DNA of 60,362 bases from Anaerolineae bacterium (GTDB lineage Bacteria > Chloroflexota > Anaerolineae > J036 > Brachytrichaceae). This document shows, piece by piece, positions 1 through 60,362 of this stretch. The position numbers and the translations under genes are program-made. The notes beneath the pieces were generated by a model. It worked only from the letters and a program-made list of their open reading frames with translations, did no database searches and was not told where the DNA came from. Position 1 is the first letter of the stretch. Every line of letters starts with the position of its first letter. Location of the stretch: contig JAHBAL020000053.1 in the NCBI GenBank assembly GCA_018500105.2, positions 1 to 60,362 on the forward strand, written 5' to 3'.

Positions 1-157
1 GGCTGTTCAAAAGTCAGCCGCATTCTAAACCGTCATCTCCGCGAACGCGGAGATCCATAATTTGGCCGGCTCAAAACATAGCAATTTCATCAAATGATGT
101 CCGTTTGGTTATGGATTCCCTCTTTCGAGGGAATGACGAAACGACTTTTGAACAGCC
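1..157. repeat. MITE-like or structured element: perfect 15-bp terminal inverted repeat enclosing two short hairpins
   Basis: GGCTGTTCAAAAGTC (1-15) is the exact reverse complement of GACTTTTGAACAGCC (143-157). Internal hairpins are ATCTCCGCG-AA-CGCGGAGAT (35-54) and ATTCCCTC-TTTC-GAGGGAAT (115-134). The left edge coincides with the window start, so the true extent is unknown. Confidence 0.4.
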
Positions 158-287
158 TTGCATTGTTGAAAACACAGCAAAAATAGAGGCATTCACACCA
201 ATATCCGACTTTAACGAATTTCTTGCCACTTGCAACCTGCAACTTGCTAAGAACTTGATGTTATGATGTAACGCAAGGAATACAAAC

Positions 288-959
288 ATGAAATTCTTTT
301 TAGACAGTGCAAAAATTGATGAAATTCGATATGCCCGCAATATGTGGGCGATTGACGGTGTGACCAGCAACCCGCGCCACATTAAGGCCAGTGGCAAGCC
401 ATTCTTAAGCGCGGTCGAAGACCTCGCCGCCTTGGGGCGCGAATTTGGCGACGATTTCGCCATTAGCGTCGAGGTGAACCCACACCACACCACCGCCGAG
501 GCGATGGTCGAAGAGGGCGAGCGCATTTGGAATATGTGCCCCAGCAATTTCGTGGTGAAGCTGCCGTGTATTGATGCCGGTTACAAGGCGCTGCAAATTT
601 TTGGCGAAAAGGACATTCCCTGCAACATGACCTTATGCTTTAACGCCGTGCAGGCGCTACAAGCCGGTCGCTTGGGCGCACGCTTTATTTCGCCATTTAT
701 TGGCTGGAAAGAAACCAACGGCGAAGAAGTTGAGCATTTTATCGAAGAAATTGTCACCATTTACGACAATTTCGATTTTGCCACCGAGATTTTGGTCGCC
801 GCCGTGCGCAATGGCCGCCAAATCGCCGAGGCCGCCATTGCTGGGGCCGATATCGTCACCGCTGGCTTTGATGTCTATAAAGAAGCCTTTGAACACCCTT
901 ACACCCCCGTCGGCCTCAAGCGCTTCGCCGATGCCTGGGACGCGACACCCTATAAATAA
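288..959 (+). CDS. Transaldolase type 3B / fructose-6-phosphate aldolase family protein
   Basis: 223 aa. N-terminus MKFFLDSAKIDEI...GVTSNPRHI and an internal VVKLP Schiff-base lysine context are typical of short TalC/FSA-type transaldolases. The antisense ORF 71..547 is ignored. Confidence 0.85.
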   Translation: MKFFLDSAKIDEIRYARNMWAIDGVTSNPRHIKASGKPFLSAVEDLAALGREFGDDFAISVEVNPHHTTAEAMVEEGERIWNMCPSNFVVKLPCIDAGYKALQIFGEKDIPCNMTLCFNAVQALQAGRLGARFISPFIGWKETNGEEVEHFIEEIVTIYDNFDFATEILVAAVRNGRQIAEAAIAGADIVTAGFDVYKEAFEHPYTPVGLKRFADAWDATPYK

Positions 960-963
960 AGTA

Positions 964-1037
964 GCAAGTGGAAAGTGCTAAGTGCAAAGTGATTGAGCCA
1001 ACTACTTAGCACTTTCCACTTTTCACTTGGCACTCTC
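964..1037. repeat. Inverted tandem-heptamer array (unit NNAAGTG / CACTTNN)
   Basis: Left arm is GCAAGTG GAAAGTG CTAAGTG CAAAGTG (964-991). Right arm is TACTTAG CACTTTC CACTTTT CACTTGG CACTCTC (1003-1037). An 18-bp perfect complement is AAGTGGAAAGTGCTAAGT / ACTTAGCACTTTCCACTT. Confidence 0.9.
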
Positions 1038-1040
1038 TTT

Positions 1041-2384
1041 ATGGCAAATACTGCAAAATTAGGGGTGGTGTGTTTAGGGCGATTGACATTTGATCATGAA
1101 TTGGCGGTGCAGTGGTATGCCCAAACGCGGGCGCGGCTGAGCGAACTGGCAGGCGTAAGCGTGACGGCGATTGAGTCGTTGGTCATTGAGCAACCCGACG
1201 CCGAGGCTGCAATTGCCACATTGCAAGCGGCGAATGTGGACGCGCTGCTCATCATCAACGGCACATTCGCGTTGGGTGGCTTGGCGATGAGTTTGGGCAA
1301 GGCGCTTAACGTGCCGATCATGCTTTGGGCATGGCACGAACCCGCCGAACAAACCGGCAAATTGCGCCTCAATTCATTGGTCGGGGTCAACCTAAACGCC
1401 AGCAATTTATACAAGCTTGGCTTTCGCCCTCAAACCATTTACGCCGCGCACGATGACAGCGCGGCCTTGCAAAAAATCGGCAACTTCACCCGCGCCGCCG
1501 CTGCCATTCGTGACCTCAACGGCTTGCGCGTCGGCGTGATCGGCGGGCACGCGCCCGGTTTCGACAACCTTGCTGTCAACAAAATGGCTTTGCGTAAAGC
1601 ACTGGGCATCGAGGTGGTTGAGGTGGGGCTGCAAACGTTGATCAGCGCCGCCAACGCCCAAACTGTCGGCGAAAATACAGCCGCATCCCCCAGCAATCAA
1701 TTTGACGACATCAGCGAGCTGAGCGAAACGCAATTGAACAAATATGATGCTTTGGTGGCAGCGGCGCGTGGCTTGGCCGCCAACCAAAAATTCAATGTTC
1801 TGACGATCAAGTGTTGGGGCGATTTGGCCGAGCAATACGGCATCGCGGGCTGCGGGGCGGTGAGCGCCCTCACCAGCGGTGGACTCACCACCGGCTGCGA
1901 AGGCGATGTGTTGGGCGCGGTGTCCATGCGCATCGGCGAGCAATTGACCGGCGAAAAGGCCGTGCTGATGGATTTGGTCTCGACCGACGATGCGACAAAC
2001 ACGGCGCTGTTTTGGCATGTCGGTTGTGCGCCGGTGTGTTTGGCGGCGGCGGGTCAGCCGCGCCATTTGTTCTCGCATTTTGCGGGCGGCAAAGGCGTGA
2101 CGGCAGGCTTCGGACTGCGTCCGGGGCGCGTCACCATTTTGCGGCTGGGCGACGATGGCGAAAATTTGCGCATTTTGGCCTGCACCGGAACGGCGCTCGA
2201 TACCGCCATGCACATTCGCGGAACCGTATCGCGGGTGCAGTTGGATGGAAATGTCGGCGCATTTTTGAACGAAATCCTCGCCAACGGCTGGGAGCATCAC
2301 GTGGTGCTGGCCTATGGCGAAATCTTGCCCGAATTGCAAACCCTCGGCAGCATGTTGGGTGTGCCGGTTGTTGTAGCAGGATGA
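1041..2384 (+). CDS. L-fucose/L-arabinose isomerase family protein (sugar aldose-ketose isomerase-like)
   Basis: The ORF-track start at 993 lies inside the heptamer repeat (peptide FHFSLGTLF). I prefer the ATG at 1041 (MANTAKLGVVCLGRLTF...). The N-terminal swivel-like region with IINGTFALGG and overall length resemble fucose-isomerase-like proteins. Substrate unknown. Confidence 0.6.
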   Translation: MANTAKLGVVCLGRLTFDHELAVQWYAQTRARLSELAGVSVTAIESLVIEQPDAEAAIATLQAANVDALLIINGTFALGGLAMSLGKALNVPIMLWAWHEPAEQTGKLRLNSLVGVNLNASNLYKLGFRPQTIYAAHDDSAALQKIGNFTRAAAAIRDLNGLRVGVIGGHAPGFDNLAVNKMALRKALGIEVVEVGLQTLISAANAQTVGENTAASPSNQFDDISELSETQLNKYDALVAAARGLAANQKFNVLTIKCWGDLAEQYGIAGCGAVSALTSGGLTTGCEGDVLGAVSMRIGEQLTGEKAVLMDLVSTDDATNTALFWHVGCAPVCLAAAGQPRHLFSHFAGGKGVTAGFGLRPGRVTILRLGDDGENLRILACTGTALDTAMHIRGTVSRVQLDGNVGAFLNEILANGWEHHVVLAYGEILPELQTLGSMLGVPVVVAG

Positions 2385-2390
2385 GGAAGG

Positions 2391-2492
2391 GTATCAAAGT
2401 ATCAGAGTATCAAGGTGTCAAAGTTTTGATGACAGTTTGATACTCTGACACCCCTACCCTGCCACTTTGCAACCTGCAACCTTCAACCTGCC
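2391..2492. repeat. Composite repeat: period-8 inverted array (TATCAAAG-type) followed by a GCAACCT heptamer run
   Basis: TATCAAAG TATCAGAG TATCAAGG TGTCAAAG (2392-2423) faces TTTGATACTCTGACAC (~2436-2451). It is followed by GCCACTTTGCAACCTGCAACCTTCAACCTGCC (2461-2492). Confidence 0.8.
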
Positions 2493-2552
2493 CCCCTAAC
2501 AAAAAAATTCCGTCTATTGGAATGATACCGAATCGTCTATCATAGGCAGTAT

Positions 2553-4268
2553 ATGGCAATCAACATTCTTAATCCAGTTCCCTCAGACTTAGAGATCGCG
2601 CAGGCGGCTGAGATTCGCCCTATTCGCGAAATTGCGGCGAGTGTCGGACTAACCGAAGATGACCTTGAGATGTATGGTCGTAATAAGGCCAAAGTGCATT
2701 TGGATGTGCGCGAACGTCTAAAAGATAAGCCACAAGGCAAATATATCGTCGTGACCGCCATCACCCCCACCCCACTTGGCGAAGGCAAAACCACGACCAC
2801 GATTGGTCTTTCGCAAGCCCTACACGTCATGGGCAAGAAGATCATGACCTGTATCCGCCAACCCAGCATGGGGCCGACGTTCGGCATCAAGGGTGGCGCA
2901 GCAGGCGGCGGCTATGCCCAAGTCGTGCCGATGGAAGACTTTAACCTGCACCTGACCGGCGATATTCACGCCATTGGTGCGGCCCACAACTTGCTATGCG
3001 CTGCGGTTGACAATCATTTGCAACACGGCAACGATTTCCGCATTGATCCCAGCGCCATTTTGGTGCGCCGCGTGGTTGACATCAACGACCGAACCTTGCG
3101 CTCGATCAAAATCGGGCAAGGCGGCAAGGATGACGGCGTGCCGCGTGACACCGGCTACGACATCACTGTTGCCTCAGAAGTAATGGCGATTTTGGCCTTG
3201 GCGACCAGCATCGAAGACCTACGCGCCCGTTTGGGCCGCATGGTGGTGGCGCTTGATGTGGACGGCAATATGGTGACCGCCGAGCAACTCAAGGTGGCCG
3301 GCGCAATGACGGTATTGCTCAAGGATGCCATCATGCCGACCATGATGCAAACACTCGAACATTCGCCAGTGTTGGTGCATTGCGGGCCATTTGCCAATAT
3401 TGCGCACGGCAACAACAGCATTGTGGCCGACCAAATCGCGCTCAAGCTGGCCGATTATGTGGTGACTGAAGCCGGTTTCGGGGCCGACATGGGCATGGAG
3501 AAATTCATGAACATTAAGTGCCGCTATAGTGGCCTCACGCCCAATTGTGTGGTGTTGGTGGCGACGGTGCGGGCACTCAAGATGCACGGCAGCGGTTTAA
3601 ATATTGTGCTGGGCAAGAAATTGCCGGTTGAATTGACCGAAGAGAATTTGGAATGGCTCGACAAGGGCTGCGCCAATATGGTCAAGCAAATTCAAAACGC
3701 CCGCAAGTTCGGTGTGCCAGTCGTGGTGGCGGTCAATAACTTCACCACCGACACCGAGGCCGAAATGGAACTCATTCGCCGCCGCGCCGTCGAGGCGGGC
3801 GCAATGGGCGCATTTGTCAGCCGTGTGTGGGGCCAAGCTGGTGCGGGCGGGCGCGAATTGGCCGAGGCCGTGATCGAGGCGTGTAATCAGCCAAGTGAAT
3901 TCAAGTTCTTGTATCCACTCGAATGGACAATCAAGGAAAAGATCGAGGCCATTGCACGTGAGATTTACGGGGCGGATGGGGTAGATTATTCACCCGAGGC
4001 CGAGGCGCGGATTGCCCAATTCAACAAACTTGGGTTCGACAAATTGCCGATGTGTATGGCAAAGACGCACCTGAGCCTAAGCCACGATGCCAAGCTGCGC
4101 GGCGCACCCACTGGCTGGCGTTTGCCAGTGCGCGATGTGCGGGCTTCGGTGGGGGCTGGCTTCCTTTACCCGCTGTGCGGCGACATGCGCACCATGCCGG
4201 GCTTGAGCAAGCGCCCAGCCTACGAGCGCGTTGACCTCATTGACGGCAAGGTCGTCGGGTTGTTCTAA
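2553..4268 (+). CDS. fhs: Formate--tetrahydrofolate ligase
   Basis: 571 aa, with P-loop TPLGEGKTTTTIGL and end-to-end FTHFS-like sequence (NIAHGNNS, MCMAKTHLSLSHD). Confidence 0.95.
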   Translation: MAINILNPVPSDLEIAQAAEIRPIREIAASVGLTEDDLEMYGRNKAKVHLDVRERLKDKPQGKYIVVTAITPTPLGEGKTTTTIGLSQALHVMGKKIMTCIRQPSMGPTFGIKGGAAGGGYAQVVPMEDFNLHLTGDIHAIGAAHNLLCAAVDNHLQHGNDFRIDPSAILVRRVVDINDRTLRSIKIGQGGKDDGVPRDTGYDITVASEVMAILALATSIEDLRARLGRMVVALDVDGNMVTAEQLKVAGAMTVLLKDAIMPTMMQTLEHSPVLVHCGPFANIAHGNNSIVADQIALKLADYVVTEAGFGADMGMEKFMNIKCRYSGLTPNCVVLVATVRALKMHGSGLNIVLGKKLPVELTEENLEWLDKGCANMVKQIQNARKFGVPVVVAVNNFTTDTEAEMELIRRRAVEAGAMGAFVSRVWGQAGAGGRELAEAVIEACNQPSEFKFLYPLEWTIKEKIEAIAREIYGADGVDYSPEAEARIAQFNKLGFDKLPMCMAKTHLSLSHDAKLRGAPTGWRLPVRDVRASVGAGFLYPLCGDMRTMPGLSKRPAYERVDLIDGKVVGLF

Positions 4269-4287
4269 ATTTTTAGGCTGAAATAGC

Positions 4288-4322
4288 AAAGCGGGGCGTG
4301 TGATGACACGCCCCGCTTTTTT
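4288..4322. terminator. Bidirectional intrinsic terminator between convergent fhs and ahcY
   Basis: AAA-GCGGGGCGTG-TGATGA-CACGCCCCGC-TTTTTT. This is a 10-bp GC-rich stem flanked by an A-tract and a T-tract. Confidence 0.8.
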
Positions 4323-4367
4323 AATTTTGCATCGCCGCATTAAAAACGCGAATAAAGCCTCGTTAAG

Positions 4368-5588
4368 TTAAGCAATCACGTCAATCTCAATCCCCAAACT
4401 TTTGAGCTTGAGCGAGGCAATGTGCTGGTCAACCGCCAGCGGCAACGTATGCACCTCGTGCGAAAGCTGGGCATGGTTTTTGAGCATGTATTCGGCCCCC
4501 AACGCCTGATTAGCGAAGGTCATGTCCATGACGGTGGGTGGATGGCCTTCGCCCGCCACCAAATTGACCAGCCGCCCCTCGGCGACGAGATTGATACGCC
4601 GCCCATTGGGCCGCAATGTATATTGCCGCACATTCGGGCGCACTTGGCGCGGCGGGCCATCGCTCAGGCTTTCGAGCGCGGGGATGCTGATCTCGACATC
4701 GAAATGACCGGCGTTGCTCAAAATGGCTTGGTCGGGCATTTGGGCGATGTGCGCTTGGTCAACGGCATATTTGTTACCTGTGACAGCAATGAAGACATTG
4801 CCCACCCGTGCGGCCTCGGCGATGGGCATGACGCGAAAACCGTCCATCACCGCCTCTAGCGCCTTGAGCGGGTCAACTTCGGTGACAATGACCTGCGCCC
4901 CCATGCCACGCGCCCGCTCGGCCACGCCGCGCCCACACCAGCCATAGCCACACACCACCACTGTGCTGCCCGCCAGCAAAATATTGGTAGCGCGGATCAG
5001 CCCGTCCAGCGCCGATTGACCCGTGCCATAGCGGTTGTCGTAGTAATGTTTGGTGAGTGAATCGTTGACGCCCAACACCGGAAAGTGCAACATGCCCGAT
5101 TTTGCCATGGCGCGGGCGCGAATGACGCCGGTGGTGGTGGCCTCGGTGCTGCCAATGATTTCGCTCAGTTGTGATTTGCGCTCGGTATGCAAAACCGTCA
5201 GCAAATCACAGCCGTCGTCCATGACGAGGGTGGGCCGATGGTCAAGCGTGATATTGAGGTGGCGATAATAGGTCGGCATGTCTTCGCCACGAATGGCATA
5301 GACCGGAATTTCATCGTTCACCACCAGCGAGGCCGCCACATCGTCTTGGGTGCTGAGTGGGTTGCTGGCGCAAAAGACCACATCCGCCCCACCCGCCTGC
5401 AAGGTGCGCATGAGCGCCGCGCTTTTGGCGGTGACATGCAGCGAGGCCGAAATGCGCAGACCGCGAAAAGGCTGCTCGCGGGCAAATCGCTCGCGGATGG
5501 CGAGCAAGACCGGCATTTGCTGTTCGTTCCACTCAATTTTATAGCGCCCCTCGGTGGCGAGAGCGGGGTTTTTAATGTCGAAATCCAT
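4368..5588 (-). CDS. ahcY: Adenosylhomocysteinase
   Basis: 406 aa, with N-terminal KIEWNEQQMPVL, SASLHVTAKSA, NAD motif VVVCGYGWCGRG and C-terminal HLDVE-like FDVEIS. Confidence 0.93.
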   Translation of the reverse strand: MDFDIKNPALATEGRYKIEWNEQQMPVLLAIRERFAREQPFRGLRISASLHVTAKSAALMRTLQAGGADVVFCASNPLSTQDDVAASLVVNDEIPVYAIRGEDMPTYYRHLNITLDHRPTLVMDDGCDLLTVLHTERKSQLSEIIGSTEATTTGVIRARAMAKSGMLHFPVLGVNDSLTKHYYDNRYGTGQSALDGLIRATNILLAGSTVVVCGYGWCGRGVAERARGMGAQVIVTEVDPLKALEAVMDGFRVMPIAEAARVGNVFIAVTGNKYAVDQAHIAQMPDQAILSNAGHFDVEISIPALESLSDGPPRQVRPNVRQYTLRPNGRRINLVAEGRLVNLVAGEGHPPTVMDMTFANQALGAEYMLKNHAQLSHEVHTLPLAVDQHIASLKLKSLGIEIDVIA

Positions 5589-5616
5589 CGTTCACACGCT
5601 AGCGCAGGTGCATTAC

Positions 5617-6795
5617 CTACCACCCAGCATCATCATCCCAAGCCTCCTCATCATATCGTGGGTATTGCTCTGGATTTTCGCCTTTTCGATCAACCACTCT
5701 GGGTAATGCGCCATTGGCGATTGGGTTAATGGCGATCACTTTTACCTCAAATAAATTATCATCGCCAAAATCGAAAAGATACTTTAGGCTAAAATTTAGC
5801 CGCAACCCCAAATCACCTAACCGATAGTCATCAGCAGAGTAGCGTCCATCAATCATAGGTGACTTAAATGTAAATAACTCATCGCGATCATCTTCTTTCA
5901 GGGTAAAAAGCCATAGATGATCATTCCCCCAATCAATGGATTCTTGAATAGCATTGTGCAAATCAAGCAAGTTATCTGTCGAGGCAATTTCGATTGAGCG
6001 ATACATTTTGGGAAAACCTATTAGCGTTACTTTAAGGGTGTAAGTGCCGTCAGGATTTTCGAGGGGTAATTGGACGCCGACTCGACCCAGCACATATCGC
6101 GCCAAAAAACATACCTGGGTATTTGTATCATGTTGCGCAATATCGGTTAATATTTGTTGCTCATCAGGCGTAAATGATCTTACGGTGGCCAGTTTGGTCA
6201 GTTCGGGCGCGTATTTAATCTTGCTATTCTTATCTCCGTCCGGAAAATATTGAGAAAATTTATCGCTAAAATAACCACGCACAGCTATGATTAACCGTAT
6301 GGCTTCGTAACGCACATTAGAATCGGGGTGATTCAGCAATTCCCACAATAATTTGTCGGCTTGGTCGTCAAACAACGCCAAGTAAGCAATGCCTGATACC
6401 GCAAGCGATTTGCGTTTTTTGATGAGTGCATCTCTTGGTTTGATCAGAGTGAGCACGTGTTTAAAAAATGGAAGACACTTTGCGCTTCGTGTCTTGATTA
6501 ATAATCTTACTAACCGCTCTTGAGCAAAGCTTACGTTATGGCCCCCGCGCTCGAAAATAGTAAGATAGAGTTGTTCAACCAGTTCAATATCATGTTGATG
6601 GATATAGCCATCGTCATAAGAATTGGTGACTAAACTGAATAAGTCGTATTTTTTAGAAGCATTTGGCTCATCTAACTTGACAACAGCTTGGGTTAACTTG
6701 TCGTGCATGTTCATCGCCACTGTTCTGGATTCTACCCAGTCATCTTGTCGGCAGTCCAATGCAATCCAACTTTCGAAGGGACGATCATCAAACAT
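5617..6795 (-). CDS. Two-domain protein: N-terminal HEAT/helical-repeat-like region plus C-terminal MM3350-like (plasmid pRiA4b ORF-3 family) domain
   Basis: The C-terminal region reads YTLKVTLIGFPKMYRSIEI...LLDLHNAIQESIDWGNDHLWLF...LKYLFDFGDDNLFEVKVI. This matches the hallmark pattern of the MM3350-like fold (YxLKVxL...W..SHLH.F...YxYDFGDxWxHxI). The gene is visibly more AT-rich than its neighbours. Confidence 0.55.
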   Translation of the reverse strand: MFDDRPFESWIALDCRQDDWVESRTVAMNMHDKLTQAVVKLDEPNASKKYDLFSLVTNSYDDGYIHQHDIELVEQLYLTIFERGGHNVSFAQERLVRLLIKTRSAKCLPFFKHVLTLIKPRDALIKKRKSLAVSGIAYLALFDDQADKLLWELLNHPDSNVRYEAIRLIIAVRGYFSDKFSQYFPDGDKNSKIKYAPELTKLATVRSFTPDEQQILTDIAQHDTNTQVCFLARYVLGRVGVQLPLENPDGTYTLKVTLIGFPKMYRSIEIASTDNLLDLHNAIQESIDWGNDHLWLFTLKEDDRDELFTFKSPMIDGRYSADDYRLGDLGLRLNFSLKYLFDFGDDNLFEVKVIAINPIANGALPRVVDRKGENPEQYPRYDEEAWDDDAGW

Positions 6796-6863
6796 AATTT
6801 GATCATTTTATCAGTGTGGAATAGTAAAAATAGCGACAATATCAAATCGCCTGATATACGCCC

Positions 6864-7568
6864 CTATTTTAGTGCCCGAACCAAATCATAATCAATAAGC
6901 CATGTGTCGGGCTGAATTTGGTGCGCCCCCATTGCCGCCAATTGCGCCACGAATTTTGGCGTTGGCATGGCGCGGCCCGGCAATTTCCACAAATCGGGGC
7001 CGATGCGATTGCTCAGCATGAGCAAACCACCCGGCTTGAGCACGCGCAACATTTCGCGCACCGCGAGTTGTGGGTTGGCGAAAAATTCGAGCGCCTCGAG
7101 CGACGTCACCACGTCGAAATGGTTGTCGTCGAAGGGCAGCCGCTGGGCGTCATGCAGCAAGAAGCTGACGCGATGGGCGTATGGCGCAAGATTGGCTTTT
7201 GCCAAATCGAGCATTTTGGGCGAGAGGTCAACCGCGACAATTTGCCCATCAAAGTTGGGCTGGGCCAATAATGCGGCTGGCAAACGCCCCGTGCCGCTGC
7301 CCACATCCAGCACCATCGGCGCGGCAATTTTGCGCTGCCGCATATAAATCAACACCGGCGCAGCCAACATGATGGCGTCATAAGCCGGATCAAACGCTTT
7401 GACCGCGTCGTAACGCGGCGCAAACCAATCATACAGCAAGGCAACGACACGCGGGCCAAGATAAGCGCCCTCGGCCACCACCAATTGCCAATATAAAAAC
7501 AACCCCAACGCCGCCAAAACAATGGCGATAAACACAACAAATTGCCAATCCACAGACCAAATTATCAC
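6864..7568 (-). CDS. Class I SAM-dependent methyltransferase with N-terminal TM helix
   Basis: Motif I VLDVGSGTGRL, post-I VAVDLSPKML, and FDVVTSLEALEF. There is a 4-bp start/stop overlap with the upstream HD gene. Confidence 0.8.
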   Translation of the reverse strand: MIIWSVDWQFVVFIAIVLAALGLFLYWQLVVAEGAYLGPRVVALLYDWFAPRYDAVKAFDPAYDAIMLAAPVLIYMRQRKIAAPMVLDVGSGTGRLPAALLAQPNFDGQIVAVDLSPKMLDLAKANLAPYAHRVSFLLHDAQRLPFDDNHFDVVTSLEALEFFANPQLAVREMLRVLKPGGLLMLSNRIGPDLWKLPGRAMPTPKFVAQLAAMGAHQIQPDTWLIDYDLVRALK

Positions 7569-8176
7569 GCAAAATCGAGCTGTGGGCTAGGAACGTGCTT
7601 GTGCATCGGCACAGCCCACAAGATGGGCAGCGGGGTGTAATCGGATAAGGTTTTCTCGTTGGCCTGCTCCGAATCTTTTTTGCAGGTTGCGCCCGTCGTC
7701 AAAATCATCCACACTTCGTCCGATTTGGGGGTAATTTGATGGATTTGCGTGCTTTGGGTGTGCGAGCGATCCAGACCATCGGCAACGCGCAATAGCCCGC
7801 TCAAAATGACGGTTTGGCGTTGTTCGCTGGCATTCAGCAACACAAACAAGGGTTCTTTTAGCGGCTTAAAACGTTTATTGCGATGAAAAGCCACCATGCA
7901 AGCGACCATTTGGCGTTCGATTTTGTTAAATTCGGGCAATTCGGACTGCATCACCAGATCGCGCCCCAAAATGTGGTGGGTGTCGCGGTCTTGGTAGGCG
8001 GCGATATCGTGCAGCAACGCCGCCGCATAAAGCAAATAATGCGCCCGATCACTCAATTGGTGCAAGCTGTGTGTGCCCGTAAACAATTGGCTAGCGAGCA
8101 AAGCCACATATTCAGCATGGGCAATATCGGGTTTGTATTGTGTAAATAAGCGTTGAATACTGTGCATGTTAACCAT
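7565..8176 (-). CDS. HD domain-containing protein (Ppx/GppA C-terminal HD-like)
   Basis: H...LLHDIA...D..HH pattern, followed by RVADGLDRSH, which is typical of the helical HD domain found C-terminal in exopolyphosphatases. Confidence 0.6.
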   Translation of the reverse strand: MVNMHSIQRLFTQYKPDIAHAEYVALLASQLFTGTHSLHQLSDRAHYLLYAAALLHDIAAYQDRDTHHILGRDLVMQSELPEFNKIERQMVACMVAFHRNKRFKPLKEPLFVLLNASEQRQTVILSGLLRVADGLDRSHTQSTQIHQITPKSDEVWMILTTGATCKKDSEQANEKTLSDYTPLPILWAVPMHKHVPSPQLDFA

Positions 8177-8208
8177 TCCTTCAATTTTGCCTTATTTTTA
8201 GCAAACGC

Positions 8209-8240
8209 CTCAAATGTCTCAAATGTCTCAAATGTCTCAA
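8209..8240. repeat. Direct tandem 9-mer CTCAAATGT x3.5
   Basis: CTCAAATGT CTCAAATGT CTCAAATGT CTCAA sits immediately 3' of the ABC exporter stop and upstream of the HD gene start. No inverted partner was seen. Confidence 0.9.
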
Positions 8241-10166
8241 TTATGACAACGGCGCAGAAATTATATTTTCGGCATGAGGTTGTTTCTCTCCCGCTTGTTT
8301 ATTGAGGTTGGGCTGGGTTGATGCAAATTTTTGCCACAAGGCATAATAACGCCCGCCTTGCCGCATCAGCGCATCATGGCAGCCTTTTTCAACCACACGC
8401 CCTTTATGCAGCATAAAAATGCAATCAGCCTGTTTGACCGACGACAACCGATGTGTGACCCAAATGATGGTGCGATTATGTTTCAAGCGCGACAATGTGT
8501 CTAAAATGGCAGCCTCGGTCGCCACATCCAACGCCGATGTCGCCTCATCCAAAATTAAAATGGCCGGATTGCGCAAAATGGCTCGCGCCAAAGCGATGCG
8601 CTGGCGCTGCCCGCCCGACAATTGCGCCCCCATTTCACCCGCCAAAGTGTCGTAGCCTTTTGGAAAACTGCAAATGGTTTGATGCACCTCGGCGGCTTGC
8701 GCTGCCTGCTCGATCTCTTGATCGGTGGCGTTTAATTTGCCCATACGAATATTTTCGCGCAGGGTCATGTTAAACAAAAATGGCTCTTGGAAAACAATGC
8801 CAATTTGCTGCCGCAACGATTCGAGCGTGACCGACCGCACATCGAAGCCATCAATCGTAATTTGCCCAGACGACACATCGTAAAAGCGTTCGAGCAGCTT
8901 AATAATCGTGCTTTTGCCAGTGCCACTTTCGCCCACAAATGCCACGGTTTGCCCGGCTGGAATGACCAAATCAATATTTTTAACCACATAATCGCGGTTT
9001 GGATAACCAAAATACACCTCATCAAACCAAATCTCCTCGGAAAATCGCGGCAAGTTCACCGCACCAATCCGATTAACCACGTTCGGGCGCTTGTCCATTA
9101 GGTCGCGGATGCGCTTGATCGCCCCGACCGATTTCAAGATGGCGGGCACGGCTTTCTTCGCCAATTTTGTGCCATGATCGCCCGCCGTTGCCAGCAAGCT
9201 CAAAAACGCCAGCAAACCGCCCGCTGTCAGTCCTCCGCCCAACATCAGCCAGCCGCCAATGGCAATGACAAGCAGCCGCACCAGCATAATGCTCAGCCCA
9301 GAAGTTGTGCCAATGAGTTGGCTTAGGAAATCGGCGCGGATGTTGCTATTGGCCTGTTCGGCAAAACGTTGTTGCATTTGCTTACGCATGGCACGTTGCA
9401 GGCCAAAGGCGCAGACAATCATATGCGCCATGACATTTTCTTGCAGCGCCGCCAAAACGTTGGCTTTGCTGGCTTGCAATCGCGCACTGGCCGCAGTTGC
9501 CCGCACTGCAAAAATACGCGACCCCAGCATGAGCAAGGGCACAACCAATAACATTGCCAAAGCCAAGCGCCATTCTAAAAAGATCATCATGGCAACAGTG
9601 AGCACAATGGTGATGAGCGAAGCAATGGCATCCACCAAGCGGTCAATCACTTTGTCAATGGCATTGAGGTCAGCGGTGAAGCTCGACAACAAATCGCCAG
9701 TGACGCGCTCGGTATAAAACTCGCTCGATTGGGTTTGTAAATGCTCGAACAGCGACATTTGCACATCGTTGACAAAATAGGTGGTTAGTTTTGCCACCAA
9801 ATAATCGCCAGCCAAGCCCGCCAAACTGGTAAAGATAAAACCAGTCAGTAGCACCAGCAATAACAGCCCAAACAAATGAAAGTCGCGGGTGGGCAAAATA
9901 TCATCCACGATGAACTTAAGGCTAAACGCCAAGGCCGCCTTAAACGCCTCTTGTAGCGTCAGCATGAGCAATGTAGCGATAACCAGTTTTGGATAGGCGT
10001 TGAGGCGTTTCAGCACCCAACTGAGCACCCAGAAAATACCTAGATTTTTATCATATTTGCCAGTCGGCGACGAAAAAATACTCAAAAATTGCGGCAGATG
10101 GGATTTTGCAATGCTTAAATTGATCATCTTCAGTAAACCATAATCGGCATTGACGCATAAATGCAA
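8241..10166 (-). CDS. ABC transporter, fused permease/ATP-binding exporter (MsbA/ABCB-like)
   Basis: Six-TM N-terminal half, Walker A GESGTGKST, signature LSGGQRQR, Walker B ILILDEATSALD, H-loop VTHRL. The true start may be the internal Met at 10127 (MINLS...). Confidence 0.9.
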   Translation of the reverse strand: MHLCVNADYGLLKMINLSIAKSHLPQFLSIFSSPTGKYDKNLGIFWVLSWVLKRLNAYPKLVIATLLMLTLQEAFKAALAFSLKFIVDDILPTRDFHLFGLLLLVLLTGFIFTSLAGLAGDYLVAKLTTYFVNDVQMSLFEHLQTQSSEFYTERVTGDLLSSFTADLNAIDKVIDRLVDAIASLITIVLTVAMMIFLEWRLALAMLLVVPLLMLGSRIFAVRATAASARLQASKANVLAALQENVMAHMIVCAFGLQRAMRKQMQQRFAEQANSNIRADFLSQLIGTTSGLSIMLVRLLVIAIGGWLMLGGGLTAGGLLAFLSLLATAGDHGTKLAKKAVPAILKSVGAIKRIRDLMDKRPNVVNRIGAVNLPRFSEEIWFDEVYFGYPNRDYVVKNIDLVIPAGQTVAFVGESGTGKSTIIKLLERFYDVSSGQITIDGFDVRSVTLESLRQQIGIVFQEPFLFNMTLRENIRMGKLNATDQEIEQAAQAAEVHQTICSFPKGYDTLAGEMGAQLSGGQRQRIALARAILRNPAILILDEATSALDVATEAAILDTLSRLKHNRTIIWVTHRLSSVKQADCIFMLHKGRVVEKGCHDALMRQGGRYYALWQKFASTQPNLNKQAGEKQPHAENIISAPLS

Positions 10167-10326
10167 AAAAACATCGGTGCGGGCTGGCTGTCATCTATTG
10201 CCTAATAATGACAATACTAATGTTATATTTCATGATAGCAATCGCCAAAAAGACGTATATATACTTCGTCCACACAGCCGATTTATGATGCCTGAACCCG
10301 TGATATGCGATACTACGCCCGCAGCT

Positions 10327-11292
10327 ATGACCACACTTCCTTATTACACCGCCGACGATATTCGCAAAGCCTTGCCCATGCCCGCCGCCATCGAAGTGAT
10401 GCGGGCCGCGTTTCGCGCCTTGCACGCGGGGGCCGTCACCATGCCGGTGCGGTTGGGCATGAACACGCCCAATGGTTTATGTTTGTTTATGCCTGCCCAT
10501 ATTCAAAATGGCGGATTAGGGCAAAAAGTGGTAACGGTTTTCCCGGGCAATCCAGCCAATGGCTTGCCGACCATTCACGCCATCATTTTGCTGCTCGACC
10601 CAGCCAATGGGCAGCCCAAAGCCTTGCTCGAAGGCACATATCTCACCGCTTTGCGCACAGGCGCGGTCACCGGCTTGGCAACCGACTTGCTGGCAAACCC
10701 GCAAGCGCGGGTGCTGACCATCTTTGGCGCAGGCGGTCAGGCGGCGCATCAAATCGAGGCGGTGTGTGCCGTGCGCCCGATCGAAGCGGTGCGCATCATC
10801 AGCCGCAGCCACTCGGCGGCCCAACTGGCGACGAAATTGGCAAAATCTGACCCAACACGGCGCTACATTGCCCACACCACCGACAACGCGAGCGCAAGTG
10901 AGGCGGCGGTGCGCGAAGCCGATGTGATTGTGTGCTGCACTACTTCGCGGCAGCCGTTGTTTGATGGGGCTTGGGTGCGGGCTGGCACGCATGTCAATGC
11001 GGTCGGGGCCTACATGCCGCTCATGCGCGAGGTAGACGCCACGCTACTCAATCGCGCTGTTGTGACGGTGGATGACCGCGCCGCTGCCCTGCACGAGGCC
11101 GGCGATTTGCTCATCCCCATTGCCGATGGCACATGGTCTGCCGACAAAATTGTCGCCGATCTTAGCCAATTGGCCGCCGAGTCAGTGCAATTGCCTTACG
11201 ATCCGCAACGCATCACCTTCTTCAAGTCAGACGGCTTGGCCGTCGAAGACATTGCGGCGGCGCAGGCGGTGATGGCGGCGGTTTTGCACTAA
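10327..11292 (+). CDS. Ornithine cyclodeaminase / mu-crystallin family protein
   Basis: The ORF-track N-terminus (from 10150) overlaps the divergent ABC gene. ATG 10327 gives MTTLPYYTADDIRKALPMPAAIEVM, a typical OCD N-terminus. Rossmann motif IFGAGGQAAHQI. ATG 10285 is an alternative start. Confidence 0.8.
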   Translation: MTTLPYYTADDIRKALPMPAAIEVMRAAFRALHAGAVTMPVRLGMNTPNGLCLFMPAHIQNGGLGQKVVTVFPGNPANGLPTIHAIILLLDPANGQPKALLEGTYLTALRTGAVTGLATDLLANPQARVLTIFGAGGQAAHQIEAVCAVRPIEAVRIISRSHSAAQLATKLAKSDPTRRYIAHTTDNASASEAAVREADVIVCCTTSRQPLFDGAWVRAGTHVNAVGAYMPLMREVDATLLNRAVVTVDDRAAALHEAGDLLIPIADGTWSADKIVADLSQLAAESVQLPYDPQRITFFKSDGLAVEDIAAAQAVMAAVLH

Positions 11293-11299
11293 AGGTACC

Positions 11300-11332
11300 A
11301 GAAATCGGGTTTCTTCCAGAAACCCGATTTCT
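11300..11332. terminator. Bidirectional hairpin between convergent OCD-family and GntR genes
   Basis: AGAAATCGGGTTTCT-TCC-AGAAACCCGATTTCT, a perfect 15-bp stem. Confidence 0.7.
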
Positions 11333-11340
11333 AAGGGCGA

Positions 11341-12063
11341 CTAAATACCCGTCGCTTCCGTCACCGGCTTTGCCAAGGCCATCATCGCATCATCAAAGTG
11401 CTTTTCCATCGCATGTTGGGCGGCGAGGGCGTTGTGTTGCCCAATCGCCTCGACCAGCAAGGCATGTTCGGTTTGAATGCGTTGGCGGTCACGGTCATTG
11501 GTTTGGCGCAACAAACCAACCTGAATGGCAATTTTGGCCGACTCGCGGATAGACTCGATCATGTGCAACAACATGGTATTGTGGCTGGCGCGGGCAATCG
11601 CCAAATGCAGCTTGAGGTCAAGCTCGGCATAGCGCTCGGCCTCATTCAAACACGCCCCCATTTCGCGCACAAGCGCTTGCATTTCGGTCAATTGCGCATC
11701 GGCGCGGCGTTGGGCGGCCAACATCGCCGATTGCACTTCTAGCCCGCGCCTCACTTCCATCAATTCTAAAATGGCGGGCTGCTTCGCCAACAGTGAATGC
11801 TGAAAAAAAGCCGACAGCGCCTCATTGTGCAAGGGGCGAATGACCGCGCCTTTGCCATTGACCACCTCAACCAACCCGCGCCCGACCAGCGCCTGAATCG
11901 CCTCGCGGATGACGGTGCGGCTAACGCCAAATTGGTCGGCTAAATCGCCTTGCGAAGGCAAAACATCGCCCGGCATCATGCCGCGCCGCTGAATAATTTC
12001 GGCCAATTCTTCGGCGGCTTTTTCTGCAAGGGTTTCTCGTTTGAGTTTAGTGATCTCGATCAT
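11341..12063 (-). CDS. GntR family transcriptional regulator (FadR/FCD subfamily)
   Basis: wHTH LPSQGDLADQFGVSRTVIREAIQAL, followed by an all-helical FCD-like C-terminal domain. The preferred start is ATG 12063 (MIEITKLK...). Confidence 0.85.
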   Translation of the reverse strand: MIEITKLKRETLAEKAAEELAEIIQRRGMMPGDVLPSQGDLADQFGVSRTVIREAIQALVGRGLVEVVNGKGAVIRPLHNEALSAFFQHSLLAKQPAILELMEVRRGLEVQSAMLAAQRRADAQLTEMQALVREMGACLNEAERYAELDLKLHLAIARASHNTMLLHMIESIRESAKIAIQVGLLRQTNDRDRQRIQTEHALLVEAIGQHNALAAQHAMEKHFDDAMMALAKPVTEATGI

Positions 12064-12101
12064 GGTGTGCAACTGCCTAAATTTTACCCCTGATTTACCC
12101 C

Positions 12102-12130
12102 TTGACAAATTGTTAATTTAATATTACACT
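12102..12130 (+). promoter_or_regulatory. Candidate sigma-70-type promoter for the eda-kdgK cluster
   Basis: TTGACA (12102-12107), 17-nt spacer, TACACT (12125-12130). It lies in the divergent GntR/eda intergenic region, about 110 nt upstream of the eda ATG. Confidence 0.35.
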
Positions 12131-12240
12131 ATCAAAATAATACTGTCAAGCTATACTACAGGTTGTGTTTTCTCCTCCTTTCTTTTTGAACGGCCTAGCA
12201 GAATGAATGAAAGTTCAAACTGTTAGGCCAAATTTTTTAT

Positions 12241-12885
12241 ATGCGTGAAGCAACACTTCAAACGATTCAGCACGGCAAGGTGGTTGCAATTGTGCGTTTG
12301 CCGGATTTGGCAGATGCAATTGAATTGTCACGCGCCTTAATTTCGGGCGGCATCACGGCGCTTGAATTTACATTAACCAACAGCGAGGCGCTAAATGCAT
12401 TGCAAGCGGTGAAGGCCGCATTGCCCGAATTTGGGCGCGGCGAGGCGGTGATCGGTGCTGGCACAGTGATCACCCCCGACCAAGTGCGGGCCTCGGTGGC
12501 TGCTGGGGCGCAATTTATCGTCGCGCCCACCACCAATTTTGCATCTATTGCGGCTAGCCGCGAACTCGATGTGCCGATTATGCCCGGCGCGTATACGCCG
12601 ACCGAGATTTTAGCCGCATGGGAAGCGGGCGCGTCGGTAGTCAAGGTGTTTCCAGCCCGTGCGCTTGGCCCCAATTTCATCAAAGATGTGCGCGAGCCGT
12701 TGCCATTTCTCAAGCTCATGCCCACCGGCGGCATTGGCGTAGACAATGTGGCGGCGTATTTGCAAGCGGGCGCGTTCGGCGTCGGCGTTGGCGGCAATTT
12801 GGTGGACAAAAAACTCGTCGCTGCCCGCGACTGGGCCGCCCTTCGTGCCAAGGCACAAGCGTTTATGGAAGCCACCAAGACTTGA
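12241..12885 (+). CDS. eda: 2-dehydro-3-deoxyphosphogluconate / 4-hydroxy-2-oxoglutarate aldolase
   Basis: 214 aa class I aldolase, with VVAIVR, ITALEFTLTN, VKVFPA (Schiff-base Lys context) and PTGGI. Confidence 0.88.
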   Translation: MREATLQTIQHGKVVAIVRLPDLADAIELSRALISGGITALEFTLTNSEALNALQAVKAALPEFGRGEAVIGAGTVITPDQVRASVAAGAQFIVAPTTNFASIAASRELDVPIMPGAYTPTEILAAWEAGASVVKVFPARALGPNFIKDVREPLPFLKLMPTGGIGVDNVAAYLQAGAFGVGVGGNLVDKKLVAARDWAALRAKAQAFMEATKT

Positions 12886-12994
12886 GTGCTAAGTGCCAAG
12901 TAAAAAGTGCTAAGTGCTAAGTGCTAAGTGGGGGTGAGTGTGTTCTACTTTTTACTTAGCACTTAGCACTTAAGCACTTAGCACTTGAGCACTC
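12886..12994. repeat. Inverted tandem-heptamer array (CTAAGTG / CACTTAG) filling the eda-kdgK spacer
   Basis: The left arm has 6 units (CTAAGTG CCAAGTA AAAAGTG CTAAGTG x3). The right arm has about 7 units (TTACTTA GCACTTA GCACTTA...). It starts directly after the eda stop codon. Confidence 0.9.
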
Positions 12995-13003
12995 CAAAGA
13001 ATT

Positions 13004-13960
13004 ATGGATGTAATCACCCTCGGAGAAAGCATGTTGCGGTTGTCGCCGCCGGGGCATGAGCGACTGGCACAGGCGGTCACGCTAGAGATGCGTTTTGGTG
13101 GGGCCGAGTCGAATGTGGCGGTGGCGCTGGCGCGGCTGGGTCTTAAAACAGCGTGGCTGTCGCGTTTGCCCGATAACCCATTGGGCCAACGCCTGATTGC
13201 CGAATTGCGAAGTCATGGTGTGGATACCAGCGGCGTACGCATGGTGGCGGGCGAACGGCTAGGCACTTACTTTATCGAATTTGGCTCGCCGCCGCGACCG
13301 AACCGCGTTGTTTATGACCGCGCCAATTCGGCAATGTCGCGCATGGGTGTGGCAGATGTGGCGTTCGATCTGATCGCGCAAGCTCGCTGGCTGCATCTCA
13401 GCGGCATCACACCCGCCCTCGGCGAATCTTGCCGCGAGCTGACGCTGGCGGCTGCGACCTTTGCACGTAATAAACAAATTCCGGTTTCGTTCGATATCAA
13501 TTACCGCGCCTTGTTGTGGTCACCACAACAGGCTGGGCAAACGCTTGAGCCGATTTTGCAGCAGTGCGATGTCATTTTTAGCGCCCACCGCGATGCGCAA
13601 AATTTGTTTGGTGCAGCAACCAATGCCGAGCAAGCGGCGCGTGAATTGCGAGCGCGTTTTGGTTGCAAGCACATGGTCTTGACGATCGGCGAAGACGGGG
13701 CGATTGCTTGCACGCCAGAGGCCATGTCGCAACAAGCTGCGTTCCATGTCGCTAATCCGATAGACCGCATCGGCGCGGGCGATGCGTTTGATGCGGGATA
13801 CATTGCCGCCCAACTGCGCGGGCTGCCGCTCGATGCGGCGCTGCGCTTTGGCAATGCCATGAGCGCCCTCAAAATGACCGTTCCGGGCGACCTTGCGCTC
13901 ATCTCCCCCACGGAAATCGAGCAAATGCTGGCTGGTTCCAAACTGGCGAGCGTCAGATAA
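13004..13960 (+). CDS. kdgK: 2-dehydro-3-deoxygluconokinase (PfkB family sugar kinase)
   Basis: GGAESNVAVALARLG N-terminal motif and C-terminal DRIGAGDAFDAGY PfkB signature. Genomic context next to eda. Confidence 0.85.
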   Translation: MDVITLGESMLRLSPPGHERLAQAVTLEMRFGGAESNVAVALARLGLKTAWLSRLPDNPLGQRLIAELRSHGVDTSGVRMVAGERLGTYFIEFGSPPRPNRVVYDRANSAMSRMGVADVAFDLIAQARWLHLSGITPALGESCRELTLAAATFARNKQIPVSFDINYRALLWSPQQAGQTLEPILQQCDVIFSAHRDAQNLFGAATNAEQAARELRARFGCKHMVLTIGEDGAIACTPEAMSQQAAFHVANPIDRIGAGDAFDAGYIAAQLRGLPLDAALRFGNAMSALKMTVPGDLALISPTEIEQMLAGSKLASVR

Positions 13961-13964
13961 TAAG

Positions 13965-14083
13965 GAGTGCTAAGTGCTAAGTGCTAAGTCCTAAGTCCTA
14001 AGTTTTGGGTAATAGAAATATCAAATTGCTAATCCAAACTTAGGACTTAGGACTTAGGACTTAGCACTTAACACTTGACACTC
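13965..14083. repeat. Inverted tandem-heptamer array (GTGCTAA/GTCCTAA vs TTAGGAC/TTAGCAC)
   Basis: Left arm is GTGCTAA x3 then GTCCTAA x2. Right arm is TAGGACT x3, then TAGCACT, TAACACT, TGACACT. The loop is about 35 nt. It fills the kdgK-SDR spacer. Confidence 0.9.
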
Positions 14084-14089
14084 AGAACT

Positions 14090-14959
14090 ATGAAAATAGC
14101 AATCACAGGCGGCGCGGGCCGCATCGGAAAACGATCAACCGAAATCGCACTGGCGCAGGGGCACGAGGTGGTCAGCATTGACCGCGTTGCGCCCGGGCCA
14201 GACTTGATTAAGCTGGCGTACGAAGCCAGTGGGCGATTGAGCTTTTGTTATGCCGAAATCACCGATTACAACGCGGTGTATAACGCCTTCAAGGGCTGCA
14301 ATGCCGTCATCCATTTGGCGGCCTTACTCTCGCCCGATGCCGCACCACAGCCGCAAGTGCATCATTTGAATGTCACCGGCAGCTACAACGCCCTGTGCGC
14401 AGCGGCGCTGCTGGGCATCAAAAAAGTGTGCCAAGCCTCCAGCGTCAACGCCACCGGCTTGGTATTCAGCCGCGCCCCCAAGTTCGATTATTTCCCGCTC
14501 GACGAAAAGCACCCAACCTACAACGAAGACCCTTACAGCCTGTCAAAATGGATTTGCGAACAGCAAGCCGATTCGTTTGCGCGGCGATACGAAGACATGA
14601 CCATCGCCAGTATGCGTTTCCATTGGGTGCTGCCCAGCCGCGAGGTGGCGCTGAATGGCTTTGCTGGGATGGGCGGCTACAAGCAATATATTGACATTGG
14701 CATTCGCCAATTGTGGGCGTGGACGCATTTGGACGCGGCGGCGCGGGCGTGTGTGCAATCGCTGTCAGCCAATTATGTTGGACATGAGGCGTTTTATATC
14801 GTCGCGCCCAATCACGCATGGTTGGGCGATTCGCGCGATCTGGCGCACAGCCATTACCCGGCGGTGCCGATACGCGGCGAATTTTCGGGCCAGTGTAGTT
14901 TTTTTGATAGCAGCAAGGCCGAGCGATTGCTCGGCTGGCGGCATGTTGAGGTTGAGTGA
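14090..14959 (+). CDS. NAD-dependent epimerase/dehydratase family (extended SDR) protein
   Basis: MKIAITGGAGRIG Rossmann motif and YSLSK catalytic Y-x3-K. The ORF-track TTG start at 14075 lies in the repeat, so ATG 14090 is preferred. Confidence 0.8.
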   Translation: MKIAITGGAGRIGKRSTEIALAQGHEVVSIDRVAPGPDLIKLAYEASGRLSFCYAEITDYNAVYNAFKGCNAVIHLAALLSPDAAPQPQVHHLNVTGSYNALCAAALLGIKKVCQASSVNATGLVFSRAPKFDYFPLDEKHPTYNEDPYSLSKWICEQQADSFARRYEDMTIASMRFHWVLPSREVALNGFAGMGGYKQYIDIGIRQLWAWTHLDAAARACVQSLSANYVGHEAFYIVAPNHAWLGDSRDLAHSHYPAVPIRGEFSGQCSFFDSSKAERLLGWRHVEVE

Positions 14960-14964
14960 ATGTA

Positions 14965-15664
14965 GCCCTCACCCCCTCCCCCCTCTCCCTAAGGGGAGAG
15001 GGGATGATGGGTTAGTTTTAGGTATTAAAGTTAAGAAACTTGAAAGTCCATAACAACCATCCGTAATCCCCTCTCTCCAAAGAATGAAGAGGTAAGGGAA
15101 GTAAGCAATGGCAACCGAACGAAGACCACACCCTGAGATTGTTCAGCGAGCAAAAGCCTTACGACAACGATCTACACTAGCTGAGTCGAAACTTTGGTTT
15201 TGGCTGCGCGATCGCAAATTAGGTGGGTTTAAATTTCGACGACAACACCCCATTGAGCGTTTCATTGCAGATTTTGAGTGCGAAAGTTGCAAGTTAATTA
15301 TTGAATTAGATGGCGCTAGTCACGCTGATCAAACTGATTATGATGCATTACGAACTGATCGCTTAACAGAACTTGGCTATGTGGTCATGCGATTTAGCAA
15401 TGATGATGTGCAACTGCGTTTGAATGAAACAAAAGAGAAAATACATCATGAGTGCCTGCGAAGACAGCAAGAATTAATTCTACAAATCTAACTTTAGCCC
15501 TTACCTCATCCCCTCTCTACAAGGGGAGAGGGGATGATAGGTTTGTTTTAGGCATTTAAGTTATAACTTTGCAAGTATTAAACAAGAAAGCCTCTTGCTT
15601 AAACATCCAAAACAAACATCCGCACTCCCCTCTCCCTATGGGAGAGGGGGTTGAGGGTGAGGGT
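14965..15664. mobile_element. DUF559 cassette bracketed by nested inverted/direct GGGGAGAGGGG-hairpin repeats (possible selfish element)
   Basis: Outer inverted repeat: GCCCTCACCC (14965-14974) against GGGTGAGGGT (15655-15664). Inner inverted repeat: GAGGTAAGGG (15089-15098) against CCCTTACCTC (15498-15507). Three hairpins of form CCCCTCTCC-loop-GGAGAGGGG lie at ~14980-15003, ~15510-15533 and ~15627-15649. An imperfect direct repeat of roughly 100 nt (clearly alignable but diverged and with indels; identity not computed) flanks the ORF on both sides. The cassette is more AT-rich than its flanks. Confidence 0.4.
15108..15491 (+). CDS. DUF559 (Vsr/restriction-endonuclease-like fold) domain protein
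   Basis: 127 aa. LAESKLWFWLRDRKLGGFKFRRQHPIERFIADFECESCKLIIELDGASH...RTDRLTELGYVVMRFSNDDV matches the DUF559 pattern (FRRQ..IG.YI.DF.....LIIE.DG..H). Confidence 0.85.
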   Translation: MATERRPHPEIVQRAKALRQRSTLAESKLWFWLRDRKLGGFKFRRQHPIERFIADFECESCKLIIELDGASHADQTDYDALRTDRLTELGYVVMRFSNDDVQLRLNETKEKIHHECLRRQQELILQI

Positions 15665-15679
15665 CAAACAAAAATAATC

Positions 15680-16966
15680 ATGGCAAGAAAAAAATCTGCC
15701 CCCCAAGACAATGTGACAAGCTACGGTCGCCCCAGCGATTTGCGTATTACCGATATGCGCACCGCGACGGTGGGCTGGAAAGGCTGGCGCTTCAGCATTA
15801 TTCGTATTGACACCAATCAGGGCATCAGCGGTTATGGCGAAGTACGTGATGGCGCAAGCAAGACCTATGCGCTCATGCTCAAAAGTCGCTTAATCGGCGA
15901 AAACCCATGTGATGTGGATCGCCTGTTCCGCAAAATCAAGCAATTTGGGCATCATGCGCGGCAAGGCGGCGGCGTGTGCGCGGTTGAGATGGCGCTGATG
16001 GATTTGGCAGGCAAGGCATACGGCGTGCCGGCCTTCATGATCGCGGGCGGCAAATTCCGCGACAGCATTCGCATGTATTGCGACACACCCAACGAGCCAA
16101 CCGGCGAAGCGATGGGCAAAAAGATCCGCGAACGCATTAACAAGGGCTTCAGCTTTGTCAAAATGGATGTCGGGATTGGCGACCTCATTGATGTGCCGGG
16201 TGCGTTATCGGCCCCGCCCGGCATGACCAAAACCAACAAAATCATGCACCCGTTTACCCACATTCGGCTGACCGATCGCGGGATTGGCGTTTTGACCGAC
16301 TATGTGGCAGCCGTGCGTCAAGAAGTTGGCTATGAAGTGCCGATTGCGGCAGATCATTTTGGGCATATCGGGGTCGAAGATTGTCTGCGCCTCGGCCATG
16401 CGCTCGAACCGTTCAATTTGGCGTGGCTCGAAGACATGGTTCCTTGGCAATACACCGACCAATGGGTGCGCCTCAGCCGCGAATTGCGCACACCTTGCTG
16501 CACAGGCGAAGACATTTACCTGAAAGAAGGGTTTGTGCCGCTGTTCAACGAACGTGCCATTGCCATTTGTCATCCCGATCTCGCCACCAGCGGCGGCATT
16601 TTAGAGACAAAAAAGATTGGTGATATGGCGCAAGAACGCGGTATCAGCATGGCCTTGCACATGGCTGGCACACCGATCAGCACTATGGCCTCGGTGCATT
16701 GCGCCGCCGCCACCGAAAACTTCATCGCGCTCGAACATCACTTCAGCGATGAACCGTTCTGGGATAGCTTTATCAGCATTGATGGTGCGCCTAGCGGCAG
16801 CAAGATCATTCAAAACGGGTATATTCCCGTGCCCACCTCGCCGGGCTTGGGCTTTACGTTGAATGAAGACGCGGTGCGGGCGCATTTGGTCGCCGACGAT
16901 CAAGGCTTTTTCGAGCCAACCCCGCAATGGGACGGCGAACGCAGTTGGGATCGATTGTGGTCATAA
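15680..16966 (+). CDS. Enolase-superfamily (mandelate racemase/muconate lactonizing enzyme family) acid-sugar dehydratase
   Basis: The ORF-track N-terminus (15569-) translates the hairpin repeat (PLPMGEGVEGEG), so ATG 15680 (MARKKSAPQ) is preferred. ITDMRTATV...GISGYGE capping domain, FVKMDVG, AADHFGH, AWLED and CTGED metal-ligand-like motifs. Confidence 0.75.
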   Translation: MARKKSAPQDNVTSYGRPSDLRITDMRTATVGWKGWRFSIIRIDTNQGISGYGEVRDGASKTYALMLKSRLIGENPCDVDRLFRKIKQFGHHARQGGGVCAVEMALMDLAGKAYGVPAFMIAGGKFRDSIRMYCDTPNEPTGEAMGKKIRERINKGFSFVKMDVGIGDLIDVPGALSAPPGMTKTNKIMHPFTHIRLTDRGIGVLTDYVAAVRQEVGYEVPIAADHFGHIGVEDCLRLGHALEPFNLAWLEDMVPWQYTDQWVRLSRELRTPCCTGEDIYLKEGFVPLFNERAIAICHPDLATSGGILETKKIGDMAQERGISMALHMAGTPISTMASVHCAAATENFIALEHHFSDEPFWDSFISIDGAPSGSKIIQNGYIPVPTSPGLGFTLNEDAVRAHLVADDQGFFEPTPQWDGERSWDRLWS

Positions 16967-16979
16967 AACATCAACCATA

Positions 16980-17013
16980 AAAAAAGGGCAGGTCAATGAC
17001 CTGCCCTTTTTTT
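16980..17013. terminator. Bidirectional intrinsic terminator
   Basis: A-tract, AGGGCAGGTC-AAT-GACCTGCCCT, then TTTTTT. It lies between the convergent dehydratase and ftsH-like genes. Confidence 0.8.
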
Positions 17014-17022
17014 AGTTTTCTT

Positions 17023-19113
17023 TTAGTTCTCAACCTGTTGCGGCGTATAGCGCCCGCCATTTTCTTCAACCACTTCAGGCGCTTTTTGTGCGCCGCCGTT
17101 GTTGTTGCCGTTAATCACAACCACATCTTCTTTCGGCTTTTGCGCCGGCTGAGTTGATTGCTCATTGTTGCGTGGCGCTTCGATCACACGCCCGTTGCCG
17201 TGCCCATTGTGATGCCCGTTCACATGATAGCCATTGCCATTCAAATGCCCATTCATCGAGCCGTTGCGAATTTCGGCCAAGGCTTGGGCGCGGAGAGATG
17301 CCATTGTTTTAGGAATAATATTGTCATCTAAAGAATCAGGTGTTTGATTCTTTTCGATAATTTCTTGAAGTTCTCGACCGGTGAGTGTTCGTTTGAGCAA
17401 TAATTCCTCAGCTACCGCGGTTACTTCCCGCCAATGATTGCGCATTAATTTTTCTGTTGCGTCTTCCATCGCAAGCCAATATCTTGTTAATTCGGATCGG
17501 AATTTTTTGCGCTGATTTTGGTCTTTATCCACAATACTATGAGTGCTATCATAATCATCTATTGGAGGGCCAAAAAAGCCATTTGAAACCAAACGGCTAA
17601 GCCAAAAATTTACGGCAGGATAATCACCGCCAACACTTTGATACATCTCGCCTGAAAAAATCTTTTCTGCGGCACGTCCTGCTAAAGAAATGATTATGTT
17701 ATAAGCTATGCGAATTACAGGAGTAACATGTTGCTCTACAGAATCAATTCTTTGTACATACCCCTTAACACCAGTAGATAGTGGATTAATAGTTGCACGT
17801 AAGATTTTTTGCTCAGGCGCCATATAATACATTGCAATAGCATGGCCCGCCTCATGATAAGCCAGAACTTGTCTTTGGTCTTCAGCAAATTCTTCAAGCG
17901 GCATCTCCATTCCATCTTGCTGCTCCATGAATGCTCTATCAATATCGCGTTGTGAAACAAGTCGTCGGCCATCAAAAAAGGCGATGCGAACAGCATCTTT
18001 AGTGATTGCACTTGCAATATCTGCTGGCGTTAAGCCATTTGTGTCATTAACGATTGCCTCAATGTCAATCGAATCATCGCACTTGATTTTGTCTAAATAA
18101 CCCTGAACAATTAACCGGCGGCTGACACGATCTGGCGCTTCGACGGCAATCTTGGTGTCGAGACGACCTGAACGAGTAAGCGCGGGGTCGAGCACATCGG
18201 GGCGGTTGGTGCTACCCATCCACATCACATGCCAATTATTTGGCTTGGGTTTGTAGTTGCGCCCAATATTATTGTAAAAACGCATCTTAAAACGTTCCCA
18301 CCGCGACGGCATATTGATGCCGTCCATCTGGCTGAGCAAGGTGCTGAGCGCCATCATGCCCAAGCCCATCCCCATGCCGGTAGCGCTCGTCATACCCGGC
18401 TGACCGCTGCGCACACCGCCACGATTCATACCAATGGCGTCAATTTCGTCAATGTAGGCCACGCATGCGCCATATTTTTTCGCCAATTGCCGCGACCACG
18501 AGGCAAAGCGCAGCACCATCAAAATATCCATGCCCCAAAACATGCCTTGAAAGCTCGTGCCTTGGGCGCTGATGAAGGCCATGCCAGATTCACCGGCGAC
18601 CGCCTTGGCTAACATGGTTTTGCCAGTGCCGGGCGGGCCATACAGCAACAAGCCGCTAATATATTTGCCGCCCATCTTTTCATATTCTTTACGGTCGCGC
18701 AACAAATACATCCACTGCTTGACCAATTTCACCAATTGCGGTTGCCCCCAATAATCATCGAAGGTCACCGAGGTGTTATCGCCCGGCTTGATAATTTCGA
18801 CCTTTGGACGACCTAAAAACCAAAACAACAAACCAAACTGCAAAATAATGCCCATTAAAACGGCCAAAATTTGCACCACGATGCCGATCGAAGTGCTGAT
18901 GGCAGTTAAAACAAGGTTGAGCGAGACATCGTCAATGCTAGCAAAAGCGACAATTGCAGAAATAATACTGACAATGATCGTGATTTTGATAAAACTGCGA
19001 ATCGCCCGCTTTATACGCTGCTCTGGGCGATTGTAGGGGATATCTATTTTTTTCTTCTTCGCGTTCAAATCCGGGATTTGCGCGACTTTACGGGTTGGTT
19101 GGGTGATAGCCAT
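17023..19113 (-). CDS. Divergent FtsH-family AAA+ zinc metalloprotease paralogue with His/Asn/Gly-rich C-terminal tail
   Basis: Walker A GPPGTGKT, Walker B YIDEIDA, SRH-like NRPDVLDPALTRSGRLD, and M41 zinc site HEAGHA. Two adjacent N-terminal TM helices. There is an unusual Gly/Met-rich insertion after Walker B. The tail reads NGSMNGHLNGNGYHVNGHHNGHGNG. Confidence 0.8.
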   Translation of the reverse strand: MAITQPTRKVAQIPDLNAKKKKIDIPYNRPEQRIKRAIRSFIKITIIVSIISAIVAFASIDDVSLNLVLTAISTSIGIVVQILAVLMGIILQFGLLFWFLGRPKVEIIKPGDNTSVTFDDYWGQPQLVKLVKQWMYLLRDRKEYEKMGGKYISGLLLYGPPGTGKTMLAKAVAGESGMAFISAQGTSFQGMFWGMDILMVLRFASWSRQLAKKYGACVAYIDEIDAIGMNRGGVRSGQPGMTSATGMGMGLGMMALSTLLSQMDGINMPSRWERFKMRFYNNIGRNYKPKPNNWHVMWMGSTNRPDVLDPALTRSGRLDTKIAVEAPDRVSRRLIVQGYLDKIKCDDSIDIEAIVNDTNGLTPADIASAITKDAVRIAFFDGRRLVSQRDIDRAFMEQQDGMEMPLEEFAEDQRQVLAYHEAGHAIAMYYMAPEQKILRATINPLSTGVKGYVQRIDSVEQHVTPVIRIAYNIIISLAGRAAEKIFSGEMYQSVGGDYPAVNFWLSRLVSNGFFGPPIDDYDSTHSIVDKDQNQRKKFRSELTRYWLAMEDATEKLMRNHWREVTAVAEELLLKRTLTGRELQEIIEKNQTPDSLDDNIIPKTMASLRAQALAEIRNGSMNGHLNGNGYHVNGHHNGHGNGRVIEAPRNNEQSTQPAQKPKEDVVVINGNNNGGAQKAPEVVEENGGRYTPQQVEN

Positions 19114-19196
19114 TCATTCCTCCGACATTGGTATATAAAAGATTGTAATCTAACATGTGAGTGGCAATTGCAAAATACATGAAAAAAGAATAAATA

Positions 19197-19320
19197 ATTA
19201 CGAGTTACGAATTACGAATTACGAATTGAAAGTGTGGCAATGAGTCGCGTCTAGCGCTTGTTTGATACTTGATCTCATAGCCGTCTGCTAAAGCACCCCC
19301 GAAATTCGTAATTCGTAATT
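19197..19320. repeat. Inverted tandem-heptamer array (TTACGAA / TTCGTAA) with a ~70-nt loop
   Basis: AATTACGAGTTACGAATTACGAATTACGAATT (19197-19228) faces GAAATTCGTAATTCGTAATT (19301-19320). It lies between the ftsH-like start and the rsmG stop. Confidence 0.9.
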
Positions 19321-19322
19321 AT

Positions 19323-20054
19323 TTACCGAAGCGGTTTGTTACGGGGACCACCGCCTTGGCGAGGGTATTGGGTTTTTGTGCTGCTGTTTTTTTGAATGGC
19401 GATAAACGCCCGCTTGTCTTGGGTGCTGGGCAATTGAATCGTGTGCAGCGCCAGCACCGCGCCCCCCAATTTGGCAATTGCGCCTTGGGCTTGGCTCAGC
19501 TCAACCTCGGCATCGCTGCCTTTCATGGCAACACACAGCCCCCCCACCCGCACAAACGGCAGCAAATATTCGACCAGCGTCGCCAGTGGCGCAACCGCCC
19601 GCGCCACCACCAAATCGTACTGCTCACGATGTTGCAGATCGTGAGCGGCCTCCTCGGCCCGACCATTGACCGCACGAATGCCGCTCAGTTTGAGCGTATC
19701 AATAACCGTTTGACAAAACATCACTTTTTTGCCGGTGCTGTCCATGAGCGTCACCTGCAAATGAGGCAACGCGATTTTAAGCGGCAAGCCCGGAAATCCC
19801 GCCCCCGTGCCGAGATCAAGCACAGTGGTGATGGGCTTGGCATGCTCAGCCGCCAAACGGGCCAACACGGGCACAAGCGTGAGCGAATCGGCAAAATGCT
19901 TGGTGGCAATACCTTCTGGGTTAGCAATTGCCGTCAAGTTGAATTTCTGATTCCATTCCATCAACAATTCGGCATAACGGGCGAATTGTTGGCGTTGCAA
20001 TTCGGTCAATTCAACGCCAACGGCGCGGCTCGCCTCGTCAATTAATTGGTGCAT
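19323..20054 (-). CDS. rsmG: 16S rRNA (guanine527-N7)-methyltransferase
   Basis: FARYAELLMEWNQKFNLTAI and SAM motif VLDLGTGAGFPGLPLKI. The ORF-track extension to 20144 runs through a heptamer repeat, so ATG 20054 (MHQLIDE) is preferred. Confidence 0.85.
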   Translation of the reverse strand: MHQLIDEASRAVGVELTELQRQQFARYAELLMEWNQKFNLTAIANPEGIATKHFADSLTLVPVLARLAAEHAKPITTVLDLGTGAGFPGLPLKIALPHLQVTLMDSTGKKVMFCQTVIDTLKLSGIRAVNGRAEEAAHDLQHREQYDLVVARAVAPLATLVEYLLPFVRVGGLCVAMKGSDAEVELSQAQGAIAKLGGAVLALHTIQLPSTQDKRAFIAIQKNSSTKTQYPRQGGGPRNKPLR

Positions 20055-20095
20055 AGTTGCAGGTTGCATAGTTGCATGGTTACAGGTCGCATGGC
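20051..20095. repeat. Degenerate heptamer run (GTTGCAN family)
   Basis: GCATAGTTGCAGGTTGCATAGTTGCATGGTTACAGGTCGCATGG. It is related to the TGCAACC runs at 225-247, 2461-2492 and 60185-60316. Confidence 0.7.
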
Positions 20096-20155
20096 GCATG
20101 ATGTGGTAAAACACGTTTTCGCCAAAATCGGCCTCAGTCTGCAAGCAGTATACCC

Positions 20156-21355
20156 CTACTGACGGCTGCCGTCAGCGCCGCCGCGCAGCCATTCATATAC
20201 TTCTACCATCAGCTTGGCACGTTGATGCCAGCTAAAATGTTGCTGAACCCGAGCGCGGAGTTGGTGCGCCAATTCGGCCCGCATGGACGCATTGGCGAAG
20301 GCCGTAAGAATGCCATTGGCAAACGCCGCCGTGTCGCCCACCGGCGCATAAATGCCATAATCGCCCAGCAACTCACGTTGGGCATGCGTATCGAAAGCCA
20401 CCGTCGGCAAGCCCAAGGCCATATAGTTGAGAATTTTGCCGCTCCCTTCGGTCAGCGATAATTTGGGCGCGGCAGCAACATCGCCCAATGCCAAGACGCG
20501 CGGCATGTCAAAATAAGGCACGCGCCCGCCAAATACCATTTCGCCCGCCACCCCGCTGGCCTCGGCATGGGCACGCCAAATATCAATGCCCGGAAAACCC
20601 ATCACCAGCCAGCGGAATTGATGCCCTTGCGCTTTGAGCATGGCGGCGGCATCAATCAGGTTTTGAATGCCTTGATGACGGGCGAGCAGGCCGAGAAAAA
20701 TCACCACCTTTTCGTCGTGGCCAATGCCAAATTGCGCCCGCATCTGAGCGCGTTCATCAGACGAAAGCAAGCCGGGTCGCACGTCGTCGGTGTTAACGCC
20801 ATCGGTAAGCGCCTCAATACGGCGATCGGGGTGAATTTTGCGCAAGGTGGCGGCGGCGTGAATGGTGCTGGTAAAAATGGCGTCGGTGCTGCGTTCGGCC
20901 ATGCGCTCGACCGTGCGCCACATGCGTTCGCGTTTGCCATCGGGCCGCATAAACCCGTGATGCAACATTTCATCGGTTAGGCTGCCCTGATAATCCATGC
21001 ACACTGGCAGCCGCCAAGGCCGCGCCAACACACCGCCCAACAGCCCGCCTTCGTGCAAATGCCCGTGCACAACATCAAAACGATTGCGGCTGAGCACGCG
21101 CAACAAACGCACCGCCAATAATGCATCGAAGGCGAATTTGTGGCGCGACGAACCAACCTCATAATTGGCGTGCCAAGGTGTGGGCGCGGTGCGAATAATG
21201 CGCAAGCGCGGCACATCGTTGCCCTTGAAATAGGTCACGACTGTGACTTCGTGGCCTAATGCCTGTAGCGCCCGTGCCTCTTCGTAGATGCGCACATGGC
21301 AGCCGTAATCATTAAAAAACGAAGTCGGGGCGATGCTAAGAATGCGCAAGCTCAA
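20156..21355 (-). CDS. Glycosyltransferase, GT-B fold (family 4-like)
   Basis: 399 aa. N-terminal LRILSIAPTSFFNDYGCHVRIYEEARAL, HGHLHEGG, and a C-terminal sugar-nucleotide-binding half with E..GKILNYMALGLP. Confidence 0.75.
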   Translation of the reverse strand: MSLRILSIAPTSFFNDYGCHVRIYEEARALQALGHEVTVVTYFKGNDVPRLRIIRTAPTPWHANYEVGSSRHKFAFDALLAVRLLRVLSRNRFDVVHGHLHEGGLLGGVLARPWRLPVCMDYQGSLTDEMLHHGFMRPDGKRERMWRTVERMAERSTDAIFTSTIHAAATLRKIHPDRRIEALTDGVNTDDVRPGLLSSDERAQMRAQFGIGHDEKVVIFLGLLARHQGIQNLIDAAAMLKAQGHQFRWLVMGFPGIDIWRAHAEASGVAGEMVFGGRVPYFDMPRVLALGDVAAAPKLSLTEGSGKILNYMALGLPTVAFDTHAQRELLGDYGIYAPVGDTAAFANGILTAFANASMRAELAHQLRARVQQHFSWHQRAKLMVEVYEWLRGGADGSRQ

Positions 21356-22320
21356 CGTTTGCGTTGCAACTGGTCAGCCAAACGTTGACCCAGTAACGAC
21401 CCCATCAGCGATGGTTTTTGCACCTCGGCATTGGGTGGCAAATCTTCGCGCCCGCGCTGCCAATCATTAAGCCATTCAATCCGCTGATTTTGGGCTTGGC
21501 TGAGCAACTGAGCAACCTGTTTTGCGTCACCGCTCTCAATCGCATCACGCAGGGTCACCAATTGGCGCATGGTTTGATTAAGCCAGTGAGCGCTGGCGGC
21601 GGGCTGCTGCATCAATGCGGCGGCGAGTTCGGCAGGGGTACGCTGGTCGAGTTGGGCGGTGGCTTGGTTAAACGCCTCGCCAGCCAGCCATTTACGTTCG
21701 CGCCACGCCACATCGCCTGCCACCACCGACATCATGGCAAACCCAAGCGCGGCGGGCAATGCGTCAACGGCGAGGCGCAGCCCATCATGCTCGTCCGCAT
21801 CCATAAAAATGGGTGCGGCTTCGAGTGCGCTGACGATATTGGCAAATTGGGCCACCGATTCGGGCGCTGTGCCCGAACGCGGGGTGATAGTCCATGCCGC
21901 ACCTTTCAGGCTGATGGCGGTGTCGGGCTGGGCATCCGGCATGGTTGGCTTTAGGATGACATCGCTGCTGATATAGGCGACATTGGCGGGCAAAACGGCG
22001 GCCAATCTGAGGGCGTTGGTCTTAACGGGGCACAAGTCGGTGATGATCGCGCCAGCGGCGACGTCTTTGGCAATCGCCTTGAGCGTCACCTCAAGCCCAT
22101 CTTGCGGAATGGCGAGCAAAATCAGTTGTGCGCCCTCGACCGAGGCCGGCAAATTCCACTGGGTGCGATCTACCGCCTTGAGTGACTCGGCGCGTTTGGC
22201 GGCGCTATTGTCTTTGTCGTGCCCGATTATTTCGGCATCTTTGACGACGTTGCGCAGGGCCAAGCCCAATGCCGTGCCAAGTTTGCCGCAGCCGACGATG
22301 GTGATTCGTGTTTTTGACAT
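21352..22320 (-). CDS. Prephenate/arogenate dehydrogenase family protein
   Basis: Rossmann ITIVGCGKLGTALGLAL...IIGHD, then a helical dimerisation-like C-terminal half. There is a 4-bp overlap with the downstream GT4. Confidence 0.55.
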   Translation of the reverse strand: MSKTRITIVGCGKLGTALGLALRNVVKDAEIIGHDKDNSAAKRAESLKAVDRTQWNLPASVEGAQLILLAIPQDGLEVTLKAIAKDVAAGAIITDLCPVKTNALRLAAVLPANVAYISSDVILKPTMPDAQPDTAISLKGAAWTITPRSGTAPESVAQFANIVSALEAAPIFMDADEHDGLRLAVDALPAALGFAMMSVVAGDVAWRERKWLAGEAFNQATAQLDQRTPAELAAALMQQPAASAHWLNQTMRQLVTLRDAIESGDAKQVAQLLSQAQNQRIEWLNDWQRGREDLPPNAEVQKPSLMGSLLGQRLADQLQRKR

Positions 22321-22344
22321 AGATACGCAATAATAATTGAGCTG

Positions 22345-22983
22345 CTATTCAGCCGCAGGGCTAGATACTGTCTCGCTATTTTTTGTTGAGGTGGGTTTCG
22401 GTTGCGGCTTTGGGTTACTGATCGCCATCCCAATCGTCTTTGACGTGCGCTCTTCCTTTGGCGCAGGTGTATCTGCCTCAGCAGCAGGCGCGGGGGCGCT
22501 TGGCATCCCCATGCCGCTCATGCCCATATCGTCGTAGCCACCCATGCCACCCATGCCGCCGGGGCCGCCCATGTCATCGCCAAACATATCGCCCATCCGT
22601 TCCTCAATGCGGTCTGGATCTTCGCCAGATTCGAGCCGCCCAACCACTTCTTCAAATTCTTCGCCAAGACTTTCGCCGGTTTCGGCGGCCATGCGGCGCA
22701 TAAAGCGGCCCAACGAGCGTGGATCGTTTTCGTCAATGCCCTCTAGTTCGCGCATCATGCGATCTTCTGCACCGGGCGGCAGGTCTGGCCCATCTTCGCC
22801 CCCGCGAGACGCATTGGCATTGCTGCCGCCGCGCACCATCCGCACCCGCGACATCACCCGCGTTAAGTTGGCACTGCCGCAGCGCGTGCAGCGGGCCTTT
22901 GTCTCATCCACCGCCGACAAACTGCGCCAAAAAATACTCACCTTGCGGTGACAATCAGCACAACGATATTCATAAATTGGCAT
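22345..22983 (-). CDS. FmdB-family zinc-ribbon protein with long low-complexity tail
   Basis: MPIYEYRCADCHRKV...CTRCGS (CxxC...CxxC), followed by about 170 aa of an acidic, then Gly/Met-rich (GGPGGMGGMGGYDDMGMSGMGM), then Pro/Lys-rich tail. Confidence 0.7.
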   Translation of the reverse strand: MPIYEYRCADCHRKVSIFWRSLSAVDETKARCTRCGSANLTRVMSRVRMVRGGSNANASRGGEDGPDLPPGAEDRMMRELEGIDENDPRSLGRFMRRMAAETGESLGEEFEEVVGRLESGEDPDRIEERMGDMFGDDMGGPGGMGGMGGYDDMGMSGMGMPSAPAPAAEADTPAPKEERTSKTIGMAISNPKPQPKPTSTKNSETVSSPAAE

Positions 22984-23050
22984 ACGTCGTTATTTTATCG
23001 CACGTTATTGCGCTGCCCGTCTGTATTCCGTCCAACTCGTTTTGGGGTTA

Positions 23051-23989
23051 ATGTTAGAATCGCCCCCTATGAGTGCGCCCGAAATGCAGGCGAGTCAAGC
23101 ATTTGTCGTTGTTATACCTGCCTTTAATGAAGCCAGATTCATTGGCAGCGTCGTGATTCAATCCTTGCGGTTTACGCCGCAAGTGTTAGTCATTGACGAT
23201 GGCAGCCAAGACGATACAGCCTACATCGCTGAACAGGCGGGGGCGATGGTGATTCGCCACGAGCGAAATGGCGGCAAAAGCAAGGCGGTCAACACCGCGC
23301 TCAATTGGGCACGCGAAAACCAAGTGCAAGCGTTGGTGCTGATTGACGGCGACGGCCAAAGCAGCCCGCTCGAAATTCCGAGTGTGGTCGCGCCCGTGTT
23401 GTCGGGCGAGGCCGATGTGGTCATCGGGTCACGTTTTTTGCAGGTCAAAAGTGACATTCCAGTGTATCGGCAGGTAGGGCAACATTTGCTCACCGCCGCC
23501 ACCAATTTAACCAGCGCCGTCAATGTCACCGATTCGCAAAGTGGGTTTCGGGCTTTGTCGCGCCGCGCCATCGAGGCGATGTTTTTTACCGGTACGGGGC
23601 TATCGGTCGAGTCTGAGATGCAGTTTTTGATGCAAAAGCATCAACTTCGATTGGCCGAAGTGCCGGTGAGTGTGGTGTATGCCGAGCCTGCCAAACGTAA
23701 TCCGGTAGCGCACGGGGTGCAGATTTTGACCAATTTGATCAAATTAGTGTCAGAGAATCGCCCGTTGACATTTTTTGGCGGTGCAGGTTTAGCGTCGCTG
23801 TTGATCGGCATTTTGTTTGGGTTACACGTTACCGACACCTATTTCCGCACTTTTCAGTTGGCGGTTGGCTATGCCATGATCTCGGTTTTGCTCACATTGT
23901 TGGGGGTGATTGCAGTATTCGTCGGCATCATTTTGCATAATTTGCGGGCGCTGGTTGATGAATTAAAGATGACCATTCAAGAACGGTAA
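23051..23989 (+). CDS. GT2 polyprenyl-phosphate glycosyltransferase (GtrB/CsbB/DPM1-like) with two C-terminal TM helices
   Basis: VVIPAFNEA...VIDDGSQDDT...LIDGDGQ (DxD), then C-terminal TM pair LTFFGGAGLASLLIGILFGL and MISVLLTLLGVIAVFVGIIL. The start is ambiguous (TTG 23042, ATG 23051 or ATG 23069). Confidence 0.75.
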   Translation: MLESPPMSAPEMQASQAFVVVIPAFNEARFIGSVVIQSLRFTPQVLVIDDGSQDDTAYIAEQAGAMVIRHERNGGKSKAVNTALNWARENQVQALVLIDGDGQSSPLEIPSVVAPVLSGEADVVIGSRFLQVKSDIPVYRQVGQHLLTAATNLTSAVNVTDSQSGFRALSRRAIEAMFFTGTGLSVESEMQFLMQKHQLRLAEVPVSVVYAEPAKRNPVAHGVQILTNLIKLVSENRPLTFFGGAGLASLLIGILFGLHVTDTYFRTFQLAVGYAMISVLLTLLGVIAVFVGIILHNLRALVDELKMTIQER

Positions 23990-23993
23990 TCGC

Positions 23994-24776
23994 ATGAAAA
24001 TTAGTATCGTTACGCCATCGTTTAACCACGCCCAATTTATCGAACGCACCATTCAGAGTGTGTTGATGCAAAATGGCGATTTTGAGGTCGAGCATTTGGT
24101 GTTTGATGGCGGTAGCACCGATGGCACGCTTGATATTTTGCGGCGCTATGAAGATCGGCTGTGGTGGGTGAGCGAAAAAGATCGCGGGCAGTCACACGCC
24201 ATCAACAAAGGCTTGCAGCGGGCAACAGGTGATATTGTATGTTGGCTCAACAGCGACGACGTGCTTTGCGCGGGCGCATTGCAGCGGGTTGTGCAGGCTT
24301 TTGCCGACAATCCGACCATTGAGTGGGTGCATGGTCGCTGCAACATGATAGACGAACACGATCGCGAAATTCGGCGCTGGATTAGCGCTTATAAACATTG
24401 GCGCTGCCGCGCTTATTCATATGCGGGTTTGGTGAGCGAAAACTTCATCAGCCAAATGACCGTGTTTTGGCGACGGCGCGTGCATGAGCGCATTGGTTGG
24501 CTAGATGAGTCGCTGCGCTGGGCGTTCGATTACGATTTGTGGCTGCGTTTGGGCAAGCTCGGCGACCCGCTGTATCTTGAGCAACCCCAAGCCTGTTTTC
24601 GGTGGTATACCACCAGCAAGAGTGGCGGTGGCTTTCGTGGACAATTTGCCGAGGATTTTGCCGTTGCCGAACGCCATGCCGGCGCTCGAACCGATTGGCT
24701 GCGCCGCAAGAAGCTGAAGACACGGGCAATTATTGGGGTGTATGGGGCGATGGAGAATTTAAAATTCAAAATGTAG
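23994..24776 (+). CDS. Glycosyltransferase family 2
   Basis: ISIVTPSFNHAQFIERTIQSV...FDGGSTDGT...WLNSDD (DxD-like). Confidence 0.8.
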   Translation: MKISIVTPSFNHAQFIERTIQSVLMQNGDFEVEHLVFDGGSTDGTLDILRRYEDRLWWVSEKDRGQSHAINKGLQRATGDIVCWLNSDDVLCAGALQRVVQAFADNPTIEWVHGRCNMIDEHDREIRRWISAYKHWRCRAYSYAGLVSENFISQMTVFWRRRVHERIGWLDESLRWAFDYDLWLRLGKLGDPLYLEQPQACFRWYTTSKSGGGFRGQFAEDFAVAERHAGARTDWLRRKKLKTRAIIGVYGAMENLKFKM

Positions 24777-24835
24777 AATTTAAAACCTTTGGCACGAATA
24801 TCAATTTTACATTTTCAATTTTAAATTCTAAATTT
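24754..24835. repeat. AT-rich inverted heptamer array (GAATTTA / TAAATTC) overlapping the GT2 stop codon
   Basis: GAATTTAAAATTCAAAATGTAGAATTTAAAA faces TTTTACATTTTCAATTTTAAATTC (24805-24828), with near-perfect complementarity. Confidence 0.8.
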
Positions 24836-24837
24836 AT

Positions 24838-25545
24838 ATGAATATTGCGATTCATCAGCCCAACTATATCCCTTGGTGCGGTTTTTTTGCCAAAATGGCA
24901 TTGTGCGACACCTTTGTTTTTCTTGATGATGCCGAGATGTCTACCGGCCCCAGCTACGTGTATCGGGCCAAAATTCGCGGACATCATGACGACGCAATGT
25001 GGCTGTCTGTGCCAAATCATCGGCAACTTGGGCAAACAATAGACCAAATCGAAGTGGTTAACTCGACTTGGTGGCGAGACCATCTCAACATGTTACGCGC
25101 TGTTTATGGCAAAGCGCCTTATTTTAAAGAAATATTTAGTTTTATCGAGCCAATTTATCGCAGCAAAGAGAAGGTTTTGATGAATTTAAATATTCAGCTC
25201 ATTCTGAGCATAGCAAATTATCTTGGCTTGAAGCCTGAGTTTAAACGCAGCAGCGACATACACCCAGCAGGATTTAGCGATGATCGTCTGATCTCGATTG
25301 CGAATATTTTAGGTGCATCGGGCTATATTTCAGGCAAAGGCGGGCAAAAATATCAAGACCCCAACAAATTTGCAGCAGCAGGGATTCATTTACACGTTTA
25401 CACTTACCCCAGCCCAGTTTATGCTCAAGCTAACCAGCCTTTCGTGGCTGGATTGAGCGTGTTGGATGCTTTATTTCATTTGGGTAAAGATGCAGTATCA
25501 GTATTGCCAGACAAATCGCAATTGCCGATGCCAATCAACGATTAG
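24838..25545 (+). CDS. WbqC family protein
   Basis: MNIAIHQPNYIPWCGFFAKMALCDTFVFLDDA is the characteristic WbqC-like N-terminus. It sits in an O-antigen-type context. Confidence 0.8.
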   Translation: MNIAIHQPNYIPWCGFFAKMALCDTFVFLDDAEMSTGPSYVYRAKIRGHHDDAMWLSVPNHRQLGQTIDQIEVVNSTWWRDHLNMLRAVYGKAPYFKEIFSFIEPIYRSKEKVLMNLNIQLILSIANYLGLKPEFKRSSDIHPAGFSDDRLISIANILGASGYISGKGGQKYQDPNKFAAAGIHLHVYTYPSPVYAQANQPFVAGLSVLDALFHLGKDAVSVLPDKSQLPMPIND

Positions 25546-25551
25546 ACGCCT

Positions 25552-26670
25552 ATGCCACGACTCTTAATTTTGGCCGATTATGCCCCTAGCGTGGTAGCAC
25601 GAGCCTCGAACACGCAACTCAGTTATGCTGAAATGATGCAAAAATTGCATTCAACTGTGTATGATCGCTCTAAGTATTTGCTTAAGCATTTTGGCGATTT
25701 GGGTTATGAGGCCATTGAGCTTGCACCTAGTGCCTCACTGATTCAGGAAACATGGGCACGCGAAAATAATATTTCGCTGGATAAGCCTTTGATCTCGCAC
25801 GAAAAAGAGCGTTTTGGCCGGTTGGCAACAAATAAATTGACCAATACACATGTGTTCGGCTCACTTAGTTCGCAACTACAGTTTATCACCTTGGCGCAAA
25901 TTAAGGCGTTGCGTCCAGATGTCATTTTGGCGACCAATGTCACGGCGTTTTCGCCCTCGGTCTTGCGCGAAATGCGCCAATATTGCCGATTCTTTATTGG
26001 CGAATGCGGTTATCCTGTTCCGCGTGTCAATTGGGGACTGTATGACCTCATTTTAAGTTGTCATCCGGGCTTTTTGGCAAATTATTGCAAGCAAGGCGCG
26101 GTGGGGCATTTTTGGCCGCATGCCTTCGAGCCAGCTATTTTGGAGGAATTGGGGCCAATGGAAAAAACGCGCGGGCTTGTGTTTTGTGGATTTGTTGGCG
26201 GGCGTTTCTCGATTTACGTCGAGCGTTGGCGCATTGTTTCGGCGCTAAGCCAGCATATGCCGATTGAAGTCTATGGTGCCATGCGCCAAGTTCCTAAAAA
26301 CCTCGTGCCAAAGCCCTCGGTGTGGGGCTATGAGATGTATCGCACCATTGGCGCGGCGCAAATCTCGCTAAATGTGCATGGCGATAAAAACGGCAACTTT
26401 TCCTCAAACATGCGTATGTTTGAGACCACCGGCATTGGCACCTGCATGTTGACCGAGGCGACAAGCAATCTCGATTATTTTTTTGTGCCCGACGCAGAAG
26501 TAGCGACTTTTAAATCGGTGGATGAGTGTGTTGAAAAAGCCAAATGGTTGCTTGAACACCCAGCAGAATGCGAGAAAATTGGCAAAGCTGGGCAAAAACG
26601 AACCTTGAAAGATCATACCTTGCAACAACGTGTGCAAGAATTAGATCAAATCATTCGCAAAAAATTGTAA
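25552..26670 (+). CDS. CgeB-family / GT-B C-terminal-domain glycosyltransferase-like protein
   Basis: C-terminal half ISLNVHGD...NMRMFETTGIGTCMLTE...VATFKSVDECVEKAKWLLEHP...IGKAGQKRTLKDHT resembles the Glyco_trans_1_2/CgeB pattern. Confidence 0.55.
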   Translation: MPRLLILADYAPSVVARASNTQLSYAEMMQKLHSTVYDRSKYLLKHFGDLGYEAIELAPSASLIQETWARENNISLDKPLISHEKERFGRLATNKLTNTHVFGSLSSQLQFITLAQIKALRPDVILATNVTAFSPSVLREMRQYCRFFIGECGYPVPRVNWGLYDLILSCHPGFLANYCKQGAVGHFWPHAFEPAILEELGPMEKTRGLVFCGFVGGRFSIYVERWRIVSALSQHMPIEVYGAMRQVPKNLVPKPSVWGYEMYRTIGAAQISLNVHGDKNGNFSSNMRMFETTGIGTCMLTEATSNLDYFFVPDAEVATFKSVDECVEKAKWLLEHPAECEKIGKAGQKRTLKDHTLQQRVQELDQIIRKKL

Positions 26671-26707
26671 GTTGATATGCTTAGGCGGTCGCCTAAGTTT
26701 TGCCACC

Positions 26708-27526
26708 ATGCCTTCCCCTAGCACAATCGCCACCTTGCGCAAATTAATTCCACCCGCATTGCTGCCAATTTTGGTGCGTGCCGCTGGCATTGCCCCTCGT
26801 TTCGATGGTAATTATGCTTCTTGGGAAGAAGCGCGGCGCGAATGCACTGGCTATGAAGCCGAAGCCGTGTTGCAGCGTGAAATAGCGGAAATTGAGGCGC
26901 TAAAATCAGGCAAATCGGTTTGGCAAGGCTGGGGTGTGCTTACCGATGCGTCATATCCGGTGTTGGCAGCTTTGTTGCGGGTGGCGGCACAAAATCAAGG
27001 GCATTTACGGGTGCTCGATTTTGGCGGCTCATTGGGCAATCGGTATTATGAATTTGCACATTTGTTGGCTGGGCTAGACGTGCAGTGGTGTATTGTCGAG
27101 CAACCGCATTTTGTCGCCTATGGGCAACAACACTTACAAACCGAACAATTGCGTTTTTTTGCAACGATTGAAGACTGTCTGGCCATCGTTCATTGCGATG
27201 TGTTGCTCATGTCAAGCGTTTTGCAATATTTGCCGCAACCTCACGACTTTATGCGGCACGCGCTTAAACATCAATTTGCCAATATTGTCATTGCCCGCAC
27301 CCAATTTACAAATGACTCAGATGATCGGTTAGTTGTGCAGCGCGTGCCCAAAAGCATTTACAATGCAAGCTATCCGGCTTGGATGCTGAGCAAAGCCAAA
27401 TTTAAGCAACATTTTGTGGATTACGAGTGTTTGGCCGAATTTGATTGTCATGAAACCTATCAGATCGGTTGGCAGCGGCAAATCCCTCAATTGGGGATGA
27501 TTTGGTCACGCCTCGTGCCGGCATAG
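26708..27526 (+). CDS. Methyltransferase, TIGR04325 (LIC12133-like) family
   Basis: NYASWEEARRECTGYE...VLDFGGSLGNRYYEF matches my recollection of this O-antigen-associated methyltransferase family. ATG 26708 is preferred over the ORF-track start at 26672. Confidence 0.6.
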   Translation: MPSPSTIATLRKLIPPALLPILVRAAGIAPRFDGNYASWEEARRECTGYEAEAVLQREIAEIEALKSGKSVWQGWGVLTDASYPVLAALLRVAAQNQGHLRVLDFGGSLGNRYYEFAHLLAGLDVQWCIVEQPHFVAYGQQHLQTEQLRFFATIEDCLAIVHCDVLLMSSVLQYLPQPHDFMRHALKHQFANIVIARTQFTNDSDDRLVVQRVPKSIYNASYPAWMLSKAKFKQHFVDYECLAEFDCHETYQIGWQRQIPQLGMIWSRLVPA

Positions 27527-27539
27527 TTGCTATTTTGCT

Positions 27540-28589
27540 ATGAATCAAACACGCTATTATTGCACCTATTTTGACTCTGGTTATCTGACACGCGGGTTAG
27601 CGCTGTTTCATTCATTACAAACCCATTCTCAATCCTTTGTTTTATGGGTGTTGTGCTTTGATGATGCGGTGGCTGAGCAAATTAAGTCGGTTAACCACCC
27701 ACAATTGCGGCCCATTCAGCTAAGCGAGTTTGAGTATGGCGATACGGCGCTATTGCAAGCCAAGGCAAACCGGTCAAAACTTGAGTATTACTTCACCTGC
27801 ACGCCATCGTTGCCGCGCTACCTCTTCAATCAACATCCTGAGATTGATCTCATCACATATTTGGATGCCGATTTGTATTTTTTTAGTTCGCCCGAGGCCA
27901 TCTTCAGAGAAATTGACAAGTCGTCAGTGGCGATTGTGCCGCATCGTTTCGCAAAACACTTGTGGTTTATGGCACGGGCTGGTGACTATAACGTGGGTTG
28001 GCTCACTTTTCGCCGCGACGCAGAGGGTTTGGCGTGTCTTAATTGGTGGCGCGAACGTTGTCTTGAATGGTGTTTTGATCGCGTCGAAGGTGACAAATTT
28101 GGCGATCAGAAATACCTTAATCAATTCCCTAAGTTGTTTAAAAATGTGTGCGTTATTCAGCATCAAGGCGCAAATTTGGCGCCTTGGAATGTCGAAAATT
28201 ATGACTATATATCGAGCAACTCGATTCAAGTTGATAATGTTCCCTTGGTGTTTTACCATTATCAAGGCTTAAAGCCCTATCGCGCCACAGCGAACGATGT
28301 GATTTATGACTTAGGATTGCGCGGTTGTTTGGCAACATTGCCACCATCTATACAAGCGGCTATTTACATTACATATCTTAAAAAACTGACTGAGCTTGAG
28401 CAAGTATGGCTCAAGCCTGAACAGCGCCAAGCTATTCACAATCGTAATGTGCATCGCGCGATTCCATTTCACCTGATTTGGCAATTTATTTTGTACTATG
28501 CGTTACATATACTGTGGAACCCTAAAAATGTATTTATTTCCCCCAATACACTTTATGCGGCTTGGTTTCGCAGATTGAAATTAAACTGA
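27540..28589 (+). CDS. Nucleotide-diphospho-sugar transferase (GT-A, GT8-like)
   Basis: YCTYFDSGYLTRGLALFHSL, DxD motif YLDADLYFF, and GDQKYLN. Confidence 0.55.
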   Translation: MNQTRYYCTYFDSGYLTRGLALFHSLQTHSQSFVLWVLCFDDAVAEQIKSVNHPQLRPIQLSEFEYGDTALLQAKANRSKLEYYFTCTPSLPRYLFNQHPEIDLITYLDADLYFFSSPEAIFREIDKSSVAIVPHRFAKHLWFMARAGDYNVGWLTFRRDAEGLACLNWWRERCLEWCFDRVEGDKFGDQKYLNQFPKLFKNVCVIQHQGANLAPWNVENYDYISSNSIQVDNVPLVFYHYQGLKPYRATANDVIYDLGLRGCLATLPPSIQAAIYITYLKKLTELEQVWLKPEQRQAIHNRNVHRAIPFHLIWQFILYYALHILWNPKNVFISPNTLYAAWFRRLKLN

Positions 28590-28601
28590 TAGTTTTTTGT
28601 T

Positions 28602-30083
28602 ATGGCCTTCAATTCTTTTGAATTTATCCTTTTTTTTCCTATTGTCACCATAGGCTATTTCGCGTTGCCACATCGGTTTCGCTGGATATGGTTGCTGGTT
28701 GCGAGTGCCGTGTTTTATATGGCATTTATCCCGCGTTATATCCTCATTTTGCTTGCCCTTATCGTCATTGACTACATAGCAGGACGGCTAATTGAGCAAG
28801 CCTCAGAGGCAAATCGCAAAGGGTTGCTTGTTTTGAGCATTATTGCGAATGTCGCTGTATTGGCCTTCTTTAAATACTTTAATTTTCTGGCTGATAACAT
28901 CGCGGCGCTCGCAATGCTGCTGCGCGGTGGCCCGCCACCCGACTTACGCCTCGATATTATTTTACCGATCGGGCTTTCATTTCATACTTTTCAGGCAATG
29001 AGTTATTTGATCGAGGTGTATCGCGGTAAGCAAAAAGCCGAACAACACCTCGGCATTTTTGCATTGTATGTGCTGTTCTATCCACAATTGGTGGCTGGCC
29101 CGATTGAACGCCCACAAAATGTATTAGGCCAATTTCGTCAAGAGCATAAATTTGACTATCAACGGGTCACAGATGGGTTGAAGCTCATGGCGTGGGGTTT
29201 TTTCAAAAAAATAGTCATCGCAGATCGGTTAGCAGTATGGGTGAATGAAGTGTATGGCTGGCCCTACAATTATTGGGGCTTACCGCTCATTTTGGCGACG
29301 CTTGCATTTGCTTATCAAATTTATTGCGATTTTTCAGGCTACTCAGATATTGCCCTTGGTTCAGCGCAAGTGATGGGTTTTAAACTGATGCGAAACTTTC
29401 GCCAACCTTATCACGCTAAATCTATTTCCGATTTTTGGAATCGTTGGCATATCTCGCTCTCGACTTGGTTCCGAGATTATCTATTCATTCCCATGCGTGG
29501 TCGCAGCAATTCGCGCTGGCGCTGGCAATTCAATTTGTTCTTCGTCTTCCTCATTAGCGGGCTGTGGCATGGCGCAAATTGGACTTATATCATCTGGGGC
29601 GCGTTACATGGGTTTTACCAAGTCGTTGACATATGGACGCGCAATTTGCGAATGCGCGTTTACGAAGTGACAAGATTAGAACGTGTGCCTTATTTATTAG
29701 ATGCGTTACGCATCGCCGGCACATTTAGCTTGGTTTGCTTTGCGTGGATATTCTTCCGTGCTGATTCGCTTAAAGATGCGATGTGGATCATTACACATCT
29801 TGTGCCGGGCATTCGAACATGGCTAACGACTGGCTCAACGGCTGTATTTGGTGCGCAATCCAATTTTCCATTTCCAGGGTCAACTTATGATCATATTGTT
29901 GCCTTGATTGCCATAGGTGTGCTAGAACTTGGGCACTATTTACAGCAGCGCGGCAGTGTGCGTGAAATGATCATGACAAAGCCAGCCGTTTTTCGTTGGG
30001 CTATCTATTTTGCCTTGATGTTTATGATTTTGGCTTTTGGCAAGTTTGATGAAGGCCCACAATTTGTCTATTTTCAATTTTAG
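28602..30083 (+). CDS. MBOAT family O-acyltransferase (AlgI/DltB-like)
   Basis: Multi-TM protein, with FWNRWHISLSTWFRDYLFIP and the conserved His in SGLWHGANW. Confidence 0.88.
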   Translation: MAFNSFEFILFFPIVTIGYFALPHRFRWIWLLVASAVFYMAFIPRYILILLALIVIDYIAGRLIEQASEANRKGLLVLSIIANVAVLAFFKYFNFLADNIAALAMLLRGGPPPDLRLDIILPIGLSFHTFQAMSYLIEVYRGKQKAEQHLGIFALYVLFYPQLVAGPIERPQNVLGQFRQEHKFDYQRVTDGLKLMAWGFFKKIVIADRLAVWVNEVYGWPYNYWGLPLILATLAFAYQIYCDFSGYSDIALGSAQVMGFKLMRNFRQPYHAKSISDFWNRWHISLSTWFRDYLFIPMRGRSNSRWRWQFNLFFVFLISGLWHGANWTYIIWGALHGFYQVVDIWTRNLRMRVYEVTRLERVPYLLDALRIAGTFSLVCFAWIFFRADSLKDAMWIITHLVPGIRTWLTTGSTAVFGAQSNFPFPGSTYDHIVALIAIGVLELGHYLQQRGSVREMIMTKPAVFRWAIYFALMFMILAFGKFDEGPQFVYFQF

Positions 30084-30093
30084 AGCTATAACG

Positions 30094-32523
30094 ATGAGAA
30101 TATCTTATTCCCTTACAAAGCACCAAAACATCAGCGCCGTACTGATTTTAATCATCATGTTGTTGCTATTCTTTAGCAAGCCCATCATCAACATTCGTAC
30201 GCAATATCACTCACCGGCCAATTTGGGGCAATTCTTCCCATTAACCCACGCCGGATATGAGCAGACAAACACATCTCTGAATGATATTTTTTTACAAATG
30301 CACCCGTGGGCAATCTTTAATGATCGTTCGGTTAGACAGGGTGAGTTACCTTTGTGGAATCCATATAACGGGCTGGGTGCGCCATTTATGGCCAATTTCA
30401 TCTCAGCCGTCTTTTCGCCTTACAACTTGCCGTTTTATCTGTTCGATTTCGGAGTCGCTTCAATTCTGGCTAGTTTCTTAAAACTATTTGCTTGCGGTTT
30501 TTTTACTTTTCTCTTTCTACGCTCATTTTCGATTTCCTATTGGCCTGCATTGATCGGCGCAACCATTTTTATGTTTAGCGGTTATAACTTGTTCTTCCTG
30601 CAATGGCCGCAATCTAGCATTTCGCCGACCATTCCAGCTGCGTTTTATTTCATCCGGAAGCTAACCCAAAATAAACATGTGCAGACAACAGCCCTATGGG
30701 GGCTGATGCTCAGTTTGGCCGCTGGCATTATGGCTGGGCATCCAGAAGCTTTTTTCGCTGCCTTGTTAATGATTGGCATTTACACCTTGCACCAGCTTTA
30801 TGTGAGCCATCTCGCTTGGGATATCACAAAACACAAAACTGGACTTTTGCTCACCGTTGGTATTCTTGCAGCATTGTTTACAGCCATTCAATTGCTGCCT
30901 TTTTTTGAATACGCCATTCTAAGCAATGCATTTGCAGAGCGTCATGGCGAAGGCGGCGGCTCTTTTCTTGATGCCTCGTTATGGCCGCTATGGATTTTGC
31001 CTGATTTATTGGGGAATCCAAGTTTGCCGCTCTATTTTTTTCGTGGGCATTTACCTGGCGGGTTTACCTATGTTGAAGAAAATAGTCTCTACGTAAGCGC
31101 CATTGGCTTGGTGTTGGCAATAATTGGCCTAAAAAAATTTAAGGCAAATTCGGAGGTGCGTTTTTTCGCTTTATTCGCACTCGTCTACTTGATCTATTCA
31201 TATAAGCCGATTAACATTTTGTTCCTCATTCACCTCATTCCCGGCTTATCCTATTTGCCGTTGTTTGCCTCAAGTCCAACCTATACTTTTGCGTTGGCCT
31301 GTTTGGCAGCCTATGGGCTAGAGTCGTTATTGAGCGATTCTGCGCGTCGTCATTGGCGTGCCATTGGCGTTGGGGTATTAGGCGCAGCATTATTGGGCAT
31401 TACGCTGATTGCAGCACGTAATTTGCTCAACACCCACTATAGCGGCGAAATCGAAGCACGTTGGCGTGAGGCATGGAATAATGGCGGATTGGCGCGACAA
31501 ATTTTATTCGGTGGGCTATTTGTTGTTGGCCTGAGCCTGCTGATTGTGTCACAACTTATTAAAACCAAGCTAGTGCAAAATTTATTAATGATTGGACTTC
31601 TAATCGCTACCTTTCTTGCAACTGGCTTTTTTCATCGCAATTTCTTTCCCCTATCCCAGAACACAAAGGTTTATCCAGTTACGCCAGCAATGCAAAAACG
31701 TCAGAAGACAGTGAAAAGCGATACGCTCGCGATCTTGTGCAAAGGGGACAATACACCGGGGCTTTTTCCCGACACCAATATGATGTATAACCTGCGTATG
31801 CCATCACAATATGAAGTGCTGTATACGCCATTTTTTCCCAAATTGCTTGACCAATTTTTTGATACTGCTAAAACCAAAAGGAATATGGTCTATGCTTATT
31901 GTTTGCAGCGTTATAGCCTGAAAGGGTTTCAGGTGATGAGCATGCCTTATGCCCTCATTCATGATGATTTTGCAAAAGACATCCCATCAGCTGATTATGA
32001 AAGCAAAATCGAAATTATTCCTTCGTTTAGTCTGTATAAATTTAAAAACGTGCCCGCGCGCTATTATGTGGTTAATCAGGCTGAGTATGTAGATGACAAC
32101 ACTGCACTGAAAAAACTCGCCGATTCGGCATTTAACCCATTCACCAAAACACTCATTTCAAATCATGAGACAGACACAAAAAACAACGCAACGCTACCCA
32201 CCCAACCCTCAACTGCAACTGTCACGGTTGTTCAAGAATTGAACAATCAAGTAACACTTGCAGTTGATAGTCAGACCACAGGTTGGCTCGTCATCTCGAC
32301 CTCATATTACCCGGGCTGGCGAGCATGGGTGAATGGGCAAGAAACCTCTGTTTTACGCGCCAACTACGCCTTTAATGCAATCCCGATTAAGGCTGGACAG
32401 AGCCAAATATTGTTTAAATACGACCCGATTTCGGTTAAGTTGGGTTGGGCGCTCAGTGCTGTGGGCTTATTGGGCATGATCGGCCTAACGATTTACATTC
32501 GCCGCAAACAAGCTAGGCAATAG
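30094..32523 (+). CDS. YfhO-family integral membrane protein (putative GT-C glycosyltransferase)
   Basis: About 810 aa. N-terminal HPWAIFNDRSVRQGELPLWNPYNGLGAPFMANF is YfhO-like. It has more than 12 TM segments, a C-terminal extracytoplasmic beta-rich domain and a terminal TM. ATG 30094 is preferred because the ORF-track start overlaps MBOAT. Confidence 0.6.
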   Translation: MRISYSLTKHQNISAVLILIIMLLLFFSKPIINIRTQYHSPANLGQFFPLTHAGYEQTNTSLNDIFLQMHPWAIFNDRSVRQGELPLWNPYNGLGAPFMANFISAVFSPYNLPFYLFDFGVASILASFLKLFACGFFTFLFLRSFSISYWPALIGATIFMFSGYNLFFLQWPQSSISPTIPAAFYFIRKLTQNKHVQTTALWGLMLSLAAGIMAGHPEAFFAALLMIGIYTLHQLYVSHLAWDITKHKTGLLLTVGILAALFTAIQLLPFFEYAILSNAFAERHGEGGGSFLDASLWPLWILPDLLGNPSLPLYFFRGHLPGGFTYVEENSLYVSAIGLVLAIIGLKKFKANSEVRFFALFALVYLIYSYKPINILFLIHLIPGLSYLPLFASSPTYTFALACLAAYGLESLLSDSARRHWRAIGVGVLGAALLGITLIAARNLLNTHYSGEIEARWREAWNNGGLARQILFGGLFVVGLSLLIVSQLIKTKLVQNLLMIGLLIATFLATGFFHRNFFPLSQNTKVYPVTPAMQKRQKTVKSDTLAILCKGDNTPGLFPDTNMMYNLRMPSQYEVLYTPFFPKLLDQFFDTAKTKRNMVYAYCLQRYSLKGFQVMSMPYALIHDDFAKDIPSADYESKIEIIPSFSLYKFKNVPARYYVVNQAEYVDDNTALKKLADSAFNPFTKTLISNHETDTKNNATLPTQPSTATVTVVQELNNQVTLAVDSQTTGWLVISTSYYPGWRAWVNGQETSVLRANYAFNAIPIKAGQSQILFKYDPISVKLGWALSAVGLLGMIGLTIYIRRKQARQ

Positions 32524-33498
32524 CACGCGGCGCAATTGCTTTGGCGCAGCCCATGCCGGTTTGCTTTGATGCGACGACGTGCGGAAAATTTTCTGCACAT
32601 TCGACCCGTCGGCGTTCATTACAAACAAATCCCAATCGCCCTCTTGATCGGACATAAACGCAATTTGGCTGCTGTCTTGTGACCATGTAGGTGAATTATC
32701 ATCAACAGTGCTGGTGCTGGTCAGGCGCGTCTTGTTACCGCCTTTAGTATTCATCACCCAAATATCGCCTTTGCTTTTTGGCACGGCTTGGCTATGCACT
32801 CGGCTATACACAATTCGCGTTCCATCGGGCGATACGGCTGGGGTGTTGAAATAAACACCCGGCTCGTCTGCACGCGCTGATGGATTACCGCCATCGGCAT
32901 CCATGACATAAATATGATCAAAAAAATCACGGGTGGTCACAAACGCAATCTGGCTGCCATCGGGGAACCAAAATGGCTCTTTTTCTTCATCGTTGTGGTT
33001 CGACAATTGTCTAATATTGCTGCCATCGGCGTTCATCACAAACACCCCCGGATTATGCGAGGTTGTATTCCGTTTGAGTGTAAACGCTATTTTTGTGCCA
33101 TCGGGCGAATAAACTGGGTTCCAAACCGGTGTTGGGTTATTGGTCAATCGCTGGCGTTGGCTACCATCAGCATTCATGATATAGATTTGCAACATACCGG
33201 TTTCATTCGACACAAATGCAATCTTGTCACGATTCGGCGACCAAGCGGGCTGAGTATCTTCCCAAACATTATCGGTGAGACGAATCACGCCTTCTGAGGT
33301 TAGCTTGTAAAGTTCAGATTTACCTTCGTGCTTAGACTCAAACACAATCGGTGAATCTTGGGGAATTTGTGGAAAAGTTTGGCGAAGTTGTGCATAAGTT
33401 TGGGCAAATGACGACTGTATTGGGGATAAAGCTGTGGTGCTCAATGCCATTATTATTACAATCATGAGACCTAAGTGTTTTTTAATCATGGGCGGCAT
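32485..33498 (-). CDS. Secreted PD40/TolB-like beta-propeller repeat protein
   Basis: Signal peptide MPPMIKKHLGLMIVIIMALSTTALS. Repeated blades are WSPNRDKIAFVS, YSPDGTKIAFT, FPDGSQIAFV, VSPDGTRIVYS and WSQDSSQIAFMS. The ORF-track N-terminal extension (STFHFQLSTFHF) is repeat-derived. Confidence 0.8.
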   Translation of the reverse strand: MPPMIKKHLGLMIVIIMALSTTALSPIQSSFAQTYAQLRQTFPQIPQDSPIVFESKHEGKSELYKLTSEGVIRLTDNVWEDTQPAWSPNRDKIAFVSNETGMLQIYIMNADGSQRQRLTNNPTPVWNPVYSPDGTKIAFTLKRNTTSHNPGVFVMNADGSNIRQLSNHNDEEKEPFWFPDGSQIAFVTTRDFFDHIYVMDADGGNPSARADEPGVYFNTPAVSPDGTRIVYSRVHSQAVPKSKGDIWVMNTKGGNKTRLTSTSTVDDNSPTWSQDSSQIAFMSDQEGDWDLFVMNADGSNVQKIFRTSSHQSKPAWAAPKQLRRVLLPSLFAANVNR

Positions 33499-33512
33499 GA
33501 TACTATTGGGTA

Positions 33513-33632
33513 GAAAGTGGAAAGTGGAAAGTTGAAAGTGGAAAGTTGAAGTGCAAAGTGCAAAGTTGCCAATTTTATGGTTTCTACTGAACATGCAGCA
33601 CTTTTTACTTTGTGCTTTGCACTTTCCACTTT
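33513..33632. repeat. Inverted tandem-heptamer array (GAAAGTG/CAAAGTG vs CACTTTN)
   Basis: The left arm has about 8 units (GAAAGTG GAAAGTG GAAAGTT GAAAGTG GAAAGTT GAAGTG CAAAGTG CAAAGTT). The right arm is GCACTTTTTACTTTGTGCTTTGCACTTTCCACTTT (33598-33632). Confidence 0.9.
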
Positions 33633-33643
33633 AATTGGTTGAC

Positions 33644-34804
33644 ATGCTTAGATTTGGAATAAAACTTGGATTGTTGGCTTTGCTGCTGAGCCTGTTGATT
33701 TATTTAGGGGCTTCATTTGAGCCAGATCTGCGCACGAAAGCGGCGATGCAATTTCAAAAAAATTGGATTGCTGGGCAGGCCGTAGCAATCGAAAACCTGA
33801 AGAAATGGGAATTTAAGGACATTCAGTTTAACGAACAATACATTAAATCTCTACAGCGCCCCAACCAAATTATCGTGATTGGATCGAGCCACATGATGTT
33901 TGTAAGAGCCGCACAACTCAATTCGCCAAGCGCCCCACTCAAGCCCGACATTACTTTTTTTAATCACTGGATTACTGGCATCAACAATGGCCTTGAAATT
34001 CCGCAAAATTTTTACAATCAATATCAGATGCGTGGTTTGCCGCCCAAGCTTGTTATTTTGGGAATTGATCCTTGGTTATTGCAGGGTGGCACAAGTGCCT
34101 CATTGTCACACCCAATCGCCGATCCCCCGATTACAACGCCAACCTCAAAAACGCAAAGTCTGCTATTGGATTTGCCCATTTTGCCGGCATTTAATCAGTT
34201 ATTTGAGGGAAATATAAATCAAGTGCTTAGCCAGCAACAGCGTGACTTGAGCAATAAGCTGCGAAAGTTTCAATATATCTTTACCTCACCTTTTCCGGCA
34301 TGGGCTAACATTCGTCAGCCAATGCTGGTGAGCCATGTCATGAATCGAGACGGTAGCTTTACTTGTGCCCCCGATGTCATTCGCTGTCAGTGGGACAGTG
34401 TTGAGGCGCAGCGACAAAAAGTGCGAGAAGGATTGCCCAAAAATATAGACATCTTTTCACAGCCGATGAACCCTGCCTTACAACAACAGTTCGAAGACTT
34501 TATTCAACATATGCAACGCAACGGTAGCAAGGTTATATTTGTAATGACACCGTTACATGCCATCACCTACGATACTGTCAAAGCAATGCCGAATGCGCAA
34601 TTGATTGATACCTATTACCGCCACGTCGCAAACCAATACAATATCCCCTTGGTTGGTTCTTTTGACCCTGCGGCTTGCGGCTTGCTTGAAAACCATTTTG
34701 TTGATTCTGACCACCTAAATGAGATTAGCACGGCTAAATTGCTAGCCCAGCCCAATTGCACCACCGGACCTTGGGCTGAAGTCATTGCTACAATTCAGCG
34801 TTGA
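33644..34804 (+). CDS. Membrane-anchored hypothetical protein, possibly DltD/AlgX-like SGNH-fold acyltransferase partner
   Basis: N-terminal TM helix. IVIGSSHM (GSS nucleophile-like block I) and a near-C-terminal FVDSDHL (D-x-x-H block V-like). The locus contains an MBOAT. The assignment is tentative. Confidence 0.35.
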   Translation: MLRFGIKLGLLALLLSLLIYLGASFEPDLRTKAAMQFQKNWIAGQAVAIENLKKWEFKDIQFNEQYIKSLQRPNQIIVIGSSHMMFVRAAQLNSPSAPLKPDITFFNHWITGINNGLEIPQNFYNQYQMRGLPPKLVILGIDPWLLQGGTSASLSHPIADPPITTPTSKTQSLLLDLPILPAFNQLFEGNINQVLSQQQRDLSNKLRKFQYIFTSPFPAWANIRQPMLVSHVMNRDGSFTCAPDVIRCQWDSVEAQRQKVREGLPKNIDIFSQPMNPALQQQFEDFIQHMQRNGSKVIFVMTPLHAITYDTVKAMPNAQLIDTYYRHVANQYNIPLVGSFDPAACGLLENHFVDSDHLNEISTAKLLAQPNCTTGPWAEVIATIQR

Positions 34805-34822
34805 AATTTTGCAACGAATATT

Positions 34823-36232
34823 ATGATTAATGTAACGGCAATTGTGCCAGTTTTTAATGAAGAGCATTTGGTCAAAAGCAGTTTGTCACGGCTTTTAGCT
34901 TTAAATTTCCCGCATGGGGCCATTTCGCAAGTCATCCTTGTAGATGATGGCAGCACTGACGACTCTTTGGCTGTGCTGCAAAGCATTGCATCTGAAGATG
35001 CGCGGATCTTACTCATTCAGCACCCTAAAAATATAGGCAAAGGGGCCGCCATTCGTAGCGCATTGCCTCATGCTACAGGCGATGTCTGTTTGGTTCATGA
35101 CGCAGACCTCGAATACAACCCTGCTGATATTCCAAATTTGTTACAACCGTTTTTAGACGAAGGTGCAGATGCAGTATTTGGCTCACGTTTTATGGCTGGC
35201 TCATACCGTCGCGCTTTAATGTATCGTCATGCATGGGTCAATCGCGTTTTAACAGGGTTAGTATGTTGGTTTACAGACCTATATCTGACCGATGTCGAAA
35301 CCAGCTACAAGGCCATTCGCACCGAACTGCTTAAATCATTGCCCATTCGGGCAAATGATTTTCGGGTCGAAATTGAACTTACCATGAAATTGGCGAAGCG
35401 CCGAGCGCGTATTTTTGAAGTGCCCATTCGCTATTCGCCACGTAGTTACGAAGAAGGCAAGAAAGTGCGTGCTAAAGATGGCTTTTTGGCACTTTTAGCA
35501 ATTTTGCGAAACTGGATCATTGATGATATTTACCAACAAGATGCTTATGGTTCAAATATCTTAAACGACTTGCAAGATGCGCGACGCTTTAATCAGTGGA
35601 TGGGCGACACATTGCGCCCTTATATCGGCGATCGGGTCATCGAGGTGGGGTGTGGCATTGGCACCCTCACCAACCAATTCATCCCCCGCGATCATTATTT
35701 GGCGGCTGATATCAACCCACATTATTTGCGCTATATGCAGGCCTATGCAATGGGCAAACCTTATTTGCAGGTGGCCTATATGGATGCCACAAATCATGCT
35801 GATTTTGCATCCCATGCCCAAAAATTTGACACGGCCATGATGATTAACGTGCTCGAGCATGTTTCTGACGAACAAGCTGCTTTGGGGAATTTATCACACG
35901 TATTAAAGTCGGGTGGGCGCTGTGTCATTCTTGTGCCACAACACCCAAAACTATACGGCACGCTTGATGTGGTGTTAGAACATCGTGAACGCTATACTGC
36001 CGATGGGCTACGTGCATCGTTAGAGAAAGCTGGTTTTCAGGTCGAGCGTATCTTCGACTTTAACCGCGTGTCTGTATTGGGCTGGTGGCTGAATGGAAAA
36101 ATCTTAAAGAAATCTTCTTTTTCGCGGGTGCAAATTAAGATATTAGAAATGCTAATGCCATTTATCCGACGATTGGACCGCTTCTTGCCTTATCGTGGCA
36201 TTAGTGTCATTGGGATTGGGGTGAAGCCTTAA
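34823..36232 (+). CDS. Fusion protein: N-terminal GT2 (DPM/ArnC-like) plus C-terminal class I SAM methyltransferase
   Basis: N-terminal half: AIVPVFNEE...LVDDGSTDDS...HDADLEY. C-terminal half: VIEVGCGIGTLT...MMINVLEHV...LKSGGRCVILVP. Confidence 0.75.
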   Translation: MINVTAIVPVFNEEHLVKSSLSRLLALNFPHGAISQVILVDDGSTDDSLAVLQSIASEDARILLIQHPKNIGKGAAIRSALPHATGDVCLVHDADLEYNPADIPNLLQPFLDEGADAVFGSRFMAGSYRRALMYRHAWVNRVLTGLVCWFTDLYLTDVETSYKAIRTELLKSLPIRANDFRVEIELTMKLAKRRARIFEVPIRYSPRSYEEGKKVRAKDGFLALLAILRNWIIDDIYQQDAYGSNILNDLQDARRFNQWMGDTLRPYIGDRVIEVGCGIGTLTNQFIPRDHYLAADINPHYLRYMQAYAMGKPYLQVAYMDATNHADFASHAQKFDTAMMINVLEHVSDEQAALGNLSHVLKSGGRCVILVPQHPKLYGTLDVVLEHRERYTADGLRASLEKAGFQVERIFDFNRVSVLGWWLNGKILKKSSFSRVQIKILEMLMPFIRRLDRFLPYRGISVIGIGVKP

Positions 36233-36238
36233 TTTGGG

Positions 36239-37858
36239 TTAAGGCTTCACCGTGCGCGTATGAGATAGGCGGCGTTTGAGAGATTGAACGATTGTTGCTG
36301 GCAGCATTAAACTGCAAGCAATCAAAATATAAATGACAAACTCGGTTGAATAAACATAACGTTTGTCGGGCACACCTGAAATAGCGACAGCGCACAAAGT
36401 GGCGTTGCCCAGCACACATAAGACCAATAGCAACACAAAAAAGGCGTTAGCAGATTTACCGCGCGAATAAATTAGCCTTGCGAGCGCCAATATGACCGCA
36501 GCCGGCAAAATCCATGCCCAACCTGCGCGTTGAAAAATCACATCTCGCCCGCGAGCCAGTTGCCGATAAAGGTCAGCCAGCGGCGCAGCAGGGGGGGTTA
36601 CCGTTTTTTTGCCATTGACGATGTTGACAGTGTAGCCAACAGGTTGGCGCGGGCTATAGTAATCGCCCCGAGCTTGAATGCGTTGCACTTGTGGCGATGG
36701 CTCGATAAACGTTTCATAATATTGGGTGGCTGGGGCGTGCGAATAAAAATCACCCCAAATAGTTGCACCCATCCACAAGAAAAATTCACGATGCACTGCC
36801 GCGATGTATTTCACATAAATCAGCGGATTTTGCCGAATGCCGACCCAGTTGAGTTGGTTTTGTGTGCTCAGTGAATTAAGGTAGCGCTCGTTGCAATTAT
36901 CTGATGTAAAGCCTGTTTTTTGGGCAAGAAACCCAGCAGCAATTGCAATATTTTTGTCAAAGGTTTGATGAAAACGATACAAATCCCAACTTTCATAAAT
37001 AATTTTCCGATCTGCTTCACTGATGGCAACTTCTTTTGCTTTCAGCGCTTCGTTCATCTCTGGCGAAAACGAAGGGTCGGGACGCACATGCACCCATGTC
37101 CAATACGTGACCTCAAGACTTTGCAAACACGAAAACCCAACAATGCCAGTTGTAGCCCAGTTATAGCCAAACAGCAGACAAAGCGGGGTAAGCAGCGGGG
37201 CCAGCAAGGCTGACGACAAACGCCATGACCGATAGCGTAATAGCGCCCAAATCGCTGCCAGCAAAATGATGGCGATTAGAAATGCGCCATTCGGGCGAAT
37301 CGCGCAGGCCACGCCAATTAAAAATGCGCCCGCGACTGCAAACACAGGCTTGTGGTGTATAAGTGCAATATAAACGCAGGTGAGCGCCCACAACATTGCA
37401 TTGACATAGAGTCCGTCGGTGAGCAGATATAAATCCCATGCCACATGCATGGGGGCACTGCAATAGATGGCAAAGGCCAATGCAACCGGCAATACCAAAC
37501 GCGGCTGATATTTAGCAAGCAAGACGGGGATGCCCAATAATGTGACAAGAGTGATGACACATTGGGCAAAAATCACCGCCATAGGATCATGGCTAAATAG
37601 CCGCACAAACCACCAAAATAAGGGATAGCCGGGGGTGCGAAAGCTAAAGTATGGAATTTGCCCCGATTCGAGATTGGCAACTTGTTCTAAGTAAGCGGGG
37701 GTATCAGGGGCGACATAGGGCAGCGGGTAATAGATGAAAAACGGTAGGCGTGAGAGGGCGAAAACAAGGCAAACAAGCAATAGCCCAATCGTCAAGCGAG
37801 CGTTGCGCCATGTGTCGTTAAACAATAAGCCAGCAATTGTGATTCTTAAAGTAAACAC
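36239..37858 (-). CDS. Polytopic membrane protein, GT-C-like (putative polyprenyl-P-sugar-dependent glycosyltransferase or polymerase)
   Basis: At least 9 predicted TM helices, with an early loop motif YVAPDTPAYLEQ, a soluble region of about 220 aa, then two C-terminal TM helices. No family is recognisable by eye. Confidence 0.3.
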   Translation of the reverse strand: MFTLRITIAGLLFNDTWRNARLTIGLLLVCLVFALSRLPFFIYYPLPYVAPDTPAYLEQVANLESGQIPYFSFRTPGYPLFWWFVRLFSHDPMAVIFAQCVITLVTLLGIPVLLAKYQPRLVLPVALAFAIYCSAPMHVAWDLYLLTDGLYVNAMLWALTCVYIALIHHKPVFAVAGAFLIGVACAIRPNGAFLIAIILLAAIWALLRYRSWRLSSALLAPLLTPLCLLFGYNWATTGIVGFSCLQSLEVTYWTWVHVRPDPSFSPEMNEALKAKEVAISEADRKIIYESWDLYRFHQTFDKNIAIAAGFLAQKTGFTSDNCNERYLNSLSTQNQLNWVGIRQNPLIYVKYIAAVHREFFLWMGATIWGDFYSHAPATQYYETFIEPSPQVQRIQARGDYYSPRQPVGYTVNIVNGKKTVTPPAAPLADLYRQLARGRDVIFQRAGWAWILPAAVILALARLIYSRGKSANAFFVLLLVLCVLGNATLCAVAISGVPDKRYVYSTEFVIYILIACSLMLPATIVQSLKRRLSHTRTVKP

Positions 37859-37903
37859 TATTAATTACTATACTGAGCGCGGCCTCAAACTGAGGGGTTC
37901 GCT

Positions 37904-37952
37904 GATTTCACTATCCCTCCTCAAGCTATGCTTGAGGAGGGATAGTGAAATC
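37904..37952. other. Perfect 23-bp stem hairpin at the AT-rich island boundary
   Basis: GATTTCACTATCCCTCCTCAAGC-TA-TGCTTGAGGAGGGATAGTGAAATC. It lies 3' of the dehydrogenase gene on the minus strand. No T-tract follows on either strand. Confidence 0.8.
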
Positions 37953-37992
37953 GGCAATCCGTAATTTTCACCTGTGCAGAGCATAAAAAATA

Positions 37993-39363
37993 TCAACCGA
38001 CACCAATACAATAGTAATCAGCACTTAGCTTGTTTAATATAGTTTCATCAAATGCATTGCGACCGTCTATTAGTATACGCCGTCGCATCATTGTAAAAAG
38101 ATAAGATAAATCCAATGATAGATAAGTCGTATGCTTAACCATCAAAACGGCTATATCGCAACCTAATGCACAGTCATATATGTCATTATCATATGGTTTA
38201 ACGAACGGGTCATGAACAGTTATTTTAGCGCCTACACTGTTCAAAAAGTATACCAACTTTTGGCTCGGTGTATCTCGCGTATCATCACTGTCTTCTAAAT
38301 AGCTGTAACCCATGATTAACACCTTTGCATCTTGAGGTTGAAGATTATTTTGAGATAATCTTTGCAAAATAATGTTATATAAATGGTGTGGCATCGCCTC
38401 ATTAATATATCTAGCAGCCGGAATCAATGTTGGTGTAAACGAAGCTGTCTTTGTTCGTTGGACCGAATTCACTAATAACCAAGGATCTTTTGGAATACAA
38501 TGCCCGCCCACACCAGCACCCGGCAATAACATGTGCCTGCCTGGACTCTTGTTGACTAATTCTCGGACCTTCCATACATTACCGCCAGATGCTTCACAAA
38601 TTAAAGCAACCTCGTTTGCAAAAGCAATTTGTACATCACGATAAGCATTCTCGGTGGTTTTAACCAACTCGGCGGTTAGTATATCTGTGGCATCCAAGTC
38701 TGCATGAGGGATAATATAGCGATAAAAACGTGACATCGCAGCCGCAACCACAGGTGTAACACCACCACAAACACGGTCTAAATTTCTTAAGTTGTGAAGT
38801 AAACGACCAGGCATTACCCGTTCAGGACACATTCCTAACAGCAATCGCTGCATCTGAATATCCTGCAACTGGGCATCCATTGTTATAGTTTTTTTATTGG
38901 ACGATTCTTCTAATATCTCTTTCACCAAACTTAAGGTTGTTCCCGGTGCAACGGTTGATTCAACAATAACAAGAGTATCCGATTGAATCACCTCGCCCAA
39001 ACTATGCACAGCGGCACGTAACGCATGGTATTGCGGCACATGGAACTCATCTACCGGCGTTTCAACATTAATTGTGATTACATGCGCGGCTTGAAGTTCT
39101 TTGTAATCTGTGGTCGCCTGCAATTTTTGTGCAACAATGACCTCACATAGCAACGCTTGCAGACCCGGCTCATCTCCCTCGATAGGGTTAATACCAGCAT
39201 TTATTTTTGCGACCCGATCAGCTTTTATGTCTAATCCAATGACATTAAAACCTTGTCGAGCAAACTCGCAAGCAACCGGCAAACCAACATAACCCAGCCC
39301 AATAACACCAACGATGGTGTTACTCGGAGACGGGAATAAGATATGATCTAATCGTGAACTCAT
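37993..39363 (-). CDS. UDP-N-acetyl-D-hexosamine 6-dehydrogenase (WbpA/WecC-type nucleotide-sugar dehydrogenase)
   Basis: VGVIGLGYVGLPVA Rossmann motif and catalytic Cys context GVGGHCIPKDP. It is adjacent to WbpB-like and WbpE-like genes. Confidence 0.8.
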   Translation of the reverse strand: MSSRLDHILFPSPSNTIVGVIGLGYVGLPVACEFARQGFNVIGLDIKADRVAKINAGINPIEGDEPGLQALLCEVIVAQKLQATTDYKELQAAHVITINVETPVDEFHVPQYHALRAAVHSLGEVIQSDTLVIVESTVAPGTTLSLVKEILEESSNKKTITMDAQLQDIQMQRLLLGMCPERVMPGRLLHNLRNLDRVCGGVTPVVAAAMSRFYRYIIPHADLDATDILTAELVKTTENAYRDVQIAFANEVALICEASGGNVWKVRELVNKSPGRHMLLPGAGVGGHCIPKDPWLLVNSVQRTKTASFTPTLIPAARYINEAMPHHLYNIILQRLSQNNLQPQDAKVLIMGYSYLEDSDDTRDTPSQKLVYFLNSVGAKITVHDPFVKPYDNDIYDCALGCDIAVLMVKHTTYLSLDLSYLFTMMRRRILIDGRNAFDETILNKLSADYYCIGVG

Positions 39364-39368
39364 TTTAT

Positions 39369-40373
39369 TTATTTCAAAAAAACTACTTGTTGTTGACGAC
39401 CCGAATGAATAATTGCTTGTGCAATTTCGACCGATTTTAGCCCGTCCAACCCGTTCACATGAATCTTAGATTGATCTCTTTCTTGGACAGCGGTTATAAA
39501 AGATTCAAGTTCAGCGCGTAATGGCTCGCGTTTAGCAACAATATGCCGAATCATTCGCCCTTCACTAACACCACGCAATTGACGCAATGTATCCCACTCC
39601 CCTACGGTTGTTCCATTCTCATAAAAAAATAAATCTTGAGTCAAGTAATCAACATGGAACATTCCTCTTTCTCCAATTACCCTCAATTCACGAACTTTAG
39701 AGGGAGTTAGCCAGTTGACTGCCATAGTGCCAACGATATTATGATCTAAACGAAACAAAGCACTTACTAAATCTTCATGAGAACTGTGGATTTGGCGTTG
39801 TGTTTCGGCGAACACATGAGAAAATTCGGATCCGGTAACATAACGGATGACATCTATATCATGCACTGCCAAATCAATGATCACGCCAACATCTCTGACC
39901 CGTGATGGAAATGGGCTTTGCCGCCTCGTATCTATTTGAAATACACGACCAAGTTCATTGTCCATAAGACGACGTTTTAACTCGATCACTGCCGGGTTAA
40001 AACGCTCTACATGCCCAACAGCTAGAAAAACGCCTTGTGATTCACATGCCGTTATAATACTTCTCGCTTCTTCAATATTAAGTGCAATCGGTTTCTCCAC
40101 CAAAATGTGGGTTTTTCTCTTAGCAACTTCAAGTGCAACGGTAACATGATCTTCTGTTGGCACGGCAATCGTAACCGCGTCTGGTTTTACTGTATCAAGC
40201 ATTACGCTGTAATCCGAAAATGCTTCACCACCATAACGTCGCGTTGCTTTTTGCGCATTTTCAATGAACACATCAGCAATACCCACTAAATTTACATTGG
40301 GCAATTCAGAATAGATACGGGCGTGATTTTGCCCCATAACCCCTGCACCAATGACAGCTACTTTAATACTCAT
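39369..40373 (-). CDS. Gfo/Idh/MocA family oxidoreductase (WbpB-like UDP-sugar 3-dehydrogenase candidate)
   Basis: IKVAVIGAGVMGQNHARIY, EKP motif (LVEKPIAL), and a 4-bp overlap with the upstream DegT gene. Confidence 0.7.
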   Translation of the reverse strand: MSIKVAVIGAGVMGQNHARIYSELPNVNLVGIADVFIENAQKATRRYGGEAFSDYSVMLDTVKPDAVTIAVPTEDHVTVALEVAKRKTHILVEKPIALNIEEARSIITACESQGVFLAVGHVERFNPAVIELKRRLMDNELGRVFQIDTRRQSPFPSRVRDVGVIIDLAVHDIDVIRYVTGSEFSHVFAETQRQIHSSHEDLVSALFRLDHNIVGTMAVNWLTPSKVRELRVIGERGMFHVDYLTQDLFFYENGTTVGEWDTLRQLRGVSEGRMIRHIVAKREPLRAELESFITAVQERDQSKIHVNGLDGLKSVEIAQAIIHSGRQQQVVFLK

Positions 40374-41464
40374 AGTTCATTTACCGCAGATACAATTTGA
40401 TTGAGGTCTTCTTGAGATAATGCAGGATGCACTGGCAAAGAAAAAACCTCCCTAGCTAATTGCTCGGTCACAGGTAAAGTGACCCCGCCATAACCTAGAT
40501 CCAAGATATGCTGCTGCTGATGGGCGGGAACAGGATAGAAAACCCCAGTCCCAATACCACGTTCGGTTAAGTGTTTTAAGGCGACTTCTCTTGATAATCC
40601 GTTAATACACCGCACCGTATATTGATGCCAAACATGCTGAATTGGTTTACCCGTGCGAACAAGGATAATACGAGGTGTAATAACCTTTGGGTTATTTATA
40701 GTTGCGGTTAAAAATGCTGCATTTTTATTTCGCTGATCTGTAATCTCATTTAACCTAGCAATTTGCGCCAACCCAATGGCTGCATGCAAATCACTCATGC
40801 GAAAATTGAAACCAAGCATATCGTGATAATAACGACGCTCCATGCCATGTGCCCGAATGAGTCGGCAACGTCGAGCAACCTCGTCATCATTCGTCGTAAT
40901 CATCCCGCCTTCACCACTCATGATATTTTTGGTTGCGTATAGGCTAAAACAACCTGTGCCAAAACTCCCAATCGGCTTACCATCATAGGTTGCGCCAATT
41001 GCTTGACAAGCATCCTCAATGATAATCAAATTATGCTTGTGGGCGAAAGATTGAATTGAATCCATATCCACTGGATGACCATATAAATGCACCAATAGAA
41101 TAGCCTTGGTTTTCGGGGTAATTAATTCTTCTAAGTGAACGGGATCAACATTAAAGCTATCTGGGCACACATCTGCAAAAACAGGGCGTGCGCCCGTATA
41201 AATAATGCTGTTTACCGATGCCACAAATGTAAACGATGGCGTAATCACTTCATCGCCAGCACCAATATGATGTGCTAACAGCGCCACATGTAAAGCCGTG
41301 GTTCCATTTGAGGTGGCGATCGCGTGTTTGCTACTACATGTAATCGCCCATTGCTGCTCTAACTCAGCCACACGTGGCCCTTGCACCAACATGCCTGAAT
41401 CAAGCACTTGCATCACAAGGCGTTTTTCTTCTTCACCAATCAGGGGTTTTGAAATCGGGATCAT
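40370..41464 (-). CDS. DegT/DnrJ/EryC1/StrS family aminotransferase (WbpE-like)
   Basis: MIPISKPLIGEEEK, and SLYATKNIMSGEGGMITT (PLP-lysine context). Confidence 0.85.
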   Translation of the reverse strand: MIPISKPLIGEEEKRLVMQVLDSGMLVQGPRVAELEQQWAITCSSKHAIATSNGTTALHVALLAHHIGAGDEVITPSFTFVASVNSIIYTGARPVFADVCPDSFNVDPVHLEELITPKTKAILLVHLYGHPVDMDSIQSFAHKHNLIIIEDACQAIGATYDGKPIGSFGTGCFSLYATKNIMSGEGGMITTNDDEVARRCRLIRAHGMERRYYHDMLGFNFRMSDLHAAIGLAQIARLNEITDQRNKNAAFLTATINNPKVITPRIILVRTGKPIQHVWHQYTVRCINGLSREVALKHLTERGIGTGVFYPVPAHQQQHILDLGYGGVTLPVTEQLAREVFSLPVHPALSQEDLNQIVSAVNEL

Positions 41465-42498
41465 TTTGATTTATATATTTGTTGCAGCTCTAAAGCAACT
41501 TTTCGAGTATCATGATACTCCTCTACGTATTTGCGGCTTGCTTGACCAATATCGTAACGCAATTGAGGATTGGCAATTAATAAGCGAAGATTTTTTTGCA
41601 ATTCTTCAGCCGATGTAGCAACTATGGGTAAATCCGTGGGATAAAGCCCCTTAAATGCCGGTTTGATATAGCAAATCACAGGCTTGCCCATTGCCATTGC
41701 CTCAACACTGGCAACACCATAACTACCTAAAATAAATTGATCTAAATATAGGTCACAATTCTGAATTAAGGTTGTTGCTGTTTTATGTGTCACATCTGAA
41801 TTTATTTGATAATTAAACTTCAGGTCATTTTTCAATTCAAAAAGCGATTTTTCCACATATTGTGTTCCTTTTAATAAGGGACGACTTGGCATATGTGCAA
41901 TACTTGGGCAATTTTGATTTACTTGAGGAAATTGCGGGACATATTTATCTAAGTCAATTCGATGTAATACACAATTCACAGATCGAAATAGATTGGGGCG
42001 GATATGAGCAAGCATTGCTGGGTATGGAACAATTGCAATGGCTCCGGCCCGCCCAAAAATATTTTGGCGTTTGATTGAGTTTTCATCTGAGTCCCTTAAC
42101 TCGGGATGCAAACGAATAACTTCTGAATAATAAGGGTTATCTACGACTTCGATAGAAGGAAACCGAATATCTGAACCATGAAACTCGATAACTATTTTCT
42201 TCTTAAATAACTTGGCACAAAGCACATCAAGGGCAGCTGGCATTGCCCATTCGAAATGCCAGTGTATAACATCAGCCCATAAGATTGCGCGAAATATACG
42301 AATCGCCGATGGAATCGCCTTCAGATAACGGAAACTCGATTGAGAGCTATATACCGGCGGAATTGTCTCAACATTTTCGTGTGACTGAATTTTATTTTGC
42401 ACAACCATGCCACGGGCATCAATCTTAATGTGGCGTAAACCAATAATAGTCTCGCTAATTTGAGACGCAATATTGTGAGGCAACAGTAAAACACGCAT
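41461..42498 (-). CDS. GT-B fold glycosyltransferase (paralogue A)
   Basis: The C-terminal DLYLDQFILGSYGVASVEAMAMGKPVICYIKP is shared with the ORFs at 45788..47209 and 44488..45753. Confidence 0.55.
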   Translation of the reverse strand: MRVLLLPHNIASQISETIIGLRHIKIDARGMVVQNKIQSHENVETIPPVYSSQSSFRYLKAIPSAIRIFRAILWADVIHWHFEWAMPAALDVLCAKLFKKKIVIEFHGSDIRFPSIEVVDNPYYSEVIRLHPELRDSDENSIKRQNIFGRAGAIAIVPYPAMLAHIRPNLFRSVNCVLHRIDLDKYVPQFPQVNQNCPSIAHMPSRPLLKGTQYVEKSLFELKNDLKFNYQINSDVTHKTATTLIQNCDLYLDQFILGSYGVASVEAMAMGKPVICYIKPAFKGLYPTDLPIVATSAEELQKNLRLLIANPQLRYDIGQASRKYVEEYHDTRKVALELQQIYKSK

Positions 42499-42499
42499 T

Positions 42500-43150
42500 T
42501 TATGCTAAACGTTGATAGATATAAAATTCAGATGCAGCTTCTTTTGGAAAAGGGTTAGGGATGTGTTGCATTAATTGCCAATGAGGTTGATATGTGTTTA
42601 TCCATGTAGTAAATTCTCTGTGCCGCATATGCGTCCCTGATGAAATAGGATTATTATTATGATTGCTTGAATAAATAATAACATGTCGTTTAGCAGATGA
42701 GAATAAATGTTGCATATAGACATGATAGATATCATCTTCCACCAAATGAAAAATCACTTCAAGTGAAAGTGATAAATCGCAACTTAATCTATTTGATTTA
42801 TCATCGAAACAAGTGGAATGATATAAGAAGAAGCTTTTTGAAGCATCGCTATAAAATTTTTTGCGACAAAGGCCAATCGCAGTTGGGGAGACATCTAACC
42901 CGATATAACTAGGATAAGTCGCTAAAGACAATTGATTGCCATCGCCACAACCAAATTCGATCACCGATTGAATATCATTCTTTTCAACAAAAGAATTTAT
43001 TATTTGAGCTTTAAAGTCTGCAAATTTGCCATAAGACCCAGCCCCAGAGTTTTCACCGCTCTTATAACGCGACTCCCAATAATTGGATGAGTGAAATACA
43101 CGAAATTTACGGCGTAGGCTAACGATCAGTTGAGATAATGTTAAGTTCAT
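42500..43150 (-). CDS. Class I SAM-dependent methyltransferase
   Basis: Motif I VIEFGCGDGNQL and post-I IGLDVSPTAI. Confidence 0.75.
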   Translation of the reverse strand: MNLTLSQLIVSLRRKFRVFHSSNYWESRYKSGENSGAGSYGKFADFKAQIINSFVEKNDIQSVIEFGCGDGNQLSLATYPSYIGLDVSPTAIGLCRKKFYSDASKSFFLYHSTCFDDKSNRLSCDLSLSLEVIFHLVEDDIYHVYMQHLFSSAKRHVIIYSSNHNNNPISSGTHMRHREFTTWINTYQPHWQLMQHIPNPFPKEAASEFYIYQRLA

Positions 43151-43155
43151 GTTAA

Positions 43156-44487
43156 TTACACCAGCCAGTTAAAGTAGATCCCATAAATCAAAATCCCAGA
43201 AACGAGATAACATAAAGTCCCTTTCTTGAAGGGGTAAGGAATAGGATATAGTTGTTGGGCCTTTGTGAACATGTAGATAGGGGTGATAGATTGGGAGATG
43301 AGTGTGGCTAATGCTGCCCCTATTTTACCTAAGTAAGGCACTAGGATGATATTAAGAACAATATTGGCAATTGCTGCAAAAGTAATGCCTAGCCCAATTG
43401 GAACTGTTGTTTTGGCAATGGACAATCCAATGGCGGCAATATACGTGAGGCCAATAAAGATATTGCTAAAAACCAGAAATGGCACAACCGAGATCGCATC
43501 TTTGTATTCAGGCGGAGCCAATATAGACAAAATATAAGGCGCAAGCACACATAGTATCAATGCAAGGAAGGATGTAACGATGCAGTAAATGTAAAAAACT
43601 GTAGCATACAGCTTGGGAGCATCTTTCCGTTGATGAAAGGACATTGCAAAAGGCCCCCAAGCTTGCTGAAAACTACTTGTAATTAATGTAATTGATGCAG
43701 AAATCATAAAGCCAACTTGGTATAAGCCTACTTCGCTTGAGTTATCATAGAGGCGAATCACATAACGATCAGAGAGGTTGACGACCCAAAAAGCCAAAGA
43801 AGCGGGAATAAGCGGGAACCCATAAACTAACATTTCTTTTAATCGTGACCAAGAGAAATACTTAAAACTTAGCCAATCTTTCATAATTGCAATGGTTATT
43901 ACAAACATACAGAAAGATGCAATTACTTCAGCAATAAATACCCCAATAACGCCTAAACCAATATATAAAACAAAAAGCACACTCAAAGAAATCGTTAATA
44001 TATTGCTAAAAATTGCAAACAAGGTTGTGCTCCATGCACGCCTTTGAAATCTTAACCAATTGGTGATTATTTTTTGGTTGCTACTTACAAAAAGGGTCAA
44101 CCCACTTATTTGCAAACAAAGTGTGATGATAGAATCCTTTATCAAATAAGATGCAATAAAGTCAGATAAACTAATAAGCGATAGCCCTATCAATAAGGTG
44201 ATTAACCATTGGCACCATGCCCAAGAAGCTATTGTTATCTTTTGATCAGTTTTATCAGATGTAGCAAAGAACCATCTCGCAGCCGAATTATCCAGCGCCA
44301 AACCTGAAAATATATTAAGAAAAGCCATCGTCGCTAGCACAAGACTGATCCGTCCATAATCCTCTGTAGTGAAAACACGTGTATACAAAGGCAATAAAAA
44401 GAATTGAACCAAACTACTAATAACACTAGACAACCCATATACAATGGATTCGTTAATCAAATTCTTCAATTCGCGAAAAATATTCAT
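43156..44487 (-). CDS. wzx: Oligosaccharide flippase (Wzx / MOP-superfamily polysaccharide biosynthesis protein)
   Basis: 443 aa and about 12-14 TM helices. It has the typical Wzx N-terminus (...SLVQFFLLPLYTRVFTTEDYG) and an O-antigen-type context. Confidence 0.75.
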   Translation of the reverse strand: MNIFRELKNLINESIVYGLSSVISSLVQFFLLPLYTRVFTTEDYGRISLVLATMAFLNIFSGLALDNSAARWFFATSDKTDQKITIASWAWCQWLITLLIGLSLISLSDFIASYLIKDSIITLCLQISGLTLFVSSNQKIITNWLRFQRRAWSTTLFAIFSNILTISLSVLFVLYIGLGVIGVFIAEVIASFCMFVITIAIMKDWLSFKYFSWSRLKEMLVYGFPLIPASLAFWVVNLSDRYVIRLYDNSSEVGLYQVGFMISASITLITSSFQQAWGPFAMSFHQRKDAPKLYATVFYIYCIVTSFLALILCVLAPYILSILAPPEYKDAISVVPFLVFSNIFIGLTYIAAIGLSIAKTTVPIGLGITFAAIANIVLNIILVPYLGKIGAALATLISQSITPIYMFTKAQQLYPIPYPFKKGTLCYLVSGILIYGIYFNWLV

Positions 44488-45753
44488 TTATGAATTTGCA
44501 AACTCTATAAACAAGGCTTCGAGCTGAGGTTTATCTGATAGACACAATGCCTCAACCCCGTCTAACTCTATCAACGCTTTAACCATATGTTTAGCCATGT
44601 CATCTGGCATACATCCGCCATGAGCAAAAGTTAATTCTTTAGGGTCAAACAACCAATGTTGGGGATAATCTTCCTTAATAAGCTTTAATATATTGCCTGC
44701 CACTTGCTTGGGTGTCCAGCGTGTTGAAACAAACTCATAGGCTCGCTTGCCTAAGCTTAGGCGGTAAGTTGTATCAGTAATTAGTTTCTCAATAGCGTGC
44801 TCAATTTCATCTGGGTGACAGTAATGAGTGGGGGGGCGATCTTCTGGAATTACAAATCGATCCAACTCTTCTTTTGCATACCCGCCTACTATTGCAGGTT
44901 TTCCAAACCATGCGGCTTCCGTGGCAAATCCTGCCATATATGTGTCGGAATAAAGTTGATCTACTACAAAATCACAGGTGGAAATTTCTTTTATTACCTC
45001 ACTATTGGGTCGCCCTGTAATCTCTACATAATCAATATTGTAGTTTTTAAGTTTTAAATTGTTTATAGCTAAAGCAATCAAATCAGATCCTTTCACTTTA
45101 CGATTTGATGGTGAATGCAATATTTTAATAATTTTACTCGACTTAGCAATTTCAGGTTTTAATATGTTTTTGTTGAGTGCATGCGGAATTCCAATATTTA
45201 TCCATTGAACAACCGGGCGCAAATGAAAATGAGCACCTGCTAGATTGTTTATAACAAAATCAGCATACTTGTCAATATAATTAACTTGTGATTTTTGTTT
45301 TTTTGTTAAATTAAGACATTCTTGAGGGGTTAAATTATCAGATGTTAATATAGTCCCACCATCAATATAAATTGGTCGAGCATCACCGCCATGAAAGATC
45401 CAAATAATTTTTTTGTTAAAAAACTTTAAAATTGGAAGGTCATACGGAAACATTCTACAAGCATTTCCAAATATAAAAACATCGTAACGAGGAAGCGCCC
45501 AAACAAACAACAATACCGCAAATATCTTTCTCAAAAAAATATTTAAAACTGAATGAGCTTTACTTCTTACTGGCCTATGAAGAATTTTTTCAACGAATCT
45601 TACAAAAACCGGCTGATTAGATTTGTCAACTTTATATGAAAATATGTGTGGAGACAAGTTAACATAACACGTTTCAGCGCCAAGTTGGTCAAATCCCAAC
45701 TTAAGGTTACTATAATAACCTGCTATTTCTGTTAAACCAATGAAAATTTTCAT
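44488..45753 (-). CDS. GT-B fold glycosyltransferase-like protein (paralogue B)
   Basis: The C-terminal CDFVVDQLYSDTYMAGFATEAAWFGKPAIVGG aligns by eye with paralogues A and C. The N-terminal half is unrelated to known motifs. Confidence 0.45.
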   Translation of the reverse strand: MKIFIGLTEIAGYYSNLKLGFDQLGAETCYVNLSPHIFSYKVDKSNQPVFVRFVEKILHRPVRSKAHSVLNIFLRKIFAVLLFVWALPRYDVFIFGNACRMFPYDLPILKFFNKKIIWIFHGGDARPIYIDGGTILTSDNLTPQECLNLTKKQKSQVNYIDKYADFVINNLAGAHFHLRPVVQWINIGIPHALNKNILKPEIAKSSKIIKILHSPSNRKVKGSDLIALAINNLKLKNYNIDYVEITGRPNSEVIKEISTCDFVVDQLYSDTYMAGFATEAAWFGKPAIVGGYAKEELDRFVIPEDRPPTHYCHPDEIEHAIEKLITDTTYRLSLGKRAYEFVSTRWTPKQVAGNILKLIKEDYPQHWLFDPKELTFAHGGCMPDDMAKHMVKALIELDGVEALCLSDKPQLEALFIEFANS

Positions 45754-45787
45754 CGTCTAGTTGTCATATCTTAAAATGCCACCTATT

Positions 45788-47209
45788 TCACCTAAGTAAG
45801 GCAATAGGACGTAAATTACGTTTCAAGAAAGCCTCCATATAATTAGCTTTAAGAAAGGCGGCTATTTTCAACGAATCATGCCAAGTTTCCACATAAGCTC
45901 TGGATAATTGTCCTAATGCTTTTAGGTTATGTTGTCTGTAAGTTAGATATTCTTTTAATACCTCATAAATGGTTGTAGGTGTTGCTTGGATTAAGGGCAT
46001 ATCCGCTTTCATTGGTATGGGAACAAATTGTAAATCGTTAGGTTGAATAAAACAAATAACTGGTTTGCCTAATGCCATTAACTCGACAGCCAAACCACCA
46101 TACCATCCAATTAAAAGCTGATCAATCAATAAATCGGCTTTCTGATAAAGTTTCTTCGCTTCTATATATGACAGGTTTTCCACCAATTGAAAATCGAATT
46201 CAACGCCTTCATCTTGCAAAATTTTTGACAGTACAGGTAGGCCACAAGACATACCTTCTATAGCGCTGAGGGCGTACCCCATCAGAAATTGTTCCGCTAA
46301 AATATCACACCCTGTTTGCATTAATTCTCTAATCTTATCATTCTGTGTCTTCTCTATTAGCAGCAATTCGATCTTTAACCCTTCTAATTCTATTAACGCG
46401 TTGACAGAATCAATCAAAAATTCAGTTTCTTTAATTGATCTATGATTTGGCGTATGAATAATTTTTACATACCCATTAATTCCGTCATTCATCGAATAAA
46501 AAGTTTTTGGCGACCACAAATTTATATCAATAACCACATGATTTACAGGCAATAAATCCCATCGGCTCATCCCATCGACAGAAGAGAAAAGTCCCATCAC
46601 AATATCAGCATGTTTTGACCAATAAGTTACTTTTTGAGAAATTTCATATTCTTTTTTTGCTCCAATTGGATAGTTATATAGTAGACCATGTTGCCAAGAC
46701 TTATCTATGATTTTTGAGTACATGTAAGCATCTCCGCCATATGCCATTAAAACCGTTTTCTTTTTTGCTAACTTAAGTAAAAATGCTTCGAACATCCAAA
46801 GTGAAGTGCTTCCTAAAATGCCACCATGAAAAGGAAAATGAAAAATGTCGAAATTAAGCAAGGAAAAACAGAATCCCCAGTATGGTGCAAACAATAAGGA
46901 GAAAATTTTCCTCAAGGTCGCTAGCGGAAATTGAATCAATTCATATATGTATATATCATAATCATTTTTTTTGTTGATTGCGCTGTAGTAATTAAAAACG
47001 ACTGTGTGAGACTTGTACCCAAGTTTTTGCATCGCCTGTGACCAATATTTATTAGAAATAATTGGAGAAGGTCCCCACATCAGGCGCGGAATTTTTTTGA
47101 GGTCTGAGAACATCCGAACAGACAAAGAAAATACAAATAAAAAAGGCAGAACTATAAAAGAAATAAAAATATGCAAAAATCTATAGATTTTAAAAAACAA
47201 GATTACCAA
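45788..47209 (-). CDS. GT-B fold glycosyltransferase-like protein (paralogue C) with N-terminal TM
   Basis: C-terminal ADLLIDQLLIGWYGGLAVELMALGKPVICFIQP. The TTG start at 47209 is uncertain; internal ATG alternatives exist. Confidence 0.45.
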   Translation of the reverse strand: MVILFFKIYRFLHIFISFIVLPFLFVFSLSVRMFSDLKKIPRLMWGPSPIISNKYWSQAMQKLGYKSHTVVFNYYSAINKKNDYDIYIYELIQFPLATLRKIFSLLFAPYWGFCFSLLNFDIFHFPFHGGILGSTSLWMFEAFLLKLAKKKTVLMAYGGDAYMYSKIIDKSWQHGLLYNYPIGAKKEYEISQKVTYWSKHADIVMGLFSSVDGMSRWDLLPVNHVVIDINLWSPKTFYSMNDGINGYVKIIHTPNHRSIKETEFLIDSVNALIELEGLKIELLLIEKTQNDKIRELMQTGCDILAEQFLMGYALSAIEGMSCGLPVLSKILQDEGVEFDFQLVENLSYIEAKKLYQKADLLIDQLLIGWYGGLAVELMALGKPVICFIQPNDLQFVPIPMKADMPLIQATPTTIYEVLKEYLTYRQHNLKALGQLSRAYVETWHDSLKIAAFLKANYMEAFLKRNLRPIALLR

Positions 47210-47256
47210 CCTCTTTTGATGTTGTGCTTACATCCAAAACAATTAATTTGAATATC

Positions 47257-47820
47257 TTAACTTATATTAACAAAAGGCTTATCTAATAAAGTCGATATAT
47301 CGGACAGAACAACTTGTCTTTTTACTCGGCATGGTGTCCCAAATGCTACACTATGGGATGGTATATCGTTATCAACATATGAATTAGCACCAATAACAAC
47401 CCCATCACCTATTGCAACACCACGCGCAATAATAGTATTTGGACCTATATAACACCTGTCACCAATTTTTACGTGGCCGTATTCATATGGCGCGATACCA
47501 CCAGACAACGCCCATTTAACTGTATCGTGTGTATATATTTGGACACCCGCACTAATACTACAATTATTGCCAATCTCAAGTTTGCCAGAGCCATCCAAAA
47601 TAACGAAAGGGCCGATCCAAGTGTTACTTCCGACTCGTACATCGCCATACACATAAGCATTGTGATAGATGCTCGTTTTATCTCCGAAGCCTAAATTTTT
47701 TGCGCGTTGCCACCGGTCAAATAACATTTCGTCAAAGGGTAAATCCCTATGCCACTTGGCACGTTTTTCAAAACGCAAGTATTCATACAAATCTTGAATT
47801 AAACGAAGAAGCCGTTCCAT
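47257..47820 (-). CDS. Left-handed beta-helix (hexapeptide) acetyltransferase
   Basis: Hexapeptide repeats IGNNCSISAGVQIYTHD and IGDRCYIGPNTIIARGVAIGDGVVIGANSYV. The N-terminal helical region is as in Mac/WbbJ-type O-acetyltransferases. Confidence 0.8.
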   Translation of the reverse strand: MERLLRLIQDLYEYLRFEKRAKWHRDLPFDEMLFDRWQRAKNLGFGDKTSIYHNAYVYGDVRVGSNTWIGPFVILDGSGKLEIGNNCSISAGVQIYTHDTVKWALSGGIAPYEYGHVKIGDRCYIGPNTIIARGVAIGDGVVIGANSYVDNDIPSHSVAFGTPCRVKRQVVLSDISTLLDKPFVNIS

Positions 47821-47850
47821 GGGTTTTGAATAACAAATTTCAACAAAATA

Positions 47851-48900
47851 TTAGATGCGCTTTGCGCAAACAGTAATGCCGCTTTCATCCTCATACAATC
47901 TTTCTATGGATAAATTACCTTCTTCACACCAGTGTCGAATATCTTCGGCACTTTGCCGATGAGCATAAGTTGGGCGATACCAATCAAAATTGACATGCAC
48001 ATTTTCTTCAAATGACAAGTCTGAATTCCAAAATAATTTGGTGAAGTGATAATAAATCAGGCGCTGAACGTCATATCGTCCTGATCTAATTTCAAGCAGC
48101 GGCACATCTGGCAAAGACACAGAGACATTTAATTCTGCGAGTGCACGCCCTAGTTCAGTTAATGAACGCATCGCATCCCACGATTCATCATTTGAAAGAC
48201 CACTTATTTTATGGCGAATATAATCATCCGCAAATTCACGGACTGGGCCTTTACGCCGATACACATAAAAATGAAATTTACCTCCGCTTGTTAACACCCG
48301 TGCTGCCGATAACAAGGCGGCACGGGTAGAGGGTGTGTGATGTAAGACACCTTCAGAAAACACCGCATCAAATGTGCCATTTGCAAATGGCAACTGTAAC
48401 GCATCGGCTTGCACAAAATGAGTATTTGGCAAATGCCCTAGCCGCTCATATGCAACATCTACAGCTTCTGAAATATCTGCACCCACATACATGGTATTTC
48501 TATGCCATTTAGGCGAATCTAACCAAATTGATGCTGAAAATCCACTGCCACAACCAATGTCCAACACACATTGTTTGCTATTATAGAACGCTGTCCAATT
48601 TTCAATTGAATCAAACCCATATTTCTGCAAATACCATTGAGCGGCTGTTGCTTTTGCAGTAGGTGAGTCATAAGTATCACGCTTTTTCCATTTAAACCCG
48701 AATGAGTCACTGGTTTGGAGTTGTCCGATATCATCGCTAATCACAAATCGTGGAATTCCATTATGGATAGGGTATTTGATTTGGTTGCGATTAAGAAAGT
48801 AACCATCATGAATTGCTTCTATGTTTTCTTGGGCTGCATATAAGGTAAGTGTAGACTGATCGCCTGGGTCAACTAATAAACGATAAAATTGTAAATTCAT
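47851..48900 (-). CDS. SAM-dependent methyltransferase with N-terminal Trm112-like domain
   Basis: N-terminal ...KYPIHNGIPRFV (Trm112p-like), motif I VLDIGCGSGFSA, and VFSEGVLHH. Confidence 0.75.
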   Translation of the reverse strand: MNLQFYRLLVDPGDQSTLTLYAAQENIEAIHDGYFLNRNQIKYPIHNGIPRFVISDDIGQLQTSDSFGFKWKKRDTYDSPTAKATAAQWYLQKYGFDSIENWTAFYNSKQCVLDIGCGSGFSASIWLDSPKWHRNTMYVGADISEAVDVAYERLGHLPNTHFVQADALQLPFANGTFDAVFSEGVLHHTPSTRAALLSAARVLTSGGKFHFYVYRRKGPVREFADDYIRHKISGLSNDESWDAMRSLTELGRALAELNVSVSLPDVPLLEIRSGRYDVQRLIYYHFTKLFWNSDLSFEENVHVNFDWYRPTYAHRQSAEDIRHWCEEGNLSIERLYEDESGITVCAKRI

Positions 48901-48904
48901 AGGA

Positions 48905-50848
48905 CTAAACTGTAAAATAAGCCTTAAGCCACCACTCCAAGCTAAGAAACGACCATAATAATAAACGTTTATTTTCGACCCCGTGACAATGTGTCTCTAA
49001 AGTTTGCTGCACAAAGGTTGGTTGCAATAACTCATAAATATGGGCCGATTTAGGTTGCAATAACGTTTGAATATAGTCTAAGCTTTCGCCACGAAACCAC
49101 GATGCATCTGGGGCGCTAAACCCTTGTTTGGCGCGAGTGATAGTATCGGGTGGCACCCATTGCCGCATGGTTTCGCGTAGCACCCATTTGCCATCGCCAT
49201 AACGCTGATCGTAACGCTGCCGTTTGCCAATTTCATTTTCTTTCATCAGTGTTTGGGCTGTTTGGTCTAAGTGTTGCAATTTATAATTAGCCGGCAATTG
49301 CAATGCAAAATCAACCAAGTCATTATCTAAGAATGGCACACGGCTTTCTAGGCTATGGGCCATACTCATTTTATCTTCAACAATAAATAGCCCATGCAAA
49401 AATGTTTTTGCTTCAAAATACAATGCCGCATGAATGCGATCTTCCACTGTCTCGGGAACACGCCCAAAACCATTTAGCACAGTTTGAAAAGCCGAAAAAG
49501 CACTGTGATTGCCAATCTTACGTTTTGTAGCTGCATTGAACAAGTTGAGTTTGTCCTCGTAAGATACCAGTCTTTGCCAAAATTGATAATAATTCGAATA
49601 ATAATCGCCCGCTTCTAACCCACGATAATAACGCCATGGGTAACCGCCAAATAGCTCGTCGCCCCCTGTGCCAGATAGACACACCTTTACAAATTTACTT
49701 GCCAATCGCGCAGTATAATAATTGGGATAACATTGACCTACCCGCAAGTCTTCTAAGTGCCAAATTAGCTCTGGCATTACGTGTTCCATGTCGCCAGCGT
49801 GCAAAACATTTTCATAATGTTCGGTTTTAAATAAATTGGCTAATGCTTCTGAAGCTGGACGTTCATCAAACCCCATCTCTAGTCCTGAGGCCGAAGAAAG
49901 ATCAAATCCACCGGTAAACGTGTGAATACGTTTTAGTTTTTGTGAAGCAATTGCCACAATTGACCCTGAATCCATGCCTCCACTCAAATAACTACCAACA
50001 GGCACATCACTCATTAATTGTCGTTCAACCGCTTGTGCAAATAAACGACGCAATTCTATTTGTGCCTCTTCAAATGATATATTTTGACGTTGTGTCTGAG
50101 TAGGAAAATAAAAATCCCAATATTGTTTTATTTTATAAACCTCAGTTAAAGGCAACGATGCATCTGAAAGGTCAAGTGTGAGTGTATGGCCTGCTGGCAA
50201 AATACGAATATTATTAAAGAGCGTCAAATCGCCAAGCACATTTTGAAAGGTAAAATATTCATTTAACGCTGGATAGCATATCTCGCGTGATACTTTAGGG
50301 TGCGTCAAAATGGCTTTTATTTCAGAAGCAAAAATAAATAACTTGTCGCTAACATAATAATAGAGTGGTTTTACCCCAAAACGATCCCGCGCCAGAAAAA
50401 GCTGCTGGCGTTGTGCATCCCAAATTGCAAATGAAAACATGCCATTAAAATGTTTGACACAGTCGCCGCCCCATATTTCGTATGCCTTTAGCAATGTTTC
50501 TGTATCTGACCGTGAGTTAAAAGTTGCCCCGAATGTAGAAAGTATTTTTCGTAGCTCTAAATGGTTATACAGCTCACCGTTGTAAATAATGACTTTATCT
50601 GCGGCTTGGTTTAACATGGGCTGCGCCCCACCGGGGCTTAAATCCACAATGGCTAATCGGCGATGTCCGAATGCTAAATTAGCGTTTTCAATAGACCGAT
50701 GCAGTCGAATCGCCTGCGTAGCAGTGTTGGCAAAACAATAACCCTCCCCATCTGGGCCACGATGTTTAATCGTATCAGTCATGCGTTTGATCAAATTTGC
50801 ATCAAACGCCATTTCGGGATGTTGATAAAAACCAACTAAACCACACAT
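48905..50848 (-). CDS. Asparagine synthase (glutamine-hydrolysing) family amidotransferase (WbpS-like candidate)
   Basis: N-terminal nucleophile MCGLVGF, and PP-loop SYLSGGMDSGSI. It lies inside a glycan cluster. There is a 13-bp overlap with the upstream DegT. Confidence 0.85.
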   Translation of the reverse strand: MCGLVGFYQHPEMAFDANLIKRMTDTIKHRGPDGEGYCFANTATQAIRLHRSIENANLAFGHRRLAIVDLSPGGAQPMLNQAADKVIIYNGELYNHLELRKILSTFGATFNSRSDTETLLKAYEIWGGDCVKHFNGMFSFAIWDAQRQQLFLARDRFGVKPLYYYVSDKLFIFASEIKAILTHPKVSREICYPALNEYFTFQNVLGDLTLFNNIRILPAGHTLTLDLSDASLPLTEVYKIKQYWDFYFPTQTQRQNISFEEAQIELRRLFAQAVERQLMSDVPVGSYLSGGMDSGSIVAIASQKLKRIHTFTGGFDLSSASGLEMGFDERPASEALANLFKTEHYENVLHAGDMEHVMPELIWHLEDLRVGQCYPNYYTARLASKFVKVCLSGTGGDELFGGYPWRYYRGLEAGDYYSNYYQFWQRLVSYEDKLNLFNAATKRKIGNHSAFSAFQTVLNGFGRVPETVEDRIHAALYFEAKTFLHGLFIVEDKMSMAHSLESRVPFLDNDLVDFALQLPANYKLQHLDQTAQTLMKENEIGKRQRYDQRYGDGKWVLRETMRQWVPPDTITRAKQGFSAPDASWFRGESLDYIQTLLQPKSAHIYELLQPTFVQQTLETHCHGVENKRLLLWSFLSLEWWLKAYFTV

Positions 50849-52011
50849 TCAAACCCCTTGACTAAATGCTCAATCACATAATCTTGTTCAATCTCAGTCA
50901 TTTGAGGATATAAAGGCAGCGTCAAGCTTAGCCCTTCAGCCATGGTCGCATAAGGATAATTTTCAGGTGAGATATCATACTTATCTGCATAGTAACCTGT
51001 ATTTACTGGCGCGTGAGTGCCTTGTCGAGTCGAAACACCCTGTTCTTCTAATATCAACATTAATTGATTTCGCTGATCACTGAGCCTTTGTAAATTTGCC
51101 ATACTTGGGGTTTGCGGTTGAAACAAACATACATAAGCTTGATAACCATGTACATATTCACTTGGCACAATAGGTGTTTGAAGCCATGAAATATGCTTAA
51201 GCTTTTCATCATATCTTTTTGCCCAATGAACACGTGCCGACATAATTTCAGCAGCCCTTCCTAGTTGAACACAGCCAAGTGCGCCTTGAATATCTGTCAT
51301 TCGGTAGTTATAACCTAAATGATTATAGTCAGCTAGTAAAAATGCTGCCTTATTGTGGTGGCGAACGTGATCGGTGCGCGAGGCTCCGTGATCTCGTAAG
51401 CTACGGCTTAATGTCGCCAAATCGGCGCGAGGCGTTGTAATCATACCGCCTTCGCCAGTTGTAATTGATTTACGTGGGTGAAAACTAAAGCAACCAGCAT
51501 CGCCAAATGTGCCCGCATGTCTGCCATGATACCAAGCGCCAAACCCACAAGCTGCATCTTCAACAACCCACAAATGATGCTTCTTTGCAAGTTCCAAAAG
51601 CGGAATCATATCTGCACATAATCCAAAAAGATGGACGGGAATAATACCGACTGTACGTGGGGTAATTAATGATTCAATCTGTAAAATATTAATATTAAAG
51701 GTTTGAAGATCAATATCGCAGAATATTGGAATCGCCCCCATGTACTCCACCACATTGGCGGTAGAGACCCATGTTAAGGCGGGCACAATGACTTCATCGC
51801 CAGGTTTAAGACCGAGAGCAGCAACAGAAATATGAAGCGCAGTTGTGCAATTGCTTGTTGCAATACTAGATGTTGAGCCAGAATAAGCAGAAAATAACTC
51901 TTCAAACTGCTGAACATAAGGCCCCTGAACAACCCATCCGGCTTCTAATGGTTTTTGAACAGCTAATAATTCTTCTGCCCCAAAGAATGTTTTTGTAATT
52001 GGAATTTTCAC
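50836..52011 (-). CDS. DegT/DnrJ/EryC1/StrS family aminotransferase (second copy)
   Basis: SFHPRKSITTGEGGMITT PLP-lysine context, and an N-terminal region conserved with the first copy. Confidence 0.85.
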   Translation of the reverse strand: MKIPITKTFFGAEELLAVQKPLEAGWVVQGPYVQQFEELFSAYSGSTSSIATSNCTTALHISVAALGLKPGDEVIVPALTWVSTANVVEYMGAIPIFCDIDLQTFNINILQIESLITPRTVGIIPVHLFGLCADMIPLLELAKKHHLWVVEDAACGFGAWYHGRHAGTFGDAGCFSFHPRKSITTGEGGMITTPRADLATLSRSLRDHGASRTDHVRHHNKAAFLLADYNHLGYNYRMTDIQGALGCVQLGRAAEIMSARVHWAKRYDEKLKHISWLQTPIVPSEYVHGYQAYVCLFQPQTPSMANLQRLSDQRNQLMLILEEQGVSTRQGTHAPVNTGYYADKYDISPENYPYATMAEGLSLTLPLYPQMTEIEQDYVIEHLVKGFECVV

Positions 52012-52023
52012 AAATCTTCAACC

Positions 52024-52986
52024 CTATTTTGATCGCCAATTGATTAAACGCATCAACCCTTCGCTTAAAGAATATCTATAAACAAACCCTAAATCTTGTT
52101 GTGCTTTTTTCGGACAGCCAATTCGATTTTTTACTAACCGTCGAGCATCATCTTCATTGTATGGTTTATAAGTAACCTTAAGTGGAGATTGCTTTAACGC
52201 AAGAATCAAATCACATAGTTGTCGAATCGTAGTTTGAATTCCTGTGCCAACATTATAAAACTCATCTGTGACCTCAGATTGTAATGCAAGCACATTACAA
52301 CGGGCAACATCTTCAACATCAATAAAGTCATATGCTTGTGACCCATCGCCATTAATCGTGGGAGATTCACCTGCATCAATTTTGTTTAACATAATCGGGA
52401 TGACACCCGTATAAACAGCCGTTTGATCTTGGTGCGGCCCATAAACATTCATATAACGTAACCCAACATAACTTAATCCATAACGATCATAAAAGGCACG
52501 ACACATTGCCTCTCCAGCAATTTTGGTGGCCCCATAAAAATTTCGATTATTAAATGGATGCATTTCAGTCATAGGCACTTCGACCGCATCGCCATAAACA
52601 GAAGCTGAAGATGAATAGACTAAGCGTTGAATATTATTTTTAACACACGCTTCTAGAACATTAAACGTGCCTTCTATATTGACATGAAAGGCTGTTCTGG
52701 GAAAATCTTTGCAATGTAATAGCCACATCGCAGCTAAATGAATAACGCCATCCATACCCTTCATTGCATCATTTAAGATGTCTATATCACGAATATCTCC
52801 GCCATTTGCATACAATTTACAGCGAACATCCGATAAAAAAGGTTCAATAAATTCATATTCACCACGCGCAAAATTATCATATATAACAACTTCAGCAACG
52901 TCGGTTTTTAAAAGTTCAGCAACAACATGGCTGCCTATAAAACCAGCCCCACCAATCACAAGAATTTTTTTATTTTTTAAAATCAT
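52024..52986 (-). CDS. NAD-dependent epimerase/dehydratase (extended SDR; UDP-sugar 4-epimerase/4,6-dehydratase-like)
   Basis: ILVIGGAGFIGSH, and YGATKIAGE (Y-x3-K). Confidence 0.8.
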   Translation of the reverse strand: MILKNKKILVIGGAGFIGSHVVAELLKTDVAEVVIYDNFARGEYEFIEPFLSDVRCKLYANGGDIRDIDILNDAMKGMDGVIHLAAMWLLHCKDFPRTAFHVNIEGTFNVLEACVKNNIQRLVYSSSASVYGDAVEVPMTEMHPFNNRNFYGATKIAGEAMCRAFYDRYGLSYVGLRYMNVYGPHQDQTAVYTGVIPIMLNKIDAGESPTINGDGSQAYDFIDVEDVARCNVLALQSEVTDEFYNVGTGIQTTIRQLCDLILALKQSPLKVTYKPYNEDDARRLVKNRIGCPKKAQQDLGFVYRYSLSEGLMRLINWRSK

Positions 52987-54554
52987 TGAACTTTAACCTC
53001 TACTAAATCAAGTATAGTTTTTGTTTCATTTAGATCAAAACACTTATTCCAGCCCTTCCCTGATAACCCAAGCGATGCACACCCTTTACTTAAATCAAGT
53101 TTATCAAATGGCAAATAGACTTCGTCGCCACGAACCGATCGGGCTTGTAATCGTTGAGCAAGAACTTTTTTCGTATTATCATCACTTTGATCAGGAGCAG
53201 CAAACCCAATCCCCAGCACTTTTGGATTTTTAATTGACTCAAATTCAAATAATATTACCATAGCATCCACAGCTTCCGCATCCCAAGGATCATTCGCCAC
53301 CACCACAATCGGCAACGTAGGATTCTCACGCGAAAATGCCACCACACGGTCGAGTCGCTGACGAAGCGCCGACGTGCGGCTTAGATTATCGAGCGACAAC
53401 TGACGCATTTGCTGCGCCCAAATAGCAACCAACGGCATGCTAACGAGCAACAACGCTAACGGAACCCCAACCCGCACCGCCTGCCAAGGCAGCCGACCCA
53501 ACATCACCCGCAGCCAACACACCACCGCGATTCCCAAAAAGATCAGCCCCGGGAAATCGTAGCGGCTTGTGCCATGAGGCCACAAGCCTTTGTAGAACAA
53601 ATACTGCACCGCGCTCAGCCCCAAACACACCACGCTGACAAATAGCCAACGTAGCTCGGATGATAATCGCCTGCTGCGCCACCACAAATATGCGCCCAAG
53701 CCCACATTCACCACCAACAGCACCGCCGCGCCAACCACATAATTAAACGCCGGGCGATAATAGCGAAAATAGAGCAGCAGCAACTTCAGCCGCCCTTTCA
53801 AACTCGTATCATCGCCATAAAAATCGCTGCCGCCGATAAAGTTGGCGAGCAAAAAGACGGCGACAGTCACGACACATAACAGCAAAATAAGCAGCGCCGC
53901 CCAAAACAAACGCCAGCGCCGCGCTCGCCACAACCCATAAGCCGCCCACATCAACAATGGCAGCAAGAAAAGATAATTTTCTTTGACCCCAACCGCGATC
54001 AAACTACCCACCAAAATCGCCAACCAGCGCCATCCCGATGCTTGTTTGGGCGAGGCTTTGACAAGCCCCGACAAGCCGAAGGCAATCAGCCCCATGGCAG
54101 GCACAGTGTAATTTTCAGGTGGGCCGAGCCGCCCGAAAATATCGGCCCAATACGGTGCGCCCAATGTGAGCAACGACAAAGCCCCACCAAGCCCCCAGCC
54201 AAACCAGCCGATGAAATAATAGGCCATGAGCGCAGCAAAACCGGCAAACGCCGCCATACGCACCCCATACCATAGCGCCACATTGTCGCGCCACAAGGCT
54301 GTCTCGATCAACCGCAACGAATAGTAAATGGGGCGAAAACGCCGCGCCTCAAATGGATGCCCGACTTCGGTGTCGAGCAAAAAGCCCGGCATTTCAGAAA
54401 CATACAGCACGCGGTCAGGGCCGAGGTATTTAATCGTCTCGTGGTCATCAATTAACCCAAACCAACTGCCCAGATTTGGCCCAAAGCAATAATAGCTGAG
54501 TGCCATTGCACAGCATAGGCAAACCATTGCGCGGGCAAATCTATTTTTTAACAT
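52983..54554 (-). CDS. Polytopic membrane protein (GT-C-like) with C-terminal soluble domain
   Basis: About 11 TM helices, with an early loop LIDDHETIKY. The body of the gene is GC-rich, while the last ~300 bp (52983-~53280) is AT-rich like the downstream island. There is a 4-bp overlap with the epimerase gene. Confidence 0.3.
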   Translation of the reverse strand: MLKNRFARAMVCLCCAMALSYYCFGPNLGSWFGLIDDHETIKYLGPDRVLYVSEMPGFLLDTEVGHPFEARRFRPIYYSLRLIETALWRDNVALWYGVRMAAFAGFAALMAYYFIGWFGWGLGGALSLLTLGAPYWADIFGRLGPPENYTVPAMGLIAFGLSGLVKASPKQASGWRWLAILVGSLIAVGVKENYLFLLPLLMWAAYGLWRARRWRLFWAALLILLLCVVTVAVFLLANFIGGSDFYGDDTSLKGRLKLLLLYFRYYRPAFNYVVGAAVLLVVNVGLGAYLWWRSRRLSSELRWLFVSVVCLGLSAVQYLFYKGLWPHGTSRYDFPGLIFLGIAVVCWLRVMLGRLPWQAVRVGVPLALLLVSMPLVAIWAQQMRQLSLDNLSRTSALRQRLDRVVAFSRENPTLPIVVVANDPWDAEAVDAMVILFEFESIKNPKVLGIGFAAPDQSDDNTKKVLAQRLQARSVRGDEVYLPFDKLDLSKGCASLGLSGKGWNKCFDLNETKTILDLVEVKVQ

Positions 54555-54572
54555 TGCGTATCTGCGAGAAAA

Positions 54573-56054
54573 CTAACGCCGCTTCTCCAGCGCCGCCTTC
54601 ATCAAGCCTTGAATCATCTGCGGATTGGCTTTGCCTTTGCTGGCCTTCATTGTCTGCCCAACCAAAAATTGCAATAACTTTTCGTTGCCTTTCAAATAAT
54701 TGTCAACTTCCTTCGGATTGGCCGCCAACACATCTTCGACTGCCTTTTCGAGCACGCTGCTGTCGCTTACCTGCGCCAAGCCCTTGGCTTGGACAATGGC
54801 ATTGGCATCGGCTCCGCTGCCGAACATCTCCTCTAGCACCAATTTGGCGGTGCTGCTATTAATCGTCTGCACCTCCACCAGTTTCACCAGCCCCGCTAAC
54901 TGCGCTGGTGTAATCTTGATCTGTTCAATTTGCAACCCGCTGGCATTCATCAAGCGCGTAAGGTCACCAATGACAAAATTGGCGAAACGTTTTGCCAAAG
55001 CATGAACCGCTTTTTCATCATTTAGTGCCTTAATTCCCGTTTCAAACCACTTCGCCACATCTCGATTCGTCGTTAACTGCACCGCATCATAAGCACTTAA
55101 CCCAAATTCGTTTTGGTAACGGGCTTGTTTGGCGATAGGCAATTCTGGCACACTGGCCCGCACCAATGCCAGCCAATCGTCACTCACATCGAGCGGCGGC
55201 AAATCGGGTTCAGGGAAATACCGATAGTCATGCGCGTCTTCTTTCTCACGCTGCATCACCGTCACGCCACGCACATCATCCCAACCCAAGGTCACCTGAC
55301 GAATTTTCTCGCCTTTATCCAGCGCCGCCGATTGCCGCTTGATCTCGTAGGCGATGGCCCCGCGCACGGCGCTAAGCGAATTGAGGTTTTTGATCTCAAC
55401 TTTTGTGCCAAAGGCGTCTGTGCCTTTCGGGCGCAAACTCATATTTGGCTCACAACGCATCGCGCCCTTTTCCATATCGCCCGTGCTAATGCCAAGATAA
55501 CGCACAATGTCTTGCAAGGCGCTCAAATAGGCATATGCCTCATGCGCATTAAAAATATCCGGCTCGGTCACAATCTCTAGCAAAGGCACGCCACTACGGT
55601 TGTAATCAACATACGACGAACGCCCGGCATGGGTCAATTTGCCGGTATCTTCTTCTAAATGGGCGCGACGAATACGCACCCGCTTGCGATAACTTTGTTC
55701 ATTCCAGCCGCCGCTCAAATCGCGCACATCAAATTCGAGGTAGCCGTCATAGCACATCGGGTATTGATATTGGGTGATCTGATATCCCTTTGGCAAATCG
55801 GGATACCAATAGCTTTTGCGTTCCCAAAAGGTATGCTGGTTGATGCTGCAATTGAGCGCCACACCCAGCATCATGCTAAATTCGACCGCCCGCCGATTAA
55901 TCACCGGCAACGCACCCGGCATTCCGGCGCAGGTTGGGCATACATGCACATTTGGCTCGGCCCCAAACCATTGGGCCGAGCAGGTGCAAAACATTTTGCT
56001 GTGTGTGTCCAATTCGACATGCGTTTCCATGCCGATAATAACGTCGTATTCCAT
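54573..56054 (-). CDS. gatB: Asp-tRNA(Asn)/Glu-tRNA(Gln) amidotransferase subunit B
   Basis: MEYDVIIGMETHVEL..TKMFC, and C-terminal YqeY-like tail GKANPQMI. The sequence is full-length and GatB-like. Confidence 0.95.
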   Translation of the reverse strand: MEYDVIIGMETHVELDTHSKMFCTCSAQWFGAEPNVHVCPTCAGMPGALPVINRRAVEFSMMLGVALNCSINQHTFWERKSYWYPDLPKGYQITQYQYPMCYDGYLEFDVRDLSGGWNEQSYRKRVRIRRAHLEEDTGKLTHAGRSSYVDYNRSGVPLLEIVTEPDIFNAHEAYAYLSALQDIVRYLGISTGDMEKGAMRCEPNMSLRPKGTDAFGTKVEIKNLNSLSAVRGAIAYEIKRQSAALDKGEKIRQVTLGWDDVRGVTVMQREKEDAHDYRYFPEPDLPPLDVSDDWLALVRASVPELPIAKQARYQNEFGLSAYDAVQLTTNRDVAKWFETGIKALNDEKAVHALAKRFANFVIGDLTRLMNASGLQIEQIKITPAQLAGLVKLVEVQTINSSTAKLVLEEMFGSGADANAIVQAKGLAQVSDSSVLEKAVEDVLAANPKEVDNYLKGNEKLLQFLVGQTMKASKGKANPQMIQGLMKAALEKRR

Positions 56055-56147
56055 GATAAAAGTTAAAACAAATAACGAACGACGTAATTGTATCTGATGA
56101 GCGAACCCAGATCGCCCACCAATGAAAACTTAGCGTTGTAGATGAAG

Positions 56148-57173
56148 TCATGCTCCGGACAAAATCGCCGTCTCGCGCCCCTGACCTAACCCCGCCCGTA
56201 ACGCCACATCTTGCGGGCGAGTGCGATCCCACCCCAAGGTTGCCGCAACCGTATCATCTAATGCCCGAAAAGTGAGGCCGTGCGCCAGCGCTGCACTGCA
56301 ATCAATGTGCATAAATCCGGCATAAGCGGGATCACTTTCTGGCAACCATAGCGGCAAGTCTGACCAAGGTTGCACCTTGTGCGCCGCCAGCGTCGCCTCA
56401 TCCACCCAATGAATTACTGCATCGTTGGCGCTAGCACGTTGGCAAGCTGCCAACACTTTGCCAAATGACACAGGCTGGGCTGGCCCAGTGACATTAAACA
56501 CGCCTGTCTGCCGCGCCTCGACGAGGCGAATATTCCATTCAGCCAAGTCACGCACATCAATAAACTGCACCACCCGCTCTGGCCGACCGGGTGCAAGCAC
56601 TGGCGAGGTCGCCCCGCCGCCCTGTCCCACCCGCCGCACCCAATAGGTGAAACGGTCGCTGGGGTCGAATGGGCCAACGATGAGGCCGGGCCGTAATACA
56701 AGGGCGCGATCAGGCAAAGCCGTCAACACTTCGCGCTCGCACAGCGCCTTTAGCCCGCCATAAGTGTTGCCGTCAATCACCTCGTTGCTTTCGTCGGCCA
56801 ATGTTTGCGCAGGCGCGTCTTCACGTGTGCCCGGCTGGCTGGTGTCGGCATACACCGAGATGCTCGAAATAAAGGTGTAATGTTGCACCACCTCGGCCAG
56901 CGCCAGCGCCGATTGCCGCACCACCCTCGGCACATAGCCACAGGTGTCAATCGCCGCATCCCATGTGCGACCCGCCAGCGCCGCCAAACCACCATCGCGG
57001 TTGCCATGAATATGCTCGACCTCGGCCCACAGCGCCGCGTTTTGGTCGTGGTTTGGCGTGTTTGCCAAGGTGTTGCCACGATGAAATAGCGTCAGCCGAT
57101 GCCCACGCGCCAAAGCCGCATTCACCAAATGCCGCCCCAAAAACTTTGTTCCGCCAAGGATAAGGATGTGCAT
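56148..57173 (-). CDS. NAD(P)-dependent SDR-family oxidoreductase/epimerase (atypical SDR)
   Basis: MHILILGGTKFLGRHL Rossmann motif. ATG 57173 is preferred over the ORF-track start at 57197. Confidence 0.7.
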   Translation of the reverse strand: MHILILGGTKFLGRHLVNAALARGHRLTLFHRGNTLANTPNHDQNAALWAEVEHIHGNRDGGLAALAGRTWDAAIDTCGYVPRVVRQSALALAEVVQHYTFISSISVYADTSQPGTREDAPAQTLADESNEVIDGNTYGGLKALCEREVLTALPDRALVLRPGLIVGPFDPSDRFTYWVRRVGQGGGATSPVLAPGRPERVVQFIDVRDLAEWNIRLVEARQTGVFNVTGPAQPVSFGKVLAACQRASANDAVIHWVDEATLAAHKVQPWSDLPLWLPESDPAYAGFMHIDCSAALAHGLTFRALDDTVAATLGWDRTRPQDVALRAGLGQGRETAILSGA

Positions 57174-57187
57174 GAGGCGATTATAGT

Positions 57188-57424
57188 TAAGAACCAAGAG
57201 CTAAGAACCAAGAGCCAAGAATCAAGAATTAAAAGAGAAGAAGTTAGTATTTTGGGTCTTGCAAACGACATCACGCAAAATATATTACTAATTCTTAGCT
57301 CTTAGCTCTTGATTCTTGGTTCTTGGTTCTTGATTCTTGGTTCTTGATTCTTGGTTCTTGGTTCTTGATTCTTGATTCTTGGTTCTTGGTTCTTGGTTCT
57401 TGGTTCTTGGTTCTTGGTTCTTGT
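57188..57424. repeat. Asymmetric inverted tandem-heptamer array: 6 units (NAAGAAC-type) facing 19 units (TTCTTGG/TTCTTGA)
   Basis: Left arm: TAAGAAC CAAGAGC TAAGAAC CAAGAGC CAAGAAT CAAGAAT (57188-57229). Right arm: 19 consecutive heptamers at 57292-57424, namely TTCTTAG, CTCTTAG, CTCTTGA, then a mix of TTCTTGG and TTCTTGA ending in six TTCTTGG in a row plus TTCTTGT. Confidence 0.95.
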
Positions 57425-57442
57425 CCTATAATTCCCCATCCA

Positions 57443-59353
57443 ATGAAGAAGATCACCGTCGCCGATCGCTTACGCTATGCCTTCGACAACTACATGGCGA
57501 ACGGGACGATTGCGCTGATCGGGGCGTTGGCGTTATTGTCCGCCGCCATCATCGCCTGCGCCGTCTTTGTCATTCAATGGTTTGAAATTGTGCCGGGCGG
57601 GCAAGACCAAGTGCCCGATGTGTTTGAATCGGCGTGGCTGAGTTTGGTGCGCACCCTCGACGCGGGCGCGGTGAGCAATGATCAAGGCTGGGCCTATCGC
57701 ATCGTCATGCTGGGCGTAACCACCGGCGGCATCTTCATCGTCAGCGCCCTGATCGGTGTGCTGAGCAATGGCCTTGAGCGCACCTTTGACCGCCTGCGCA
57801 AAGGCCGCTCGTTTGTCGTCGAACATAATCACACCTTAATCATCGGCTGGTCGCCCAAAATTTTCCAGATTTTGACTGAGTTGTCGCTGGCCGAAGCCAA
57901 AACCCGCCGCCCGTGCGTGGTGATTTTGGCAAACAAAGACAAACTTGAGATGGAAGAGGAGATTTGGCAGCGCTGCGGGCGGCTGGGCCGGCTGCACCTC
58001 ATTTGCCGCACCGGTAGCCCAATTGACCCACGCGACATCGAAATTGCCAACCCGTATCAGGCCGCTGCCATCATTTTACTGGCCCCAGACAGCAAAAATT
58101 CCGATGCCCATGTCATCAAACAACTTTTGGCGCTGGTCAACAACCCAAATCGCAGCAAAATTACCCGCCCATTACACATCGTGGCCGAATTGCACAGCCG
58201 CCCCAACGCCGAAGTCGCCAAAATGGTCGGCAAAGCCGAATTAGAAGTGGTGCTATCTGCCGACCTCATCACCCGTATCACCGCCCAAACCTGCCGCCAG
58301 CCCGGCCTCAGCACGGTTTATCTTGAATTGATGTCGTTTGAAGGTGTCGAAATCTATTTCCGCGAAGCCCCGACGCTGATAGGCCGCACCTATGGCGAAG
58401 CGCTGTTGTCGTTTGAATACGCCGCAGTGATGGGAATTTGCGATGTTGAGGGGCGCACGGTGCTCAATCCGCCGATGGGGACTTTGATCGCCGCGGGCGA
58501 CCGCATGATTGCCATTGCCGAAAACGAAGATATGGTGCGAACGGGCGGCGTGCCCATCGGCAGCCCCGACCTGATGCGCGACGACAAACCGCGTTTTGCG
58601 CGGCCCGAACGCACGCTATTGCTGGGCTGGAACCCACAAGCAGCCGAGATTATCCGCGAGCTAGACAGCTATGTGGCAAATGGGTCGCAATTGACGGTGG
58701 TGGCAATTCATCCTGCGGCTGAAGCGCAGATCAGCGAACTACGCGAGGTGCTGACGCGCCAGCAAATCATGTTTTTTATGGCCGATATCACCAACCCCAA
58801 GGTGCTAGACGCGATGCGGGTGCATGAGTTTGACCACGTCATTTTGCTCTCGTACCACGATTTGTTCGACGACCAGCAGGCCGATGCGCACACGCTGGTA
58901 ACGCTGTTACATTTACGCCAAATTACCGACCGCATGGTGCGCTCGAAAGGCCGCGAATTGAGTATTGTGAGCGAAATGATGGATTTGCGCAACCGTGAGC
59001 TGGCCGAGGTCACCCGAGCCGATGATTTCATCGTCAGCGACAGTTTGGTTAGCTTGATGTTGGCGCAAGTGTCGAAAAACAAACGGCTGAGCGCCATCTT
59101 CGATGAATTTTTTGATGCCGATGGCTGCGAAATTTACCTCAAGCCAATCGAAGATTATGTGCAGTTGGACGCGCCGATGACGTTTTACACCCTTGTCGAG
59201 GCGGCGCGACGGCGCGGCGACAGCGTCATCGGCTTTCGGAATCACACCCTCATGCGCGATACGGCCTCGCACGGCATTGTGCTCAATCCGGCCAAATTTG
59301 AAAAATTCACTTTTCACACCGGCGACAAGGCCATTGTCTTATCAGGCAATTAA
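57443..59353 (+). CDS. CASTOR/POLLUX-related ion channel with tandem RCK (TrkA-N-like) domains
   Basis: The ORF-track N-terminus (WFLILGSWFL...) is translated heptamer repeat, so ATG 57443 (MKKITVADRLRYAFDNYM) is preferred. It has two TM helices flanking a pore-like segment VRTLDAGAVSND, then HTLIIGWSPK... and RTLLLGWNPQ..., which are RCK-like repeats. Confidence 0.7.
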   Translation: MKKITVADRLRYAFDNYMANGTIALIGALALLSAAIIACAVFVIQWFEIVPGGQDQVPDVFESAWLSLVRTLDAGAVSNDQGWAYRIVMLGVTTGGIFIVSALIGVLSNGLERTFDRLRKGRSFVVEHNHTLIIGWSPKIFQILTELSLAEAKTRRPCVVILANKDKLEMEEEIWQRCGRLGRLHLICRTGSPIDPRDIEIANPYQAAAIILLAPDSKNSDAHVIKQLLALVNNPNRSKITRPLHIVAELHSRPNAEVAKMVGKAELEVVLSADLITRITAQTCRQPGLSTVYLELMSFEGVEIYFREAPTLIGRTYGEALLSFEYAAVMGICDVEGRTVLNPPMGTLIAAGDRMIAIAENEDMVRTGGVPIGSPDLMRDDKPRFARPERTLLLGWNPQAAEIIRELDSYVANGSQLTVVAIHPAAEAQISELREVLTRQQIMFFMADITNPKVLDAMRVHEFDHVILLSYHDLFDDQQADAHTLVTLLHLRQITDRMVRSKGRELSIVSEMMDLRNRELAEVTRADDFIVSDSLVSLMLAQVSKNKRLSAIFDEFFDADGCEIYLKPIEDYVQLDAPMTFYTLVEAARRRGDSVIGFRNHTLMRDTASHGIVLNPAKFEKFTFHTGDKAIVLSGN

Positions 59354-59398
59354 AGCCACTACCGGTATAACCTAAAAACTCGAAAAAGCGAAAATCGT

Positions 59399-59439
59399 GG
59401 AGAAACGGATCATTCAACCAAAAGAAACCCCGTTTCTCC
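59399..59439 (-). terminator. Hairpin followed by a T-rich tract on the minus strand (3' of the PPOX gene)
   Basis: GGAGAAACGG (59399-59408) pairs with CCGTTTCTCC (59430-59439). On the minus strand the hairpin is followed by a T-rich tract. Confidence 0.45.
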
Positions 59440-59476
59440 GCAACTTCCGCTGTTCCGAGTTAAAAAATGCGCCGCG

Positions 59477-59827
59477 TTACCACGACAGCCACTTGTGTGG
59501 GGTGATCTCGATCAGCGCCGTATAACCCGGATCGGTGTGAATATCCCAGTTGTATTTGGCCTTAAACACCTCGGCGATGTCGGCGGGAAATGGGGCCTCG
59601 ATAAACCGCGCCACACCCTCGCCGATGTAAGGTTTGTCGCCATTTTCGAGCGAGAATGCCACATTGGGATTGGCGGCCAAATTGCGGGTTTTGACCGCCT
59701 TGCCTTGGGTGCAAACGTAAATTTTATCGTGCAGCCACACAAACCAAATCGGCGTGAGATGCGGCCTGCCATCGGGGCGCGTGGTCGCCAGCCAAATATT
59801 GCGCTCAGTATTAAGTCGGGGGTCCAT
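59477..59827 (-). CDS. Pyridoxamine 5'-phosphate oxidase family protein (PPOX-class small flavin/deazaflavin-binding split barrel)
   Basis: 116 aa, with LATTRPDGRPHLTPIWFVW and KVRNL-type (KTRNLAANPNV) motifs. Confidence 0.75.
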   Translation of the reverse strand: MDPRLNTERNIWLATTRPDGRPHLTPIWFVWLHDKIYVCTQGKAVKTRNLAANPNVAFSLENGDKPYIGEGVARFIEAPFPADIAEVFKAKYNWDIHTDPGYTALIEITPHKWLSW

Positions 59828-59879
59828 AGGGTTATTTTAGAGCAAGTGTTTTTGGGGTGACAAGATGAACGCCTTGCCG

Positions 59880-60170
59880 CTACATCCTAAACAGCTTGCG
59901 GGCCGCATACACCGCCACCGCCTCGCGCACATAAGCCGAGGTAATCGGCGCGTCATACACGTCGAGCAATTCTTGCGCCACCGCCTCAAGCTCGGCTTGG
60001 GTCGAACGACCCGGGCGCAACAGTTCATACATCTTCAGCAGGCGCTCGTTGGGCACGCGGGTCAATTCGGCAGCGCGGCGCAGGTTTTCGCCCAATTGCG
60101 TAAACCCAGCATCATGCGCAGTCTGCGCTTGCTTGCGCAGTGTTTCAGACGAAATAGAAAAATCACTCAT
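59880..60170 (-). CDS. Diol/glycerol dehydratase small (gamma) subunit family protein, stand-alone
   Basis: MSDFSISSETLRKQAQTAHDAGFTQLGENLRRAAELTRVPNERLLKMYELLRPGRSTQAELEAVAQEL...AYVREAVAVYAARKL aligns by eye with the PduE core (ITPETLRLQA...AGR..LA.NF.RAAELTAVPDDRILEIYNALRPYRST.EELL.IA..L...ICAAFVREAA.LY..RK.L). The ORF-track extension to 60281 is repeat-derived. Confidence 0.75.
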   Translation of the reverse strand: MSDFSISSETLRKQAQTAHDAGFTQLGENLRRAAELTRVPNERLLKMYELLRPGRSTQAELEAVAQELLDVYDAPITSAYVREAVAVYAARKLFRM

Positions 60171-60362
60171 GATATGAAAATTTTTGCAGAGTTGCAGGAG
60201 GCAGGGTTGCAGGTTGCAGGTTGCAGGTTGCGACGTCAAGAGCGATGCTACTCTGCCACTCGCCACTTTGCAACCTGCCACTTGCCCCTCTGCAACCCTG
60301 CCTCCTGCAACTCTGCAAAAATTTTCATATCATGAGTGATTTTTCTATTTCGTCTGAAACAC
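60140..60362. repeat. Large palindrome: perfect >=73-bp inverted repeat (60140-60212 / 60290-60362) including the first 31 nt of the PduE-like CDS
   Basis: The arms are exact reverse complements. The 77-bp centre (60213-60289) is heptamer-type repeat (GGTTGCA x3 / TGCAACC-like). The right arm is truncated by the window end. Confidence 0.95.
60332..60362 (+). CDS. Partial (5' end only) mirrored copy of the PduE-like gene
   Basis: ATGAGTGATTTTTCTATTTCGTCTGAAACAC encodes MSDFSISSET, identical to codons 1-10 of the minus-strand gene. It continues beyond the window. Confidence 0.5.
   Translation, partial: MSDFSISSET

Follow-up and report, generated by a model that had tools for sequence, protein, structure and literature searches.

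The window, i.e. the whole stretch of 60,362 nucleotides analysed here, contains about 50 genes, and many of the spacers between them hold arrays of tandem 7-nt units. Its host is uncultured and Chloroflexota-like. Tandem Repeats Finder (TRF) reports period-7 arrays at all the loci named in the initial annotation, where at least eleven hairpins had been listed. Eight hairpin loci are found, with folding z-scores ranging from -4.9 to -13.5, while a further one, at 60185-60316, requires caution.

The first hairpin, made of NNAAGTG / CACTTNN units (958-1037; TRF and inverted pair; -34.8 kcal/mol, z -6.0), occupies the whole spacer between the TAL_FSA stop (959) and the ATG of the following gene (1041). 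At 2388-2450 a period-8 (GTATCAAA) hairpin (TRF period 8; -25.2 kcal/mol, z -6.5) adjoins, on the 3' side, the stop (2384) of a fucose-isomerase-like gene. Both spacers of the eda|kdgK|SDR operon are occupied: the AGTGCTA / TAGCACT hairpin in eda|kdgK (12883-12996; TRF and inverted-repeat search; -60.4 kcal/mol, z -8.0) includes the eda stop codon in its first unit; the one in kdgK|SDR (13961-14086; -67.5 kcal/mol, z -13.5) is a composite of AGTGCTA and AGTCCTA units, where the 40-nt arms are 95% complementary and reflect each other in their outer and inner unit variants. Across an 83-nt loop, AATTACG units pair with CGTAATT units (19189-19327; TRF and inverted pair; -39.4 kcal/mol, z -4.9); this hairpin is flanked by the minus-strand gidB stop (19323) and by the start of an FtsH-like gene (19113). 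For the A+T-rich AGAATTT/AAAATTC hairpin at 24750-24838 (27-nt arms, 93% complementary; -20 kcal/mol, z -4.9), the 5' arm codes for the final residues and the stop (24776) of a GT2 gene, and the 3' arm extends to the start codon of WbqC (ATG, 24838). Divergent spacers also carry arrays: GAAAGTG / CACTTTC units fold between a minus-strand PD40-repeat gene and an unknown plus-strand gene (33504-33636; TRF and inverted pair; -46.5 kcal/mol, z -5.1), while at 57186-57430, between an epimerase gene (minus) and a Castor/Pollux-type channel gene (plus, true ATG 57443), AAGAACC units face TTCTTGG units (TRF 18.9 copies, score 201; -98.1 kcal/mol, z -10.4).

The TTGCAGG / CCTGCAA + GCCACTT hairpin at 60185-60316 (TRF, inverted-repeat search; z -12.4) lies upstream of a diol-dehydratase small-subunit gene (59880-60170, minus strand) and is a perfect fold-back copy from 60290 on. 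Positions 60290-60362, up to the last base of the window, are the 100% reverse complement of 60140-60212, including 45 nt of unique gene sequence: these last 73 nt are probably an assembly fold-back, and the outer 3' arm of this hairpin is therefore not independent evidence.

Three loci, all of the TGCAACC/GCCACTT family, are one-armed and do not form a hairpin; in each, a start codon lies shortly downstream. The pyrimidine-type array at 218-252 (plus strand, GCCACTT/GCAACCT units; z -2.2), of a family common to the arrays at 2461 and 60262, precedes by 40 nt the ATG of a transaldolase-family gene (288). That at 2451-2496 (plus strand, TRF; z -1.9), also pyrimidine-type and composed of CCTGCCA/CTTTGCAA/CCTGCAA, precedes by 60 nt the formate-tetrahydrofolate ligase start (2553) and has an exact 17-mer in common with 60262; together with the period-8 hairpin next to it, it had been annotated as a single hairpin at 2391-2492. 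The third (20048-20100; TRF period 8/15; z 0.0), whose sense strand is the minus strand and reads CCTGCAA/CTATGCAA, lies at the true start region of gidB and is the source of a false extension to 20144, as shown by the GidB domain, which begins at residue 50 of the long gidB ORF, and by in-frame starts. False N-terminal extensions of this kind, as originally pointed out, are also found at 993, 14075, 33594, 57323 and 60281, while the one at 15569 is due to a different, G+C-rich hairpin family. The sequence GCCACTTTGCAACCTGC, which had been said to recur at three loci, is exact at 2461 and 60262; the copies at 20059 (minus strand, 2 mismatches) and 225 (1-nt deletion) are inexact.

A period scan of the window found seven strict period-7 runs, totalling 359 bp, where 30 dinucleotide shuffles gave 0.0. 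Seven runs were also obtained for period 14, a multiple of 7, periods 9 and 15 one each, and the remaining periods from 2 to 13 none: period 7 is the sole strongly over-represented tandem period in the window. For 11 of the 13 window arrays a reverse-complement unit is present within 150 nt, while neither control (a direct copy, or a reversed uncomplemented one) was found within the same distance for any of the 13. In other genomes, inverted partners accompany 103 of 157 non-seeded arrays, the controls yielding 0-9. Array bases account for 639 of the 2,637 spacer bases (24% of intergenic sequence) and for 5 of the 56,429 coding bases. The window arrays are non-coding and nearly wholly intergenic, with 7-nt units that vary by locus, in agreement with the dispersed, self-complementary, spacer-confined arrays initially described; the statement that they occupy most spacers has to be reduced to about half (9-10 of the 21 that are 40 nt or longer).

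Arrays start at the upstream stop codon, or include it, and end about 10 nt ahead of the next start, as they do throughout eda|kdgK|SDR; once the stems are discounted, stop and start are effectively about 8-20 nt apart. This location within the operon and that in divergent spacers had both been anticipated, but the claimed location between convergent genes did not hold: arrays are present at none of the three convergent spacers of the window, which hold ordinary hairpins of the terminator type; two of them feature canonical bidirectional terminators (4288-4319, 16978-17014). The long, stable stems of the arrays, and the combination of an A-rich 5' arm with a T-rich 3' arm in 33 of 40 pairs, do resemble bidirectional terminators and might suggest that the arrays are non-canonical, intrinsic, bidirectional terminators or attenuators. 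RNA-seq data from Xanthomonas, where transcript starts and stops are commoner at G-rich heptamers than at control repeats (PMC4692102), point in the same direction. This possibility is nonetheless unlikely: in the terminator scan of the window no array scored as terminator-like and no T-run followed the stems, arrays occupy spacers of co-transcribed metabolic genes and divergent promoters, and the classical A-tract/GC-stem/T-tract terminators are found at array-free junctions. We conclude that the window arrays are not transcription terminators.

The same spacers were compared in relatives. In those with 77-89% nucleotide identity in kdgK, each of the two operon spacers, eda|kdgK and kdgK|SDR, still holds a hairpin, with other unit counts and variants, and all of these hairpins score z between -5.9 and -8.5. 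Orthologous hairpins are found in L134, L135, L148 and L150 for eda|kdgK (window 12883-12996), and in L135, L149 and L150 for kdgK|SDR (window 13961-14086). The kdgK|SDR spacers of L135 and L150 (94 vs 87) differ by exactly 7 nt. In kdgK, L148 and L149 share 99.3% identity, but the 3' arm of eda|kdgK is CAGGACT-type in the former and TAGCACT-type in the latter, whose 5' arm lies outside its contig. The new 3' arm of L148 is exactly complementary to its own 5' arm (AGTCCTG), and the window has AGTGCTA/TAGCACT, indicating that both arms switched together. A relative at 73% identity has a 43-nt spacer without a hairpin, and no arrays in 18 kb. In relatives, arrays hold their position in operon spacers while unit number and sequence change fast, both arms in concert; this supports the proposal, already made in the initial annotation, of slippage acting on an existing hairpin.

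The perfect 73-nt fold-back at the window end, and the fact that the contigs of L134, L136, L148, L149 and L150 terminate within arrays, could raise the suspicion of assembly or sequencing artefacts. The probability of this is negligible, since the same two spacers hold hairpin arrays in independent assemblies from different samples, a separate assembly (L001) is 100% identical across 1,185 nt, two arrays included, and closed chromosomes, isolates and reference Nostoc plasmids also carry arrays.

Derivation from miniature mobile elements, either REP/REPIN or MITE-like, with a transposase encoded elsewhere, would fit the presence of unit families at several loci, the exact 17-mers 58 kb apart, the arrays in viral contigs and the wholesale unit change of the L148 hairpin in spite of 99.3% flanking identity. 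It is however very improbable: fixed length, terminal inverted repeats with target-site duplications, and a conserved GTAG/CGTC-tagged palindrome are all missing, relatives show stable positions with interior turnover, and the approximately 50 window genes include no Y1 transposase/RAYT, other transposase or reverse transcriptase. The resemblance to REP/BIME elements originally noted is limited to abundant, intergenic, palindromic DNA, often located in operons and capable of folding into hairpins in mRNA. Each REP family has a single conserved sequence, an imperfect palindrome of 20-40 nt, and is linked to RAYT transposases (PMC3116915, PMC3733652); the window hairpins, in contrast, are composed of tandem 7-nt units, are locus-specific and vary in length. 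The window arrays are not REP or MITE elements. The 17-mers and the unit switch in L148 suggest copying between loci, beyond simple slippage.

The two arms of a hairpin, as initially described, mirror each other in unit order and not in unit number: across genomes, 68 of 90 pairs are stabler than unit-order shuffles, the effect within the window being modest, and arm lengths may differ as much as at 57186-57430, with about 7 vs about 19 units. Folds of the sense and antisense strands match in stability (27 vs 31, with 114 vs 139 G-U pairs), which fits a DNA-level palindrome and not a structure tuned on one transcript. The purine-rich arm is the 5' one in 38 of 40 non-seeded pairs, regardless of gene orientation as assigned by a crude ORF caller. 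Such polarity would be accounted for if purine-first inverted arrays were scars of break repair, in which a polymerase, either templated or slipping, would extend the two 3' ends of a double-strand break with purine-rich heptamers before they were joined head to head; unequal arms, unrelated loop sequences and one-armed arrays would be explained as well. We regard this as a remote alternative: arms mirror unit-variant order beyond what independent synthesis would produce, units vary by locus, so that there is no fixed template, no enzyme is known or was found, and hairpins persist and co-evolve at fixed sites.

Similar sequences are widespread. In a genome scan, NNAAGTG hairpins like those of the window were found in about ten phyla and in viral contigs, with recurring AAGTG/AGTGA-type cores. 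In one 28-kb viral contig hairpins separate nearly every gene pair, a density that speaks for a use of some kind or for a highly active process producing them. One conceivable use is that of platforms for a protein reading single-stranded nucleic acid in 7-nt steps, such as a cold-shock-domain protein or ribosomal protein S1, where a hairpin switch would hide or expose the pyrimidine-rich arm beside the start codon. The footprint of cold-shock domains, about one per 6-7 nt, matches the period (PMC4679880); on the sense strand, a start follows shortly after the pyrimidine-type arms and after each of the three one-armed arrays, a position rule also published for other unit families (PMC4692102). 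The AAGT/ACTT core is constant in relatives while flanking bases vary, AAGTG hairpins have the broad distribution just described, and in Nostoc deletion of heptamer repeats altered reporter output (bioRxiv 10.1101/2022.06.06.494920). Still, we hold it to be rather unlikely: units differ widely within one genome (GGTAGCC, GGGATGA, AATTACG, AAGAACC and others), so one sequence-specific reader cannot serve all loci, pairing has no sense-strand bias, and no candidate protein is found among the window genes.

The closest known system is that of the STRR repeats, also formed by tandem 7-nt units, with several families per genome, intergenic, and with inverted arrays folding between co-transcribed genes. 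Their host is a heterocystous cyanobacterium instead of a Chloroflexota-like one, and the units, said to have been described by Mazel et al. in 1990 as CCCCAGT, TTGGTCA and CAACAGT, differ from NNAAGTG, TGCAACC and the others of the window. The likeness to STRR proposed at the outset is reinforced by the Nostoc punctiforme plasmid pNPUN01, which features the hairpin architecture and purine-first polarity seen in the window. The self-complementary architecture, then implied to be undescribed, had in fact been published: in filamentous cyanobacteria STRR hairpins sit between the co-transcribed hupS and hupL, their function being unknown, with transcript stability or translational coupling proposed (PMC2670836), and the GGGAATC / GGGGA(C/T)T heptamers of Xanthomonas and Nostoc, strongly intergenic and near ORFs, occur in each genome as 70-75 inverted pairs of the convergent kind (Rehm et al. 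2015, PMC4692102). The initial statement that such arrays have no known function still holds (PMC6344855). Downstream of stops the G-rich strand of GGGAATC-type repeats is the coding one, upstream of starts the non-coding one, and related species show conserved position and variable length (PMC4692102); they agree with the window arrays in polarity, position and turnover, but contain G-tracts, which the window units do not, were studied as G-quadruplex formers, and lack the coexistence of many unrelated units. TAACTGA heptamers, found in Beggiatoaceae, cyanobacteria and Bacteroidetes (MacGregor 2015, PMC4679880), show a patchy cross-phylum distribution and between-strain indels in 7-nt steps, and lie a few nt upstream of starts, like the three one-armed arrays; they are direct repeats, in 2-6 copies, with one inverted case in that genome (PMC4679880), while most window loci are self-complementary.

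Phage T7 intercistronic RNase III hairpins and rRNA intervening sequences, with long stems between cistrons, are comparable only for the way they work. At stems of the T7 type RNase III cuts between cistrons and processed mRNAs remain. Unlike the window hairpins, the T7 sites are not built of tandem repeats; heptameric repeats are present at the RNase III site of the Coxiella intervening sequence (PMC4990558).

Hairpin-forming heptamer arrays are a kind already known, here found in a Chloroflexota-like host and in many phyla. With a probability of about 0.6, the loci described are STRR-type, self-complementary, fast-evolving heptanucleotide microsatellites, generated by slippage and arm-to-arm copying, and forming RNA stems if transcribed. 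Replication slippage would lengthen or shorten the arrays in 7-nt steps; the arms would stay complementary through switches of template inside the hairpin, and occasionally from one array to another, and/or because expansions unable to fold out of the way are selected against. Slippage does not account for period 7, for the purine-rich 5' arm, or for the AAGTG/AGTGA-type cores across phyla and viral contigs. The fitness effect of the arrays may be close to neutral. They would take up all the slack from a stop codon to the next start, and within operons their transcripts would fold into 20-45-bp RNA stems. Long double-stranded RNA stems are cleaved by RNase III and block 3' exonucleases. On such general grounds, the stem would bring stop and next start close again, so that translational coupling could survive, and stems of this length, as expected RNase III substrates and 3' exonuclease barriers, would punctuate polycistronic mRNAs.

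Tandem Repeats Finder reports period-7 arrays at all the loci named in the initial annotation, and for most of them an inverted-repeat search finds a complementary array on the other side of a loop. In our own period scan, 7 strict period-7 runs (359 bp) are found, versus none in 30 dinucleotide-preserving shuffles; 7 runs are likewise seen at period 14, twice 7, with a single run each at periods 9 and 15 and none at the remaining periods from 2 to 13. Period 7 is over-represented, relative to neighbouring periods, in the intergenic DNA of the window. Several unit families coexist in this one genome: NNAAGTG, AGTCCTA, TGCAACC, AATTACG, AAGAACC and AGAATTT. For 11 of the 13 window arrays the reverse complement of the unit lies within 150 nt, as expected from the self-complementary architecture originally proposed, while the two controls, a gapped direct copy and a reversed, uncomplemented copy, are found for none of the 13.

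Long hairpins are predicted at eight loci, with fold z-scores from -4.9 to -13.5; the eda|kdgK and kdgK|SDR spacers, between consecutive genes of one operon, score -8.0 and -13.5. Three loci (218-252, 2451-2496, 20048-20100) are one-armed and belong to one GCCACTT/TGCAACC family. A fold is also predicted for 60185-60316 (z -12.4), a locus that overlaps a probable fold-back of the contig. Corrected for the three one-armed loci and for this artefactual contig end, the period-7 observation is real and statistically overwhelming. That the two arms mirror each other was confirmed across genomes: in 68 of 90 cases, shuffling the unit order of one arm gives a less stable structure than the real hairpin. 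Rfam gives no match at gathering score in the whole window, and the tRNA scan of the window is also empty. A different structure occupies positions 1-157, a closed multi-hairpin element where a 15-bp terminal helix (GGCUGUUCAAAAGUC/GACUUUUGAACAGCC) surrounds two 8-bp hairpins (-65.2 kcal/mol, z -6.8, Rfam match absent); beginning at base 1, it is perhaps cut off. A small non-coding RNA is one possible identity, a miniature element another.

Gene starts were set from Pfam domains and orthologues before array bases were counted. Between 288 and 59353, arrays take up 639 of 2,637 intergenic bases, versus 5 of 56,429 coding ones. Of the 21 spacers that measure 40 nt or more, 9-10 have an array; these include the spacers of the eda|kdgK|SDR operon, others that separate co-directional genes, and two between divergent genes. 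At its 5' side the hairpin begins at the stop codon of the upstream gene, or contains it: after eda, TGA-GTGCTAAGTG opens the hairpin, and a GT2 gene terminates within a 5' arm, at 24776. The 3' boundary lies about 8-15 nt ahead of the next ATG. Two further features of the window may be mentioned here. A perfect 9-nt tandem repeat, CTCAAATGT, is present in 3.6 copies at 8209-8240, in the spacer of HD-domain and ABC transporter genes. A low-G+C island (about 38000-54000; 35-44%, versus about 50-56% elsewhere), with no heptamer arrays and almost no spacers, contains tightly packed sugar-modification and glycosyltransferase genes (DegT aminotransferases, UDP-glucose dehydrogenase, asparagine-synthase-like, flippase), and may have been horizontally acquired.

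Arrays had also been placed between convergent genes; this does not hold, as none of the three convergent spacers of the window carries one. Two of these junctions, 4288-4319 and 16978-17014, feature classical bidirectional terminators (A-tract, G+C stem, T-tract), and the third, 11298-11332, a plain 15-bp hairpin with no T-run. The arrays themselves are not intrinsic terminators: no T-run follows their stems and none is found by a terminator scan, which detects canonical ones elsewhere. Non-canonical terminators, which the long, stable stems would suit, are an improbable alternative: they would have to act inside an operon, in an organism using ordinary terminators alongside heptamer hairpins.

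The far end of the window requires separate treatment. Positions 60290-60362, reaching its last base, are a perfect 73-nt reverse complement of 60140-60212. Because 45 nt of the copy are unique sequence, from the start of the diol-dehydratase small-subunit gene (59880-60170, minus strand, PF02287), the contig most likely folds back upon itself at the hairpin array. Contigs of five relatives (L134, L136, L148, L149, L150) likewise terminate within arrays. Gene calling is affected as well. The 3' arms are mostly open reading frame, so that ORF callers run the start of the downstream gene into the array; the false starts reported in the initial annotation are explained in this way, except the one at 15569, due to a G+C-rich hairpin family. 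The 5' arms close all three frames in 56 of 92 cases, versus 50.6 predicted by composition alone: stop codons in the purine arm are thus a by-product of composition, and selection for them is rejected. In practice, the arrays break short-read assemblies, make contigs end in a fold-back and lead gene callers to extend N-termini wrongly.

The G+C-rich family is found on either side of the gene at 15108-15491, a DUF559 gene of the Vsr-like endonuclease type. Direct repeat copies of about 105 nt bracket it (14970-15075/15500-15634, 73-87% identity), and each contains a CCCCTCTCCC-N4-GGGAGAGGGG hairpin. Two relatives, L135 and L150, feature a single hairpin of CCCCTCTCCC/GGGAGAGGGG type, with no DUF559, in their SDR|enolase spacer; the arrangement suggests that a gene was inserted and the hairpin element duplicated with it.

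Of all intergenic tandem periods in prokaryotes, the heptameric one is the most abundant, and its function is not known (PMC6344855); Mrazek et al. 2007 are cited in PMC4679880 for heptamer abundance in intergenic DNA. The initial annotation implied that the architecture was undescribed, while pointing to the short tandemly repeated repetitive (STRR) heptamers of cyanobacteria. The second remark was correct and the first was not: a hairpin of STRR units between hupS and hupL is in print, with a proposed but never demonstrated role in transcript stability or translational coupling (PMC2670836), as are convergent heptamer pairs from Xanthomonas and Nostoc (PMC4692102). With the STRRs of filamentous cyanobacteria the window arrays share 7-nt tandem units, several families, non-coding location and hairpins between co-transcribed genes. 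The host, in contrast, is not a heterocystous or filamentous cyanobacterium: it is Chloroflexota-like, the closest named KdgK homologues being from Chloroflexota (Thermoflexales, Roseilinea, Brachytrichaceae; about 60% identity), and the STRR class is therefore taken in a wider, cross-phylum sense. With the convergent pairs the likeness concerns period, polarity and a position kept with variable length; unlike GGGAATC, the window units lack a G-tract, none having GGG runs in phase, a feature of the GGGAATC subfamily only (PMC4692102). By their sequence organization, the window arrays are STRR-type heptamer elements, an already described kind, here in a Chloroflexota-like genome.

Other identities were rejected. 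The suggested resemblance to REP/BIME elements was not sustained, nor was REPIN: the loci vary in unit and length and share no common 20-40-nt palindrome (GTAG/CGTC tag). MITEs are excluded by arrays that abut stop codons, with no duplicated flank and no TIR/TSD, and by the variable length at one orthologous site. A mobile element would account for the recurrence of unit families at distant loci but is improbable; no RAYT, other transposase or reverse transcriptase is found by Pfam among the about 50 window genes.

Orthologous spacers were compared in contigs from other samples, whose KdgK is 94%, 87%, 86% and 85% identical in protein to that of the window (89% and about 77% nucleotide identity). 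Hairpin arrays are present in both eda|kdgK and kdgK|SDR spacers of these relatives, with different unit numbers and variants; the AAGT/ACTT core is kept, and all their array spacers fold (z -5.9 to -8.5). Position is kept while length and sequence vary, as in convergent heptamers. The kdgK|SDR spacers of two relatives differ by exactly 7 nt (94 versus 87 nt), a difference which, together with the variable unit numbers, supports the slippage originally suggested. In a more distant relative (73% protein identity) the spacer is 43 nt long and lacks a hairpin, and 18 kb of sequence contain no array. The divergent GntR<>eda spacer with the promoter/operator (12109-12240) is array-free and conserved, both in the window and in relatives L134, L135, L137 and L148; its block TTTAATATTACACT...ATAATACTGTCAAGCTATA.TACAG...CTCCTCCTTTCTTTTTG, which even the 73%-identity relative keeps, presumably serves as operator/promoter for the KDG operon.

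Two close relatives, L148 and L149, whose kdgK genes are 99.3% identical, differ in the eda|kdgK 3' arm, CAGGACT-type in L148 and TAGCACT-type in L149; the L149 contig starts inside this arm, and the comparison covers its 3' arm only. In L148 the 5' arm, AGTCCTG, matches the new 3' arm as its exact complement, while the window, with a 3' arm like that of L149, has AGTGCTA/TAGCACT: we infer therefore that both arms of L148 switched in concert. The new unit is that of the adjacent kdgK|SDR array.

To evaluate the distribution of the AAGTG-type hairpin, we scanned 185,579 species genomes once for AAGTGNNAAGTGNNAAGTG-N(5-35)-CACTTNNCACTT. At least 114 stretches match, where our own chance estimate is well below one. 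Host groups were assigned from record titles. Among the matches listed, Acidobacteriota are represented by many Pyrinomonadaceae and one Granulicella isolate, Chloroflexota by Promineifilaceae, Ardenticatenaceae, Leptofilum, Thermoflexus, Herpetosiphon and Thermomicrobiales, and Bacteroidota by Saprospiraceae, Haliscomenobacter and Lewinellaceae; Planctomycetota, Desulfobacterota, Verrucomicrobiota and Gemmatimonadota are also present, with a few Proteobacteria, Bacillota and Patescibacteria. An assembly or sequencing artefact, which the fold-back contig ends might suggest as the source of the arrays themselves, is hard to reconcile with these matches, several of those listed being on megabase contigs or closed chromosomes.

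The 777 kb around the listed matches contain 157 more arrays, made of other units. An inverted partner is present for 103 of them, versus 9 and 7 for two controls: a locus-specific unit in a self-complementary locus is therefore the general pattern. Among 148 unbiased arrays in the vicinity of AAGTG hairpins, just 12 are of AAGTG type, and AGTGA is 6.9 times over composition. A metagenome scan with KdgK returned distant relatives only (64% identity or less); as a negative control, the 84.6 kb surrounding these kdgK homologues, from unrelated metagenomes, contain one array.

The AAGTG-first pattern is found in six stretches of viral contigs (IMG/VR), and a 28.5-kb viral contig has heptamer hairpins between most genes. 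In IMGVR_UViG_3300033153_015561 (L146/L144), NNAAGTG hairpins are seen at nearly all gene junctions; another viral contig, L142, features one-armed TGAATTA-type arrays at nearly all of its own. The first 50 kb of the Nostoc PCC 7120 plasmid pCC7120alpha contain only three arrays, all one-armed. On this plasmid, a gene annotated as 'four helix bundle protein' is followed by a one-armed array (3776-4193), and on pNPUN01 of Nostoc punctiforme a gene of the same annotation lies in the loop between a purine-type array and its complement (1551-2006). These genes may share a family with 23S rRNA intervening-sequence proteins. In Coxiella, heptamer repeats are located at the RNase III site of the intervening sequence (PMC4990558). 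The hairpin heptamer form is thus not confined to cyanobacteria or Xanthomonas: it crosses phyla and includes viral contigs, and the window adds a Chloroflexota-like example.

A polarity rule is common to these hairpins. The purine-richer arm is the 5' one in every window hairpin, in all 48 pairs found with the AAGTG-type search pattern and in 38 of 40 pairs of other arrays in the same sequences; because of hairpin symmetry, the rule holds on both strands. The mirror-image pattern, with the CACTT arm leading, is absent from IMG/VR, versus six AAGTG-first stretches, and from the 151 collected loci. Since the rule is kept in divergent spacers, polarity is independent of gene orientation. In 100 kb of pNPUN01, five of six hairpins are purine-first. 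The same polarity was reported for the single GGGAATC unit family of Xanthomonas and Nostoc by Rehm et al., whose 'convergent' pairs have the G-rich strand as coding strand after ORFs and as non-coding strand before them (PMC4692102).

The arrays may be lengthened and shortened by replication slippage in 7-nt steps, up to the stop codon and the initiation region. Complementarity would be maintained by template switching inside the hairpin and sometimes between arrays, as exact 17-mers 58 kb apart and the unit switch in L148 point to. Selection may help, if only insertions that fold out leave a stop-start gap of about 8-20 nt. To this reading as a whole (intergenic 7-nt units, grown by slippage and copied from arm to arm) we assign a probability of about 0.6, as the nature and origin of the arrays. 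Break-repair scars would also produce inverted copies at a junction; the mirrored order in which unit variants occur speaks against such a break-healing, telomere-fusion-like origin. Slippage with arm-to-arm copying does not explain the period of 7, the purine-first rule or the AAGTG/AGTGA-type cores across phyla and phages. A platform for a protein that binds single strands in 7-nt steps would account for the first of these, but is judged improbable.

Long double-stranded RNA stems are, in general, RNase III substrates or barriers to 3' exonucleases. If transcribed, the 20-45-bp stems should be cut by RNase III or stop 3' exonucleases, so separating the mRNAs of successive cistrons. Sense and antisense RNAs fold equally well in 58 co-directional spacers (27 versus 31; G-U pairs 114 versus 139), with therefore no sign of tuning on the sense transcript, and selection acting on it is rejected. 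That such RNA processing is biologically important seems rather doubtful.

Still less probable, in our judgement, is a broader proposal: that purine-first, self-complementary arrays form a pan-bacterial class of structured elements with one grammar, where the purine arm runs out of the upstream ORF, the pyrimidine arm lies before the next start, the arms co-evolve and AAGTG/AGTGA-type cores recur in about ten phyla and their phages. The rules seen in the arrays are testable: the purine arm leads, the arrays occupy the space from stop to start, and both arms turn over in step. If true, the broader proposal would imply a conserved machinery making or reading the arrays. One candidate would be an RNase III-dependent system of operon punctuation, in which the two ends of a cistron, 5' and 3', might be paired; another would be a pathway of repair or synthesis dedicated to the arrays and working in 7-nt steps.
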